DNA from: Eledone cirrhosa
Taxonomy: Eukaryota
Direction of reading: 5' to 3'
Assembly (NCBI GenBank): GCA_964016885.1
Contig: OZ024742.1
Coordinates: 206,770,001-206,834,000, forward strand
DNA: 64,000 nucleotides
The position numbers and the translations under genes were made by a program. The notes under the pieces are model-generated. The model searched no databases. It saw nothing but the letters and a program-made list of their open reading frames with translations, and had not been told where the DNA came from. Every line of letters begins with the position of its first letter. The stretch's first letter is position 1. Shown here piece after piece: positions 1-64,000 of the stretch.

Positions 1-31
1 CCGCTTTTCCCTGCTTGTATATATATATATA

Positions 32-1753
32 CTAGCTGCAGTACCCGGTAATACCTGGAAAAAGTATTCGCAGTTCCTAGAGTGCGCCTGAAAATGCTAG
101 TGACTCTGAGTGCCCATTCTGGATTTTCAATAGCAACCTTTGCTAGGTGTGTTTATGGCAGAACAATTTTTTGTGTGGAACTTTCAATAGCTGTTTAAGT
201 CATAAGTCCTTCTTCCATCCAGCTTTCTTCATTCAGAGGGAATAAGCGGGAGTAGTTTGAGCTCGAAGAGTATCGAACTTATTCAACAAAGCTATGTAAA
301 AGAATAGCAAACTTACTGCCTTAGCACTCAAGAACAAACGCAGAACAATTGAGGAAGTCATCGCAATTATTGAAGAAATTATTACCGAGTGAGCATATTC
401 AGATACTGTTCAAGCACCCTATATATCACTGTTTGCCCAGAATGACTGAAACAATTCAATAAAACCATCCCCTTTTCCCCCTATAGTAAACATAACTCGA
501 GAAAACACCATAATAAGTTGGATAAACAATCAGAAGTGTTGGCCCTTTAGTGAGCTAGTCCCAGGGTTACTTACTCCAGTAAGTACCACCGGATCCCAAC
601 TACTAAATTTAATAGAAACATGTGATAGGAGAATTTTCCTATAAATTCATGTCTCGTGAGAGTTATCTCTCACTACAAAAAGTAATGATTAAAAGCAGAA
701 CAATTTTCTCAACCGAGTATCAAAAGTAATTTGCATTTTATTGTAGTCCATGTTACAAAAGAGCAGTAAACAAATGTCTACGTAGCATTACGAGGTATAG
801 TCCAGAACCATAAGATGTGGTTCGAAAAGTGTTAGCATGCTTGTGCTCAATGTGATCAATTTGAAGAAAAACCACCAAAAGAGAAAGATAGATTTGAGTT
901 CCCTCTTTTATAATCCCTTGACCGGAAGTTACAAGGAAGAGTCTAGAATTTCAACGGGAAGTAACTCTAGTTACTTCCTTTGTCTAGAGAGCGCTACAGT
1001 CCTAAAGAGGGCCTTGTAACATTCACTGTTGCAAAGTGTCAATAATGGGGGAGAAGTTACATCTTCTTAATTTATGTTAATCTTACCACGTTCCGACACC
1101 TCGAAATATCGACAAAATAAACTCTACTCTCAAAGACGACATGTTACAATTAACATGCTGGAGGTACAAATATTCGTCAACATACGATTTGGATTTTATT
1201 CTTCGGACTAATCTCATGGTAAGCCAACTTCCCAGTCGTTGATCATCACACTTTTTTGTAACTTATCACCAATTCCTGCAGTTGACCTTGATCTGACCTA
1301 AGCATGTGCACGTGTTCAGAATCCATATCAGTGGATGTGATATATATATATATATATATACAGAGACATCTGTTCAGTCGTCAACCAAAATTAGATTGTC
1401 GTCGGCTTTGTTTGAAATTTCTTTATGTATATTTCTAATAAGTTGTTGCCTCGTTTTGGCAAACTGAGTTGGGGGAGGAGCAAGGGGTGTAGTGGGAGGG
1501 AGGATTTAACATACAATAGTAGTATCTCCTCTTCCCCCTCTCTCACTGAAAGGTCTTCTCTTTCCTCCTCCATTGTAAAGATGTCTGCAGGGGCTCCATT
1601 ACTGATTTTTATTGAAATCCAATTAGCCCGTCCTGTTTCTGAATATTAACATGTATGTAAAGTTTCACCAGGATCGGATCACTGGTGTAGGTGCCAACTG
1701 GTTATACACAGATACACAGACACACAGACAGAAATTGCCATTTATATAATAGA
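32..1753 (-). mobile_element. Non-autonomous Helitron-like element (possibly composite) with ~1.3 kb uncharacterised interior
   Basis: On + it begins A|CTAG followed by a degenerate hairpin (tacccggtaatacctgg). It ends with aagtttc...atcgg, (acag)n and tttatataataga|t, giving TC...CTAG ends on - at an AT site. Whether both ends belong to one copy is uncertain. Confidence 0.5.
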
Positions 1754-1786
<33 letters not shown>

Positions 1787-1791
1787 CATAC

Positions 1792-1827
<36 letters not shown>

Positions 1828-1839
1828 ATGTATATATAT

Positions 1840-2100
1840 ATCATCATCATTGAATGTCTATTTTTCCATACTTGCATGGGTTAGATGGGTTGTCACATTA
1901 TGAGACAAGTGAGGTCTGGAGACCAGGTGATGCTTACACAGATATGTATTTTGGCTTGGTTTCTACTACTGAATGCCCTTCCTAATACCAATTACATTAC
2001 AGCGTGAACTGGATGATTTTTATAGTGACATCGAAAGGAACACCTAATGGAGTGGACTGGCTGAATTTTGGGGTGTCACCAGCATGACCACCTTACAGCC
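1840..2100 (-). mobile_element. RTE-tail / SINE-like repeat, degenerate
   Basis: (CAT)n followed by gcatgggttagatggg...tgcccttcctaatacca, homologous to the 3' UTR at 49330-49635. Confidence 0.6.
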
Positions 2101-2269
2101 AGTATAATCACCTTACAGTCACCCAATAAGCTTCTGCAAAATTCCACTCAACAAGAGGCTATAGTTGAAGACATTTGCACAAGATGCATTGCAGCATGAC
2201 AACCCAAAACCACATAGTTTGAAGTGAAGTCCTTAACTACTCAGCCATACTGAGCATCAATAAATAAAT

Positions 2270-2842
2270 AGGCGATGCCATAGGACTGAGATCTCTGGTG
2301 TTATGCAGTAATACAGAAGATCTGCATTCCCATGAGCACAGATTGAAGTATATGTGTATAGTATACACCACCTTCACCTCCATGTCACCCCATACTTCCA
2401 TACACTTCCAATGAACACAGGCTGAAGCCTACATCTTGTGTGCACTACCTCCCAATCCTTCCATTTACATCCAACGTCCTAACACTCCGCCCCTTATACA
2501 TGCCCAAATACCCACCTCTCCCATCAAAGTCCCCAGCTCACACTGTAAAGTGGTCATGATGGCAACATTACAAAAAGCATCCACCCCACACTGTAAAATG
2601 GTTGTGTAGGTGTCACAACAAAAAGCACTCAGCCCTCACTAAAAAGTGGTCATGTAGGTGTCACGACAAGAAGCACCCAGTTCCCACTGTAAATGTGATT
2701 GAGATTAGGAAGGGCATCCAGCTGAAGAAACCAATCCAAAATCAGTTCTGTATGAGCAAGACATGGTCACCTGACTCAGCATGTCCCACAACAGGACAAC
2801 TAGTCTAACTCATGCTAGCGTTAAATGATGATAATGATGATA
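2270..2842 (+). mobile_element. RTE-like LINE 3' end with tandem aaaaagcaccc..cacactgtaaa units and (GAT)n tail
   Basis: Homologous to 49250-49635 (ttaggaagggcatccagctg, ctaactcatgctagc). Confidence 0.7.
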
Positions 2843-3019
2843 AAGCTTTTTATAAAAATACTTTTTAAGATGTACCCTCTCCAACAAAAAATAGGAAAAA
2901 AAATGTAAACCATCTGATCGAAAATAATGTTGATCATGATGTTATAATTGGTTAAATCATCCCAGTATTTAACTAGTAAGGGTAGTTGATTGGCAGAATC
3001 ATTATAGCATTACAGTATG

Positions 3020-3200
3020 AGGGTGGCATACAGCCCATCGCTGTGGGCAATGTCTTCCGGAGGCTGGCTGTTAAGGTGGTCTGCAGGTCCATCACACCTG
3101 AATTGGGTGAGGAGCTCAGTCCGGTGCAACTAGGTGCCAGTATGTCTGGTGGCTGTGAGGGAGCTGCACATGCAACCAGGCAGTTCTTCAACAAAGCATG
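3020..3200 (+). pseudogene. CRE-clade-like non-LTR reverse transcriptase fragment
   Basis: GGIQPIAVGNVFRRLAVK...LSPVQLGASMSGGCEGAAHATR resembles the CRE RT pattern IRPIAVG..RRL..QxGVG..GG.E..HA.R. Confidence 0.6.
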
Positions 3201-3269
3201 TTGCCTGACGCTCTACCGATTCTGCCAATCCACAGCCTTCATAATAATAATAATAATAATAATCATAAC

Positions 3270-4450
3270 ATCCCTCCACCCAAAACTGACAGCCATGGTC
3301 AATGACTGCTTCTGCTTAGTGTCGGGTGAAGTACCAGATTGATTGACAAAAGGTACCACAGTTAAGGTAATGAAAGACCGAATCAAGGGTAATGGGGTTA
3401 CCAACTATAGACCTATCACATGTCTGTCCGTAATGTGGAAACTGTTGACAAGCATTATGTCTGAGGAAATCTACCATCACCTCCACATAAACAACTTGTT
3501 ACCGGACGAACAGAAAGGATGCCGAAAGAAGTCCCGTGGTACAAAAGACCAGTTACTTATTGACAAGATAGTAATAAGGAATTGCAAGAGGAGGCATACT
3601 GGTCTTGCGATGGGATGGATAGATTACAAGAAGGCATTCGACATGGTACCTCATTCTTGGATAACCAAAAGCCTAGAGATTTTCAAGTTGGCAGAAAACA
3701 TCAGGCAGCTATTAAGTAAAAGTATGAAGTCCTGGGAAACAGGGCTAACATCAGGTGGAGAATCTTTGAGAGGTGTGAAGATCAAGAGAGGTATCTTCAA
3801 GGGAGATAGTTTGTCCCCTTTGTTGTTTGCCCTTACACACATACCCTTGTCCCTCATATTGTGAAAAGTGAGAGCAGGATACAAGCTGGGAAGTGGAGAG
3901 CTTACCATCAACCACCTCCTCTTCGTGGATGATCTAAAACTCTTTGGGAAGAGTGAGAAGGAGTTGGATGTACTTGTTGATACTGTCCGTACTTTCAGCA
4001 ATGATATATGTATGGAATTTGGTGTTAATAAGTGTGGAGTCCTAGTGATGAAGAGGGGTAAATTGAACAGAAGCAACGGAATCCAGGCACCAACAGGTGA
4101 GATGATAAAGGAAATTGACACTGAAGAAGGATACAAATATTTGGGTGTTCTGGAGGCAGATGACATCAAGAACAAAAAAATGAAGGAATTGATAAGATCT
4201 GAGTACATTAGGAGAGTAAGGAACATACTAAAATCATATCTAAATAGTAGGAATGTCATAAGTATTGTAAATTCCTGAGCTGTGACTATTATTAAGTACA
4301 GTGCGTGAATTCTGAATTGAATGTTACTGAACAAAAAGAAATGGATAGGAAGACTATGAAGCTATTGACTATCTACATGTTCCACAAGAGGAGTGATGTC
4401 GATAGACTCTACTTAAAGAGATCTGAAGGTGGAAGAGGTCTTATCAACAG
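3270..4450 (+). mobile_element. R4/Dong-clade non-LTR retrotransposon RT fragment (disrupted)
   Basis: [64 protein letters not shown]. Homologous to ORF 62229-63608 and preceded by a (TAA)n tract. Confidence 0.9.
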
Positions 4451-5725
4451 ATATGGGAAGTTGGGAGCCATTCCGAGGTCTATTATGTCGGGAATAGTGC
4501 TGATGCAGTCCTGGTCGGTTTGGATGAGGATCCCCATTCCAATACCGGACCAGTCCTCTCTCTCAAACTTCTGTACCTGCAGAATGGTTGTTCTATCCTT
4601 GATGCCCGCAAGAACAGACACGACCTGCTAAGGCACGGGTACGTAGGGCGGGACCTGGGTTACCCTGGCCTTTGTAATTTTTTCCCGCCGTAAAATGGGA
4701 CTAACGTTATGTTATCACTCCATAGGGTCCTCAGTGAGTGCGATTTTGCTTCCTGGGTTGTAGCAAAAAGGACGTCCACAGTAACATATTTCTTGTCATG
4801 GGTGATGTGGGTTTTTCGGGCCCACACAGTTCCCAAGGCCTTCTGGATTTGGGCCTCTGAGGTTCTCTCCACACGACGCGATTTCGTGGCAATCGTGCAG
4901 TATGACACTGTGCGTTGCTCTTGTTCCTCTAGGAATTCAGTTGGTGGTTTCAAGGACACTGAAAATTCAGTTCTGGTTACCATGTGTCTTGCAACCGTCT
5001 CCTCCTCTGTGATCAGGACTGTTTCTACGTTGTGAGGCACCTTTGCAAAAGAGATGGTCCCTTTTTCAGTGGCGTCATTGATGCCGCCAATATGGCTGCT
5101 ACTGGTCTTGTTGTTGTTGTTGTTGCTACTGCAACAAATGGTGTTGTTGGTGTTGCTGCTGCTGCTGCTGCTACCACAGGTGTTATTGTTAATTCTGCCA
5201 CTGCAGCTGCTGCTGTTGCTACTTCTACCACAGGTGTTATTGTTAACACTGCCGCTGCTGCTGCTACCTCCTTTGTTGTCAAATACATCAGCAGCAGCCG
5301 CTTTGCGACCACCGCTTGATGAAGAGAAAGAAATGGCCTTTGCCTGACTTTTACTATGTGACAATGAAGAAAAGGAAAAGGAAAGCGAGACTCCACGCTG
5401 ACAGCTGGGTGAAGAAAAAGAAGGTTGAGAATGATACCTTGCTGAAGGAGTAATTTTTGTGTGGAGACATGTTAGAGAAACAGATTTTTTGAATGATGCC
5501 ATTTTTCTTTTTTTTTTTTTTTTGATGGGACGTATTTGCTAAATGCAAAGTTCAAATTGGAATTTAGCCCCGAAGGGCTAAATACCGATTAATTTCGACC
5601 ACCTCAAGAGAAGCGGGGTGTGTTTAAACACAAAACAATATAATTTTTTGCAATAAGTTCGCAATAAAAACTGTTCATAAATCACAAACTTACGGGAACA
5701 AAATTTGCTGCGACGTGTATACTTA
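4451..5725 (-). mobile_element. Tx1/L1-like element, 5' UTR plus ORF1 fragment
   Basis: ORF 4660-5502 (VSYCTIATKSRRVERTSEAQIQKALGTVWARKT..TVDVLFAT) aligns by eye with ORF1 at 34962-35747 (VSYCTIRTKSWQVKREMESQVQKAMGAIWAQKT..TVDVLFAT). Confidence 0.8.
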
Positions 5726-6197
5726 AAATAATAAAAGAATATATGAGCAAAATGTAATATTATAATAGAACAATTTTTTCCTCTTATATAAAAGAGAAAA
5801 ATTAAATAAAATGCAAGAAACTAAATGAAGCTACATGGTTTAGATTGCAGAAATATCCTTTATTTTATTTCAACCTTTCATCCATACTATAATAATAATT
5901 CTTTCTACTTTTGGCACAAGGCCAGCAATTAGCCAGTGCATTACTGGTACTTTATTTTATCGACCCCGTAAGGATGAAAGGCACAGTCAACCTAATAATT
6001 ATTATTATTATCCACCTGTCCCACTGCCACTATCAACATCATTATAAACTACCACTACCAACACCAATATGAACAACGCCAACACTATCACTAACACATT
6101 CACCACTACCACGGCCATCTTCAACACCACCACTACCATCATCAACAACACCACTACCACTACCACATTCAACATCACCACTACCAACACCAACATA

Positions 6198-6422
6198 TAA
6201 GGGCGGTGGATTGGCAGTATCGGTAGAGGGTCGGACACCATGCTTTGCAGCATAGAGTTACGGCCTTTATGATCTGAGTTCAAATCCCGCTGAGGTTAAC
6301 TTTGCTTTTCATCCTTACGGGGTCGATAAAATAAAGTACCAGTCATGCACTGGAGTCAATTTAATCGACTTTCCCCTCCCCTAAAATTGCTGGCCTTGTG
6401 CCTATATAAGAAACCATTATTA
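6198..6422 (+). mobile_element. tRNA-headed SINE family A
   Basis: A-box-like tggcagtatcgg, B-box gttcaaatcc, core ctttgc(c/t)tttcatccttacggggtcgataaaataaagtacc, tail ggccttgtgcc..(att)n. More than 10 copies in the window. Confidence 0.85.
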
Positions 6423-6848
6423 AAGTCTTTTTCACCTTTTCACTTTTGTTTAATTTCCATTTGGTGTTGTTTCGCCTTAATAGATTGTGCTGCTTTGTGT
6501 CAATGGTGTAGGTTGTGGTAGTGGTGGTGGTGTTGCTGTTGGTAGTTGATAATGATACAGTTGGGGATGGTATTGCTAGTAGTGATGTTAATAGTAGCAG
6601 TGGGACAGGTGGTGTGTGTGGGGGGGGGGGGTAATAGTGATAGTAGTGGTAGTAGTGATCATTGGGATGCTGGTGGTTGTAATGGTGATGGTAGCAGTAG
6701 TGGTGCTAGCGGCTTTGTTATTGTTGCTGCTGTTTAACAACAGGTGAGCTCTGAATGAACAGACCTATGAACAAACATATCAAAAATATTCCAGTGAAGA
6801 CCAAGCCATCGTTTCTTATGTGTAGGCAAACCTAGTATCCATTTTTAA

Positions 6849-7046
6849 CCCTTTACTCTATGTATTTACTATTGTATTTCTGCAGTAAAAGCTTTATCTC
6901 ACATAATATCGAATCTATGAGATTTTGATTATATTTCTTTTGAGAACGATCCATTAACATCAGTATGAGTGGCCAGTTACGGCTGGTTTGAACAGAACGA
7001 GGTAAGAAAATTATGGCTGGATACTGCCGGTTTAAATGCTAAAGGG
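6849..7046. mobile_element. piggyBac-type MITE
   Basis: TTAA|CCCTTTA ... TAAAGGG|TTAA. Related copies at ~52052-52272 and ~53050-53218. Inserted into an older dispersed repeat. Confidence 0.8.
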
Positions 7047-7129
7047 TTAAGATTGTGGAGTGTGATTTGAAGGAGGTTTGATTGCTATTTCTAGCGGGTC
7101 CAGTGGCCATGCAGAGACTCCTTCATAGG

Positions 7130-8080
7130 GTTGTGGAGTGAGTGGGTGTTGCAGGTGATGGTGTTGTTGTTGTTGTTGGTCGAGGTAGCATTGTATTGCT
7201 GATGGTGGCAGGGTAACAATATAGTGCTGATGTGGTGGAGTAATGTTGTAGTTGTTGTTGGTTGGTGGTGGTGGTGGTGTTGGCAGTTATTGTTGTAGTT
7301 GATATTATTGTTGATGCTGGTGGGGGGGGGGGCGTAGCATTGTAGTGCTGGTTGTGGTGGTGGCAGTGGTAATGTTGTAGTTGATACTGTTCCTGTTGTT
7401 GGTGTTGGTGGCAGATATAATGTTGTAGTTGATGCTGTTGTTGTTAGTGGTGGTGGTAGAGGTGGAAGGGTTAGGAGTAGTGTATTGGGAGAGTGAAATG
7501 CATAATGGTGATGGTGGAGATGGTAATAGTAGGGCATTAAGGGAGGGGGATTTAATGGTACATGTGATGTTTTGTTGGTGGTTGTAGTGGTGTTAATTGT
7601 GGCAGTGGCGGTAGTGGTGGTGGTGGTGGTGGTGGTTGAAGTGGTGTTAATTGTGGTGTTGGCGGTGGTGGTAGCAATAAAATTGGTGTCAGTGGTGATG
7701 GTAGGAGTGCTGCTGGTGGTGTTGTTGGTGACTGTAGTGGTGCTGGTGGTGTTGTTGGTGGTTATATTGGTGCAGGTGGTGGTGTTGGTGGTTGTAGTGG
7801 TGTTAATTGTGGCAGTGGTGGTGGTTGTGGTGGTGGTGGTGGTGGTGGTGATGGTTGAAGTGGTGTTAATTGTCGTGTTGGCGGTGGTGGTAGCAATAAA
7901 ATTGGTGTCAGTGGTGATGGTAGGAGTGCTGCTGGTGGTGTTGGTGGTTGTAGTGGTGTTAATTGTGGCAGTGGTGGTGGTGGTAGCAGTAGAATTGGTG
8001 GCAGTGGTAATAGTAGTGGTGCTGGTGGTGGTGTTGGTGGTTGTAGTAGTGCTGGTGGTAGTGTTAGTAGTAATGGTATG
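7130..8080. repeat. GGT/GTT low-complexity tract with higher-order duplications
   Basis: gttggtggttgtagtggtgttaattgtggcagtgg recurs at ~7574, ~7784 and ~7940. Confidence 0.85.
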
Positions 8081-8314
8081 TTGTGTGTTGGGAATGTCAA
8101 CAGCAGCAGTTGTGAGATTCTCACTACAGAAAGTGGGGGCTATAGTGTCGTGAATAGCCAACCATACACAACAGTGTATATGTGCATGCATGTATGCCTG
8201 TGTGTATGTACCTGTATGGATATGTATGTATGAATGTTTGTATGTATGTATGTATGATTGATTGTATGTATGGCATTTGTTTATTCTGTAACATAAATAT
8301 ATAAAATACATACA

Positions 8315-8362
<48 letters not shown>

Positions 8363-8439
8363 TGTGTGTGTGTGTGTGCTTGTGTGTGCATGCATGTGTG
8401 TATGGCTTAGAATAGGTACACCATATACACTTGCATGTT

Positions 8440-8930
8440 ATAAGAAGCGACTAAATGGGTTGACCGTGTCTTGCTCAAGCAGAACTGATTTTGGCTTGTT
8501 TTCTATGGCTGGATGCCCCTCCTGATGCCAACCACATTTACAGAGTGGACTGGGTGCTTTTTATTGTTACACCTACTTGACCACTTAACAGTATAGACTG
8601 GCTGCCTTTGGTCATAGCCCCAAAATGATTGACTGTGGGCTGGGGTGGGTTTGTGGGAGGTGCATTTGGATTGAAGAGGTGGATCTAGGGTGGGGCACAT
8701 ATCTGGTGATGGGTGGGAGGTGGATGAAGGATGGGGTGTTAAAACGTGAGTGGAAGGTTAGGACGTGGAAGGTGGATGGAATGCAAAATGGGAGTTAAGG
8801 GAAGAGAGGTGCATACTAGATGTATGCTTCAACCTGTGCACATGTGAGGACGGATCTTCTGTATTACTGCATAATACCAAAGATCTCGAGTCTGTATCAT
8901 CGCCTTAAAGAGGTGCAATTGTGCAAGGTC
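8440..8930 (-). mobile_element. RTE-like LINE 3' end, degenerate
   Basis: Reverse-complement homolog of 2270-2842 and 49190-49560. Confidence 0.65.
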
Positions 8931-9089
8931 TGATTTTATCACCTAATCTTCCTACTCCATAGCTTCCTACACATTCATTTAGATATGTATGTATGTGTGT
9001 AGAGAAACTCCACTGATGATTTTGTAAGGTATTTCATAGTGTTTTTAACCTTTTTTTTGTATTTTATTATATTCATTATTATTTATTTA

Positions 9090-9236
9090 ATGAATGTACA
9101 TATAGTATATTTGATAATATACTGTATGTCTATTTAAAAACATTTTAAAGACCATTTGCTATGAATTTTAAATGGTCTTCAAAATGTTTTAAATAAACAT
9201 ACAGTATATTATCACATATACTGTACATACATTCAT
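9090..9236. repeat. ~147 bp AT-rich fold-back palindrome
   Basis: atgaatgt..tgataatatactgtatgt..aaagaccattt / aaatggtctt..acatacagtatattatca..acattcat. Confidence 0.85.
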
Positions 9237-9606
9237 ATATACATCGCTATTTCAGAGCCCTAATACTAATCCCTATTTACTTAAATTTTTTTTTAGCTAT
9301 TAACTAAATTTTCATTGTTACATTTGTTTGTAATATTGATTAAATAAGACCAGTATTGGTAAAGCTAATTCAACCTGCTCAAAACATCAACCCAAGCCAC
9401 CATTGTACCATTACCTCCTACTTATCTGCTTCTTCCTCTTCATCACCAAACATCCATTCAATCGGTCATCCAACTAACCTTACCACTCAGGTAGTTAAAC
9501 CAGCCGACCAGTCAACCAGCCGGCCAGCCAGCTAGCCATATAGATGGAACTATTTTTAGAGGAATCTATTTGCTGCAACAGAAAGTTTCTTATATGTAAA
9601 TATACG

Positions 9607-9649
<43 letters not shown>

Positions 9650-9653
<4 letters not shown>

Positions 9654-9937
9654 CATTATCATCATCAGCATTTCATTTTACGTCCGCTTTTTCCCTGCTT
9701 GCAAGGGTGGGACGGGAACTGATTCTGGCTTGATTTCTACAGCTGGATGCCCTTCCTAACACCAACCTCATTTACAGTGAGTGCTGGGTGCTTTTTTTTT
9801 CCCGTGGCGCCTACACGTCCACTTTACAGTGGAATGACCCCAGTCCTATCATCTCATTTCTACAGCTGAGTAAACTGGAGCAATGTGAAATAATGTGTTT
9901 GGCTCAAGGAAACAACACATCACCCGGTCTGAGAATT
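9650..9937 (-). mobile_element. Chimeric SINE family B (CORE-like body plus RTE tail), 5'-truncated
   Basis: Reverse complement of 56465-56727. Confidence 0.8.
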
Positions 9938-9953
9938 GTATATATATATATAA

Positions 9954-9993
<40 letters not shown>

Positions 9994-10346
9994 GTGGTAG
10001 TTTTCATTTTTTGTTGGTTAAATGAAACTTGTGGAGAGTGATTATGCAACTGTTAATGAAGAAGCAACTTATCAGATAGATTTCTCAATGTGTATAATTG
10101 AGTCCTGCAAATTAATATTCCAGATGTTAATCCACAAGTATTTTTCAGGTTTCAATAATTCATGGAGTATGTATAAGTTAATATGTTAGGAAAAGCATGC
10201 CTTGTCTGTTTTTCTTAACATATATATCGCTGTAATAACCGTGAATCTGAGAGAAGAATATGTTCAATAAAATCATAATTAACTAATCCTCTCGCAGTTT
10301 CTTTTACCCATAGCCAGCAACTCGTATATATCATCATCATCAGCAT

Positions 10347-10443
<97 letters not shown>

Positions 10444-10509
10444 CATCATCATCATCATCATCATCGTTTAACGTCCATCTTCCACGCTTGCATGGGTTTG
10501 GACGGTATA

Positions 10510-10562
<53 letters not shown>

Positions 10563-10569
<7 letters not shown>

Positions 10570-10730
10570 ATGTAGAAATGGCTTCTACAGGACTAGAACT
10601 GTTTCATTCAAAGGAAATCATTTGAATGAAACAGTACTAATCCTGTAGAAGCCATTTCTACATTAAATATTTATACTCCATTATGTATTGAGTACCTTAC
10701 TCACTGTGGTTACCTCCGAACCCGGGATAC
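10563..10730. mobile_element. Fold-back palindrome (10563-10670) plus one-sided tail, hammerhead 3'-half type
   Basis: Near-perfect inverted repeat with gaaacagttctagtc on -, then tail actccattatgtattgagtacctt. A related fragment lies at 21570-21695. Confidence 0.7.
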
Positions 10731-10749
10731 ACACACACACATATATATA

Positions 10750-10862
10750 TGGGAAAAGAGTCAGGACCCCTCTTTTCCTATTACCCACTCTACTACCCTA
10801 TGTATTGAGTACTTTGGTGCGTTATGGTCCACCTGGTTCCTTACCATGCTTCCTTTGTTTTA
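10750..10862 (+). mobile_element. Collapsed copy of the 27546/56229 palindrome family
   Basis: ggaaaagagtcaggacc/ctcttttcc hairpin plus tail tattacccactctactacccta..ttgagtact.tggtgcgttatggtcca, matching the reverse complement of 56165-56250. Confidence 0.75.
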
Positions 10863-10889
10863 TATATATATATATATATATATACCATC

Positions 10890-10925
<36 letters not shown>

Positions 10926-11725
10926 TAGCAGCACTACCTAGTGTTGCCAGGGTAGGTAATATCTGCTTTGATGAAAAGGTGTTGATCTTAGCGACTGCTT
11001 CTCGATGACTCATCTATTGCCACACACAGGCGATGCGGGGGAGTGTGGTGATGACCTCTATCACTGAGAAACGCGGGTGACTGACGAAGGAGCATGCTGG
11101 GGGAGGGAGTTTCGAATTTGAACGAAATCGGTTGAAAAATATGGGATCTAGAGCCAAAAAGGCGGAATTTTTTTGCGAAAAGGTGGTATTTTCTAATATT
11201 TAAGCTGCTGCCACGCTGTTCCTTAACAAAAAATCCAAAATGTAAAGCCACTTTAAGACGTGAAATAATCAGATCTAGCGTAGTGTAAAATTTGAACAAA
11301 GTAGGTTGATTAATATGGGAGCTAGAGCCGAAAAAGTGGAAATTTAAGTCTAAAAGTGATATTTTTGAATATTTAAGCGGTTGCTACGTCGTCCCTGAAC
11401 AACAAATGCAAAATATAAAGCGATTACAGGATGTGCAATGATAAATTCTATTTTGCTTTAAAATTTGAACGATATCGGTGGCAAAATGTGGGAGCTAGAG
11501 TCAAAAATCTTATTTTTCTATACCTAAAAAAAGGTGACCCCCCTATCGATTTTATCTGCAGAATAACCCCGGAATAAAAAAAAAACGATACGCTTATATA
11601 CAGAAAAGACTCCCCGATGACTAATTTATGAGCCTGTAAAGTTTCATGAAATCGGTCGTAAGATGTAGGCTCCTACAGGTAAAACACAGACACACACACA
11701 CATATCCTTAATTTTATATATATAC

Positions 11726-11728
<3 letters not shown>
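10926..11728 (-). mobile_element. Non-autonomous Helitron-like element with internal subrepeats
   Basis: A|CTAGcagcactacctagtgttgccagggta ... aagtttcatgaaatcgg..acacagac..ttttatatatatacaga|t. Internal repeats atttgaac..tgggagctagagcc occur three times. Confidence 0.75.
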
Positions 11729-11778
<50 letters not shown>

Positions 11779-11814
11779 GGTACGTGTGTTGTATGTTCAT
11801 ATATAAAAGGTCTT

Positions 11815-12470
11815 TTCTTTAGACATCGTGAAGGGAGTTAAGCAGGGGATGTACTATCAGCACTCCTTTTCTGTATAGTTATAGCTGCACTTATCTACCA
11901 AGCTGAAGAAGAATGCCCCTCTGGTTATCAAATAGGATGTAAAATCCTATCAAATCTTAGCTATACAGAGTATCCGGCCACCATGAGTTACTCTAGAACT
12001 GATCTGCAAGACTTTCTGAATGTACTGGCCAAACATTCGTTGGAGGCTGACTTACACATCAACATCTCCAGAACAAAGTGTATGACAACTGATAAAAATA
12101 ATGCCAACCTCCAACTCACAATCTCCAACCAGCAAATTGCTCAAGTTATGGAGTTTGTATATCTCGGTCATAAACTATCATCAAACAACAATGGAATGGT
12201 TGCTGCACAATATCGCATCAATCTAGGTTGGGCAGCTTTCAACAAGAACAAGGAAGTACTAACATCAAAACAAGTTTCCTGTCATTTGAAGTATCTTTGA
12301 TACTTACATCCTACCAGTTGTGTTATATGGTCTTGACTGTGTTATTTGGACGACAAGGTCACTTCAGAAGCTCTCTACATACCAGAACCACATCATGAGA
12401 CTTATGGCTGGCAAGCGGCTAAGCGACTCTATCTGTATCAGTGAGCTGCTCAACCGTATCAAACTTAGAC
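11815..12470 (+). pseudogene. Non-LTR (RTE/L2-like) RT fragment
   Basis: GVKQG..LSALLFCIV, INISRTKCM, EFVYLGH, WAAF, LPVVLYGL motifs with frameshifts. Confidence 0.75.
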
Positions 12471-12475
12471 CAATT

Positions 12476-12912
12476 ACATGGCCTGTATAAGTTGCCTGGG
12501 TTCAATATATATATCTTCAGTTGTTTTTAAAAGTTCTTAAATTTATACATAGATATACTTATTGTTATCAAAATCTATACATAGAAAGTTTTATCTTTTT
12601 AGTAATATCTAGACCATATTTACTATATGTTGCTCTGAAATGATATATGAATTTTTACTTACATTATAATTATAATTTATATTATAATTATAATGTAAGT
12701 AAAAATTCATATATTATTTCAGAGCAACATATAGTAAATATGGTCTAGATATTACTAAAAAGATAAAACTTTCTATGTATAGATTTTGATAACAATAAGT
12801 ATATCTATGTATAAATTTGATAATACTAAGTATTTGTATGTATAAATTTAAGAACTTTTAAAAACAACCAAAGATATATATGTTGTACCCAGGCAATTTA
12901 TACAGGCCATGT
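12476..12912. repeat. ~437 bp near-perfect palindrome, with one-sided tail to ~13130
   Basis: acatggcctgtataa..ctagaccatatttactatatgttgctctgaaa / tttcagagcaacatatagtaaatatggtctag..ttatacaggccatgt. Centre at ~12678 with a 4-nt loop; ~30 nt extra in the right arm. Confidence 0.92.
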
Positions 12913-13184
12913 GTAGTATTTTCTATAAACTGTAAATATTGTTAAATGTTCTGGAGAACCGATGCAAACAAGAATTAAATATTTCCTTTTTTTTTTGTTT
13001 ATAATATTACCAGGATTGGTAATTATATGACATATGATATTATTATTGATATTAATTATACTCCAGAAACTCTGTTCAGTGCTTCTAATGTTATAAATTA
13101 ACTTTGTGTTATAAATTAACATTGTTTTTATATATATATATATATAAGGAGACACATGGCTTAGTGGTTAGAGCATTGTAATTA

Positions 13185-14150
13185 ATTATTAGGTTAAACA
13201 TTAGATGAAACAATATATCTTCAAATAATTTGAACTCTTTAAATTAATAAACATTAGAGCTATCTTTTCCTTTAATAGAAGCTTGTTTACATTTCACTTA
13301 TACGAAACATTCAAACTTTACATAAATGTTTAAATTTATATATCTATCCTTATACGATAATAGATTATACATAATATTATACATCTTCTCTGTAAAAATA
13401 CAATTATTTTCACATTCTTAAGCTATATATAGAAGCTATAAATATGTATCTTTGCTCAGCATATCCTAAATGTTTTCATAAGTAAACAAAATCTATATTT
13501 AAACATAACTATTTATGTACTAAATAAATGATTTAATAACGTTATACAATAATCTATTATACTACAATACACTACATTTATAACTGCACTCATCATAAAT
13601 ACACCCGTAAAATACATCCAATAGTATATACATGATATCTTTCACATATTAAATTAATAGTTCTCATTTTAATACATTAATTTATAGTTCTCACCTTAAT
13701 ATTATAAATACTTCCACATTATAAAATTAAATTAATAAAAATAAATATAATTATTTCATTCTTTCTATACCCATGTAAATATGTTTGGATGTATATATGC
13801 ATATTTCTATAAATATTCCGAAAGTAACTTAAAAATTCTTTTTCTTCAATTTTAATAGCAAACCTCTTTTAAAAAACAATTAAAATAATTATTTAAAATA
13901 TATCTAGCATCTAAACTTAGTTTTACCGTTATCCTCATTAATATATTTATCCTGAGTTTTGAATATTTATTCACTATCCACAATGAACTCATAACATTAA
14001 GTTCATATGAGGATATGTCACTATCTTTAAACCAAATATTGTATTCTATCTGACGAAAGCATACCTAAATATTGGTACCCTTGAAATATGTATAATAAAA
14101 TAAATATGGTTTTATAAAGATATTTTCCATTTATTAATATTATTGATATT
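13185..14150 (+). mobile_element. Highly eroded Penelope-like 3' remnant ending in a hammerhead
   Basis: Faint GIY-YIG-like traces (S-I-P-C-K..Y-I across a frameshift at ~13760-13800), followed directly by a hammerhead at 14042. Confidence 0.4.
14042..14102 (+). ncRNA. Type I minimal hammerhead ribozyme motif
   Basis: Stem I tattctat/ataaaata; CTGACGA; stem II aag..tacc/ggta..ctt; GAAA; near-palindromic stem III ATATGTAT; predicted cleavage after A14094. Confidence 0.75.
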
Positions 14151-14165
14151 ATATATGGTGGATTA

Positions 14166-14360
14166 TAGGGCGGTGGATTGACAGTATCGGTAGCGGGTTG
14201 GACGCCATGCTTTCCAGCATAGTTACGTCCCTTTACGATCTGAGTTCAAATCCCGCTGAGGTTGACTTTGCCTTTCATCCTTACGGGGTTGATAAAATAA
14301 AGTACCAGTAATGCACTGGGTTATTGCTGGCCTTGTGCCTAAAGTAGAAACAATTATTGA
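14166..14360 (+). mobile_element. SINE family A
   Basis: Homolog of 6198-6422. Confidence 0.85.
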
Positions 14361-14779
14361 TATTATATATATATATTGTGTGGTTATAGAGGTCTGAGTT
14401 CAGTACCACTACACACCATCTTGGGCAAGTGTATTTACTATATTATTGACAACCCATTAAGAGTGGAATGTAATAAACAGAAACTACAGAGTCCGTTATA
14501 TGTATGTGTGTGTGTGTTTCTGTATCTTTATTTATGTTTGTGTATGTCTCATAACTTAACAGTTTAACAAATAAATAGATCAATAAGTACCAGACTTGAA
14601 AAAAATTAAATACTGGAGAAAATATGGATAGCTAAATGAAGGCAGTGGCCAGAAGGGCCACAGCCTGATGACTGAAACAAGTAGGAGTATAGAATTAAAA
14701 GCTACCTCTGGTAATTCTTCATTGACCAAAATAATATATAAGAATATATAGTAGATATTATGATGTACATGTATATATG

Positions 14780-14992
14780 GGGGAGGTGAATTGGCAGTAT
14801 CGGTAGAGCATTGGATACCATGTTTCATGGCATAGAGTCACGTCCCTTTACGTTATGATTTAAAATCCCACTGAGGTTAGTTTTGCCTTTCATTCTGACG
14901 GGGTTGATAAAATAAAGCACCAGTAATGCACTGGGATCGACTGTGCCGCTCCACAAATTGCTAGCCTTGTGCCTATAGTAGAAATCATTATG
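14780..14992 (+). mobile_element. SINE family A
   Basis: Homolog of 6198-6422. Confidence 0.8.
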
Positions 14993-15217
14993 ATGTACAT
15001 GAACTAGCCACATTAGAAATGCTAACAGTGTTTTTAATAGGAAATGGTGAAAGAAATTCATGAAACAAAATGGACGTAAAAAAAGGTGGGACAGCAGAAT
15101 TAATAGGAGGAAGAATGAGAAGAAAAAAGAGGCAAATAAAAAGAACAAAAGCATATTCATGCAGAAAGAAAGATATATATAAATATATCTTTCTTTAGAA
15201 TATATATAAGTATATAG

Positions 15218-15721
15218 TAAACTCTGAAGTGGAGAATTATTCGGTTTCCTAGTTAGAATTTTAGTCTACGACTTCAGTTATACCATTTACGAGGTTTTGT
15301 CTTTGTTCTCTACGCTCCACATATGACGTATTATCTTCGTTTTTTCCGTTCATTGCCAGAGAACCTCTCTATGAACCATCTAAGAGAATATTAGTCTACG
15401 ACTTCTTTTATACCATAAATGTGGTTCTGTCTTTGTGTGTAATTGTTTTTCACTGCTCCAAATAATGACGTATTATATTCGTTTTTTCCCATTCTTTGCC
15501 AGGGACCAAAGTATCGTCTTCCTATCTTCCTCCAGTTGCAACGTTTTTTGAAATATTCACTTCTGCGTTCACAGATTGACTTTGTCAGTTTCAGAAGATC
15601 CCGTTAAGGGTGAAAGCAGCGATTCTTTGCTTAAACTTTAAACTGTTATTTTAATAAATATATATAAGTATATATATATATATGTATATATATATACTTA
15701 TATATATTTATTAAAATAACA
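15218..15721 (+). mobile_element. Non-coding PLE-LTR/retrozyme-like element with internal ~128 bp duplication and degenerate hammerhead (15587-15637)
   Basis: ttagtctacgacttc..tgacgtattat..ttgccag occurs twice. agttt-CAGAAGA-tccc/gggt-GAAA-gca/tgc-TT-aaact. The 3' end is mirrored across (TA)n at 15644-15721. Confidence 0.6.
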
Positions 15722-15774
<53 letters not shown>

Positions 15775-15776
<2 letters not shown>

Positions 15777-16150
15777 TCATCATCATCATTTTACGTCCAC
15801 TTTTCCCTACTGGCAAGGGTGGAATGGGTCCTATTCAGCACAGCATCTCACCACTTGTTACGGTCCTTTGTCATCTCCTCCGTGAGCTTCAGCGACCTCA
15901 GGTTTGCTCTCACCACCTCCGCCCATGTTTTTGTGGTCAAACTCTACTGCGTCTTCCTTCAACTGGCATCACCAAGCACTCATCCTTCATGCGCATCACA
16001 TGTCCATATCATCGCAGCCTTCTCTCCCGTGCATTACAACTTATCCCTCTTATACACAGTTTCTATCTCAACTCATCTATACTTGGTCGTTCATGCACAT
16101 TGACATTGCACATCCAACGGAGCATGCTTGTTTCATTTCTCTCCAGTTGT
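15775..16150 (-). mobile_element. RTE-like LINE 3' fragment
   Basis: Minus strand gives RNETSMLRWMC..RLR*YGHVMRMK with a (GAT)n tail. Confidence 0.75.
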
Positions 16151-16260
16151 ATATGTATATATATACCTGCAGTGGCAGAGTGGGTCTAACAATATTGGTT
16201 GCAAGGCGATAAAGGGGGCACACCCACATATAGAATGCTATCATTGATTTTTATAATGAA

Positions 16261-16493
16261 CTAGACCACCCATGACCCGTTGGGTCACATTCACTTCAAA
16301 ATATTTTTAATAAATCATGTTCACTTAAAAATAATTTTAAAATAATTAATGAAACTGGAAGGCCCATATATATATGTGTGTGTATGTATATATATATAAA
16401 TGTGTGTATACATATATGTATGCATGTGTGTGTGTGTATGTACATATGTGGGTGTCTGAGATGTATATGCACTGGTCATAGGTATATACAGAC

Positions 16494-16525
<32 letters not shown>

Positions 16526-17310
16526 TCACATATATATATATACACAGAAACACTAACAGCTCTCTGTCTCCTCTCCCTCTCTCTATGTTTCTCTTTTAAT
16601 CCACTCTCTTACAACCATTATCTCTTTCTCTCGATTGGCAGTAGTTGATTGGCAGTATCGGTAGAGGGTCGGACGCCAAGCTTTCCAGCATAGTTACATC
16701 CCTTTATGATCTGAGTTCAAATCCCGCCGAGGTTGACTTTGCCTTTCATCCTTACGGGGTCGATAAAATAATGTACCAGTAATGCACTGGGTAATTGCTG
16801 GCCTTGTGCCTAAAATAGAAACAATTATCTCTTTCTCTCTATCTTTCTCTCTCTTTCTCTCTCTGTTTATGAAGGTACCCGGAAAAACCCCATATCTTGT
16901 GCTCCGATTTACACGAAACGTGTTTTATTCCATTTGTATCCCCATTTAAGGGTCAAGTTCCTTTCAAAGTATTTTCCCATCATGTGCCCTTTTGGCTGTA
17001 TTACATTACAGACAAGCAAGTAATCACAGAGTTTTAGTAGTATACTAGACCACTAGACCAAAATATTTTTTAAAAAATCATGTTCACTTAAAAATGATTT
17101 TTAAATTTAAAAAATCTACACAGACATGTATATAATGTGAAATGAAACTGGAAGGCCCATATATACATGTGTGTATGTATGTGTGTGTATATACATATAT
17201 ATATATATATATGTGTATGTGTGTGTGAATATATGTGTGATCTATATACACTGGTCATAGACACACACACACATACACACACATATATATATACACACAC
17301 ACTCACATAC
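16261..17310 (-). mobile_element. Two tandem Helitron-like copies, the first carrying a SINE A insertion (~16645-16830)
   Basis: a|ctagacc with hairpin tgaccc-gtt-gggtca. The block aaatcatgttcacttaaaaat..tgaaactggaaggcccat recurs after a second actagacc at ~17045-17060. Confidence 0.6.
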
Positions 17311-17639
17311 AACACCACCAGCTCTCAGGAGATAATGTGCAAGAATGAAATAATGTTAGAATGAAGATGAAGAAGGAGAAATAAAAGAAGAGAATGACTG
17401 GGTGTGAGAGAGAAACAGAGAGGGATAATTATAATAAAGAAAAAGTGGTCTAGGCTAGGGATTGGAGCATATAAAGTGCTTAATTAACTCTTTTCCCAAA
17501 CATAGAGTGCGGAGTGTTTTCTTGGGCCATAATTCTGGCTTAGTTATCATAAATCATCCAGTTTACAGCTGCTGACTCAGTGGATTTCTCTCTGCACTCA
17601 CCACATTCATCATCATCATCACCACCACCCCATCATTAT

Positions 17640-19120
17640 CATTGCTGTCACCATTGCAATTGGCTCCTTCTGCTTGATCATCCTAATTCTCTATTGTTAT
17701 TGTGTTATTCCCATCTAACCCTACACTTGATAAATCTCCTAAAAAAACTTATTTTTTACAGTACATTCTCCCAACCCACCTAATGCATGCTATATGCAAA
17801 ACCATCTTCAGTTGCTTCAAACTATCAAGTTTGCCAGTTTTGCCAATTTTCCTTTCATTACCTTCAAACCATGCCCCCCAGAGTTAGCCCTTATACTCAA
17901 TAAATACTTCAATCTCTCTAAGGTGATATATATTGATCGATAGTAACATGCCAGAATATTTTTTATTCCAAACAATGACAACATCTGACTCTGACAGATT
18001 GTTCTGTATTACTTTCAATTCCAACAAACCAAAGGTGATGGAGATAGCCATCAACAATAACCTTTTCCATCACTTTCTTATTAGTTTCTTAAAACAAGAT
18101 TTACTGAGTCCTCTCTTATGTCATTAACTAATGGGCCCTCACCCTAAGAAATTTGGTAAAAGCAAGCTTTCTACCATGTTTGGCTTGCTAGTCTTCTACA
18201 AAACAACATGCTTAAGGGCTAGACCCATCTTTCATTTCTTGCATCTCACTATCACAGACAGTGCTGATGTAACTCTCTCTGAGCCACTATTTATCAAAGC
18301 TTTATCCTCAAGTGTTAGGTTTTGTCCTGCCACTGTCTCTGAAATTAACCACTTCTAAACAAACAATACCACTATTCATCCTTCCAAACATTTTGCATGC
18401 ATGCATCATCCACATGCAATATAGACACCTCATACCAATTTTGTGTTGGCTCCATGAACCAAAAGCTTGAAAAAAAACCCTCAATGAAGTCACGTTCTTC
18501 TCTTCTCATGTTCTTCTTACTAATATGCAACTAGAACCCTCAAGATTCCTACAAATGTTAGTTATCACCATCGGTGGAAACTAGTGAATATAAATCCTAA
18601 GTCACCCACTCCCCAACAACAACAATTAACTCTGTACAAACCTCTGATGAGACTCACAATAGATTACTGCCCCCACATCTGAGATGGTGTCGCAGACATT
18701 TGCAGACATTCTTGATTGCATCAACAGAAAGGACACTCAACTGGTTGGCATGACGTTGCTCACTAACACTCCAGCCTCTGGCCTACAGATGTGCTGGTTC
18801 AGCTCTTTAACTTTTTTACTTCAGAGCTGGCTGGTTGTGTGTCACCTTCACCTAGGAAGCCCCAAAACACTTGTCACTCTAACTCTTATCATCCAAATTA
18901 GATCAAGCCCTGCAAGTACCCCATTAACTAACTATTATATCATCATCATAATCACTGTTCTTTGTCTATTTTTCCACACTGTCCTTTTGTGGGCAATGCT
19001 AGATCAGTTGATCTTGTCTTGCTCATTCAGAACAGATTTTGGCTTGGTTTCTCCAGCTGGATGCTCTTCCTAACACCAACCTGTGTGCTTTTTGTCATGA
19101 CACCTACATGACCACTTTAC
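17640..19120 (-). pseudogene. Old degenerate LINE remnants (probably RTE-like)
   Basis: Purine-rich coding-like minus strand, plus an RTE-tail fragment at 18945-19120. Confidence 0.4.
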
Positions 19121-19221
19121 AGTAGTCTAAAAGCCTTAATTCAGAAAATGTTAGCTCCATAGCATTCCATTGACTTGTAACATTTTAAGAGACTTATCAA
19201 CATGGAATGAACAGTTCTATC

Positions 19222-20483
19222 TTCTCTATTACTGCATGGCACCAAAGATCTCGATCCAGTGACATTGTCTTAGAGAGATGCAAGTGTGCAAGGTTGAACT
19301 TTATCATGTCGTCCTAGGTTTTTCTGGGTCTACCTACTCCGTAACTTCCATCAATTTTGATCGCCATACACTTTTTTATACAGGTGACCATACCAACGTA
19401 ATCTTCTCTCAAGTAAACAGCATGTGATCCCTCTTATTCCTAATTTCTCACTTAGTTCATTTATGTTTTGGCGTTCGTGTATATTACTATTACACATCCA
19501 ACGGAGTATACATGCTTTGTTCCTTTCCAGTCTGCGCAGGTCATCTGCACACAATGCCCATGTCTCACTGCCATGTAACATAGCTATTCATATACAAGCA
19601 TCATACAATCTGCCTTTCATTTTTAGAGAGAAGCCTTTTGTGGCCAACAGCGGTATACTCTCCCTGAACTTTTTCCATCCCATTCTAACTCTGGCTACTG
19701 TACTTTCAGAGCACTCCCCACCACTGCTGATTTTGTCACCCAGGTAACGGAAAGTGTCCACTATTTCTATAGAATCATCTAGGCAGTAGAAGGAGCTAGT
19801 ATCCTGTGGGCACTTGCTACTTATTGCACCTGAGTATCGGCCACATATAAAATCTACATTCTTAGATAGCTTGCCTGTGATCCCTCTACATCTTTTATGT
19901 ACCCATAGTTTGCATTTGGGACATAAAATGGAATTTCTACCTACTCCTTTCCTACACACTGAGCATGGCCATTTCCCAGAGGGCACCTGTACCCTATTTT
20001 CCTTTCTACATACAAGAACTTTAGTCTTAGACAAGTTAACTTTAAGGCCTTTTGATTCTAGGCCATGCTTCCATGTTTGGAATTTCTTCTCTAGTTCAGC
20101 CACAGATTCAGCTATGAGAGTTAGATCATTTTCATATAGAAGTTCCCATGGGCAGCCGGTCTTAAACTCCTCTGTTATAGCCTGAAGGATGATAATAAAC
20201 AGGAGGCGGCTAAAGACAGGGCCCTGATGAACACCAACTTTTACGCTAAATTCTTCACTATATTCATTGTTAATTCTAACCTTGCTGACTGTTTCTTTAT
20301 ACATGGCTTGTATAGCTCTCACAAGCCATTCATCTACTCCTAGCTTTCTAAGGGACCACCAGATAATGGAACGTGTGACTCTGTCAAAGGCTTTCTCCAA
20401 GTCAACAAAAGCTAAGTAGAGGGGTTTACTTTTAGCTAGGTACTTCTCCTGTAGTTGTCGTACAAGGAAAAGAGCATCTGTGG
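19222..20483 (-). mobile_element. RTE-like LINE, RT region with PHD-type finger, 5'-truncated at (TA)n
   Basis: TTDALFLVRQLQEK, FVDLEKAFD, GVHQG, LLYENDL (YADD mutated), CSVC..CPKCKLWVHKRC, FRYLG, HGSETW, RRLRWYGH. Confidence 0.92.
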
Positions 20484-20685
20484 TATATATATATATATAT
20501 GTATATATATAACTGAACAAAAAAGAAAAACTAACACAGATATATACATATATGTGTTTAAAACGTAAGGGACCAGATTCGCTAAGGTGAAAAGAATACT
20601 AACTACAGACAATAGGGTTTGCTAGACTCAATTTAAGAATAAATCAAGAATAATAAATACAAACCAGAATTGTCGTAACTACCAA

Positions 20686-20767
20686 TCACCCGGACAGTTT
20701 CGATAATACTGTTTCGCAATATTAATTGTGAAGAGGAATACCAAAATTCTAGCTCATCAGCGGGTGA
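20686..20767 (-). ncRNA. Type I hammerhead ribozyme with intact canonical core
   Basis: Minus strand: tcacccg-CTGATGA-G..(long stem II region)..C-GAAA-cagt/actg-TC-cgggtga. Perfect 7-bp stem I and GUC cleavage triplet, inside a ~400 bp non-coding element (20510-20930) flanked by (TA)n. Confidence 0.85.
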
Positions 20768-20940
20768 AGAATTATTAGTATCCTGGTCACTTCTAAGTAT
20801 ATTAGAAAACTGGATAGTGTGCGTATATGTAACGCACATGGTGCCAGAGCTTAGTGTGTCTCGCAAACTCGTGCCACTAAAAATAGCAGCCGGGTTTACT
20901 CGAGTTTCTAACTCAATACATGCCTTTGATATATATATAT

Positions 20941-20997
<57 letters not shown>

Positions 20998-21127
20998 GAG
21001 GTTATATTTAATTTGTTGGGATACAACATGCAAAATATTTTTATAACTGATATAAAGCACTCAACAAATTATTGGAGTAAATATACAATATATTAACAAA
21101 TGGAAACTATATTTATAAAACCATATT

Positions 21128-21193
21128 TATTTCATTATACATATTTCAAGGGCCACCAAGGCAGATTATGGTGCGCTTTCATCAGATAAAATA
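21128..21193 (-). ncRNA. Type I minimal hammerhead ribozyme motif
   Basis: Reverse-complement copy of 21348-21413. Confidence 0.8.
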
Positions 21194-21347
21194 TAATATG
21201 GATTAGTTTTATAAATAAATATTGACATACCCTGAAAAAATGCAACCTTCAAGGTTGGAGTCTCCTGGATAGTCAGGAGACTCCAACCATGAAGGTTGCA
21301 TTTTTTCAGGGTATGTCAATATTTATTTATAAAACTAATCCATATTA

Positions 21348-21413
21348 TATTTTATCTGATGAAAGCGCACCATAATCTGCCTTGGTGGCCCTTGAAATAT
21401 GTATAATGAAATA
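21348..21413 (+). ncRNA. Type I minimal hammerhead ribozyme motif
   Basis: tattttat-CTGATGA-aagcgcacca/tggtggccctt-GAAA-tatgtat-A-atgaaata; 8-bp stem I with one G.U pair. Confidence 0.8.
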
Positions 21414-21495
21414 AATATGGTTTTATAAATATAGTTTCCATTTGTTAATATATTGTATATATATATTTCTATATATATATATACATATATATATG

Positions 21496-21531
<36 letters not shown>

Positions 21532-22858
21532 AATGTATAATATATATATATATATATATATAATATGTAAGTCCTTGAGTGGTGTTGAGAAGATAACCAC
21601 AGTTGAATAAGGTACTCAACACGTAGCTAGAGCATAGGCATCTTTATTATCATATGAATGAAACAGTTCTAGTCCTGTAGACGTTGTTTCTATATATACA
21701 ATAACGTATCATGTATAATATATATATAGCCTCGACTGTAACAAAACTCAAGCATGGCCTTAATAAAGAATGACACACACACATACGCACAGACACACAT
21801 ACACACAATTTAGGAACATTAGTGATGAGATTTTCAAGATATACTATTTTCTTTCTCCTGCTTCTTCTTTCTGTTTCTCTCTTTCTTTCTCTCCCTTGAA
21901 ATTATACAGCTGGATTAAGAACCAACTAATTAAATGAATAAATGAATGGAAGAATAAACAAATGAATTTACTAGCTACTACAACTAAGTAGACTGTCATG
22001 CAGAATGACAGATTGATGGAATGAATTAACAAACACTAATAGCAATGACTATTTATTAAGCAAATGAGCGAGAGGACAGAGAATGTTTTAATGAAAGAAA
22101 TACTGAATGAAATGTCTGAATGAGTGTGGAATGAATGAGTACCTGATTGAATGAGCAACAGAAAGATCTATTGAAGGAAAATAATTTCATGAGAGAAGAA
22201 GCAGCTGAAAGGATTTTGAGTAAATGATTCCAGGTAAAAATAAATAATATGCAGAATGGCTGATATGGGTGTAGGATATGTGAAGTGGTGGGGTTGAACC
22301 CTGGTAAATGAGAGAGTGAGGTCTAACAATTTACTGCTTGGATGACTACTATTGTTACTACCACCACCTCCACCACCATCACTACCACCATTATTGCTGC
22401 TACTTCTGCTGTTGCTACCTCATTGCTTTCTGTACTTTCTTCATCTAATTTCTTGTTCTAATTAACCTCCTAACTCTCTTCTTTCTTCACCCTTCATCAC
22501 CCCCACCACATTCATTACTCTAGTAGTGGCTATATTTCTTCACCCCCATTTTCCTAAAGAACTCAAAAATGTTTCCTATCTGGCACAAGGCCAGATATTT
22601 AGCGGTTTATTAAATTAACCCCAATATATGATTTATATTTTATTTTTTTGATTTCTGAAATGTAAAGTTGACTTCAACAAGATTTGAGTTAGAACAAATG
22701 CCATGAGGCATTTTGTCTACTTTTCTAATGATTCTATTAAGTCCAGTGCTTAAAACCATTTGGTGGAAATAGTTAAGCACAGGACTGTAAAACCTCTTTT
22801 AATTCTGAATTCTTGGTGAATATCAGTCAGTCAACAGTCAATGAAAGAGCCCTACATG

Positions 22859-23390
22859 CGGATGCGTATCTAGGGTATGGTAAGCATGACACGTGCCATG
22901 GGCACCACTTGAAAGTGGGTGCTAACTGGACTAGAAGCACTTTCTACTAAGGCCAGATAAGTTGTCAGAGAGTGAAAAAAGAAACTTCTTCAGATGTATG
23001 ATCTGTCTTTGATTATCTTGAGTGAGAAACACTATGGTGGCTGGATCATTAAAACATTTATATAAATTATTAGGCCCATAGATAAAAATACAGTGTTGAG
23101 AACTACATGACCACATAGGCATACCTTACAGTATGACTTGTCAAATATTTTAATAGGGTTTTAATATTTGTCAAAGATCAGTATTATATAGATCACTCCC
23201 TTTAAATACTCTAACAGTTTTGCCAATATTTTATGTATACTTAAGCGCAAAGGATACCTGTAGAACAAATGAAAATACAATTTAATATACTAAACCCTCA
23301 TTGTCTAATAACTACTATATAGTTTGCTGCATGGGCAGGGCACAATTTCAATGTTTGCCATAGGCACTATTTTCCCTTGTTACACCTCTG
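22859..23390. mobile_element. hAT-like MITE
   Basis: Degenerate TIR cggatgcgta/tacacctctg; 8-bp TSD cctacatg/cctacaag; subterminal tgccat(g/a)ggcac at both ends. Confidence 0.6.
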
Positions 23391-26300
23391 CCTACAAGGT
23401 TACTTGAATTACTAGAAATAACATCCAAATCTCTCTCAAATCACCCCTTGACATTTTAGAAAAGGTCACAGTAAATATTGTAGTACAATGTTTCCTGCAT
23501 ATAAGAGAGAAAAGATGACTGGTCTTATCTGAAATGCTTCTGATTATAGGTCTGCATCCCCAACAACTGTAGCAACTGATAATACAATAAGAAGAAAATA
23601 ATATATGTAAAAGAAAGAGAAACAGAAAAAAATTGAAAACAGTCTAAGGGAAAGAGGGAAGGTGTGGAAAATTCTACACCTCAGTGTAGGGGTCTCAGCA
23701 GACAAATAGCAAAATCATGCCACGAAGAACACCTAGAGACAACTGCTGCATCAACCACTGTACTTTATGGGGGGTCCTTCCTCATGCAAGATTCACTCCT
23801 CCACATTTTGTAGATGACAGCAAATGATTGGTCAAGTCCTGAGGTCTTGACAGAAATCAACACAAAAAGATGCATTCACTCATGTCTTATAGTCATTCTA
23901 ACAATTTCTGTTCTGATTTTATATCCCAGCATGGCCTATTTGGTTTGTCAACTTAATTTGTTGACTGGTTTAACTTTTAATATCCTGTACCATTTGACAC
24001 CACATTAGCAAAATATTATTGAAAATTATATAACAGAACTATGATTGTGTCACAAACTAAAGACGTTACTCAAATGCTTCAAATTTTCACAATGATCTGC
24101 CCACTAATAATAATACTATACTTTAAACTTTTCAGTTAATAAACTTGTTTTTAGATTTTTTTTTCTAAATCATTACAGGATGTTAAGAGTTAATACCACA
24201 TCACAGCTCGTGTATGCTTTTAGTATAGTTCATGCTGTAGCAAGCAACTGGGCCAGGTCTCTGGTTTGAGAAAACTTTCCTCCTTTCCTCACAATTTTCT
24301 TGGATGCTTTGAAAAGAGTCATGGATATCTCCATTCCTCCTGAGTAAGCAATAAAAACAAAAAACAAAAATCCAAATCATCTTATTAGTTTGGGAGCGCC
24401 CTCTTAAAAACTCATAGGTGCTGCTCATCTTTACTAATTTCAACCAATGATCTATAGCCATACTGGAGTAACATAATTCCAATAAACATTTTTTTTTTAT
24501 TATAATGGTTGTGGAAGGGTAGAAACAGAGTATTGTGCAAAATGTTGTATGGTATTTAGTTACATGCCTTTACACTTTGAGTTGGGATCCCAGTCAGGTC
24601 GACTATGGTTTTCTTCCTTTCCAGTTAAATGACTGAAGGGAGTAATACAATAGAGAAAAACAACAGAATAATCAACTGTGCCTCCTTTAAACTTTTCAGT
24701 TAATCAACTTGTTTTTAGATATTTTTTTCTAAATCATTAAGATAAAGATAAAAATACTTATTATTTTAGTTAGTTCTGTAAAAGTGGGCTTGTTTTTTAG
24801 TCACCTAGGTAGCTTTAACTGATCAGACCGATGATCAAAGATATTCTCGCCATACCATCCTCTTGTTTTCTTGTTTATATGCTTATATGACTCTACACTA
24901 TCCAATGTGTTCATTCTTAATATAGTAGGACATGGTTTGAAGGAGATTTGGTTGCTATTTCTAGCAAGTTGATCTATCATGTAGAAACAAGATCTATATT
25001 GTCTGAAAATTTTGTCTACCAAATGCTTGTACAGTATAATCTCAGTTGATTAAAGGTTTTCATATACCCTATTATATTTGTATGTCTGGTGGAAGGAAAT
25101 TTCCTTCATATATACTTATCTCTTTTTTTCCCAACTCCCAACCCTCTTATGTTGTCCTCCTCCTACCCTTTCTGTTTTTCATTATCCCTATTCCAACTTG
25201 CCTCTGTAATTTGTCTTTCTTTTCCCTTCATTATCACAGTCTTTCTTTTCTCACCTTTTTTTTCTCCTTGCAGTAATTAGTTACAGCACTTAATATTCTG
25301 ATTTTAAATCTCACCAATGTTGACATCCCTTGTCACAATACCAGTTAAATACTGATGGTGGAGTCTAAATCAACTCTACCCTTCCTCAGAATTTGTGACC
25401 TTGTCTCTAAGTTAAGAATCTTTATCAATTAATTACAACTGGTTTCACTAACCTGTTTGTTAGTCATTCTACATTGCATGTAATCAATGAACTAATTAAT
25501 CAGTGCTGATGTTCAAATATTCCTGATTAAAATTCATCAGACTAATGTGCAGATGTTTGTTGCAGCTGCAACCACAAATGAAACAGCAACAGTAACAATA
25601 ACAACATAGCACATTGCCAAGCTAATGATTGAGCTTTTATGTAGCTGCTCGACCTACTAGAAATAGCAACTAAATCTCCTTCAAATCACAACTTTCAATA
25701 TTAAAACTGAAAGAACACACTACAGCATGTAGACTAAAAATAAACCCAACAGTTTTAAAGAAAGGGTTTCCTAAGGATATTAACATGTAAGTGAGGTGAA
25801 AGTAGTTTTAACCAGAGACTAAAAACCATGTCAAGATTTCAGTTCATTAGAAACTTACAACCACAACCTTCTAATTATCCTCTCCACAATTGTTAAAAAA
25901 ATCTATGTCTTCAGTTCTTCTCCTGGGGAGGTTAAAACTCTAGAAAACAATGGCAAGTTGAAGACAGTGTGAAGGTAGAATTGTTAGAACATTGGATGAG
26001 ATGCCTTCTAATATTTATTCTGGTTTTCTGCATTCTGAGTTCTTGATAGCATTACAAAAAATGAGAAATGCACATAGTGCATACCAATGTCACTTCTTAT
26101 ATATGTGTACATGTGGAACATTCAATATTTCTAGAAAACTCTATCAAAATACTTTCTTTTGAAGAACGGCTGGAACTTTATGTCCATCCCAATATATATT
26201 TTGCCAACAAGGGAGTCTATGTAGTTGCTTGGCTTGCACAAAATCACAGTTAAATCTCGTTTGAATTACACTCTGTCATCTTAAAAGAGAACAGATTTAA

Positions 26301-27342
26301 TGATATGATACTGCGTGCACTTTGTCTTGGAAAAAGACAGAATGATTACAGCTGGAATGCATTTGATTATAAAGTATGTTATAAGGACTGCTATATAATT
26401 TTGCATAGTATTTTAAAGTTCCTGAATGAGTCTTGTAGCTATGTTTCCTAATTAATTGTGCATCTGTTTATTAATTTACCTCTTTTAACTGCATCTCTTA
26501 CATAATATTTTAATTATAAAACCATTTATTATTTCAGTACATAAAGCTTTTATCTAGATATAATCTGTGAATTGCACCTGTCAACCTAAATTATTGCTTT
26601 TCTTTCTTCTTGATTGTTCAAGTGTGCAACATCTTGCATGTTGTCTTGCACTTGCAATCCATTGCAAAATATCTTTCTTTAAATCTAATTATATGCTGTA
26701 TAAAATATTATTTAATAAATCCATGTTGTATTTATTTTATATGTTGTCAGTTGTATGTTATGTTTTTCCCTGTTTTGTGTGGTGATGTATGGCTCACAGT
26801 GATGTTTGGTGATGTGTAGTGATGTGTGGTTTACCATAACACTTTATTTGATGGTTGTTGTTTAGCCGCAGATTAACTGACTGAGCAGACCTATAATCAA
26901 AATTGTTCCAAAGAGGATTATATTCTCTTGTTAGGAAAATCTATATCTACATTATTTAATTTGCCTTTTTCTTTTTCAAGATAGTATGATGTGATTTAAG
27001 AGATATTTAGTTACTATTTCTAGCAGATCAAGTGATTGTATGGAAGTAGCTGCACTAGCATAACATTGTTTTACATTAGAGCAATCAGTTATTCTTGGTT
27101 TCTCTCACAAGTGTTAAACCTTATCTAGCCAGTCACCTATATAGGTAGTGAAATGGCTTTATGTTGATTTCATCACTAAATGAAACAGAAATAATCTTAA
27201 TAAAATAATGTATCATTTCGATCTGATGTATCAAGTACCTTAGTTTAATTATGGTTATCTACCAAACTACTATATATATATATATATATATGCAAGCATA
27301 GAAAGGGGTAGATGTAAAAATGATGATGATGATTATGATATA

Positions 27343-27424
27343 TATTGGGTTATAACATAAATTCCCGCCAATTTTTATTAAGAAGTTTTATAACAACGGC
27401 GGGAATTCATGTTACAACCCAATA
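27343..27424. mobile_element. Mariner-like mini-MITE
   Basis: TA|ttgggttataacataaattcccgcc ... ggcgggaattcatgttacaacccaa|TA. Confidence 0.75.
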
Positions 27425-27432
27425 TATATATC

Positions 27433-27537
27433 TACAGTGTGTCCCCAAAAATGTATTCACACTTCAACAGCATTCTAATAAATATTGCCTGTACAGGTAA
27501 TCAAAATGTGTATACATTTTTGGGGGTAAAACCTGTA
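27433..27537. mobile_element. Tc1/mariner-like mini-MITE
   Basis: TA|cag..ccccaaaaatgtattcaca ... tgtgtatacatttttgggg..ctg|TA. Confidence 0.7.
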
Positions 27538-27545
27538 TGTATATA

Positions 27546-27750
27546 AAGAGTCAGGACCCTGACGGCTGATCTCTTGTTGTATCAACAACTAGTTCCAGAC
27601 TGAATCAGTCTGGAACTAGTTGTTGAAATGGCAAGAGCTCAGCCATTGGGTCCCAACTCTTGAGAATATAACCATACTCTACTATCCCAAGTATCAAGTA
27701 ATATGTTTAATAATGGCCTAACCAGTTTCAAACTGAACCCACCCTGGTTT
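27546..27750. mobile_element. Fold-back palindrome (27546-27661) plus tail, same family as 56165-56380
   Basis: caacaactagttccagactga-a-tcagtctggaactagttgttgaaatggcaagagctcagcc; tail actctactatcccaagtatcaagta. Confidence 0.75.
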
Positions 27751-27934
27751 ATATATATATGTGGTTGGTGTTAGAAAGGGCATCCAGCCATAGAAAACCT
27801 ACCAGATAGTCCTATATGAGCGAGACACGGTCACCCGACCAATCTTGCCTCAAGTGGGACAACTCCCGTCTAACCCATGATAGCGTGGAAGATAGACGTT
27901 AAATGATGATGATGATATATATATACACATACAT

Positions 27935-28080
27935 GGTGGCTGCCAACTCGTTTTCGAGTATGGCCACTACTTTATATCCATGTAGGAGAATCCCTACCGA
28001 TGCGCTGAACGAGTGTGACTTTTTAGTCCAGCCAGCGACTTGAAAACTCTGGTACAAACACTACACTTGTGACAATTATT
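27935..28080 (-). mobile_element. LINE 3' terminus with C-terminal C2H2 finger
   Basis: CSVCTRVFKSLAGLKSHTRSAH*, then a short stem-loop UTR (gtggc..ctcgaaaacgag..gccac). Confidence 0.6.
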
Positions 28081-28951
28081 GACACAGTGCTGGGCCCATG
28101 GTACCATGTGACGGCAAGTGCATAGAGATCTCCAGATACAAAGCAATGCCTGTGCCGTGAAGCTTTTATAGTGAGCAAAGGCACTGCACAAAGCCAGTCC
28201 CACTCTCTTAACCATACATACACATACATAGATGCATATATACATACACACGTACATATTTATTCACTTAGTGATTTATAATACAAGCACAAAACTTTAA
28301 ATTTTATACCTGTATACTGTTGATGCCTTTCATAACACATAAAATCTGTTGCATTCTTCTGCATTGTGTGGTGCAGCATAAATGAGATCAAATAAAAAAG
28401 AAATATTAAATGCAAAATCACATGCACACACTTAAAAAAACATGTGCATTCACACACATGCAGATTCATGCAGTTGCACACAAATATGTCTTAATACATA
28501 AATGGATACACGTGCATAAATTCCCATGCTCATTATATGAAATTCACACACACACACACATACATACATGCAGTTATGCAAAAACAACTGCATAGAGATT
28601 TACTCATGTGAGAATCACACACATACACACACCGACATACATACATACATACATAGACACACATATTCTCTCTTTATTTAATTCTCACTCACATATCCAA
28701 TAATGAAAAAAAGCAACAAGCCATCTACAGATCTTCTTTGTGGTTTCTTGATCTGCTAGAAATAGCAGCCAAATTACCTTCAAATCATATTCTACATCTT
28801 AACCATTTTATTACTAAACCACCTAAAACTGACACTGGTTCTACAATAGCCACCAGTTCTACAAACAGCTGCTTAATAATGAGAAAATAATTTGAATAAA
28901 TCTCTCTAAATTCTTAATTATTTTTGAAATTATTTGAAAACCACAGGTGCA

Positions 28952-29315
28952 TCACATCATCATCATCATCATCATCATCACCGTTTTACGTCCGTTCTTC
29001 CACGCTAGCATGGGTTAGACGGGTTGTCCTGTTGTGGGCAGTGTCTGGTCGGCTGACCATGGCTTGCTCATACGGGAACTGATTCTGGCTTGATTTCTAC
29101 AGCTGGATGCCCTTCCTAACACCAACCTCATTTACAGTGAGTGCTGGGTGCTTTTTCGTGGCACCTACACGTCCACTTTACAGTGTGGGCTGGGTGCTTT
29201 TTTGCCGTGGCACCTCCACGACCACCTTGCGGTGGAGGGTGTGGGGGCATATTGTCTATATGCTTCAGCTTGTACCCATGGAGGTCGGGTACTCTGTATT
29301 ACTGCGTGACGATGT
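28952..29315 (-). mobile_element. RTE-like 3' UTR copy with (GAT)n tail
   Basis: Near-identical reverse complement of 49280-49635. Confidence 0.85.
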
Positions 29316-29489
29316 CTATACCTTTGCAGTCATCACTTTTGTATACTGCAACTAATTTCTCTCAGTCCACTAATGTTTTGCTGTTTATGCACATATATTA
29401 GATTTATATTGGAGTATGTTCACTATATTTTTTTCCAATTTTTGCAGATCTTTTGCATTAAAGGCCACTTGCAGCATTACAATTTGCAC

Positions 29490-30310
29490 ACAAGCATTCT
29501 GAGGAAGAAACCGTTTGTAGCCACCAGAGGTAGTGGATCTTTGAACTTTTTCAGCCCAGTTCTTATTCTAGCTGTTGCACAAACAAAACATCCAGCCCCG
29601 CTGCTGATTAAGCCATGTAGATAACAGAAGCTTGTGTACCCATAGTTTAAATTTTGAACACTAAATGGAATATTTTATCAACTCCTTTTGCATATTGAGC
29701 ACAGCCATTTCGCTGACAGAATTAGTGCTTTGTCTTCTTTCTTACCTACTAGCACTTTAGTCTTTGCTAATTGACTTTGAGGGATTTTGATTCCATTTTG
29801 GAATTTCTCTAATTTCTTTACAGATTCAGCTAAGATAACTCTATCATCTGCATATACATGTTCCCACAGGCAACCAGTCTTAAACTCCTCTATTGTGGCC
29901 TAGATAACTACATCTCTTGTATACCCATAGTTGAAATTACTTCAAACTATACTCAGTGTTAACTCTGAACTTGCTGACTGTTTTTCTGTACATGGCTTGT
30001 ATAGCTCTCATCAGCCTCTCATCTGCCCCTAATTTTGTAAGAGCCCACCAGATTATGGAACATGGTACTCTGTCAAAGGTTTTCTCAAGCTCAACAAATG
30101 CAGAAGTACTTAGTAAGTCTCTGTATCTAGATACAGGGACTTACTAAGTTCCTCTGCAGTTCTCTCATAAAAAAGAAGTTATCAGTGGTACCTCTTTCTG
30201 GCTAAAAGCTGAACTGCATTTCATCTAAGTTAACTCAATCCCTAATCAGTTGTGTTAGAATTCTTACAGTAACTTTCATGACCTGGTCCATCAAAGTGAT
30301 GCCATGAGAC
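29490..30310 (-). pseudogene. Degenerate RTE-like RT fragment
   Basis: Homologous to 19620-20480 (FVELEKTFDRVP, LRLVACGNMYMQMI equivalent region, FCYL). Confidence 0.75.
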
Positions 30311-30469
30311 ATTAGGTATGGCGCCATCCTGTATTACATAAATGGTATTAAATGAGAAAATGTATTTTGAATAATAAAATCCAACAAAAATTATTTAAAA
30401 TTCATTTTACGTAAAGAAAATGGTTGAGAAAACAAACAAATATAGGGTGAAAAAAAAGTAATAATGATA

Positions 30470-30672
30470 ATAATAATGGTTTATGATTTAAACACACGTC
30501 CAGTAACTTTTGGGAAAGGGAAAGTCAATTAAATTGACCCCAGTGCATTACTGGTACCTTATTTTATTGACCTCGTTAGGATGAAAGGCAAAGTTAACCT
30601 CGGCGGGATTTGAACTCAGACGATAAGGGCTGTAACTCTTTGCTGCAAAGCATGGTGTTCGATTCTCTACTG
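30470..30672 (-). mobile_element. SINE family A
   Basis: Reverse-complement homolog of 6198-6422. Confidence 0.8.
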
Positions 30673-30689
30673 ATAATAATAATAATAAT

Positions 30690-33600
30690 GCTTTCTTTAT
30701 TAACCACAAGGGTTGACACAAAGTATAACATTAAGGACAACACAGGACAATACAAATGGGCATTTCTGTGTGTAAAAAAAACAAAAACAGAGTGTGACAA
30801 AAGGAAACAATGAAAAATTCCCAATAGAGGGAGGGGGGGGGGACCTCCGAGGGTTGCTCGTGGAGAAAGCCCGCAAGAAAAGCCACGGTTACCCTGACCG
30901 CTAGGGCAAATGCCCAGCCACGGTTACCCTGACCGCTAGGGCAAATGCCCTCTTCCAGTTTTCCTCCTACAATGCTACAGGCACACGCTCATGGAAGACC
31001 CATTCACACAGGCCATTCTTGCCTCTCTCACCCACCTTTCAACAAACTGGTTGGAAGGCAGCACTTCCCTCTCCACCCTGATTTTCCTCTTCAGGTGAAA
31101 CCTGAAAAAGTTAATGAGGGCGTCTCCGAAGGAAAAAGTACCCGTCTTCAACCCTTTCAGATGTGTCACCATACAATCTCTTTTACCAAGGCCACCAGGC
31201 AGATAAAAACTGCCTGCCCTTCTCGGCTAAAGGAAGGCGGCGGGGCAATCCTCACGATGGAGACAGCTGATAGCCGGATCCGTTCTACATGTGACAGCAG
31301 GTGTTCGGCATAAACCCAGAAGTCAGCAATGTTCGGACACTGGACGAGTGCGCGCATCTCAGACAGGCCGGCTACAGCACTTCCATGCCTGTAGAGTTTA
31401 TCCCAAACTGGCAAGGCTCCTCGGTCCTCGGTAGCACTGCCAGGCCAGGGATTTCTGGAAGTTGTCCATGGGCCCCGGCCCGAAAGTTCTCCCGAAGAGA
31501 TTGGCTAGTTGGTTTTTGTCCCCAAGGACGTTGTTGCTCTTTCCCTCCACTAATCCTCTATAGAATGCCAAGGTGGAGTTTCCAGCGATTGTATTGCTTG
31601 ATTGGTCGACGGCTTTAAGTGCTTGAAGATATTCTAGTCTCCAAGCGATTCGTCTCGGTCTTCGCATGACCCAGGACTGCAGCTCCGCCAAGGAGACAAG
31701 CTGGGGAAACATGTGTCTAGCAAAGGGCAACCACACATGATCACCGTTGAGGAAGAGGTGGAGATGCCGTAGCCTGAGTGCATGTCTGCGCATCATCAGC
31801 CATGGCATGCCCAGCCCTCTGCGTAGCAGGTGTTGGCAGTAGATAGACCACCTGACCATCGGAGCACGTCCCTTCCACAAAAAGCAAAAGAGCAAACACT
31901 CCAGTGCAGTTAGGGGAGGCTTAGGACAAGGCACGATGGTCAGGCGGAAGTAGATGACGGATGCAATGTACGCATTTGCCACCTCCACTCGACCTTTCAG
32001 GGATAGCTTCCTCTTGGCCCATTTCTGGGTGAGAGAAAACACCTTGCTCGTGATGTCCTCCTAGTTTTTGTCCGTCTGGAGGTCTGAACCGAACCAGACC
32101 CCTAGTAATTTAACCAGTCTGTCCGTCCAGCTCCCGAAGATGCTGTTGGACGGCATGGACCTGCCTCTCCAGGTGCCGAGTTGCAGGCCCACTGACTTTT
32201 CCTGGTTGATCATTGCTCCTGTCACTACCTCGTATTCTCTTAGTGTGGTGCCGATCGCCTCGATGTGTTTGGTGTTCGACACCACTATGGTGATGTCGTC
32301 TGCATAAGCTGACACTGTTCTTCCGCATCCTAGTTCAGGTGAAATCCCCCTCAACATCTCCAGTTTGTACAGTAATGGCTTGATAGTCAATACGTACAAC
32401 AAGGACGAAAGAGGACATCCTTGGCGGATCGAGCGCAGGATGTTGAACGGTTCCGAAAGGTGACCGTTCACTCTCACCACAGAGCGGATGTCACTGTGCA
32501 TGGCAGCAATCCTGCCTCTGAAGAGAGGCCCAAATCCAGCTGCTCTTAGGACTGGTGCCAGATAACGATGGTCGACCCTATCAAAAGCTTTTGACTGATC
32601 TAAATTGATCAAAGACCCACCCGTGCCAGGTTCCCTAGCTACCCTCTATATGATGTATTGCATGAGATGGAGGTTGTCATGGTTGTCATGGATAGATCTG
32701 TCTGGAATGGTGTTTGTGCCTCTCCCACCAGACCAGCAATGACAAGCGCCAACCTCTTTGCTAGCACCTTAGCCAAAATCTTGAAGTGTGTGTTTAGCAG
32801 AGTTATGAGCCTGAAACTTTCTATGTTATCCCCCTTTCTCAGCAGCGCCACTGCTCCTCGGCTCACAGGGCTGGGAATTCTCTCGTTCTGCTGCCAGTTG
32901 CACTCGGTATCTGCCAATAGGTCTTCAAACAAGTCTGGCATATATATGTAAAATTCATAGGGCAGACCATCCAAACCAGGCGATTTACCCATTGTGCAGC
33001 TAGTCATTGCCTCCTGTACTTCAGCATCTGTTATCGGCCTTTCGTAACACTCTGCCTCAGTGACGGAGAGCTGTGGCAGTCCATCGAGGTAGGCACTGAA
33101 GTCTATTATGTGATACAGCCCGCCATTTCCCCCAAATAGCTGAGCAAAGTGCTGCTGAAAATCCGCACACATCTGCTTGGGATCGAGTATCATAAGCCCG
33201 TCATGGTTCACCAAAGACCAGATTGTGGCTTTGTTGCGACGACGCACCTCTGCCACCTGGGCCCATAGAACGGCTTTTGTCCCCTCGTGTCTGAAAGCAC
33301 ACACACTAGCTCTGACAATGCAGCCTTCATGCTTAGCGTTGAAAAATTGGTCAAGAGCCAATTTCGCTGCAAGCATGTCAGTCGTGATGCCTTTACTAAG
33401 CACCTTGACTAATTTGCTAACTAGATTTCCTTCTGTTCTATTTTTCTCTGTTACTAGCGCTATTCTAATCGTTCTTTTCAGGGCAAACCACCATTTGTTG
33501 TTGACGATGGCCCCTGTCAACGCCTGCTTAACTAACTCGCTAATCCGGTCTCTGTAAGCTTTGTGCGCTGTTAACGACGTGTTTAGTTACCAATAGCCGG

Positions 33601-36413
33601 GTCCCTGTCTATAAAGCCTATCTAAGTCAACCCTATTGATCATGAATTTGAGGTCCGTGTAGTCGACTATCTTGAATTGTGGACAACTTATGCTAGACCT
33701 ATATATTTCCCTACAAAATACCCTATCTAGATATGATCCGGATGATCCGATGCGGTTTGTTCAAGTCCACATTGGCACATTCAGGAAATCCAATCGGTAC
33801 CTGTCCGACAGTTGAAAACGCCTGAGCAGGTTTGTGAGGCTTTTACACCCTCCTCCTCTATCCACTAATCCCACACAATACCAGCGTGCATCTAAGATCC
33901 CGTTCCAGTCGCCCACTAACACTAGAGAGCGGGACGTTCCAGGAAAGGTCTCCACACGCCGGAAGAATGCAGGCCGTCCTGCTCCTGTTGGGGCATAGAC
34001 GGCCACTAGCCTGAAAGCTTGTCCTTCTCCACTGGTCACGTCCAGTACCACCAACTTACCTTCTGGGTCCAGACTTCTCTGGAACAACACGCCCCCCACT
34101 CCCCCATATCCGGGCGGCTTGGAGATGTGTACACCTCGTAGCGGCCCAAAATGGGTGCGAATGCCCATGCCTCGGAGATTCTTGTCTCGCTGATGGCCAC
34201 TACATCTATGTTTAGTGACCTGAGATCATTCAGCAGGTGGCCCTGCTTGCAAGTCAACCCCAGGCCACCTGCATTTATGCTACCTATTCTGAGAGAAGCC
34301 ATGTTGGCTAGAATAGGAGGAAAAGTGAGAGGGGAGAAGTACAAAAATTACCTGTGGCTCTTTTTTAGGAAGGGGGTGGGTGATCCATAACTCCGACCAT
34401 TGGTGGGTTTCTCCACAAGAATGCCCGTGAATATTTTGGTGATGTTTCCTCAGTAGTCTCCAATTGATGTGGGGAACACTTTTTTTAATGTTATGTAATT
34501 TTTTATGTGATTTCTATTATTTTTATGCGTGTGGGGGTGCAATTTTGGTGGTTTGTACATAGTTTGTTTCTATGATGTTCGTGTGGTGTTGAATGTAATT
34601 TAAAAGCTTTGTGTCGTCTGTGTCTTTAGCTGTGTATTGCGTCTGCTGTTGGGGTGTTGGTGCTTTCTGTGTTTGCTGTGGTGTTGTTGGGGGTGACGAT
34701 GGGGAAGATGCTAAGAGTGACAGTGGTGGTGGTGGGGGTTGTGTTGTTGTTGTTGTTGGTGGTGGTGGTGATGGTGTAGGTGGTTGTGGGGTGTGGCTGT
34801 TGATTCTGGTGGAGGAGGTGGGGTAGTTTTCATTTTATTTTGGGGGGGGGATACTTTCTTTTTTCGGGGGGGGGGGGGGGGCGAGGGTAGGGAGTTCTTC
34901 CTTTTTTTTGTTGGAATAGTTCGCCATTCTTCAGCCTCATCACACTCCTTGTCCAATTTAGCTATATCAGGAAGGGGCATGCTTTCCATTGGTTCTGTGG
35001 GTGGTGCAAGAGATGGTGCTTTTGTTGTTGGGGATGGTGATTTCTCTTCTGCCACTGTGGTCTTTGTTTGTCCGCTCCAGTTGCGGGGCATGGCGTGGGG
35101 AGAAGGGGTGGGTGCGTGCCTGTTTTAGTGAGTTTGGGGCAGAATGCCTTAAGGTGCGTCTTGTCACCGCATCCATGACACCTTGAGCGCCTACCTTTGA
35201 CAGTGACGGGTAGATGGCTGCCGTCGTCCAGGTCTATTACATCGGGAATCACCTCAATGCTCTCATGGTTTGCTTGGATGATTAGCTCCATCTCTGACCC
35301 TGTCCAATTCTCCTCTCTTATTCGCATGGCATTGAGTATAGTTGTTGAATCCTCGATGTCAGCGAGGACGGCCGCCGTCAACCACGCCATCTCCACTGAG
35401 GACAGAACCTGGGCCACTCGAACCCTCACGACTCTCTGGCTGCAGTATGTGGGCATCATTATGATTTTGTCACTGCGGAGTGGCGCAATGGTGTGTGCTC
35501 TGGCTTTTTCCGGTGTAGCGAAGAGCACATCCACAGTGCCATACCTCGATCCCCGGGCTATGTACGTTTTCTGTGCCCAGATGGCACCCATAGCCTTTTG
35601 GACTTGTGACTCCATTTCCCGTTTGACTTGCCACGATTTTGTTCTGATCGTGCAATAACTGACCAAATACAAAAGCTTGTTTCTTATTATCTCAGCTGGG
35701 CGGGTGAGACTTACCCTGTCCGGTCTTTTTAACCAAGACCTTCGCATTTTTTATTTCTTCATTGGTGATGTGTACTTGTTCAAAATTGTTTGTCGCTTTA
35801 GCGAAAGACGTGTTTGTTTTGATTTGTTTTTACCTCATCGCTAGTTTTGTCTTTGTTGTTGTTGTTGCCGTCGTTGGTGTTTTTATTTGTTTTGTTTTTT
35901 TCCACTGTGTTGCTGCTGTTATAGTTGTTGCTTCTTGGGTTCTTTATGGCTGTTGCTGTTGTTATTGTTGTTATTGGGGTGGTGGTGGTGTTTGATTTTT
36001 CTAACGTAGGGAAGTTTTCGTTGTAATTTCCACTACTCCTGTTACTGCTCCGGTGGCTGCTGCTGCTGTTGTCACCATCACTGTCATGTCGCTGCTACTG
36101 CTGTTTCTCTTGTTTTTTACTTTGGCTTGTGATTGGATCGAATCGGTTGTTCCACCCTCCGAACAACCCGCTCTTCCTCCCTGTGGACAGCTTATTTTTG
36201 TCTGCCATGTTTTTTTTTAAAACAAAATTTTAGGGGGTATGATTGTAAATAAATACAAATTTAGCCCTCAAGGGCGTGAGATACAGTTAAAAAAAAACCC
36301 TCCTTTGAAAGAGGGGTTCTTTAACTACACACCGATGTAAAAAATAGTATATAGAACTTTCGATAACTCATAAAAATTCAACTAACTAACTCCGTCGTAG
36401 TTACAGCCATCTT
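30690..36413 (-). mobile_element. Near full-length Tx1/L1-clade retrotransposon (ORF1 with CCHC knuckle; ORF2 APE endonuclease plus RT), disrupted
   Basis: ORF1 from ATG ~36208 with CHGCGDKTHLKAFC. ORF2 has GSINAGGL, AISET, VYAP, GDWN, KSPGLDGLPYEFY, LDQSKAFDRV, RQGCPLS, AYADD, LSLKGR. AATAAA near the 3' end; (TAA)n on both flanks. Confidence 0.93.
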
Positions 36414-36439
36414 ATAATAATAACAAATAATAATAATAA

Positions 36440-36600
36440 TAATGGTTTCTTATATAGGCACAAGGCCAGCAATTTTGAGGGAGGGGAAAGTCGATTAAAT
36501 CAACCCCAGTGCATGACTGTTACTTTATTTGATCAACCCTTTAAGGATGAAAAACAGAGATAACTTAGGCAGGATTTGAACTCAGATCATAAAGGGCCGT
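36440..36600 (-). mobile_element. SINE family A, 5'-truncated
   Basis: Reverse-complement homolog of 6260-6422. Confidence 0.8.
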
Positions 36601-36649
36601 AAGAAGAAAATATAATTTTAAAAACTGAGTATAATATTAATAATTAAGA

Positions 36650-37610
36650 TAATGATTTTGATGATGATAATGAGGTGGTGGTGGTGATGATAATGATGAT
36701 GATGATGATGATATTGATGGTGATGAGGGTGATGATGATGATGATGAGGAGGAGAGGAGGAAGGGGATAATTATTTTGATGGATGTGATTATAATGCTGC
36801 TGTTGCCGGTGATGATGAGGATAACAGATGTTGATGCTACTGATGAGGATGACGATGATGATGCTAATGATGATAAGGCTGTTGATGTTACTGATGATGA
36901 TGATGAGGATGTTAATTCTAATGATGATTATACTGCTGATAGTATTGATGATAATGGTGCAAATGATGTTGATGCTAGTGATAATAATATTGATGTTGCT
37001 GCTGCTGATGATGGTCAGGATGATGATAATAATGTAGGATGGAAGGGGGAGGTCATAGGAGTCTGCTTTTATTGTATAATTAAATATGTTGACATGATTA
37101 TGTAAACTGTGTGGATGGTAATCACATTGGGTGATGTTGTGTCATAATGTTCTTCTGCTGCTAATGGTGATGTTGATGATGTTGGTGGTGGTGGTGGAGA
37201 TAACAATGGTGGTGATGATGACAGTGATGGTGTTTACGGCGATGAGGACAATGGTGGTAGTGATGACAGTGACAATAGTGATGATGATAATAGTGACGAT
37301 GATGAAAGTGACGATGATAAAATTGACAAAAGTGACAGTGATAATGAGAATAATGATGACGGTGATAGTGGCGATGAAGATAGACATGATAGTGATAATG
37401 AGGTTAGTGAAGATGGTGATAGGTACAAAGGTGATAGTGAGAATGGTGATAGTGGCGATGGTGATAGTGGCGATAATAATTATGAAGATGATGATAGTAA
37501 AGGATGATAGTAAAGGATGATAGTGAAGAGGATGGTGAAGGTGATGATGACAGCAATGATGTTGATGCTGATGATGACTAATATGGTATTAATGGCATTG
37601 ATGGTTACAT
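36650..37610. repeat. (GAT)n/(GGT)n-derived low-complexity tract
   Basis: Degenerate trinucleotide repeats. Confidence 0.9.
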
Positions 37611-39517
37611 ATGCTTTTTTAATGATTATTACAATTCTTATTATCATTCAACAAAACAAGTACCAGTGAAATACTATGTTGATGTAATTGACAGTTGTTA
37701 CACCTCAAAATTTTATGGCCTTGACACAATATGGCTTTCTAATTTAGGCACAAAGCCAGTAAATTTTAGGGAGGGGTAAAATTGATTAAATCAATTCCAG
37801 TACTTAACTATTACTGTATTTATTGACCGCTAAAAGGCTAAAAGGCAAAGCTAATGTCTTCAAATTCTGCGGAGATCAACTTTTCTTTTCATCCTTCCAG
37901 TAAAATAAAACAACAGACAAGCAACGAGGTTGATATAACTGACAGCCGCCTACCATCCCAATTGGTGGTATTGTGCCTATTTAGAAAACATATTTGTTCA
38001 GGATCTTGACATTATGAGTTCAAATCCTGCTGGAGTCAACATTGACATTTATCCTTCTGGGTTCAATTTTTCTTTGCTATATTTATTTATTGCTTATTAC
38101 ATTTTAAGTTTAAATCTTGCTGTGGTCAACTTTGCCTTTCATTCTTTCAAGGTCGATAAAAAACAGTCCAGTACTGGGGTCACTTCTTCCTCTATAGTAA
38201 ATTCGGTTGTGTTCAGACCTGGAGAGGGTTGGGCTCTGCCAGATTTAAAAGTGCCCTAGACACACCTTATGACTGTGCCACTATGACTCCACAAGGAGTT
38301 ATGGTATCTTTATCCTTTATCCTTTTATATAACGATATTATCTACCTAAATACACACACACACACACATTCTCTATTTCTCTATCCCCCACCTCACACTT
38401 CATTCACTCATTGAAAGCAGTCTTCCATTAAAAAGGGATAGCACAAATAATAAACAAAATAAAATAAAATAAATACAGATTATTATTTTGTCATTATTTT
38501 AATTAATTTATTATTATTATTATTATTACTATTATTATTTTAATTTGTCTGCGTTCTTATATTGTTTTGCTGCTTTTGCAAATTATTGCAGCAGCAACTG
38601 TCACTTCAAGAACTGATGCTGCTTGTGTTCTGCGACTGCTATGAACATCATCATCAACAGTAACAGCAACAGCAGTTGCAGCAGCAACAACAAAAGCCAC
38701 ATAATTTGCCCATGTGAGCAAAATCATTGCAGCAGTGTTTATTACTTCTTCCACTGTCTGTTATTACTGCAGTGCTGCTAATCTTTGTTTCCAAAATGAT
38801 GGATGATATATCACAAAGCAATAATTCCAAAACATGCTCTTAGTTTAGAGTATTTTAAATGACACGCACACACATATGTGTGTGTGTATGTATGTATGTG
38901 TGTGTGTGTATATATGTACAAACATACATACACTCATGCATAAGTGTGGGGAATGTTTATATCTTTGTTTATTTCTCATGTTTAGAAATAGATAAATGAA
39001 GGTTTAGATATGCAAATATGGAGAGAAATTAGTAGGTAGGTGAATAGATATAAAGGTGAGTTGGCCAATAGGAGAGAACAACTAAGTGGGCTTGTGTGTG
39101 TGTATATATATATATATATATACCGACCCAGGTAGGTAAATAAATAGCTAGATAGTTAGGTTGATAGATAGACAGACATATATATATATAGCATCATCAT
39201 TGTTATAGATAAAAACAGCCCAAATAGAATGAAGGAAGAGATGAATGTACTGAATGAGAATTTAAAACAATATAAGCAAAAAGTGGAGACCAAAGAAGAC
39301 ATGTGGTGGACAAAATATATGTACAAAAAATCTGTTAATGAATAAAATATAAACTTAATTTCGTAGAGGAGTTATATAAACATACAGAAAAATAAAGCAG
39401 TATTGGAAAGAACTATAAATGCCATAAATGAGAGGAAAAAAGGGGAAAGTGCAAGAACTACTAGACAAAGGAAGAAAGAAAGGGGGAAGGGAAGAGAGTG
39501 ACAGACTCTACACCTAG

Positions 39518-40482
39518 GTCAGCAAGCAACAAACAGCCGCAAGAAACAAGCACCACCAAACTCTGGGAGGGCTCTGTAGAAACAGGAGACAGCTTTTGCT
39601 ACCTAGGTGACCGAATTTGCAGTGGACGTGGGTGTTCGGAAAGTACAGTAGCCAGGGTAAGAACAGGATGGAAGATGTTCAGCGAGTTACTGCCACTGCT
39701 AGCTGCAAAAGGCTTTTCCCTCAAAATGAAAGGCAGACTGTATGATGCGTGCATACGAACAGCAATGTTACATGGTAGTGAGACCTGGGCGTTGTGTGTA
39801 GAAGACTTGCGTAGATTAGAAAGAAACGAAGCTTGTATGCTCCGATGGATGTGACATAGTAATATACGCGAACAGCAAAGCATAAATGAATTGAGAGAGA
39901 GACTGAGCATAAGAGGAATCAAAGGCTGTGTGCAGGAGAGGCAGTTGCGTTTGTATGGACATATGATGCGTATGAAGGATGACAGCTGCATAAAAAGGTG
40001 CAGAGCACGAGAAGTTGATGGAAGCCGCAGAGTGGGGAAACCCAAGAAGACCTGGGATAAGGTGATAAAAGCTGACCTTACCCAATTACACCTCTCAAAG
40101 GCAATGACGCAGGGCCGTAACCTGTGGCATCACGCAGTAATACAGAAGACCTGACTTCGCACGAGTACAAGCTGAAGCATATAGACAGTATGCCCCCACC
40201 TCTTCCCACTGCTGAGTGGTCGTGGAGGTACCATGGCAAAAAAGCACCCAGCCTACACTGTAAAATTGTTGTGTAGTCGCCACGGAAAAAAAGCACCCAG
40301 CACTCACTGTAAATGAGGTTGGTGTTAGGAAGGGCATCCAGCTGTAGAAATCGAGGCATAATTAGTTCCTATATGAGCAAGACAAGGTCAGCCGACCGGA
40401 CACTGCCCACAACAGGACAACCTGTCTAACCCATGCTAGCATGGAAGAACGGACGTAAAACGATGATGATGATGATGATGAT
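39518..40482 (+). mobile_element. RTE-like LINE 3' part with UTR and (GAT)n tail
   Basis: FCYLGD, HGSETW, RLYGHMMRM; close homolog of 48670-49635. Confidence 0.92.
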
Positions 40483-42079
40483 ATTTATATATATATACAT
40501 ACACATATGTATTGGGAGGTATGGATAGAGAATTAGATAGAAAGATAAATAGATAAATATGCTCCTTCTCTCTTCCCATATTATGCTTCATTGATAGCCA
40601 CCACTCTCACTATCATCCATCTCTATTGTTAGCTAATACTTTTTCTTACCATGACTCATCTTTGTAGCTATCCCATTATGCTGCTCAATCTCTTTACCAA
40701 CAACCAACATGTAGTTATCACTGCCATCCTTCCATTACTCTTCGTGAATATCCTACCACAATCATGCTCTCTATCTTTCTACACTCTTCTTCATCACTCC
40801 TTTCTATTCCCACACATGGTCATAACTTCCTTGAAAGAATGAAAATAATGAAGGGTAGCAAATATTAAATTATGATGATGATGAGGTATGTATGGATATA
40901 TATATATATATATTACAATTTAGGTGTCACATTCCTGCATACAGATCATGTATATTCCATTTGTATAAATGTGTAGGAATACATACAGTATATAACATAC
41001 CAAGATGGATGGCTTAGGGGTTAAGATATTTGGCTCACAAACCTAAGGTCACGAGTTCTATTCCAGGTGTGGTTTAATATTCTTGAGCAAGCCACTTTAT
41101 TTTACATTGCTCCAATCCACTTGGCTGACAACTCTGCTGAGTTGTACCTATAAAAAAAAGGGCCAACCATATCATTCACTGTGTTATGTTAAATTTCAAA
41201 GGGTACATATCAGTGAAATGCTCAGCAACTTCCATGTTAATTTCATGAGTAGCTATTCTATTGTTTAAACAATTGGAATACCTTTTGCCAGAATTGACAG
41301 AGATCCAACACAACACGTGTAAAGACAATATTTTATGTTTTCTTTGCCTATGTATCTATCAGTCTATCTGTCTATCTGTCTATCTATCTATCTATTTCAC
41401 CTTCTCTCCATCCATCTATTTGCCTATCTGTCTCCCTGTCTATTAACCTCTCTTCTCTCACACACATACAAGCAAGGCAGGATAGCAATAGAATGATATT
41501 AATGAAGGTGAAGATAATGATAAGGAGCATGATCAGTAAGAGAACATTGTTGTTGCTGATGATAATGATGACAATGATAGCAATAGTGATTATTATGATT
41601 ATGGTGATTAGGAAGAGGAAGACAATGAGTGACTGAAATAAGTAAATCAAAGTGTTGCTGCTGATAGTCATGATGGTGGCAGTGCTATTGTTGTTGTTAA
41701 TGATGATGATGGTGGTGGTGGGGGTGGTGATGGAGGTGACTGTGATGGTGATAACGATAATGATAGTAAGGATGTTGATGGTGGCAATGAAGATTTTGAT
41801 ATTGTTGTTTGATTTAGCCCATGTCAATCCCAATCAAGTAGACCTACAATGAAAAGCATTCCAGCCTTGACCATCATGTCTTTTTGTATACATTATTTTA
41901 ATATAACCTTCTGTTTTCTTGATTTGCCTACTTCAATAGTGAATTGTTTTATCCCCTGATCAGGAGATTTGTTGATTTCAGAAAGTACAACTCAGGGCAA
42001 AGATAGAGCAAACTTGTAACTTTTTATCTACTTCTATATATTAGACTTATGTTACTATTGATAGTTCTATATAGGTAAA

Positions 42080-42420
42080 GGGTAAAGACCTCCTTTGATC
42101 ATGAATGACCATGGGATTTGCACCTAGAAAGTTTCCCTCCTAGGCACAGATCAGGGCAAGGTTATTTGTGGAAGACCTGCAGTTGTCCATACCTACCAGT
42201 CACCCCTCTCCATGTCACCATTATTATCCAATGGAAAAGAAAAGGCCGATACAGCTGGGTACCAGTGACATTGCAACTCATTTCTACAGTTGAATAAACT
42301 GGAGCAATGTGAAATAAAGTTTTGCTCAAGAACACAACACAAAGCCCGGTCTGAGAATCAAACTCACAACCTTATGATTGTAAGCCCGACGCTCTAACCA
42401 CTAAGCCATGCACCTTCATG
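42080..42420 (-). mobile_element. tRNA/CORE-like SINE (family B head, different tail)
   Basis: Minus strand catggcttagtggttagagc..gtgagtttgattctcagacc..ttcttgagcaaaactttatttcacattgctccag. Confidence 0.75.
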
Positions 42421-44332
42421 GTTCTATATAAGGACCACATAATATATGAAACTGATAAGAACAGACACTACACTTTGATCTTTGCTAAAAGACTTAGGTG
42501 ATTCTGACAACAAGGCCTTACTCAGTGCTAATATTTCTATAGAGTGGATTAGGAATATTCATAGAGTGTCAGATAACGTGCTTTGTGGAATATAATTACA
42601 TCCCTCTATGCTCTGATTTCAAATTCCACCAAGGTTAGCTTTGCCTTTCATTCTTACAGTGTCAATAAAATAAAGTACTAGTAATGCACTGGGGTCCATT
42701 TAATTGACTTTCCCCTCCACCTAATTTGTTGGCCTAGTGCCTAAAACAGAAACCACTATTTCAATTGAATGATAGCAACATCTCTTCCCCTTGAAAAAAA
42801 ACTAGTTTCCATCTTTTTAAACAATTGATCCTTTCCACTATGTTTCAATCAGAATCGTTTTCAGAATGGAATGACTTTGTCTCAAATGATAGCAGCCACA
42901 ATATACATTGCTTCAATCCTTATTTTATCACTACAAAATCCTCACTAGTCAAGGGTGCCTCTACATAGTCGAAATCTCTCACAATTCCTGCTCTGTTGTC
43001 TTAATTAAGGAAGGATAATGTGATCTTAAATGTACTATCAAAAAATAAGAAATGGTGATGGTCACACCTGGAAGACTATTGAACACATGTCTGCATTATC
43101 TGAGCTCACCTGGGCTAAACAACAACAGCAACTCATGCTAAGATTGTCAAAATCTCAGAATCTGGAAGCTGGGCAAAATTATAACAATTATTTTAAAGCC
43201 CAACAAATTCACATGTGGTATAATATGACACATCACAGTCATATGTCCCTTCTGAAAAATCTAGAAAATCTTATCCTTTGTCTCAGAAAACTACACATAT
43301 AGCAATATCACTACCATAGCTGTTGTTATTATCATGCCCCTGTTCATAAGCACTAGCATGTATATCCACTTCTTATTCATCAACATTGTTAGCATCAACC
43401 TTATAATTGCCATCTTTATTACCAGTGCAGAAATCAGTAACCATTTCTAATAACTCCACTCCTCTTTATTTCCGCACCCACATCATGTTCATTATCATCA
43501 TTAGAATCACCAACAGCAGCAAAATATATTTCATCACGATTGCTGTCGTCATCATCGTCATCATCATGCTTTGTCATCAATAAAGTATTTCTATGCTTCT
43601 ATCAGTATTAGCCATCATGACGAGACTGCTGTTTCAAAAAAGAAAACAATAATGACAACCAAAACAACAAAATACAACTAGCCTCAGGCATATCTTACAT
43701 TCTTCAAAATAGCTTGGTCTTAGATAACCCTTTACAACAACCCTGTTCTCCTTTATATCTAGTTCATTTTCTCTGGCACATTTTTCCATTTCGATTTGGA
43801 GTAAACAAGAAGGTCTTTGTAGAGTGTATGGAAATAGAATGGCAACAATTTTATATTTACTCCTCTCTCTTATCACAGGGATGGGATTGGGGAGCTAAGG
43901 GACAGGGAACCCATTATTGCTTTTTATTTTTTTAAATTAAGAATATTACTTTAGATTAAACTTAACTGAATAATCTAATCTTACAAAATATTATTTTATA
44001 GCCAGTGTGGTCTGAAATATTGAGAAAGGAACAACAATAATAAATAAAACAAAATAAAGAAAGAAATGGTGGCATCAGATTGATTGTAGAAATGGAAATT
44101 TACATTTGCAATCAACATGTTTCCAACCAAACCTAAGAGGGAACTTCTATGCATTGCTAGAAACATTATCACCCCCATCTCAACCAGCAAAATCATCAGC
44201 TACAGCAGTAACACTACCACAATTACCACCAGCAACACCAACACTACCACTAACACAACAACACCATTAATTAGAAAGGCACTGTCTGTGCTGAAAATAG
44301 GAACCAAATATTCTGCAAATCACACTCTATTA

Positions 44333-44518
44333 TATTTGGCAGTATCGGTAGAGGGTTGGACACCATGCTTTGACGCATAGAGTTATGGCCCTTGCCATTC
44401 TGAGTTCAAATCCTGCCGAGGTTAACTTTGCCTTTCATCCTTACGGGGTTGATAAAATAAAGTACCAGTAATGCACTGGGTAATTGCTGGCCTTGTGCCA
44501 AAAGTAGAAACAATTATC
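44333..44518 (+). mobile_element. SINE family A nested in an older repeat
   Basis: Homolog of 14166-14360. Confidence 0.85.
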
Positions 44519-44961
44519 TTAAATAAGTAAAAAGACACATTGAATAAAATATAGTCTTACATACCTCACAAAAGACAGGTTGATCACAGCTGGATTGCCT
44601 TTGATTACAGGCCTGCAGATCAAGGCTGACCTGGAGCTAAACAGGCTCAAACTGTTAAAAATAATCTTATCTCTCCATATTGAAAAAACAGACATTGAAT
44701 AGTTTAACTAGAATAACATTACTATCAACAAAAGCCAGTGAAGGAGCCTGTACATGGTTACTTGCATTGGTAAAAATGGTAGCCACATTTCCTGCAAACA
44801 ATCTTTGAAAGAAGGATACATTGAAGAACATAGTCTTTAATATGGTATACAAAGAGATGAATGTCACGGCTGGGACGCTTTGATTGAATATCTGCTCAAG
44901 CAGAGATGACCTCAGGCTAAACGATAACTCTGACATCACAACCAGAACCAAGAAACCAGCA

Positions 44962-45170
44962 TGGGAGCCTCTATGTGGTCACTTCACGTGCTAGAAATAG
45001 CAGCCAAATCTTCTTCAAATCACAACCTCACTATAAAGGACACATTGAATAATGTGGTCCTAGATGAACTATGTCTGAAAAAAATAAACAAGATAGTCAT
45101 GGCTGGGATGCCTTTTGATTGAATGCCTGCTAGATAACAGCTAACTTGGGGCTAAAAAATAGCAACACCA
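44962..45170 (+). repeat. Representative copy of an old ~200 bp dispersed repeat (core ctagaaatagcagccaaatct..tcaaatcaca)
   Basis: The core recurs at ~7060(-), 23410, 24935(-), 25655, 26990(-), 28755, 45210 and 45670(-), among others. Confidence 0.75.
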
Positions 45171-46218
45171 CAACCTAATTGTGGAACCTGTATATGATCA
45201 TTCAGCATGATAGAAATAATAACCAAATTTCCCATAAATATTTTTTTTAAGGCAGGATATGTGGTTTCATGTCTACAAAACTAAGACAGGATAATTACAG
45301 GTGAAAACTTTTACAATTCTGTCTGTTCAATTCAAACAGACCTAGGATAAAATACCACCACTACAGCCACTACCAGTAGTTTTATATGTTCTAATTTGGA
45401 GTAAACATCATGAATAAAACAAATAAGATCAGGTTAGATGGCTGAGGATCAAATGGGAATTATGTAATAAATGTAAATATCAACAAAACATTTATTGACA
45501 TTAGGGTATAGGTCATAGCTGTGTGGTTAAGAAGTTCATATTGCAACAATGTAGTTCTGAGCTGAATCCAATGACAGCTGTCTGCACAAGCTTATAATCA
45601 TCATGTCCTTCTTGTGAACATTGCATATCTCAGACTACAATGTTTTCCTCATTTTCAAAGACAGAAGGTGCAATTTGAGGTAGATTTGGAAACTATTTCT
45701 AGTAGGTCAAGTGACTATATAGAGGCTCCCTCATTTCTCCAATCTATCTGTTATTATGAGCCACACAAAAATAACAAATTATATTGCTGCTGAAATATAC
45801 GAAATGTTTTGTATTGACTTTCACTTGGATTTAGATTATGGTTATTAGACAATTAACAAGCAGTAGAAAACAATGCAGGCATGTGGCTTAGTGGTTATAG
45901 AACTGGATTCGCAATCATGAGGTTGTGAGTTTAATTCTTGGGTAGGGTGATGTATTGTGTCTTTGAGCAAGACACTTTATTTCACATTGTTCCTTCGGTA
46001 GCTAGTATCAGTAATGGAAAGATCAATGGAAACAATGTTTCCTTGGTCCGATTTGATGAGGTCCACTTTACTCAGCAAGCGAAAGAGGTCTCAGATCTTG
46101 TCGATCGAGCAGAGCGAGAGAAAACAGTTATTAATATTATTAATCAAAGACAGACAAAGATAATATCAAAGAACTAACATTCAAAATGATATCACAAAAC
46201 CTTTCACTTTATATTTTA

Positions 46219-46835
46219 CTAGCAGTGGTACCCGGCATTGCACAGGATATGGTATTTTGGAACGCGAGCCGCCAACAGACCTAATCGTGAAAAAACTGCA
46301 TGCCTGGACAAAATGTAAAGAAAATAAACTGGATACTCTCATGGCTGGATAATCTTTAAGATGTTCCTCGATGAAGCAGGAAAAATGCAGGTTTTCACCT
46401 AATGCGGGCCCTAGGGGATCAAGAAAAAGAATTTTTTTATGTGCATAATATGCCATGGAATTTCGGGAAAATCGGTTACTGGTAATGCCTCAAAAAAGCC
46501 CTAAAAAGCTGAAAAAATGAAGTTTTTTCAACTAATGCGGGCCCTAGGCCATAAAAAGTTGGATCTTCTTTGCTCATGGTATGAAGAAGAGACTGACTAA
46601 TATATAGTTACAATTTCAAGGAAATCGGTCTGACGTAACGCCTCAAAAAACCCCTAAAAAGCCGAAAAAACGCAGTTTTTCACCTAATGCGGGCCCTAGG
46701 GGATCAAAAGGTTATGTGCATAACACTCCCTGAAACATAAGTAATACACATATAAAGTTTGAAAAAAATCGGTTGGGTACTTCTCGAGTTTTAGGGATTC
46801 AAACACACAGACATCCTCAGTTTTATATATATAGA
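46219..46835 (-). mobile_element. Non-autonomous Helitron with three ~140 bp internal subrepeats
   Basis: A|CTAGcagtggtacccggcattgcacagga ... acagacatcctcagttttatatatataga|t; ctaatgcgggccctagg occurs three times. Confidence 0.85.
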
Positions 46836-48439
46836 TTATCAGTGAAACCATAATAGTGTACCCTGCTATTGCTAATAGTGGTCCTTTGAGATCAAATAAA
46901 ATATGTGTAAAACAATTTCATTGTATTAATTTGTGTTTGGTTTAAGGTTGTGAGGAAGTTTTAATGTCTGCCCAAAAGATAATAATGAAAATTATTGCGT
47001 ACAGTTCTCAGGTGCACTACAATCAGATAACATTTTCCAAACCTTCCATAATACTGTTATTAAAAATTGATATTTTTGTCAATAGAGTAAATTCTGTATT
47101 ATGACTACAGAATATCAAGGAACTAAATTTACATAATTGTTTCTACTTTAGGCACAAGGCCAGCAATTATCCAGTGCATTACTGGTACTTTATTTTATCG
47201 ACCCTGTAAGGATGAAAGGCAAAGTCAACATAATGAAATACACTTTTCACTGTATTCTATATTCAAATAATGTAAATTGTGGAGTTTTCTCCCCAGTTTA
47301 ACTTGACTAATGTTAATCATTAAGATTATTATCATCATTTAGGGTGTAATTTTAATGAATTTTGTCGCTCACTACACTGAATATGTTAGCGTTTACTTTT
47401 CAATAAATGTCTCATGAAAGATAATTCTAGTGGTAAGGTGCCAGGATAACTAATGAAATAGAGATAACCCCATAATCTCAACATGCATGACATGAATGTG
47501 ACCACTTTAATTCCACCATGCAAGTGTCTGATATATTTCTCCAGTCTCAAGCAGTTGGAAGGCTAAATTAACCATGACTACATTACAACTGAAAATGTTC
47601 ACAACTACGTGATTTAGTTCATTTGTTTATCACCTCACTAACAAAATGACCTCGATTCAATATTTACATGATCAACAGTAAAGAACAGTTTCTGGGCAAA
47701 AATGATTGAAAGAAATATAATTGCTAACACAACAAATATGCTATGGATGGTTTTATATACATTTGGCTGATTATGTTTCATGTAGTTGTAAGGCAAGATG
47801 TTGTTTTATCGTGCTGACTTGCCACATAAATAAATTGCTTTGTTAAAAGATAAGTTTAGACTCAGAAACATGCTTTCTAATACATAAACAAATTGCTTCT
47901 TTATTGAGTAACATAGTAATGTTGGATGTTTGTATTTGTTCTATTAATATCTATATTATGTAAGGTTCAGTGAGGCTATAATCTGTGCCAATAAAATATC
48001 TGGAAATCAGACATAGTGGCTGGTCTCTTCTAGAAGGAAGAAGATACAGCTATAGAGATACATTTAGTTTTATATAAGTATTTACACATGGAAACCGCAA
48101 GAGTTGCTTTATACACTCTTCCAAATGTTGTTCAAACAAATTTCAACTGAGAAAACAAAGTGTTATAGGTTTGGTAATCTTTTAGAAATAAGACAACACC
48201 AACAATAACAAACAACATTATATCCTTTTCAGATCTCTTTATATTTAAAAGCAATTTGATGATATTTATAAAAGGGAAGTTATTAACTACTTATGAATCA
48301 CTGTTTTAGCTTCTTTTATATGAGAGTTCACTGAACATTTGACACAACTATCTGATCAAATTACTGACAAGCATGGCAATGGACAGTATAATCAAACATT
48401 TATACATTTATACTTTGAAAACAAATATATATTCTTTCT

Positions 48440-49635
48440 AGAGAGAAAGGGCCTCAAAGTCAACATGACAAAGACTAAGGTCCTTATAAGTAGACGAGAA
48501 AACAGAACCCAGATCCCCTCAGGGAAATGGCCTTGCTCAGTATGTAGGAAAGGTGTAGGTAGGAACTCCATTCTCTGCCCCAAATGCAAACAATGGGTAC
48601 ACAAGAGATGTAGCGGGATCTCAGGAAGCTTAATTAAGAATGTAGGATTCACATGCAGCAGCTGTGCTGAAACAGCAAGCAAACAGCCACAGGAAACAAG
48701 TACCACCAATCTCTGGGAGGGCCCTGTAGAAACAGTAGACAGCTTCTGCTACCTAGGTGACCGAATTAGCAACGGAGGTGGGTGCTCAGAAAGTACAATA
48801 ACTAGGGTAAGAACGGGATGGAAGAAGTTTAGGGAACTACTACCACTGCTAGCTGCAAAAGGCTTCTCCCTCAGAATGAAAGGCAGACTGTATGATGCGT
48901 GTATCCGAACAGCGATGTTGCATGGTAGTGAGACCTGGGCGCTGAAGGTGGAAGACTTACGTAGATTAGAGAGAAACGAAGCCTGCATGCTCCGATGGAT
49001 GTGTAACAGTAATATACGTGAACGACAAAGCATAAATGAATTGAGAGAGAGACTGAGCATAAGAGGAATCAAATGCTGCGTGCAGGAGAGGCGGTTACGC
49101 TGGTATGGACATGTGATGCGTATGAAGGATGACAGCTGCATAAAAAGGTGCAGAGCACTAGAAGTTGATGGAAACCGCGGGGTGGGGAGACCCAAGATGA
49201 CTTGGGATGAGGTGATAAAAGCCGACCTTACCCAACTACACCTCTCAAAGTCAATGACACACGACCGTGACTTCTGGCGTCACGCAGTAATACAGGGTAC
49301 CCGACCTCCCATGGGTACATGCTGAAGCATATAAACAATATGCCCCCCCCCCCCCACCGCAAGGTGGTCGTGGAGGTGCCACGGCAAAAAAGCACCCAGC
49401 CCACACTGTAAAGTGGACGTGTAGGCGCCACGAAAAAGCACCCAGCACTCACTGTAAATGAGGTTGGTGTTAGGAAGGGCATCCAGCTGTAGAAATCAAG
49501 CCAGATCAGTTCCTGTATGAGCAAGGCATGGTCAGCCGACCAGACACTGCCCACAACAGGACAACCCGTCTAACCCATGCTAGCGTGGAAGAACGGACGT
49601 AAAACGGTGATGATGATGATGATGATGATGATGAT
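48440..49635 (+). mobile_element. Young 5'-truncated RTE-like LINE with open C-terminal frame, 3' UTR and (GAT)n tail
   Basis: Uninterrupted GLKVNMTKTK..C4HC3 finger..FCYLGD..HGSETW..RRLRWYGHVMR..GRPKMTW. Confidence 0.95.
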
Positions 49636-51482
49636 TCTTTCCTTTCAATGGTATTCCAAAGTCTACCAATGGTGGGGTCATAAATTGAAAGGAATAAAAG
49701 AATTATACTTTTTAATATAATGCCATCAATTGGACATTTTTTTATTATGGAGAGTCATATTATGGCTGAGTGAATCGTAACTATTTTCTGAAAGGTATAT
49801 GTGCACTAGTAGCTTTAGAACAGGGTAACCCTGAGCACTGCCTAGGCTCATAGCAACCTTGCCTGAGCCATACCTATGTTTGCAAAATTTAATCTTAATG
49901 TAACTACATATATACCCAGTTCATTCTATGAACTATACATGTTCATAGCTGAGTCCACTGGGCATTAATACTTCAAACAGTTACTGGAAGAAGAGGGTGG
50001 ACAACAGTAGACTTGAAAAGCTTGTCCAATACTCAGATCTGTCAACATAGATTATGTTGCACTGAGTATCATATGCTTCCCTTTATTTTGGACACTCACA
50101 TTTCAGCAAGAGATAATTTGAAGCGAAGCATCTTCCATCATTTTTGTCTGCAAACTTTTGTGTTGTAATGAATAATTTCTGCTCCACATCAAGCTTCTGG
50201 CAATGATTCCAGAGTCTTTTTCACTAGATATGCCACAGCACAAAGTGTTTCTTCAAGCAAGCATTATGCATTTTAATCTGACTGACTGAATTACTTAGGA
50301 TTTTAGATCTTTGCAAGGAGTCCTTTACTGAAATATTCAAACTGCTTCAAATTGCTGTAACACTACATGTAAGCAATGTGAAATTTTGCAGTTATATTTT
50401 ATCGACTCAGTAGCCGGTTGATGTGAGATGTCGTGATTACATGTGGATGACACTTGGTTAGGGACCGTTATGGAAGAATGAAAGATGGTATCATCTGTGT
50501 AAGAGTGGCCATTGATAGATGTGTTGTCATTGATGTAGAGAAGGAAGACTGCAGGAGGTGGGAGAGTATGTGCCAGGGTACTTGGGGCAGTTCATTTCTC
50601 TTGTGTGTGGGGGGGGGGGTATAGAGGATCATGCTTAAGAAGATGTTTTCACTGTTATATTTGTTATATGTTATATTATTGCCAAATTAGTTACCTCTTT
50701 GGTAAAGGAGAGGAAGAAGAGGGAGAGCAAATGATGGAGAGAGGGTTATGAGGGAGAGAGATAGGAGCAGAAAAGGGGGGAGAAGTAAAGCAATGAAAGA
50801 GAGAAGTGGAAGGAGAGACAGAGAGTGAGAAAAGAGAGAGTGAACTACAATGAGCTTGCTTTAATTAATTCTTTTCCTGAAATTAAAGCCATCCTTAATA
50901 TTCAAAGAAATTTTTTAATGTTAAATTTAGTTGAAATATATATATATCAAAAGTATTGAATATCAGAAATCAAAAGATTCTTGAGTATTATATTAATAAG
51001 TTTATACCAGTAAGGAAATATCAATAAAATGACTGTACAAGAGAGATCAACTAGAAGGAAAATTTAAATAAAATCTTCCAAGTGCTGATATCAATGTAGC
51101 ATAACCTAGAGAACAAATCAATAGAATCTACAAAAGTTCAGAGATCAATAAATGATATCAGCTAAATCTTCCAGAAAGGAAGATAGCAATAACATTTTAT
51201 TGTGTGAATATCACCAAATCTCCCTGGCAGTGATATCAATAGTAGATATGCACTACATGTATATAATTGTTTCTACTTTTGGCACAAGGCCAGCAATAAC
51301 CCAGTGCATTACTGGTACTTTATTTTATCGACCCCGTAAGGATGAAAGGCAAAGTCAACCTACATGTATATAATAAGATGCATTCTGAGACAGGTTGTGC
51401 TGATAATTATAAGTTAGATTGAGGCATCATTTTAGGAAATGTCATGTTTCGGTGACTGTACACTATGTTAAAGGCAGTGAAT

Positions 51483-51906
51483 TCACAGTGGTTAGAGCAT
51501 TGAGCTTGCAATCGAAAGGTTGTGAGTTCAATTCTCAGACCGGGTGATGTGTTGTTTCCTTGAGCAAGACACTTTATTTCACATTGCTCCAGTTTACTCA
51601 GCTGTAGGAATGAGATAATAGGACTGGGATCCCTATCATTCCACTTTAAAGTGGTCGTGGGGATGCCACAGCAAAAAAGCACCCAGCCCACACTGTAAAG
51701 TGGACGTGTAGGCGCCACAGAAAAAAAAGCACCCAGCACTCACTGTAAATGAGGTTGGTATTAGGAAGGGCATCCAGCTGTAGAAATCAAGCCAGAATTG
51801 GTTCCCGTATGAGCAAGAAAAGGTCAGCTGATTGGACACTGCCCACAACAGGACAACATGTCTAATCCATGCTAGCGTGGAAGAATGGACGTAAAACGGT
51901 GATGAT
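51483..51906 (+). mobile_element. Chimeric SINE family B with full RTE 3' UTR
   Basis: tRNA boxes, ccttgagcaagacactt core, then sequence matching 49360-49610. Confidence 0.85.
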
Positions 51907-52051
51907 TAAAGTGGTAAATGAAATGTTTGCCTTCTGTATACTGAATCCAAATGTTACTGAGGCTACTGTGGCTTTCTTCCTTTCAGGGCTAATGAATAAC
52001 ATATCTATATAGAGGCATACTGATGGGATCATTAAATTTTGAGTTTAACTA

Positions 52052-52274
52052 TTTAACATTTAAACCAGCCATATCCGTCCAGAATTCTCTCTCATCTCTT
52101 TCTGTTCAAACTAGCTTTAACCGGCTGCTCATACTGATGTTAAAATATTGTTCTCAAAATAAATAATATCAAAATCTCATAGATTTGATATTTTATGAGA
52201 TAATTATGTGAGGTAAAGACTTTACCATGAAAATATAATAGTATATATAGAGTAATATAAATGCTAAAAAGTTA
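52052..52274. mobile_element. piggyBac-type MITE, degenerate, inverted relative to 6849-7046
   Basis: atcaaaatctcatagatttgatatt is the reverse complement of 6905-6930; TTAA ends. Confidence 0.7.
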
Positions 52275-52599
52275 AATCCTGCCATGATCTGCAATCCAAC
52301 ATGGAAAGGCTTGGAACCCAATCATGTACAAACCGATGTTAACTAGTTCATTCTGGATAGTTTTAGAGGAGACCATAGTATTTAACATGTTGAGAACACG
52401 ATTCTATCCATGTTAACTATGGATAGGTTTAGAGGTCGTCACACTATTTAACATGCTAAGAACATACAATACCTGATAATAATGATTCTGCTAATAATTA
52501 CTGCAATAAATATGAAATAGGTAGAAATGATTAATAGAAGTTTCTATATATACTTGTGATATATTACTGAAGCACTTCCATTGTGTATTCAGGTAATAC

Positions 52600-54420
52600 A
52601 CTGAATTAAAGAGTATAAATTCAGATCACCAGTAATTACATGCCCCGCATCCTGGTAGCAGAATCTAGAACTTTCACAATCGCATAACCCATCGCAAGCC
52701 CTACTGAATTCCTCAGTGCTAATATTCACTTGATATGAATAACTGACACAAATTCTCTATCCCTTACCTCCTCGGGCAAGCATCCATGTACCTTCCTATT
52801 TCTAAAAATCGAATTCAAGCCTAACGTATTCAGTAATTTATTAACGAATGGAATCCTGAAAAATTCCATGCTGGCCTTTTTATCTTTATCCTTTGTGTCC
52901 TTTAACTATCTTCCAAAAACTAACCTCGGATGTCCTTTCTTCGCACCTTCCCATCAAATCTCTTAGTTTGCTCTTCGAACATGATCTAAGCCACACAAAA
53001 CACTGTTAACGATCTCTGGACCTATAGATCTTGAACAGTTTCTTCCAACCATTATCTTACATAATTATCTCACATAATATCAAATCTATGAGATTTTGAT
53101 TATATTTATTTTGAGAACAATACCTTAACGTCAGTATGAGCGGCAGGTTTATGGTTTGAACAGAAAGAGGTGAGAAAATTCTGGCCGGACACAGTCAGTT
53201 TAAATGCTAAAGGGTTAATCACTACCCTCCAAATATTTCCTTAAGAAAGATTTGAATTTCACCAACACCATTACACTGATTAATAAATCCAACATTGAAA
53301 TAATTAATTACTCCAGAAAATTCCTCCAGTTTATTTATGACACAGCTTGAATCAAAATTGATGGAAAAGAATTATTTGATATCTCTATGGGCTGGTATAA
53401 CGGCGCTAAACCACACAAGCTTGTAGCACTTTACATTCCAAATATTTTGAAAAAAATTCCCTACAGTAAAAAGCAGAATCTAAAAGGACAACACAAATTA
53501 TTAGTGGATGCAGACTTTATGGATTTAGGAAGGTCTTAATAAAAGCATTTAATGAAATACATGTGCGTATAGCACGAGAAACTAATCTTATTATTGTAAA
53601 TTCCTTGAATACTATGCTAAGTATTGCATATAAACAATTCCAAAGCTGACTTTAGTCAAGCTGTAATGGTTAACAAAGCAAGAGAGTTCCTTGAAATAAT
53701 GTCCTACCACTTCCTGGTGAACAACAAATATCACAAAATATCTAACCGAAACATTGCCAAAGGGAACTACTCCGCATAGGAAAAATTTGTTACTTGCATT
53801 AAAATTCACAGTAGTAAAGAAAATACTGATGATAAAACTTCAAATACAGTATCTACGTGCAACTGTGCATTAGTCCTCATAGGCATCCACTTGATGGTAG
53901 CTCCCTTGCGAAATTTGTAATTATTTTGTTAAAATTCACTTAAGAGTCAACTCTTCAAAACTGGTTGTATCATGGCCTGGAGGCCATGGAGCATATCCCA
54001 CAATGAAATATGATGAGATGTACAGACATACCTAATAGGCATTCCTAAGTGGATCAAAGGCAATGCATATTCCAAAGCTATTGGTTATACCGTCGCCAAC
54101 TACTCAAGACCTGGGACAAATCCTACATTGGACTGACCGAAAACAGCTTCAAATCATGAATTCATCAACATAATCATTCCTTTGTTATTCCTTAAAGATG
54201 CAGCACGACAGCTTCAGCAAAGTATATTATGTTTCAAACCACATTGGCCATTCCTTGGCTACATATGACCTTATCGGTATGGAAGCTTCTTGTCTAAAGG
54301 CTCATTGTGCTTATCGGAGAAAATGCTTATGCTGCATCTAAATTTAAAAAAAAAATCTCAGGTCAAAGATGTTAAATTGTATACATGAAATACATTTTAG
54401 CCCATTATAAACCAGGCACA
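52600..54420 (+). pseudogene. Eroded Penelope-like element (RT plus GIY-YIG endonuclease), interrupted by a MITE at ~53050-53218
   Basis: Hand translation gives IEIINYSRK..ELFDISMGWYNGAKPHKLVALYI (cf. FDVTMGSYDGAExCELVGLY), ETNLIIVNSLN, HFLVNNKYHKISNRN, TCNC..PLDGSSL, YIGLTENSFK..HNHSF..AKYI, LCLSEK. The 5' boundary is approximate. Confidence 0.8.
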
Positions 54421-54645
54421 TTAAAATCATTTTGTTTTGCTTGGAAGTTGAAATGTATAGTGAAACTTTGCAGTCATATCAGTCACTTCACAATTTCGCT
54501 GCAACATTTGTAAATTTATAATTAAATTTTTATCACAGATACATACAAATGTGTGCATATATATATATATGTGTGTGTGCATATATATATGTGTATATAT
54601 ATGTATATATATATATATATATATATGTGTGGGTGTGTGTGGGTG

Positions 54646-55003
54646 TGTATAAAAATAACATTAAGAAAAATGGTGTAATTACATTATAATTATTTCTATG
54701 GCTACCCTTATGCAATCCAAGATATGCTTGCTGAGCACACAAGAAGAACATGCTTTTGCCTGCAGCATATCACATAAACGAATATTCATCTGAGGAATGG
54801 GCTCCCATACCATTATCAAATGCAAATACTGCATCTTGGATTGCAGTAGGGTAGCCATAGAAATAATTATAATGAATAAAAGCTTTATGTAATCACATCA
54901 TCTTTCTTAATGTTATTTTTATACATAATCTCCATTGTAACTACACACAACGAATGTAAAGAGCTTTCTCCTGCTTTTACCAAAATAAATTTTTTACTGA
55001 ACA
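54646..55003 (+). mobile_element. Hammerhead element with inverted partial copy (arms 54646-54724 / 54833-54925) and tail
   Basis: Inverted arms visible; flanked by (TA)/(TG) repeats. Confidence 0.8.
54783..54878 (+). ncRNA. Type I minimal hammerhead ribozyme motif
   Basis: tattcat-CTGAGGA-atgg..ccc..tactgca/tgcagta..ggg..ccat-a-GAAA-taattat-A-atgaata. Perfect 7-bp stem I and palindromic stem III ATAATTAT; one extra A before GAAA. Confidence 0.75.
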
Positions 55004-55013
55004 CTATATATAT

Positions 55014-55378
55014 ATAGGATGAGAAAATGTCAAGTAGTTTCAGATGTTAAAGTCCTTTATTGATAACGCTGTGATACATATTTCAATGATGACAGTGGAC
55101 ACCGTGCCTTTAGAATGGGAGAGGGCTTCAAGAACGCCATCTTTGTCTATTCCGTTGTCGTTTTAATTTAGATTGCCTCGAGAAGGTAACCTTATTATGT
55201 AAGAAGTTGTCTGATGAGATAATGCTACTCGTTAGGCAGAATAGCGTGGCTACTGTCGTCATTGAAATATGTATCACAACTTTATAAATAAAGGACTGAA
55301 ACTACTTCGCATTTTCCTTTCCTATGTGGAAAAAGTACGTAGAATGCTTGAATTGAATTGCATCAATGTTAACCGTAA

Positions 55379-55380
<2 letters not shown>
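55014..55380 (+). mobile_element. Hammerhead element with inverted partial copy (arms ~55014-55102 / ~55246-55325) and tail
   Basis: tgtgatacatatttcaatgatgacagt vs actgtcgtcattgaaatatgtatcaca; (TA)n flanks. Confidence 0.8.
55205..55281 (+). ncRNA. Type I minimal hammerhead ribozyme motif
   Basis: agttgt-CTGATGA-gat..att-GAAA-tatgtat-C-acaact; perfect 6-bp stem I, AUC triplet. Confidence 0.8.
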
Positions 55381-55430
<50 letters not shown>

Positions 55431-55436
<6 letters not shown>

Positions 55437-56121
55437 GAATAATCGAGTATCGGAAAATCAGCTCACGAATTAACGATAAACAATATCCGATATGAGTGGC
55501 AGAGGGCTCAATAATTTGGATAAATCAGAGCTATAACTATCGTTAAAATACCAACACATAGAGATTATGCCTAAAATCACCCGTTCAGCCGAAAAAGAAC
55601 GACCAGGAAGATTCGGGTCACTCAAATAAAATATCAATAAATCAATAAATTAAATGAATGTAAAAAACTTACCCGGACCCGCTAGAAGGGTGTTAAATCT
55701 AGCTTCTTGGGTTTCTGCAATTCCTTAATCCGTTCACTATCAGCCCACATAAAAATATATAAGACTTCTAGAGAAGGAGTGGACCGGAAGAGCTTTATCA
55801 ACGGGTTCCGTCCGATAATAAAGAAGTCACCTTTAGCCAGACACGCACATGGTGCCCAGCAAGGGAGATAACCTCTATATTAGCGAAAACATTTTCGGTA
55901 ATGTGGAAATCATGTAGGAATACAAAATATCACATATCGAATCAGAGTGCTCAATAGACATGTTAAAATAAACAGGAGCTATTCATCAGTCAATAGAATC
56001 GACAAAAAATTATCAATAAAATTAACTGGTCAATAGCTAGGTCTAGAGCTAAATATAATAGAATAATCGAGTATCGGAAAATCAGCTCACGAATTAACGA
56101 TAAACAATATCCGATATGAGT

Positions 56122-56123
<2 letters not shown>
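55431..56123 (-). mobile_element. Retrozyme-like 624-bp unit with 69-bp terminal direct repeats and a degenerate hammerhead (55671-55806)
   Basis: 55431-55499 is identical to 56055-56123. Minus strand acccg-TTGATAA..GAAA-ccc..ggg-TC-cgggt. Embedded in (TA)n. Confidence 0.75.
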
Positions 56124-56164
<41 letters not shown>

Positions 56165-56167
<3 letters not shown>

Positions 56168-56380
56168 CGAAGGAAGTGCGGTAAGGACCAGATGGACCAT
56201 AACGCACCAGAGTACTCAATAGTTAGGGTAGTAGAGTGGGTAATTGGAAAATGTATGACCCCCGATGGCAGAGCTCAAGCCGTTTCGACGGCTATTTCTG
56301 GACTCAGTCCAGAAATAGCTGTCGAAACGGCTTGAGCTCTGCCGTCGGGGTCATACATTTTCCTATTACCCACACTACTA
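56165..56380. mobile_element. Fold-back palindrome (56229-56380) of hammerhead 3' halves plus tail
   Basis: cGAAACggc-ttgagctct-gccGTC-ggggtcata mirrored about ggact-c-agtcc. Confidence 0.8.
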
Positions 56381-56404
56381 TATTTTGAATAATATATATA
56401 TATA

Positions 56405-56727
56405 TGGAGGCACATGGCTTAGTGGTTAGAGCATTGGCTTTGCAATGGAAGGTCTGTGAGTTCAATTCTCAGACCGGTTGATGTGTTGTTTCCTTGAGCA
56501 AGACACTTTATTTCAGATTGCTCCAGTTTACTCAGCTGTAGAAATGAGATGATAGGGACTGCAAAGTGGTCGTGGAGGTACCACGGCTAAAAAGCACTCA
56601 GCACTCACTGTAAATGAGGTTGGTGTTAGGAAGGGCATCCAGCTGTAGAAATCAAGCCAGATTCAGTTCCCGTCCCACCCTTACAAGCAGGGAAAAGCGG
56701 ACGTAAAATGATGATGATGATGATGAT
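56405..56727 (+). mobile_element. Chimeric SINE family B, full length
   Basis: ggaggcacatggcttagtggttagagc (A box), gttcaattc (B box), CORE-like body, RTE tail and (GAT)n. Confidence 0.88.
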
Positions 56728-56787
56728 ATATATATATATTATTCAAAATATTAATAAATGAAGACATTCATATAATCAAAATATAGG

Positions 56788-56851
56788 TTTTATTTTATAT
56801 ATTTCGAAGGTACTGTGCCGTTTTTTCAGTACGTCCTCGTCAGATAAAATA
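56788..56851 (-). ncRNA. Hammerhead motif with intact core and mutated cleavage site
   Basis: Minus strand tattttat-CTGACGA-ggacgtactg/cagtaccttc-GAAA-tatataa-a-ataaaa. U16.1 appears changed to A; the inverted arm at 56920-56967 keeps the T. Confidence 0.65.
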
Positions 56852-56967
56852 CATGAATTGATGTATGACATACCTCAACGGTCTTGATGGTTGGTTCAAT
56901 TCCAGTATTGACTGCCAATACGAGGACGTACTGAAAAAACAGCACAGTACCATCGAAATATATATAA

Positions 56968-58067
56968 CTAGCAGTCGTACCCGGCGTTGCACGGGATAAG
57001 GTATTGTAAAATATATAACCGACTTAGCTAAGCTTAGTATTGCCACAACCACGGCTAGCAAAGAAGTAAGGGTCTGGTGGTACGTAAGTAAGCAACACTG
57101 TGGCTTAAAACGTGAGGAAGAAGTTGTGTGCACTTACCAACTGTTTTGGGAATGAGTGTGAGATTTGTCTTGAGCAAGGGTGGCAGAATAACTGGAGGCA
57201 GCAGACAGCCAGACATACAGACAGATATTATAAGGGCACATTCTGGACGCAGAGCAAATTGTAAGAAGTGACTTAATGCAGACAGCCAGACATACAGACA
57301 GATATTATAACGGCGCGACGTTATATGTATGTATCTATCTAAAAAGAGAAAGACTAAGAATTATAGAGAGAGATCGCTAAATCGCCTACTGCGGTCCCTA
57401 GGGCATTGTAAATTTGAAATTTCTTTTGCTCAGAACACTCCCTGAAACATAAGTATTACATGTGTAATGTTTGAAAACAGTCGGTTGGGTGCTTCTCTAG
57501 TTTTAGGGATTCAAACTCACACACAGACAGACATCCTCAGTTTTATATATATAGACTAGCAGAAAACCACCATGTGGGCGGTTTTCTGCTAGTCTATATA
57601 TCTAAAACAGAGAATGTCTGTCTGTCTGTCTGTCAGCTCACTAAAACTTGAGAACCATCCAACCGATTGTTTTCAAACTTTAGATATGTGAGTGTTTTGA
57701 GCAAAAATTATTTCAAATTTTCAATGCCCTAGGGACCGCATTAGGCGATTTAGCGTTCTCTCTATATAATTCTTAGTCTTTCTTTTTAGATAGATACATA
57801 GATATAACGTTGCGCCCTTATAATATCTGTCTGTATGTCTGCCTGTCTGCATTACGTCATTATGACTCGCTCAGTGTGTGTGTGTATATATATATGTATC
57901 GTAATGCAGACAGCACGACATAGCTTTCCTTCCCCTCTTCCGGCGTCTCTCTCTCTCCCTCCAGCTATCCCCCTCTTGTAGTCTGTCTCTTTCTTTCACT
58001 CTCACTCTCTATCTCTACGCGTCGGACAGACAGACAGAGAAATTGCTGGTTATATATTATAAGGAGA
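56968..58067. mobile_element. Helitron cluster with ~580 bp internal palindrome (57275-57852)
   Basis: A|CTAGcagtcgtacccggcgttgcacggg ... tataGA|CTAG..hairpin..CTAG|TCtata ...; a final 5' end with (acag)n at ~58020-58067. Confidence 0.85.
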
Positions 58068-58200
58068 TAAATTTTGAATGTCTTCATTTATTAATATTTT
58101 GAATAATATTAATAACTCCAGAAAACTTAATTGTAGAGTGCTTTTAATCTATTGTAAAACTATATTAATTGAGTACTCAATAAACCATATTAACCTTTGG

Positions 58201-58257
<57 letters not shown>

Positions 58258-58259
<2 letters not shown>

Positions 58260-58920
58260 CATGATCATAGTTCGTGAGTTCGATTCCATGACCGAGTGGC
58301 GTATATAAGTATATAAGATTATTGGTTCTTGAGACTCATTACACACTTTGATGTGCCTTTTTATGTTACCAGCAGACTTGCATTCTTTTTCACAATTTCT
58401 GTATATGTATGTTGTATTTTTTACCATGGCAATTTGGTAATTGGCAGGAGCTCCCTATTCATTTATTTACCGGCCATGCTGAAGCAAAATTTGTTTGCAT
58501 ATCAAACCATGGACATCACCAGTTTGTTGTGGTAAATCAAGAGCAAGACCCTTTCTGACATCCCTTTTAAATGTCTCATGTTGTAGCCCATCAATTGTTC
58601 CTTGATAGATAAACTTTCTCCATTTACTTCTATCAATATTTATGTTAATTCGTCGAAGTGACTTTTTAAAACAGTCCGTATGTCTCTTCCTGGCTTATGA
58701 GGTGGTTGCTCTTCACTGGCCAATTATCCATACAACATCCTCTTGGGAAGCCAGTTGTCATCCATGTGCACTATGTGACCACTCCATCTCAGCCTGTTTT
58801 ATTGGAACCGGTAAATTGCAGCAAGCCTTCCAAGATTGATTTGGTGAAACCTTTGAAGTTGTTTGTAGTGATGCTTCTAAGTTCTCTAAGTTACCCGTGT
58901 TTCACAGATGTACAGTAATG
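58258..58920 (-). pseudogene. LINE 3' fragment (RTE/CR1-Zenon-like) with C2H2-like finger
   Basis: LLYICETRV, GHIVHMDDNWLPKRMLYG, CRNCEKECKSAGNIKRHIKVC-like motifs. Confidence 0.7.
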
Positions 58921-60524
58921 ATGTTTTTGATTTTGTTTTTAAGTTGTATTCTTTTTTGTTTTAATAAATTTTGAAATAGACAATCATTTTTGAGAGGTTC
59001 ACACATTTTTTAAACTTGAAGGGGATTATTATCGATCTAGTCTAGCGGCGAAGCTTTAAAATTTAAATTCCAGTAAGAAAGACATATAATGCTTCATATC
59101 TTTCATCACGAAGAAAGAACTTCATCAAATTTTATAAAATACAATATATTTTCAATAAAAGAGGCAGTAAAATTAAGATTGCAACAAATCTGATGGTATG
59201 ATTGTGAAAGTCTAGAAACACTGACTAAATTATGGATTTTAAGAATTTTGTTGTTTGAAGCGAGTTGCAAAGGTTCTAGAAGAAAATAATAATGCCATGA
59301 AGTCAAAGTGTTTCCAACGATGGTTAAAGAAAATTAGTCCAGCCCCGCTTTTTGGAACACTTCAAAATGCATGCTTGCTGAGAACAGCAAGAAACCTCCG
59401 ATACATCCTGAATATCTGAGGCTGCAGGTAGTGGTTTGATATTCATTTCAACAAACTTTCCAGTTAAATCACATCAAGGATTGAGACTCAAAGAACAATA
59501 ATAATAATAATAATGATAATAATAATAAGAAGAAGAATAAGGGAAGAAGACGCACGAGGTGGTAGAAGGTCATGAAATCTCTCCCGTAAGTTTTTGATTT
59601 TTAACATATTTAAATCAATTGTGAAATAACAATTCTTAGTACAAATGTTGCATAAACCACCGAATCAAGTCCCATAAAATTTCGGATCCATATTATATTG
59701 TTATATCGCTCAAATATTCAATTTTGTATTATATATTTTGTATTCAAAAAAGAAAATGGTTATAAATGGAAGAAAACACCCTCTGTCTACACTATATAGA
59801 ACAGCCAAATAACAGCAATTTCACCAACATCAGAAACTTGATACACCACCAACCCCATCACACTAAATATAACAGCCAGATAACGGCAATTTCACCACCA
59901 CCACCACCAATCCCAGCATCATAATAATAATTACTATTATTATTGTCTCAAGTTTTAACAAAATGTTTAATTCCAATTTTACGGGAATATGTCAACACAA
60001 TATATATTAAACATACGAACACAAACTCATAGGTACTACATATCACAAAACTCAGTAACGACAACGCCACCGCCGCCACCACTCTATCCATCATTGCTAC
60101 CACTATCCCATCACCGCCGCCACCACTCCTTCATTGCTACCACCACTATTCCCCTGTTAACTTGAGAGAGAAAGGGGAAGGTGGCGGTATCACTAGACAA
60201 GGGAGAGGCTAGCAAAAGATATAAATAGATTGACTTAGTGACCTGGCCACCGGCCAAACGTCAACATCAACAACTATGGCACTGCTGGCTCACCACTTCC
60301 TCACCAACAATATAAAAAGCCCCATCACCACCACTGACATAGCCAACAACAATAACAGGCAATTTCAGCAAAAAGTATATTATATTATTGTAATGCACTG
60401 GGTGATTGCTGGCCTTGTGCCTGGAGTGGAGACAATTATTAATAATTTCATTCTTAAGCCACGCAATGCTCACATTAAGGAACCACTCATGATAATAACA
60501 ATTTAAAAAAAACAACAAAAAGAA

Positions 60525-63500
60525 AACCCCGTGACCAAGAAATACCGGGATGGCGGCCGGCGGGGAATAGCCGTGTCTCTAGGGGAGAACGACCCCTCTA
60601 GTCTTGGTTGACACTCGTTCTAGAAGTGGTAACACGAAATGATTACCCCTTGGCGGATAAGGATAAAACGCGACAAAATAAAGTAAATGTCTAATGATAA
60701 AATCTCATACCGGATCGGCCGTCACCCGAGTAAAAAAGGGCCGCGTCCCTCAGAGAGGAACCAGCTAATGGTTCGAAAAATCAGCTAATGGTTCAAACCT
60801 TTCCATCACTTCGGAGCTGGAGACCTCCCATAACCGGAATACTCCTACTGTTGGCCCTCCATGCTCACCACCAAGAAATCCAAAGAAAAAGAGAGAAAAA
60901 TGATCAAGGGAAGATAATAAAGAAGTCCTTGAGGCTTTCTACACTGCCATGTACTACCCATCAAATACATCGAATACAGAACAGACATATATCAACTGGA
61001 AAAAGAAACATCCCGAAAACAGAGGCTTTATTGACAGTAACAAACTAGCCAATATACGAAGAAATATTGTAGGAAAAAAGTTACTAACTGATGATATAGA
61101 AATTGATCAGATCAAGCTATTAGCACAAAGTCAGCGAAGGGAAAATGAAACATGTGTCAGTGAAAACGAGGTAAATTGTAACACTTCGAATCCCAGGGTT
61201 GGGGCGGAATCACTGGCAACAGAACAAATTAAAGAAAGGATCGAAAAAGTGGAGGGAGTGCATGCTCAAGAGGAAACTCCAAATGAAAATAATGAGTTCG
61301 TAAATGATAAAGAAATGAATGAGAATGAACTTGCCAACTTGAAGGATGAAATTATGATCGAATGGATGAAAATGAAAGAATCTGACATGGGGCAACGAGA
61401 CACCCTCCCGAAGATCCAGAACTCCAAACCGAACCAAAAGATAATACACAAGACTAACATAATTCTCAAAAACATTATCATCACAAACAAACTAAACATT
61501 ACTGATTTAAATCATCTCTATTATGCATCGGCTAAAGTCACCACTCACTTATGTGGAGTGAAGATGAAAAAACAAAGGAATTCCCACAAGAAATCTACTT
61601 GGCAAGAGAACATCAATCGCCAAATAAACCTTCTCCGATCTGACATAGAAATGTTAACAAACTATAAAGTAGGTGAACATGTTAAACAAACTAAACTTAA
61701 AAAATTGAAAAAAAGTACAGTATAAAATCAACAAGTGACATAGACATGCTGATAGAAATAATCAAGCAAAAAGTGTCGGCCAAAGCTGCTCGTATAAGGC
61801 GCTTTGAAAAACGATCTAGATTCTATAAGGACAATAATATGTTCAAAAACAACCAAAGAAACTTCTACAGAAAAATTGGTAAGTCAACAATAACTGCTAA
61901 ATCAATACCACCCAAGCTGGAAGTGCAAGAATTCTGGGAAAAGATCTGGGCCGAAGAAAAAGTTCATAACATACATGCCCCATGGATAGACAGACAAATG
62001 AAAGATACAGCTCACCTTGAGGAACAAATATGGGAAAATATAACAGTTGAACAGTTGCGCTTGTCTTTTCCTGGAAATCCCCAGGAAAAGACAAAATACA
62101 AAACTTTTGGATAAATGCCTTCACAGAGTCTCGTGAGCTGTTAGCACAACTTTACAATGAAATAGTTAAGGAGCCAGAAAAGATACCATCATGGCTAGTT
62201 AACGGCATTACATTCCTGCTTCCGAAGAATGATGAGAAACAATCCTAAAAATTACAGACCGATAACTTGCTTGACCACAATGTATAAAATTTTAACATCA
62301 GTCCTAACTGAATACACATATGACCACCTGATAACAAATGACCTATTTCCCAATGAGCAGAAAGGGTGTAAACGAGGCTCATATGGCTGTAAGGATCAGC
62401 TTCTGGTTAACAAAATGATACTGGAAGATTGTCATAATAGACACAAAAATCTATCGATTGCTTGGATAGATTATAAAAAAGCATTCGATAGTTTGCCACA
62501 CAGTTGGATTGAAAAATGTTTAGAGATTTTCAAAATATCCCCCGTTGTCAGGAGGTTTTTGTCATTCAGTATGAAGACATGGAAAACGACACTCCTTTTG
62601 AATAGTGAAACAAAATCACTGGAAGCTGGAGAAGTTAATATTAATTGTGGAATTTTTCAGGGTGACTCTTTATCACCGCTTTTATTCTGCATCGCACTTA
62701 TACCATTAAGTAAAATGCTCAATGAAACAAAACATGGATATAAAGTCTATGACAAAACCATTAATCACTTGTTCTACATGGATGACCTGAAACTATTTGC
62801 AAAAAATGATGAACAATTGCAAGGGCTATTATCCACTGTGGAGCAGTTCAGTGATGACATTAAAATGGAGTTTGGACTAGATAAATGCGCCAAAGCAACG
62901 TTTACCAGAGGAAAGCTGCTGAATCGGGGGAACGTGATAAGAGAACTTGATCAAGAAAAAACTTACAAATATCTAGGTGTTTGTGAAGGAGACGGAATCA
63001 AGCACTCGACAATGAGGGAAAGGATAAGGAAGGAATGTTACCGCAGAGTAAGAGCAATCTTAAGAACGGAATTGAATGCAAGGAATAGGATCGATGCCAT
63101 AAACACGCTTGCCATACCAGTAGTAACCTACAGTTACAATGTCATCAACTGGTCAAGCACAGAGATCCGTAGGCTCGATACAAAAATTCGAAAATTCTTA
63201 ACCATACACAGAATGCATCACCCTAAGGCAGATATAGATAGAATATATCTCCCTAGGAAAGAAGGAGGACGTGGGTTAATCCAGTTAGACATTGCGTTGA
63301 AAACTGCAACAATTGGATTATCTACATATTTAAGGGAATCACATGATTGGATGATCAAACTCGTTTTGAAACACGAAAGCATCAAAAGATCATATTCCAT
63401 TACAAAAGATGCACAAAGATACAGTAATGGACTACAAATTTCAGAAGTCCCATTTACTGCTGAAATGGAAAACACAGAAAAAGCAAAGCAGGTAAAAGTA

Positions 63501-64000
63501 ACTGCAAAGAAAGAACTGCTACAGAAACTGGCTAAGAAATGGCAAGAAAAGCCTCTGTATGGAAATACCCAGAGCGAGCTAACAATCCTGATGTTGACAA
63601 AACTTTAACCCATCAGTGGTTGGCATCCTCTGGACTGAAATCGGAGACTGAAGGACTGATTATATCAGCACAAGATCAGTGTCTGCCAACAAGAAATTAC
63701 CAAGCCAACATAATAAAAAATGGATGCAGCCCATTATGCCGTGTATGCAAAAAACAACCAGAGACCATTGACCATATAATTTCAATGTGCAGTCCTATAG
63801 CTCCAACCGAATACCTAAACAGGCATGACAGAGCTGCACAATACATACATTGGATAATGTGTAAGCATTTTGACCTGCCCCATCAAAAGAATTGGTGGGA
63901 GTATCAACCACCTCCCATACTTGAAAAAGATCACATCTCAATCTTGTGGAATTTAGCATCCAAACAGACCGAAAAATAGATGCAAATAGACCTGATATAA
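60525..64000 (+). mobile_element. R4/Dong-clade retrotransposon, 5'-complete, frameshifted, running off the window
   Basis: GC-rich leader, ATG at 60687, [61 protein letters not shown] knuckle CRVC..HIISMC, RHD. Preceded by a TAA/AAC-rich tract. Confidence 0.95.

Follow-up and report, generated by a model that had tools for sequence, protein, structure and literature searches.

We identified a set of short hammerhead-bearing repeat units, most of them fold-backs lying in (TA)n, in a 64-kb stretch of Eledone cirrhosa DNA; the window is the whole of this stretch, at its full 64,000 nucleotides. The units and the two open reading frame (ORF) remnants found with them are given below, with the strand where one was assigned.

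9090..9236: palindrome outside the system, with no hammerhead half-motif, no tail hairpin and no TA run within 130 nt
10563..10727: fold-back with a hammerhead 3' half on each arm (10628+, 10605-) and a right-arm tail (tail motif at 10676)
10750..10860, plus strand: very short stub of the 56229 family (88.5% over 87 nt with 56166-56251), a mini fold-back with a tail hairpin at 10788, between TA runs
12476..13125: 437-nt AT-rich fold-back, with a one-sided extension ending in a tail hairpin (13061) and a TA run
14010..14156, plus strand: decayed single copy of the 21128 family (79% over 161 nt), core at 14050
15580..15670, plus strand: decayed hammerhead, core at 15592 (U4 to A), followed by a TA run
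20520..20930, minus strand: single unit with a complete hammerhead (core at 20760, 4-bp stem III, predicted cut after 20693) and stem sequences related to those of the 55430 unit
20997..21463: young fold-back of a high-copy family, its two 190-nt arms 98-99% alike, both minimal hammerheads (21185-, 21356+) complete, and a hairpin-bearing tail (20997-21077) confined to the left arm
21563..21700: stub of the 10563 family, absent from the original prediction, with a minus-strand tail (hairpin 21632) and a plus-strand hammerhead 3' half (21660)
27546..27750: fold-back with a hammerhead 3' half (27625+) and a tail hairpin (27677), 70% alike over 89 nt to the 56229 unit with a compensatory stem III change
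52500..52960, minus strand: decayed ORF remnant, resembling the CxC region of Naiad elements by eye
53351..54330, plus strand: decayed ORF remnant, reverse transcriptase (RT) then GIY-YIG, resembling Hydra-clade Penelope-like elements (PLEs) and fitting the Hydra alignment by eye
54646..55004: fold-back with a complete hammerhead (54790+) with a 63-nt stem II; left arm ending within stem II, tail on the right
55014..55380: fold-back with a complete hammerhead (55211+); left arm ending within stem II, tail on the right
55430..56123, minus strand: 624-nt ORF-less monomer plus an identical 70-nt terminal repeat, that is, 1.11 monomers with one hammerhead
56167..56380: fold-back with a hammerhead 3' half (56324+) and a left-arm tail with a hairpin (56236-)
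56735..58203: fold-back of the 21128 superfamily; left-arm core at 56843- (U16.1 lost), right arm starting inside the core

About nine type-I hammerheads of one geometry had been predicted in this window. The geometry was found at all nine sites, of which five are complete, one is a U3-A8 core variant and three are decayed. The complete canonical cores lie at 21356+ (predicted as 21348), 21185- (21128), 54790+ (54783), 55211+ (55205) and 20760- (20686), and each shows the features by which a type-I hammerhead is recognized: core boxes, a UH site and three stems, of which stem I is open. The comparison with shuffled sequence that had been proposed as a check came out in favor of the prediction: local dinucleotide shuffles gave a mean of 0.013 complete motifs, and the observed five were reached in 0 of 300. 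Site 55671 is a 3' half whose core lies at 55801-, with U3-A8 replacing C3-G8; the descriptor for this variant was added post hoc, after the site had been seen, and 4 of 300 shuffles yield one such match. Among the decayed sites, 15587 (core 15592+) is the U4 to A variant, a match of a kind found in 2 of 300 shuffles, 14042 (core 14050+) has stem I paired at 7 of 8 positions, and 56788 is the site that lost U16.1. Covariation of the stems, a second check, was borne out in stem I, where 29 of 30 cognate pairs are formed across five window families, compared to a mean of 13.5 for mismatched sets; 1 of 120 permutations reaches 29. These pairs were counted by script, as cross-family MAFFT alignments were too poor for covariation counts. 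The Rfam check was negative, with no hammerhead family at E ≤ 5 for the whole window or at E ≤ 10 for two sub-regions. The stems II in the window are long and atypical. In tail-bearing units the predicted cut sites lie approximately 100-250 nt from the outer TA run, placing the hammerhead in the terminal (pLTR) region. In monomer folds the hammerhead is mostly not the lowest-energy form. A hammerhead-like match at 52716- was set aside as chance; it lies inside the CxC coding remnant (52500-52960) and fails the later descriptor. A DNA pattern search of viral contigs gave 0 matches, and the 18 pattern matches in metagenome contigs were all taken as chance, none of the 18 having both a stem I of 7-8 pairs and a stem II.

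The units consist of 5'-truncated copies set head to head, with 3' ends outward; they lie in (TA)n, and one of the two arms carries an additional tail. Hammerheads or their 3' halves always read outward on the arms. Tails are 50-85 nt long and occur on one arm only, unit ends abut TA runs, junctions vary among copies, and arm divergence is 8-27% in most units. The predicted arm-plus-tail layout beside (TA)n holds for the hammerhead-related fold-backs; the palindrome at 9090 does not share it. All five palindromes described as core-less are present (9090-9236, 10566-10667, 12476-12912, 27546-27661, and 56229-56380), but those at 10563, 27546, and 56229 carry a hammerhead 3' half cut inside stem II, with GAAA-stem III-UH reading outward and the fold-back centre 11-22 nt 5' of GAAA. 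By our own count, of the 19 arms that have a GAAA half, 10 end within stem II or within the core. No hammerhead in 12476..13125 passes the descriptor; this unit shares only the tail hairpin and its membership is uncertain. The right arm of the 56735..58203 unit contains a nested insertion (approximately 56967-58050), after which the tail resumes (hairpin 58116), and 58075-58109 is identical to 56736-56770 at 35 of 35 positions. A right arm ending at the cleavage site was considered for this unit and rejected, as the arm is interrupted by the insertion and resumes near 58050. Further fold-backs in the window (27338-27429, 30096-30161, and 57269-57859) lack half-motif and tail features, so that fold-back shape alone is not diagnostic. 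No unit of the window contains a same-strand tandem hammerhead pair, and target-site duplications are not readable with the insertions sitting in (TA)n.

A bulged hairpin at the arm/tail border, with a 3-4-bp outer stem, a variable inner stem and a 2-nt 3' bulge, is common to most units. A strict descriptor found 7 such hairpins against a shuffle mean of 3.2, a number reached in 11 of 300 shuffles and thus a mild enrichment; a loose descriptor showed no enrichment (29 vs. 23.4). By itself, the short sequence motif of the tail is not over-represented (8 vs. a mean of 3.2, maximum 9); it is enriched in position only, six of the eight lying 44-61 nt before a TA run. By eye, a like hairpin is present in Hydra-2_Amil, Hydra-1_Ajap, Hydra-2_Ajap and Hydra-1_Crog (one mismatch), four of six novel consensuses. 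It also occurs in one Naiad 3' end and therefore does not fix the clade.

In the 55430-56123 unit the core of the U3-A8 hammerhead is at 55801 and its cut is predicted to follow 55676; the tail hairpin lies at 55530, and a second motif at 55956. No Pfam match was found in three frames, and a suspected GIY-YIG remnant was not supported by this result. It is the best non-autonomous candidate, of a family that likely lacks an ORF and would be mobilized in trans.

Public reads show that the 21128 family is high-copy, is present in a second organism and has fold-back points that differ between copies. The query 20995-21275 was compared with read sets X1, X4, X5, and X10, four of 12 listed runs, the small-share sets X6-X9 being left out, and matched 6704 contigs of X1, 840 contigs of X5, 30601 raw reads of X10 and 64 contigs of X4, which carries another organism label. 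Joints between opposite strands connect 8 different pairs of positions, and raw reads from another sample contain some of these joints. Tail-less ends are represented by loose ends that pass directly into (TA)n at 21081-21095. Stem II carries two other hairpin sequences, at 21148 and 21152, and a loop III change at 21140 preserves the palindrome. The substitutions listed (40 of 87) spare all 13 core letters as well as stem I and basal stem II; four of them lie inside the tail hairpin, all in bulge or loop. A 5-nt stem I deletion, present in 455 of 2883 X10 reads, is a point against the PLE reading given below. Some contigs extend past 21247 with variant sequence.

Database searches with both ORF remnants (52500-52960 and 53351-54330) gave no match, and their identity comes from comparison by eye with the published alignment. 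Protein signatures of the Hydra clade, in the available part of the source, are a C-terminal GIY-YIG, a CxC-X5-C linker, DKT and RWK (PMC8557442). Linker and endonuclease motifs were seen by eye in 53849-54330, carry no computed score and are not tied to the units. No unit is contiguous with a PLE ORF in the window, and between the Hydra-like remnant and the 54783 unit lie a TA/TG run and an opposite arm.

We consider it probable (roughly 80%) that the units are short insertions, truncated at the 5' side and derived from hammerhead-bearing ends of several PLE families; the enzymes that copied them into (TA)n were probably a PLE RT and GIY-YIG endonuclease from the Hydra clade or one like it. 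The predicted link to PLEs is supported by published architecture, as far as the available parts of these papers describe it: a type-I hammerhead near the 3' end, an inverted 5'-truncated copy, a one-sided tail and a (TA)n bias (PMC8557442; PMC3846280). Following published PLE work, the endonuclease would nick AT-rich DNA, reverse transcription would begin at either of two internal sites of the RNA, which would produce ends with or without a tail, and would stop early, often in stem II; a second short copy would then be set head to head, likely via fold-back priming of cDNA. The folding of 21078-21463 gave one duplex (-307 kcal/mol). If transcribed, fold-backs would form long RNA duplexes in which the ribozyme would be buried, so that the fold-back copies are probably inactive debris.

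A lineage-specific novelty, left open by the original prediction, can be set aside, as hammerhead and (TA)n preference were already described for Hydra-1_Obim of Octopus bimaculoides (Craig et al., 2021; PMC8557442). Like members of the Hydra clade, window units combine (TA)n insertion with a canonical hammerhead, and the extra letter on either side of stem II published for this clade recurs in 15592 and 55801. Window hammerheads differ from those given in the available parts of that paper, including Hydra-1_Obim, in a longer stem II (up to 83 nt) and loop III (6 nt and palindromic, or 8-9 nt on a 3-4-bp stem); their tails are 50-85 nt compared to 30-40 bp in print, and a 12-letter motif of the 21128 family is absent from the available supplement parts. 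The Naiad clade lacks canonical hammerheads, which window units have, and only remnant 52500-52960 is Naiad-like. With minimal hammerheads of metazoan PLEs, as covered by the available part of Cervera and De la Pena (2014; PMC4209133), the window shares a palindromic loop III compatible with dimer formation, a multitude of unrelated consensus families within one genome, opposite-strand motif pairs 100-700 bp apart and the U3-A8 core, known in Schistosoma PLEs; some window families differ in having a full 3-4-bp stem III, and the lineage is not reported in that part. Penelope/Poseidon elements share head-to-head inverted copies, palindromic junctions, an optional tail, in-trans mobilization by terminal sequences and a stem-loop at the RT start region, according to the available parts of Arkhipova et al. 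(2013; PMC3846280) and Frangieh et al. (2024; PMC11167929), the latter describing the tail as the sequence that separates two RT start sites of the stem-loop. That stem-loop is AC-rich, whereas the window hairpin is a different, bulged motif at the tail start.

It is possible, though we think it rather unlikely, that all families are instead dedicated non-autonomous ribozyme retroelements, retrozyme-like with circular RNA intermediates. Non-LTR retrozymes likewise carry type-I hammerheads in non-coding units a few hundred bases long, a size range that includes the 624-nt monomer (Cervera and De la Pena, 2020; PMC7229834; Li et al., 2026), and animal retrozymes have been proposed as derivatives of PLE pLTRs (Li et al., 2026; bioRxiv 10.64898/2026.07.22.740005; both sources available in part). 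The 1.11 ORF-less monomers of 55430-56123 fit this, as does the summed X1 depth, which falls from 697,884 (21225-34) to 34,723 (21245-54) and 903 (21265-74), as if the 5' end of most 21128 copies lay 55-65 nt before the core; this drop may be due to divergence between subfamilies together with the limit of the query stretch. Retrozymes, as described in PMC7229834, are head-to-tail tandems with at least two hammerheads and circular RNAs, whereas the window units, known from DNA alone, are single or inverted, and none has the two tandem same-strand hammerheads that define the layout. A full monomer without coding capacity was found in 55430-56123 only. The non-autonomous, retrozyme-like nature predicted for the whole set is supported for this unit and suggested for the 21128 family; for most units, an origin as the truncated ends of autonomous PLEs is just as plausible.

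Fold-backs without hammerhead features in the window (9090, 27338, 30096, and 57269) would suit MITE/fold-back DNA transposons, or replication template switching at (TA)n, that merely include hammerhead-like sequence. We regard this as improbable: such transposons have symmetric TIRs and fixed ends, whereas here arms are unequal, tails one-sided, centres copy-specific within one family and hammerhead halves always outward, which largely refutes it for the hammerhead-bearing units, though not for 9090 and 12476. That the motifs are chance in AT-rich DNA or the palindromes assembly or amplification artefacts is hardly credible, even with the probable chance match at 52716-, the 18 of 18 metagenome matches without the full stem set and no read piece spanning the whole 21128 stretch in four of 12 listed runs, given the shuffle result, the diverged arms of most units and the opposite-strand joints in another sample's raw reads.

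As debris of PLEs the finding is ordinary, and a clade with these traits has already been reported from octopus; its value lies in natural data on an open mechanism, namely how PLE RT chooses its start and how one-sided tails and inverted partners arise. The tail hairpin would likely be a protein-binding or initiation signal, and it may be a new, undescribed copying signal. We tentatively speculate that this bulged stem-loop could be the shared RNA-binding and RT-start signal of (TA)n-targeting Penelope enzymes, that many unrelated ORF-less hammerhead mini-elements in octopus genomes (one of them U3-A8) might hijack these enzymes via the stem-loop, and that hammerhead stem II might be a hotspot of copying stop and fold-back. 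If the hairpin is a cis signal across Hydra and Naiad families, it would be a small target testable in vitro and would help to classify many unlabelled cephalopod repeats.

The DNA in the window is of animal type and contains many microsatellites and retroelement fragments. A descriptor scan that required 5 or more pairs in stem I, 2 or more in stem II, and in addition a loop III palindrome or 3 or more pairs in stem III identified five canonical hammerhead motifs in the window. The original prediction had listed nine type-I hammerhead sites; all nine are real, five being canonical and four altered:

21356 (+), canonical hammerhead
21185 (-), canonical hammerhead
54790 (+), canonical hammerhead
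55211 (+), canonical hammerhead
20760 (-), canonical hammerhead
55801 (-), U3-A8 core variant whose stem II spans 83 nt; the 55671 site is part of this motif
15587 site, U4 changed; found in 2 of 300 shuffles
14042 site, stem I 7/8 paired; 79% identical to the 21128 family (fold-back unit 20997-21463)
56788 site, U16.1 lost

Local dinucleotide shuffles contained on average 0.013 canonical motifs and none of the 300 reached five; earlier scan settings were concordant (0/150 shuffles in one). The 83-nt stem II folds on itself (-22.5 kcal/mol), and one match to the U3-A8 motif, using a descriptor added after the fact, occurred in 4 of 300 shuffles. Across five families, stem I strands paired with their own partner at 29 of 30 pairs compared to 13.5 in mismatched sets, a value equalled in 1 of 120 permutations. 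Searches against Rfam found no hammerhead family, at E<=5 for the window or at E<=10 for two of its sub-regions. The lowest-energy folds of the monomers were mostly not hammerheads, which is expected because minimal motifs are said to require dimers (PMC4209133, available text). A strict descriptor match at 52716 (-) was taken as chance, since it lies inside a coding remnant.

Copies of the 21128 family were analyzed by comparing the stretch 20995-21275 at 80% likeness with four of 12 public sequencing runs. Matching pieces comprised 6704 contigs in run X1, which may be the source sample, 840 contigs in X5, 30601 raw reads in X10 and 64 contigs in X4, which carries a different organism label. 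Many pieces run straight into (TA)n at 21081-21095, and no single piece in the four runs spanned the whole stretch. Among the rows listed (40 of 87), no substitution affects the core, stem I or the base of stem II. Within this region, 455 of 2883 X10 reads have a 5-nt deletion at 21190. A loop III change at 21140, which makes up 671,581 of 1,578,801 depth in X1, preserves the palindrome, and the loose ends at 21148 and 21152 carry two alternative stem II hairpins. Opposite-strand joints were detected for at least eight place pairs, some of them 3' of the core, which means that a hammerhead family gives rise to core-less fold-backs. Summed depth in X1, which is not copy number, peaked at 3.46 million at 21115-24, stood near 0.9 million at the core and had dropped to 34,723 by 21245-54, a fall to which divergence or the end of the compared stretch may contribute.

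Five palindromes had been described as core-less members of the same system. All exist; the fold-back centres of those at 10563, 27546 and 56229 are found 11-22 nt to the 5' side of GAAA, and these three are therefore hammerhead units cut inside stem II. The 12476 palindrome contains the tail hairpin only, and the 9090 palindrome, in which no feature of the hammerhead system was found, stands outside it. A scan for 3' halves (GAAA, stem III and UH) gave 17 matches, several of which are palindrome by-products, against a mean of 5.2 and a maximum of 12 in 200 shuffles. The 3' halves at 10628 (+), 10605 (-), 21660 (+), 27625 (+) and 56324 (+) each lie within a single arm and read outward, and stem III of 27625 and 56324 differ by one compensatory pair. 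Among 19 arms with a GAAA half (one mutated), 10 break off within stem II or within the core, and nine retain the whole motif.

Several smaller structures were observed around these units. The palindromes at 9090-9236 and 30096-30161 carry neither a hammerhead half nor a tail hairpin. The 15587 motif is preceded by a 130-nt direct duplication (15255-15505) and followed by two inverted 25-nt copies, placed tail to tail with a TA run between them (15644-15721). Two small TA-flanked, MITE-like inverted-repeat elements (27338-27540) adjoin the 27546 unit. At 56380-56400, 21 letters flanking a SINE pair are identical, in opposite orientation, to the 3' terminus of the 56788 unit, and are possibly a further tiny stub. 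The 56788 unit itself resumes at 58075-58203 beyond a nested insertion (56967-58050) that contains (GTCT)n runs and has ends of the CTAG type. Pieces at 46218-46850 and near 10926-11724 are related to this insertion, which in our view resembles non-autonomous Helitrons. Within it, a fold-back of 591 nt centred on a small palindrome (57269-57859) shows that fold-backs in the window also occur outside the hammerhead families.

In each pair of arms, one extends by a tail of about 50-85 nt up to a TA run. At the arm/tail border of most tails lies a bulged hairpin (10788, 13061, 21077, 21632, 27677, 55530, 56236 and 58116) whose inner stems differ between units; deviating tails occur at 10676, 54930, 55956 and in the 55205 tail. 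A strict hairpin descriptor was weakly enriched (7 matches versus 3.2; 11/300 shuffles) and a loose one was not enriched over shuffles. All seven strict matches lie inside units, with a TA run 51-68 nt further on, while roughly 10% of positions have a TA run within 90 nt. This placement is only suggestive, as the motif was defined from these same units. Two hints are independent of that definition. Within the 21128 hairpin, all four substitutions among the rows listed fall in the bulge or loop. In the PMC8557442 supplement, the same hairpin is visible by eye at the ends of four of the six novel Hydra consensuses and also at the 3' end of one Naiad element. In Hydra-1_Ajap it lies at the 5' start (same supplement, by eye), which fits the published finding that the tail is where the following tandem copy starts (PMC11167929).

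The units had been proposed to be non-autonomous. This is supported for 55430-56123 (-). The two 70-nt ends of this unit are identical and spaced 624 nt apart, its tail hairpin is located 76 nt ahead of the TA run, another motif of the tail type lies close to its 5' end, and a Pfam search gave no match; we read it as a partial tandem with a full, ORF-less monomer of 624 nt. It has stem I, the stem II base and a 14-nt block in common with the 20760 unit (20520-20930, -). The other units may instead be truncated coding elements.

Candidate coding partners are two decayed, putative Penelope-like element (PLE) remnants. Region 53351-54330 (+) resembles the Hydra alignment, despite stops and frameshifts, at RT motif 4, RT 6, the Cys linker and the GIY-YIG region (15/27 identities by eye with Hydra-1_Ajap at RT 4). 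Region 52500-52960 (-) is like the Naiad CxC region (12/23 by eye to Naiad_Obim, among the Octopus Naiad proteins in the available PMC8557442 supplement). This resemblance, together with the shapes of SINEs, suggests that the window comes from an octopus. Database searches with both remnants were blank, and these putative Hydra-like and Naiad-like identities are leads. Neither remnant is joined to a hammerhead unit in the window. They are arranged back to back, immediately ahead of where the hammerhead units cluster most densely, which suggests one (TA)n-rich hotspot repeatedly hit by PLE insertion.

Other retroelements were also observed. A long non-LTR element with little decay (60904-64000, +; RVT_1 E 2e-30), which we take to be R4/Dong-like from its look, is related to an RT fragment at 3340-4450 (+; RVT_1 E 6e-24). 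The element at 30830-36300 (-), with a weak endonuclease match (PF03372) and RVT_1 (E 2e-16), is presumably L1/Tx1-like. A weak U2 snRNA match covers a SINE-like head at 42373-42504 (-; 37.5 bits against a gathering score of 46).

Geometry, motif conservation, variable junctions and TA ends were seen directly. For PLEs, AT-rich DNA is nicked and RT starts internally at two sites that set the tail limits, hammerhead cleavage being dispensable in vitro (PMC11167929, in part), and palindromic head-to-head junctions have been ascribed to self-priming (PMC3846280, in part). By analogy, AT-rich DNA would be nicked here, RT would start inside the RNA at two tail-defining sites, and self-priming would produce the head-to-head palindromic junctions. 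We further propose that reverse transcription may stall in stem II and that the bulged hairpin could be a binding or start signal. A transcript over 21078-21463 is predicted to fold as a single duplex (-307 kcal/mol), which would keep such copies from forming the ribozyme.

The unit architecture has been described before, as have hammerheads and (TA)n targets in the Hydra clade, including an Octopus member (PMC8557442, in part); opposite-strand hammerhead pairs and the U3-A8 core have also been reported (PMC4209133, in part). In O. vulgaris, 31 Penelope-like families were recently active, and the available main text does not mention hammerheads (PMC13282606). No description of the present families or of the bulged hairpin was found in the literature searched; Repbase, Dfam, subscription journals and the supplements of a bioRxiv preprint and of PMC13282606 may contain them. 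The system is real and mostly as first described, the families being new and their kind known, and its interest rests on the tail hairpin, the ORF-less monomer with a U3-A8 core and the breakpoints in stem II.
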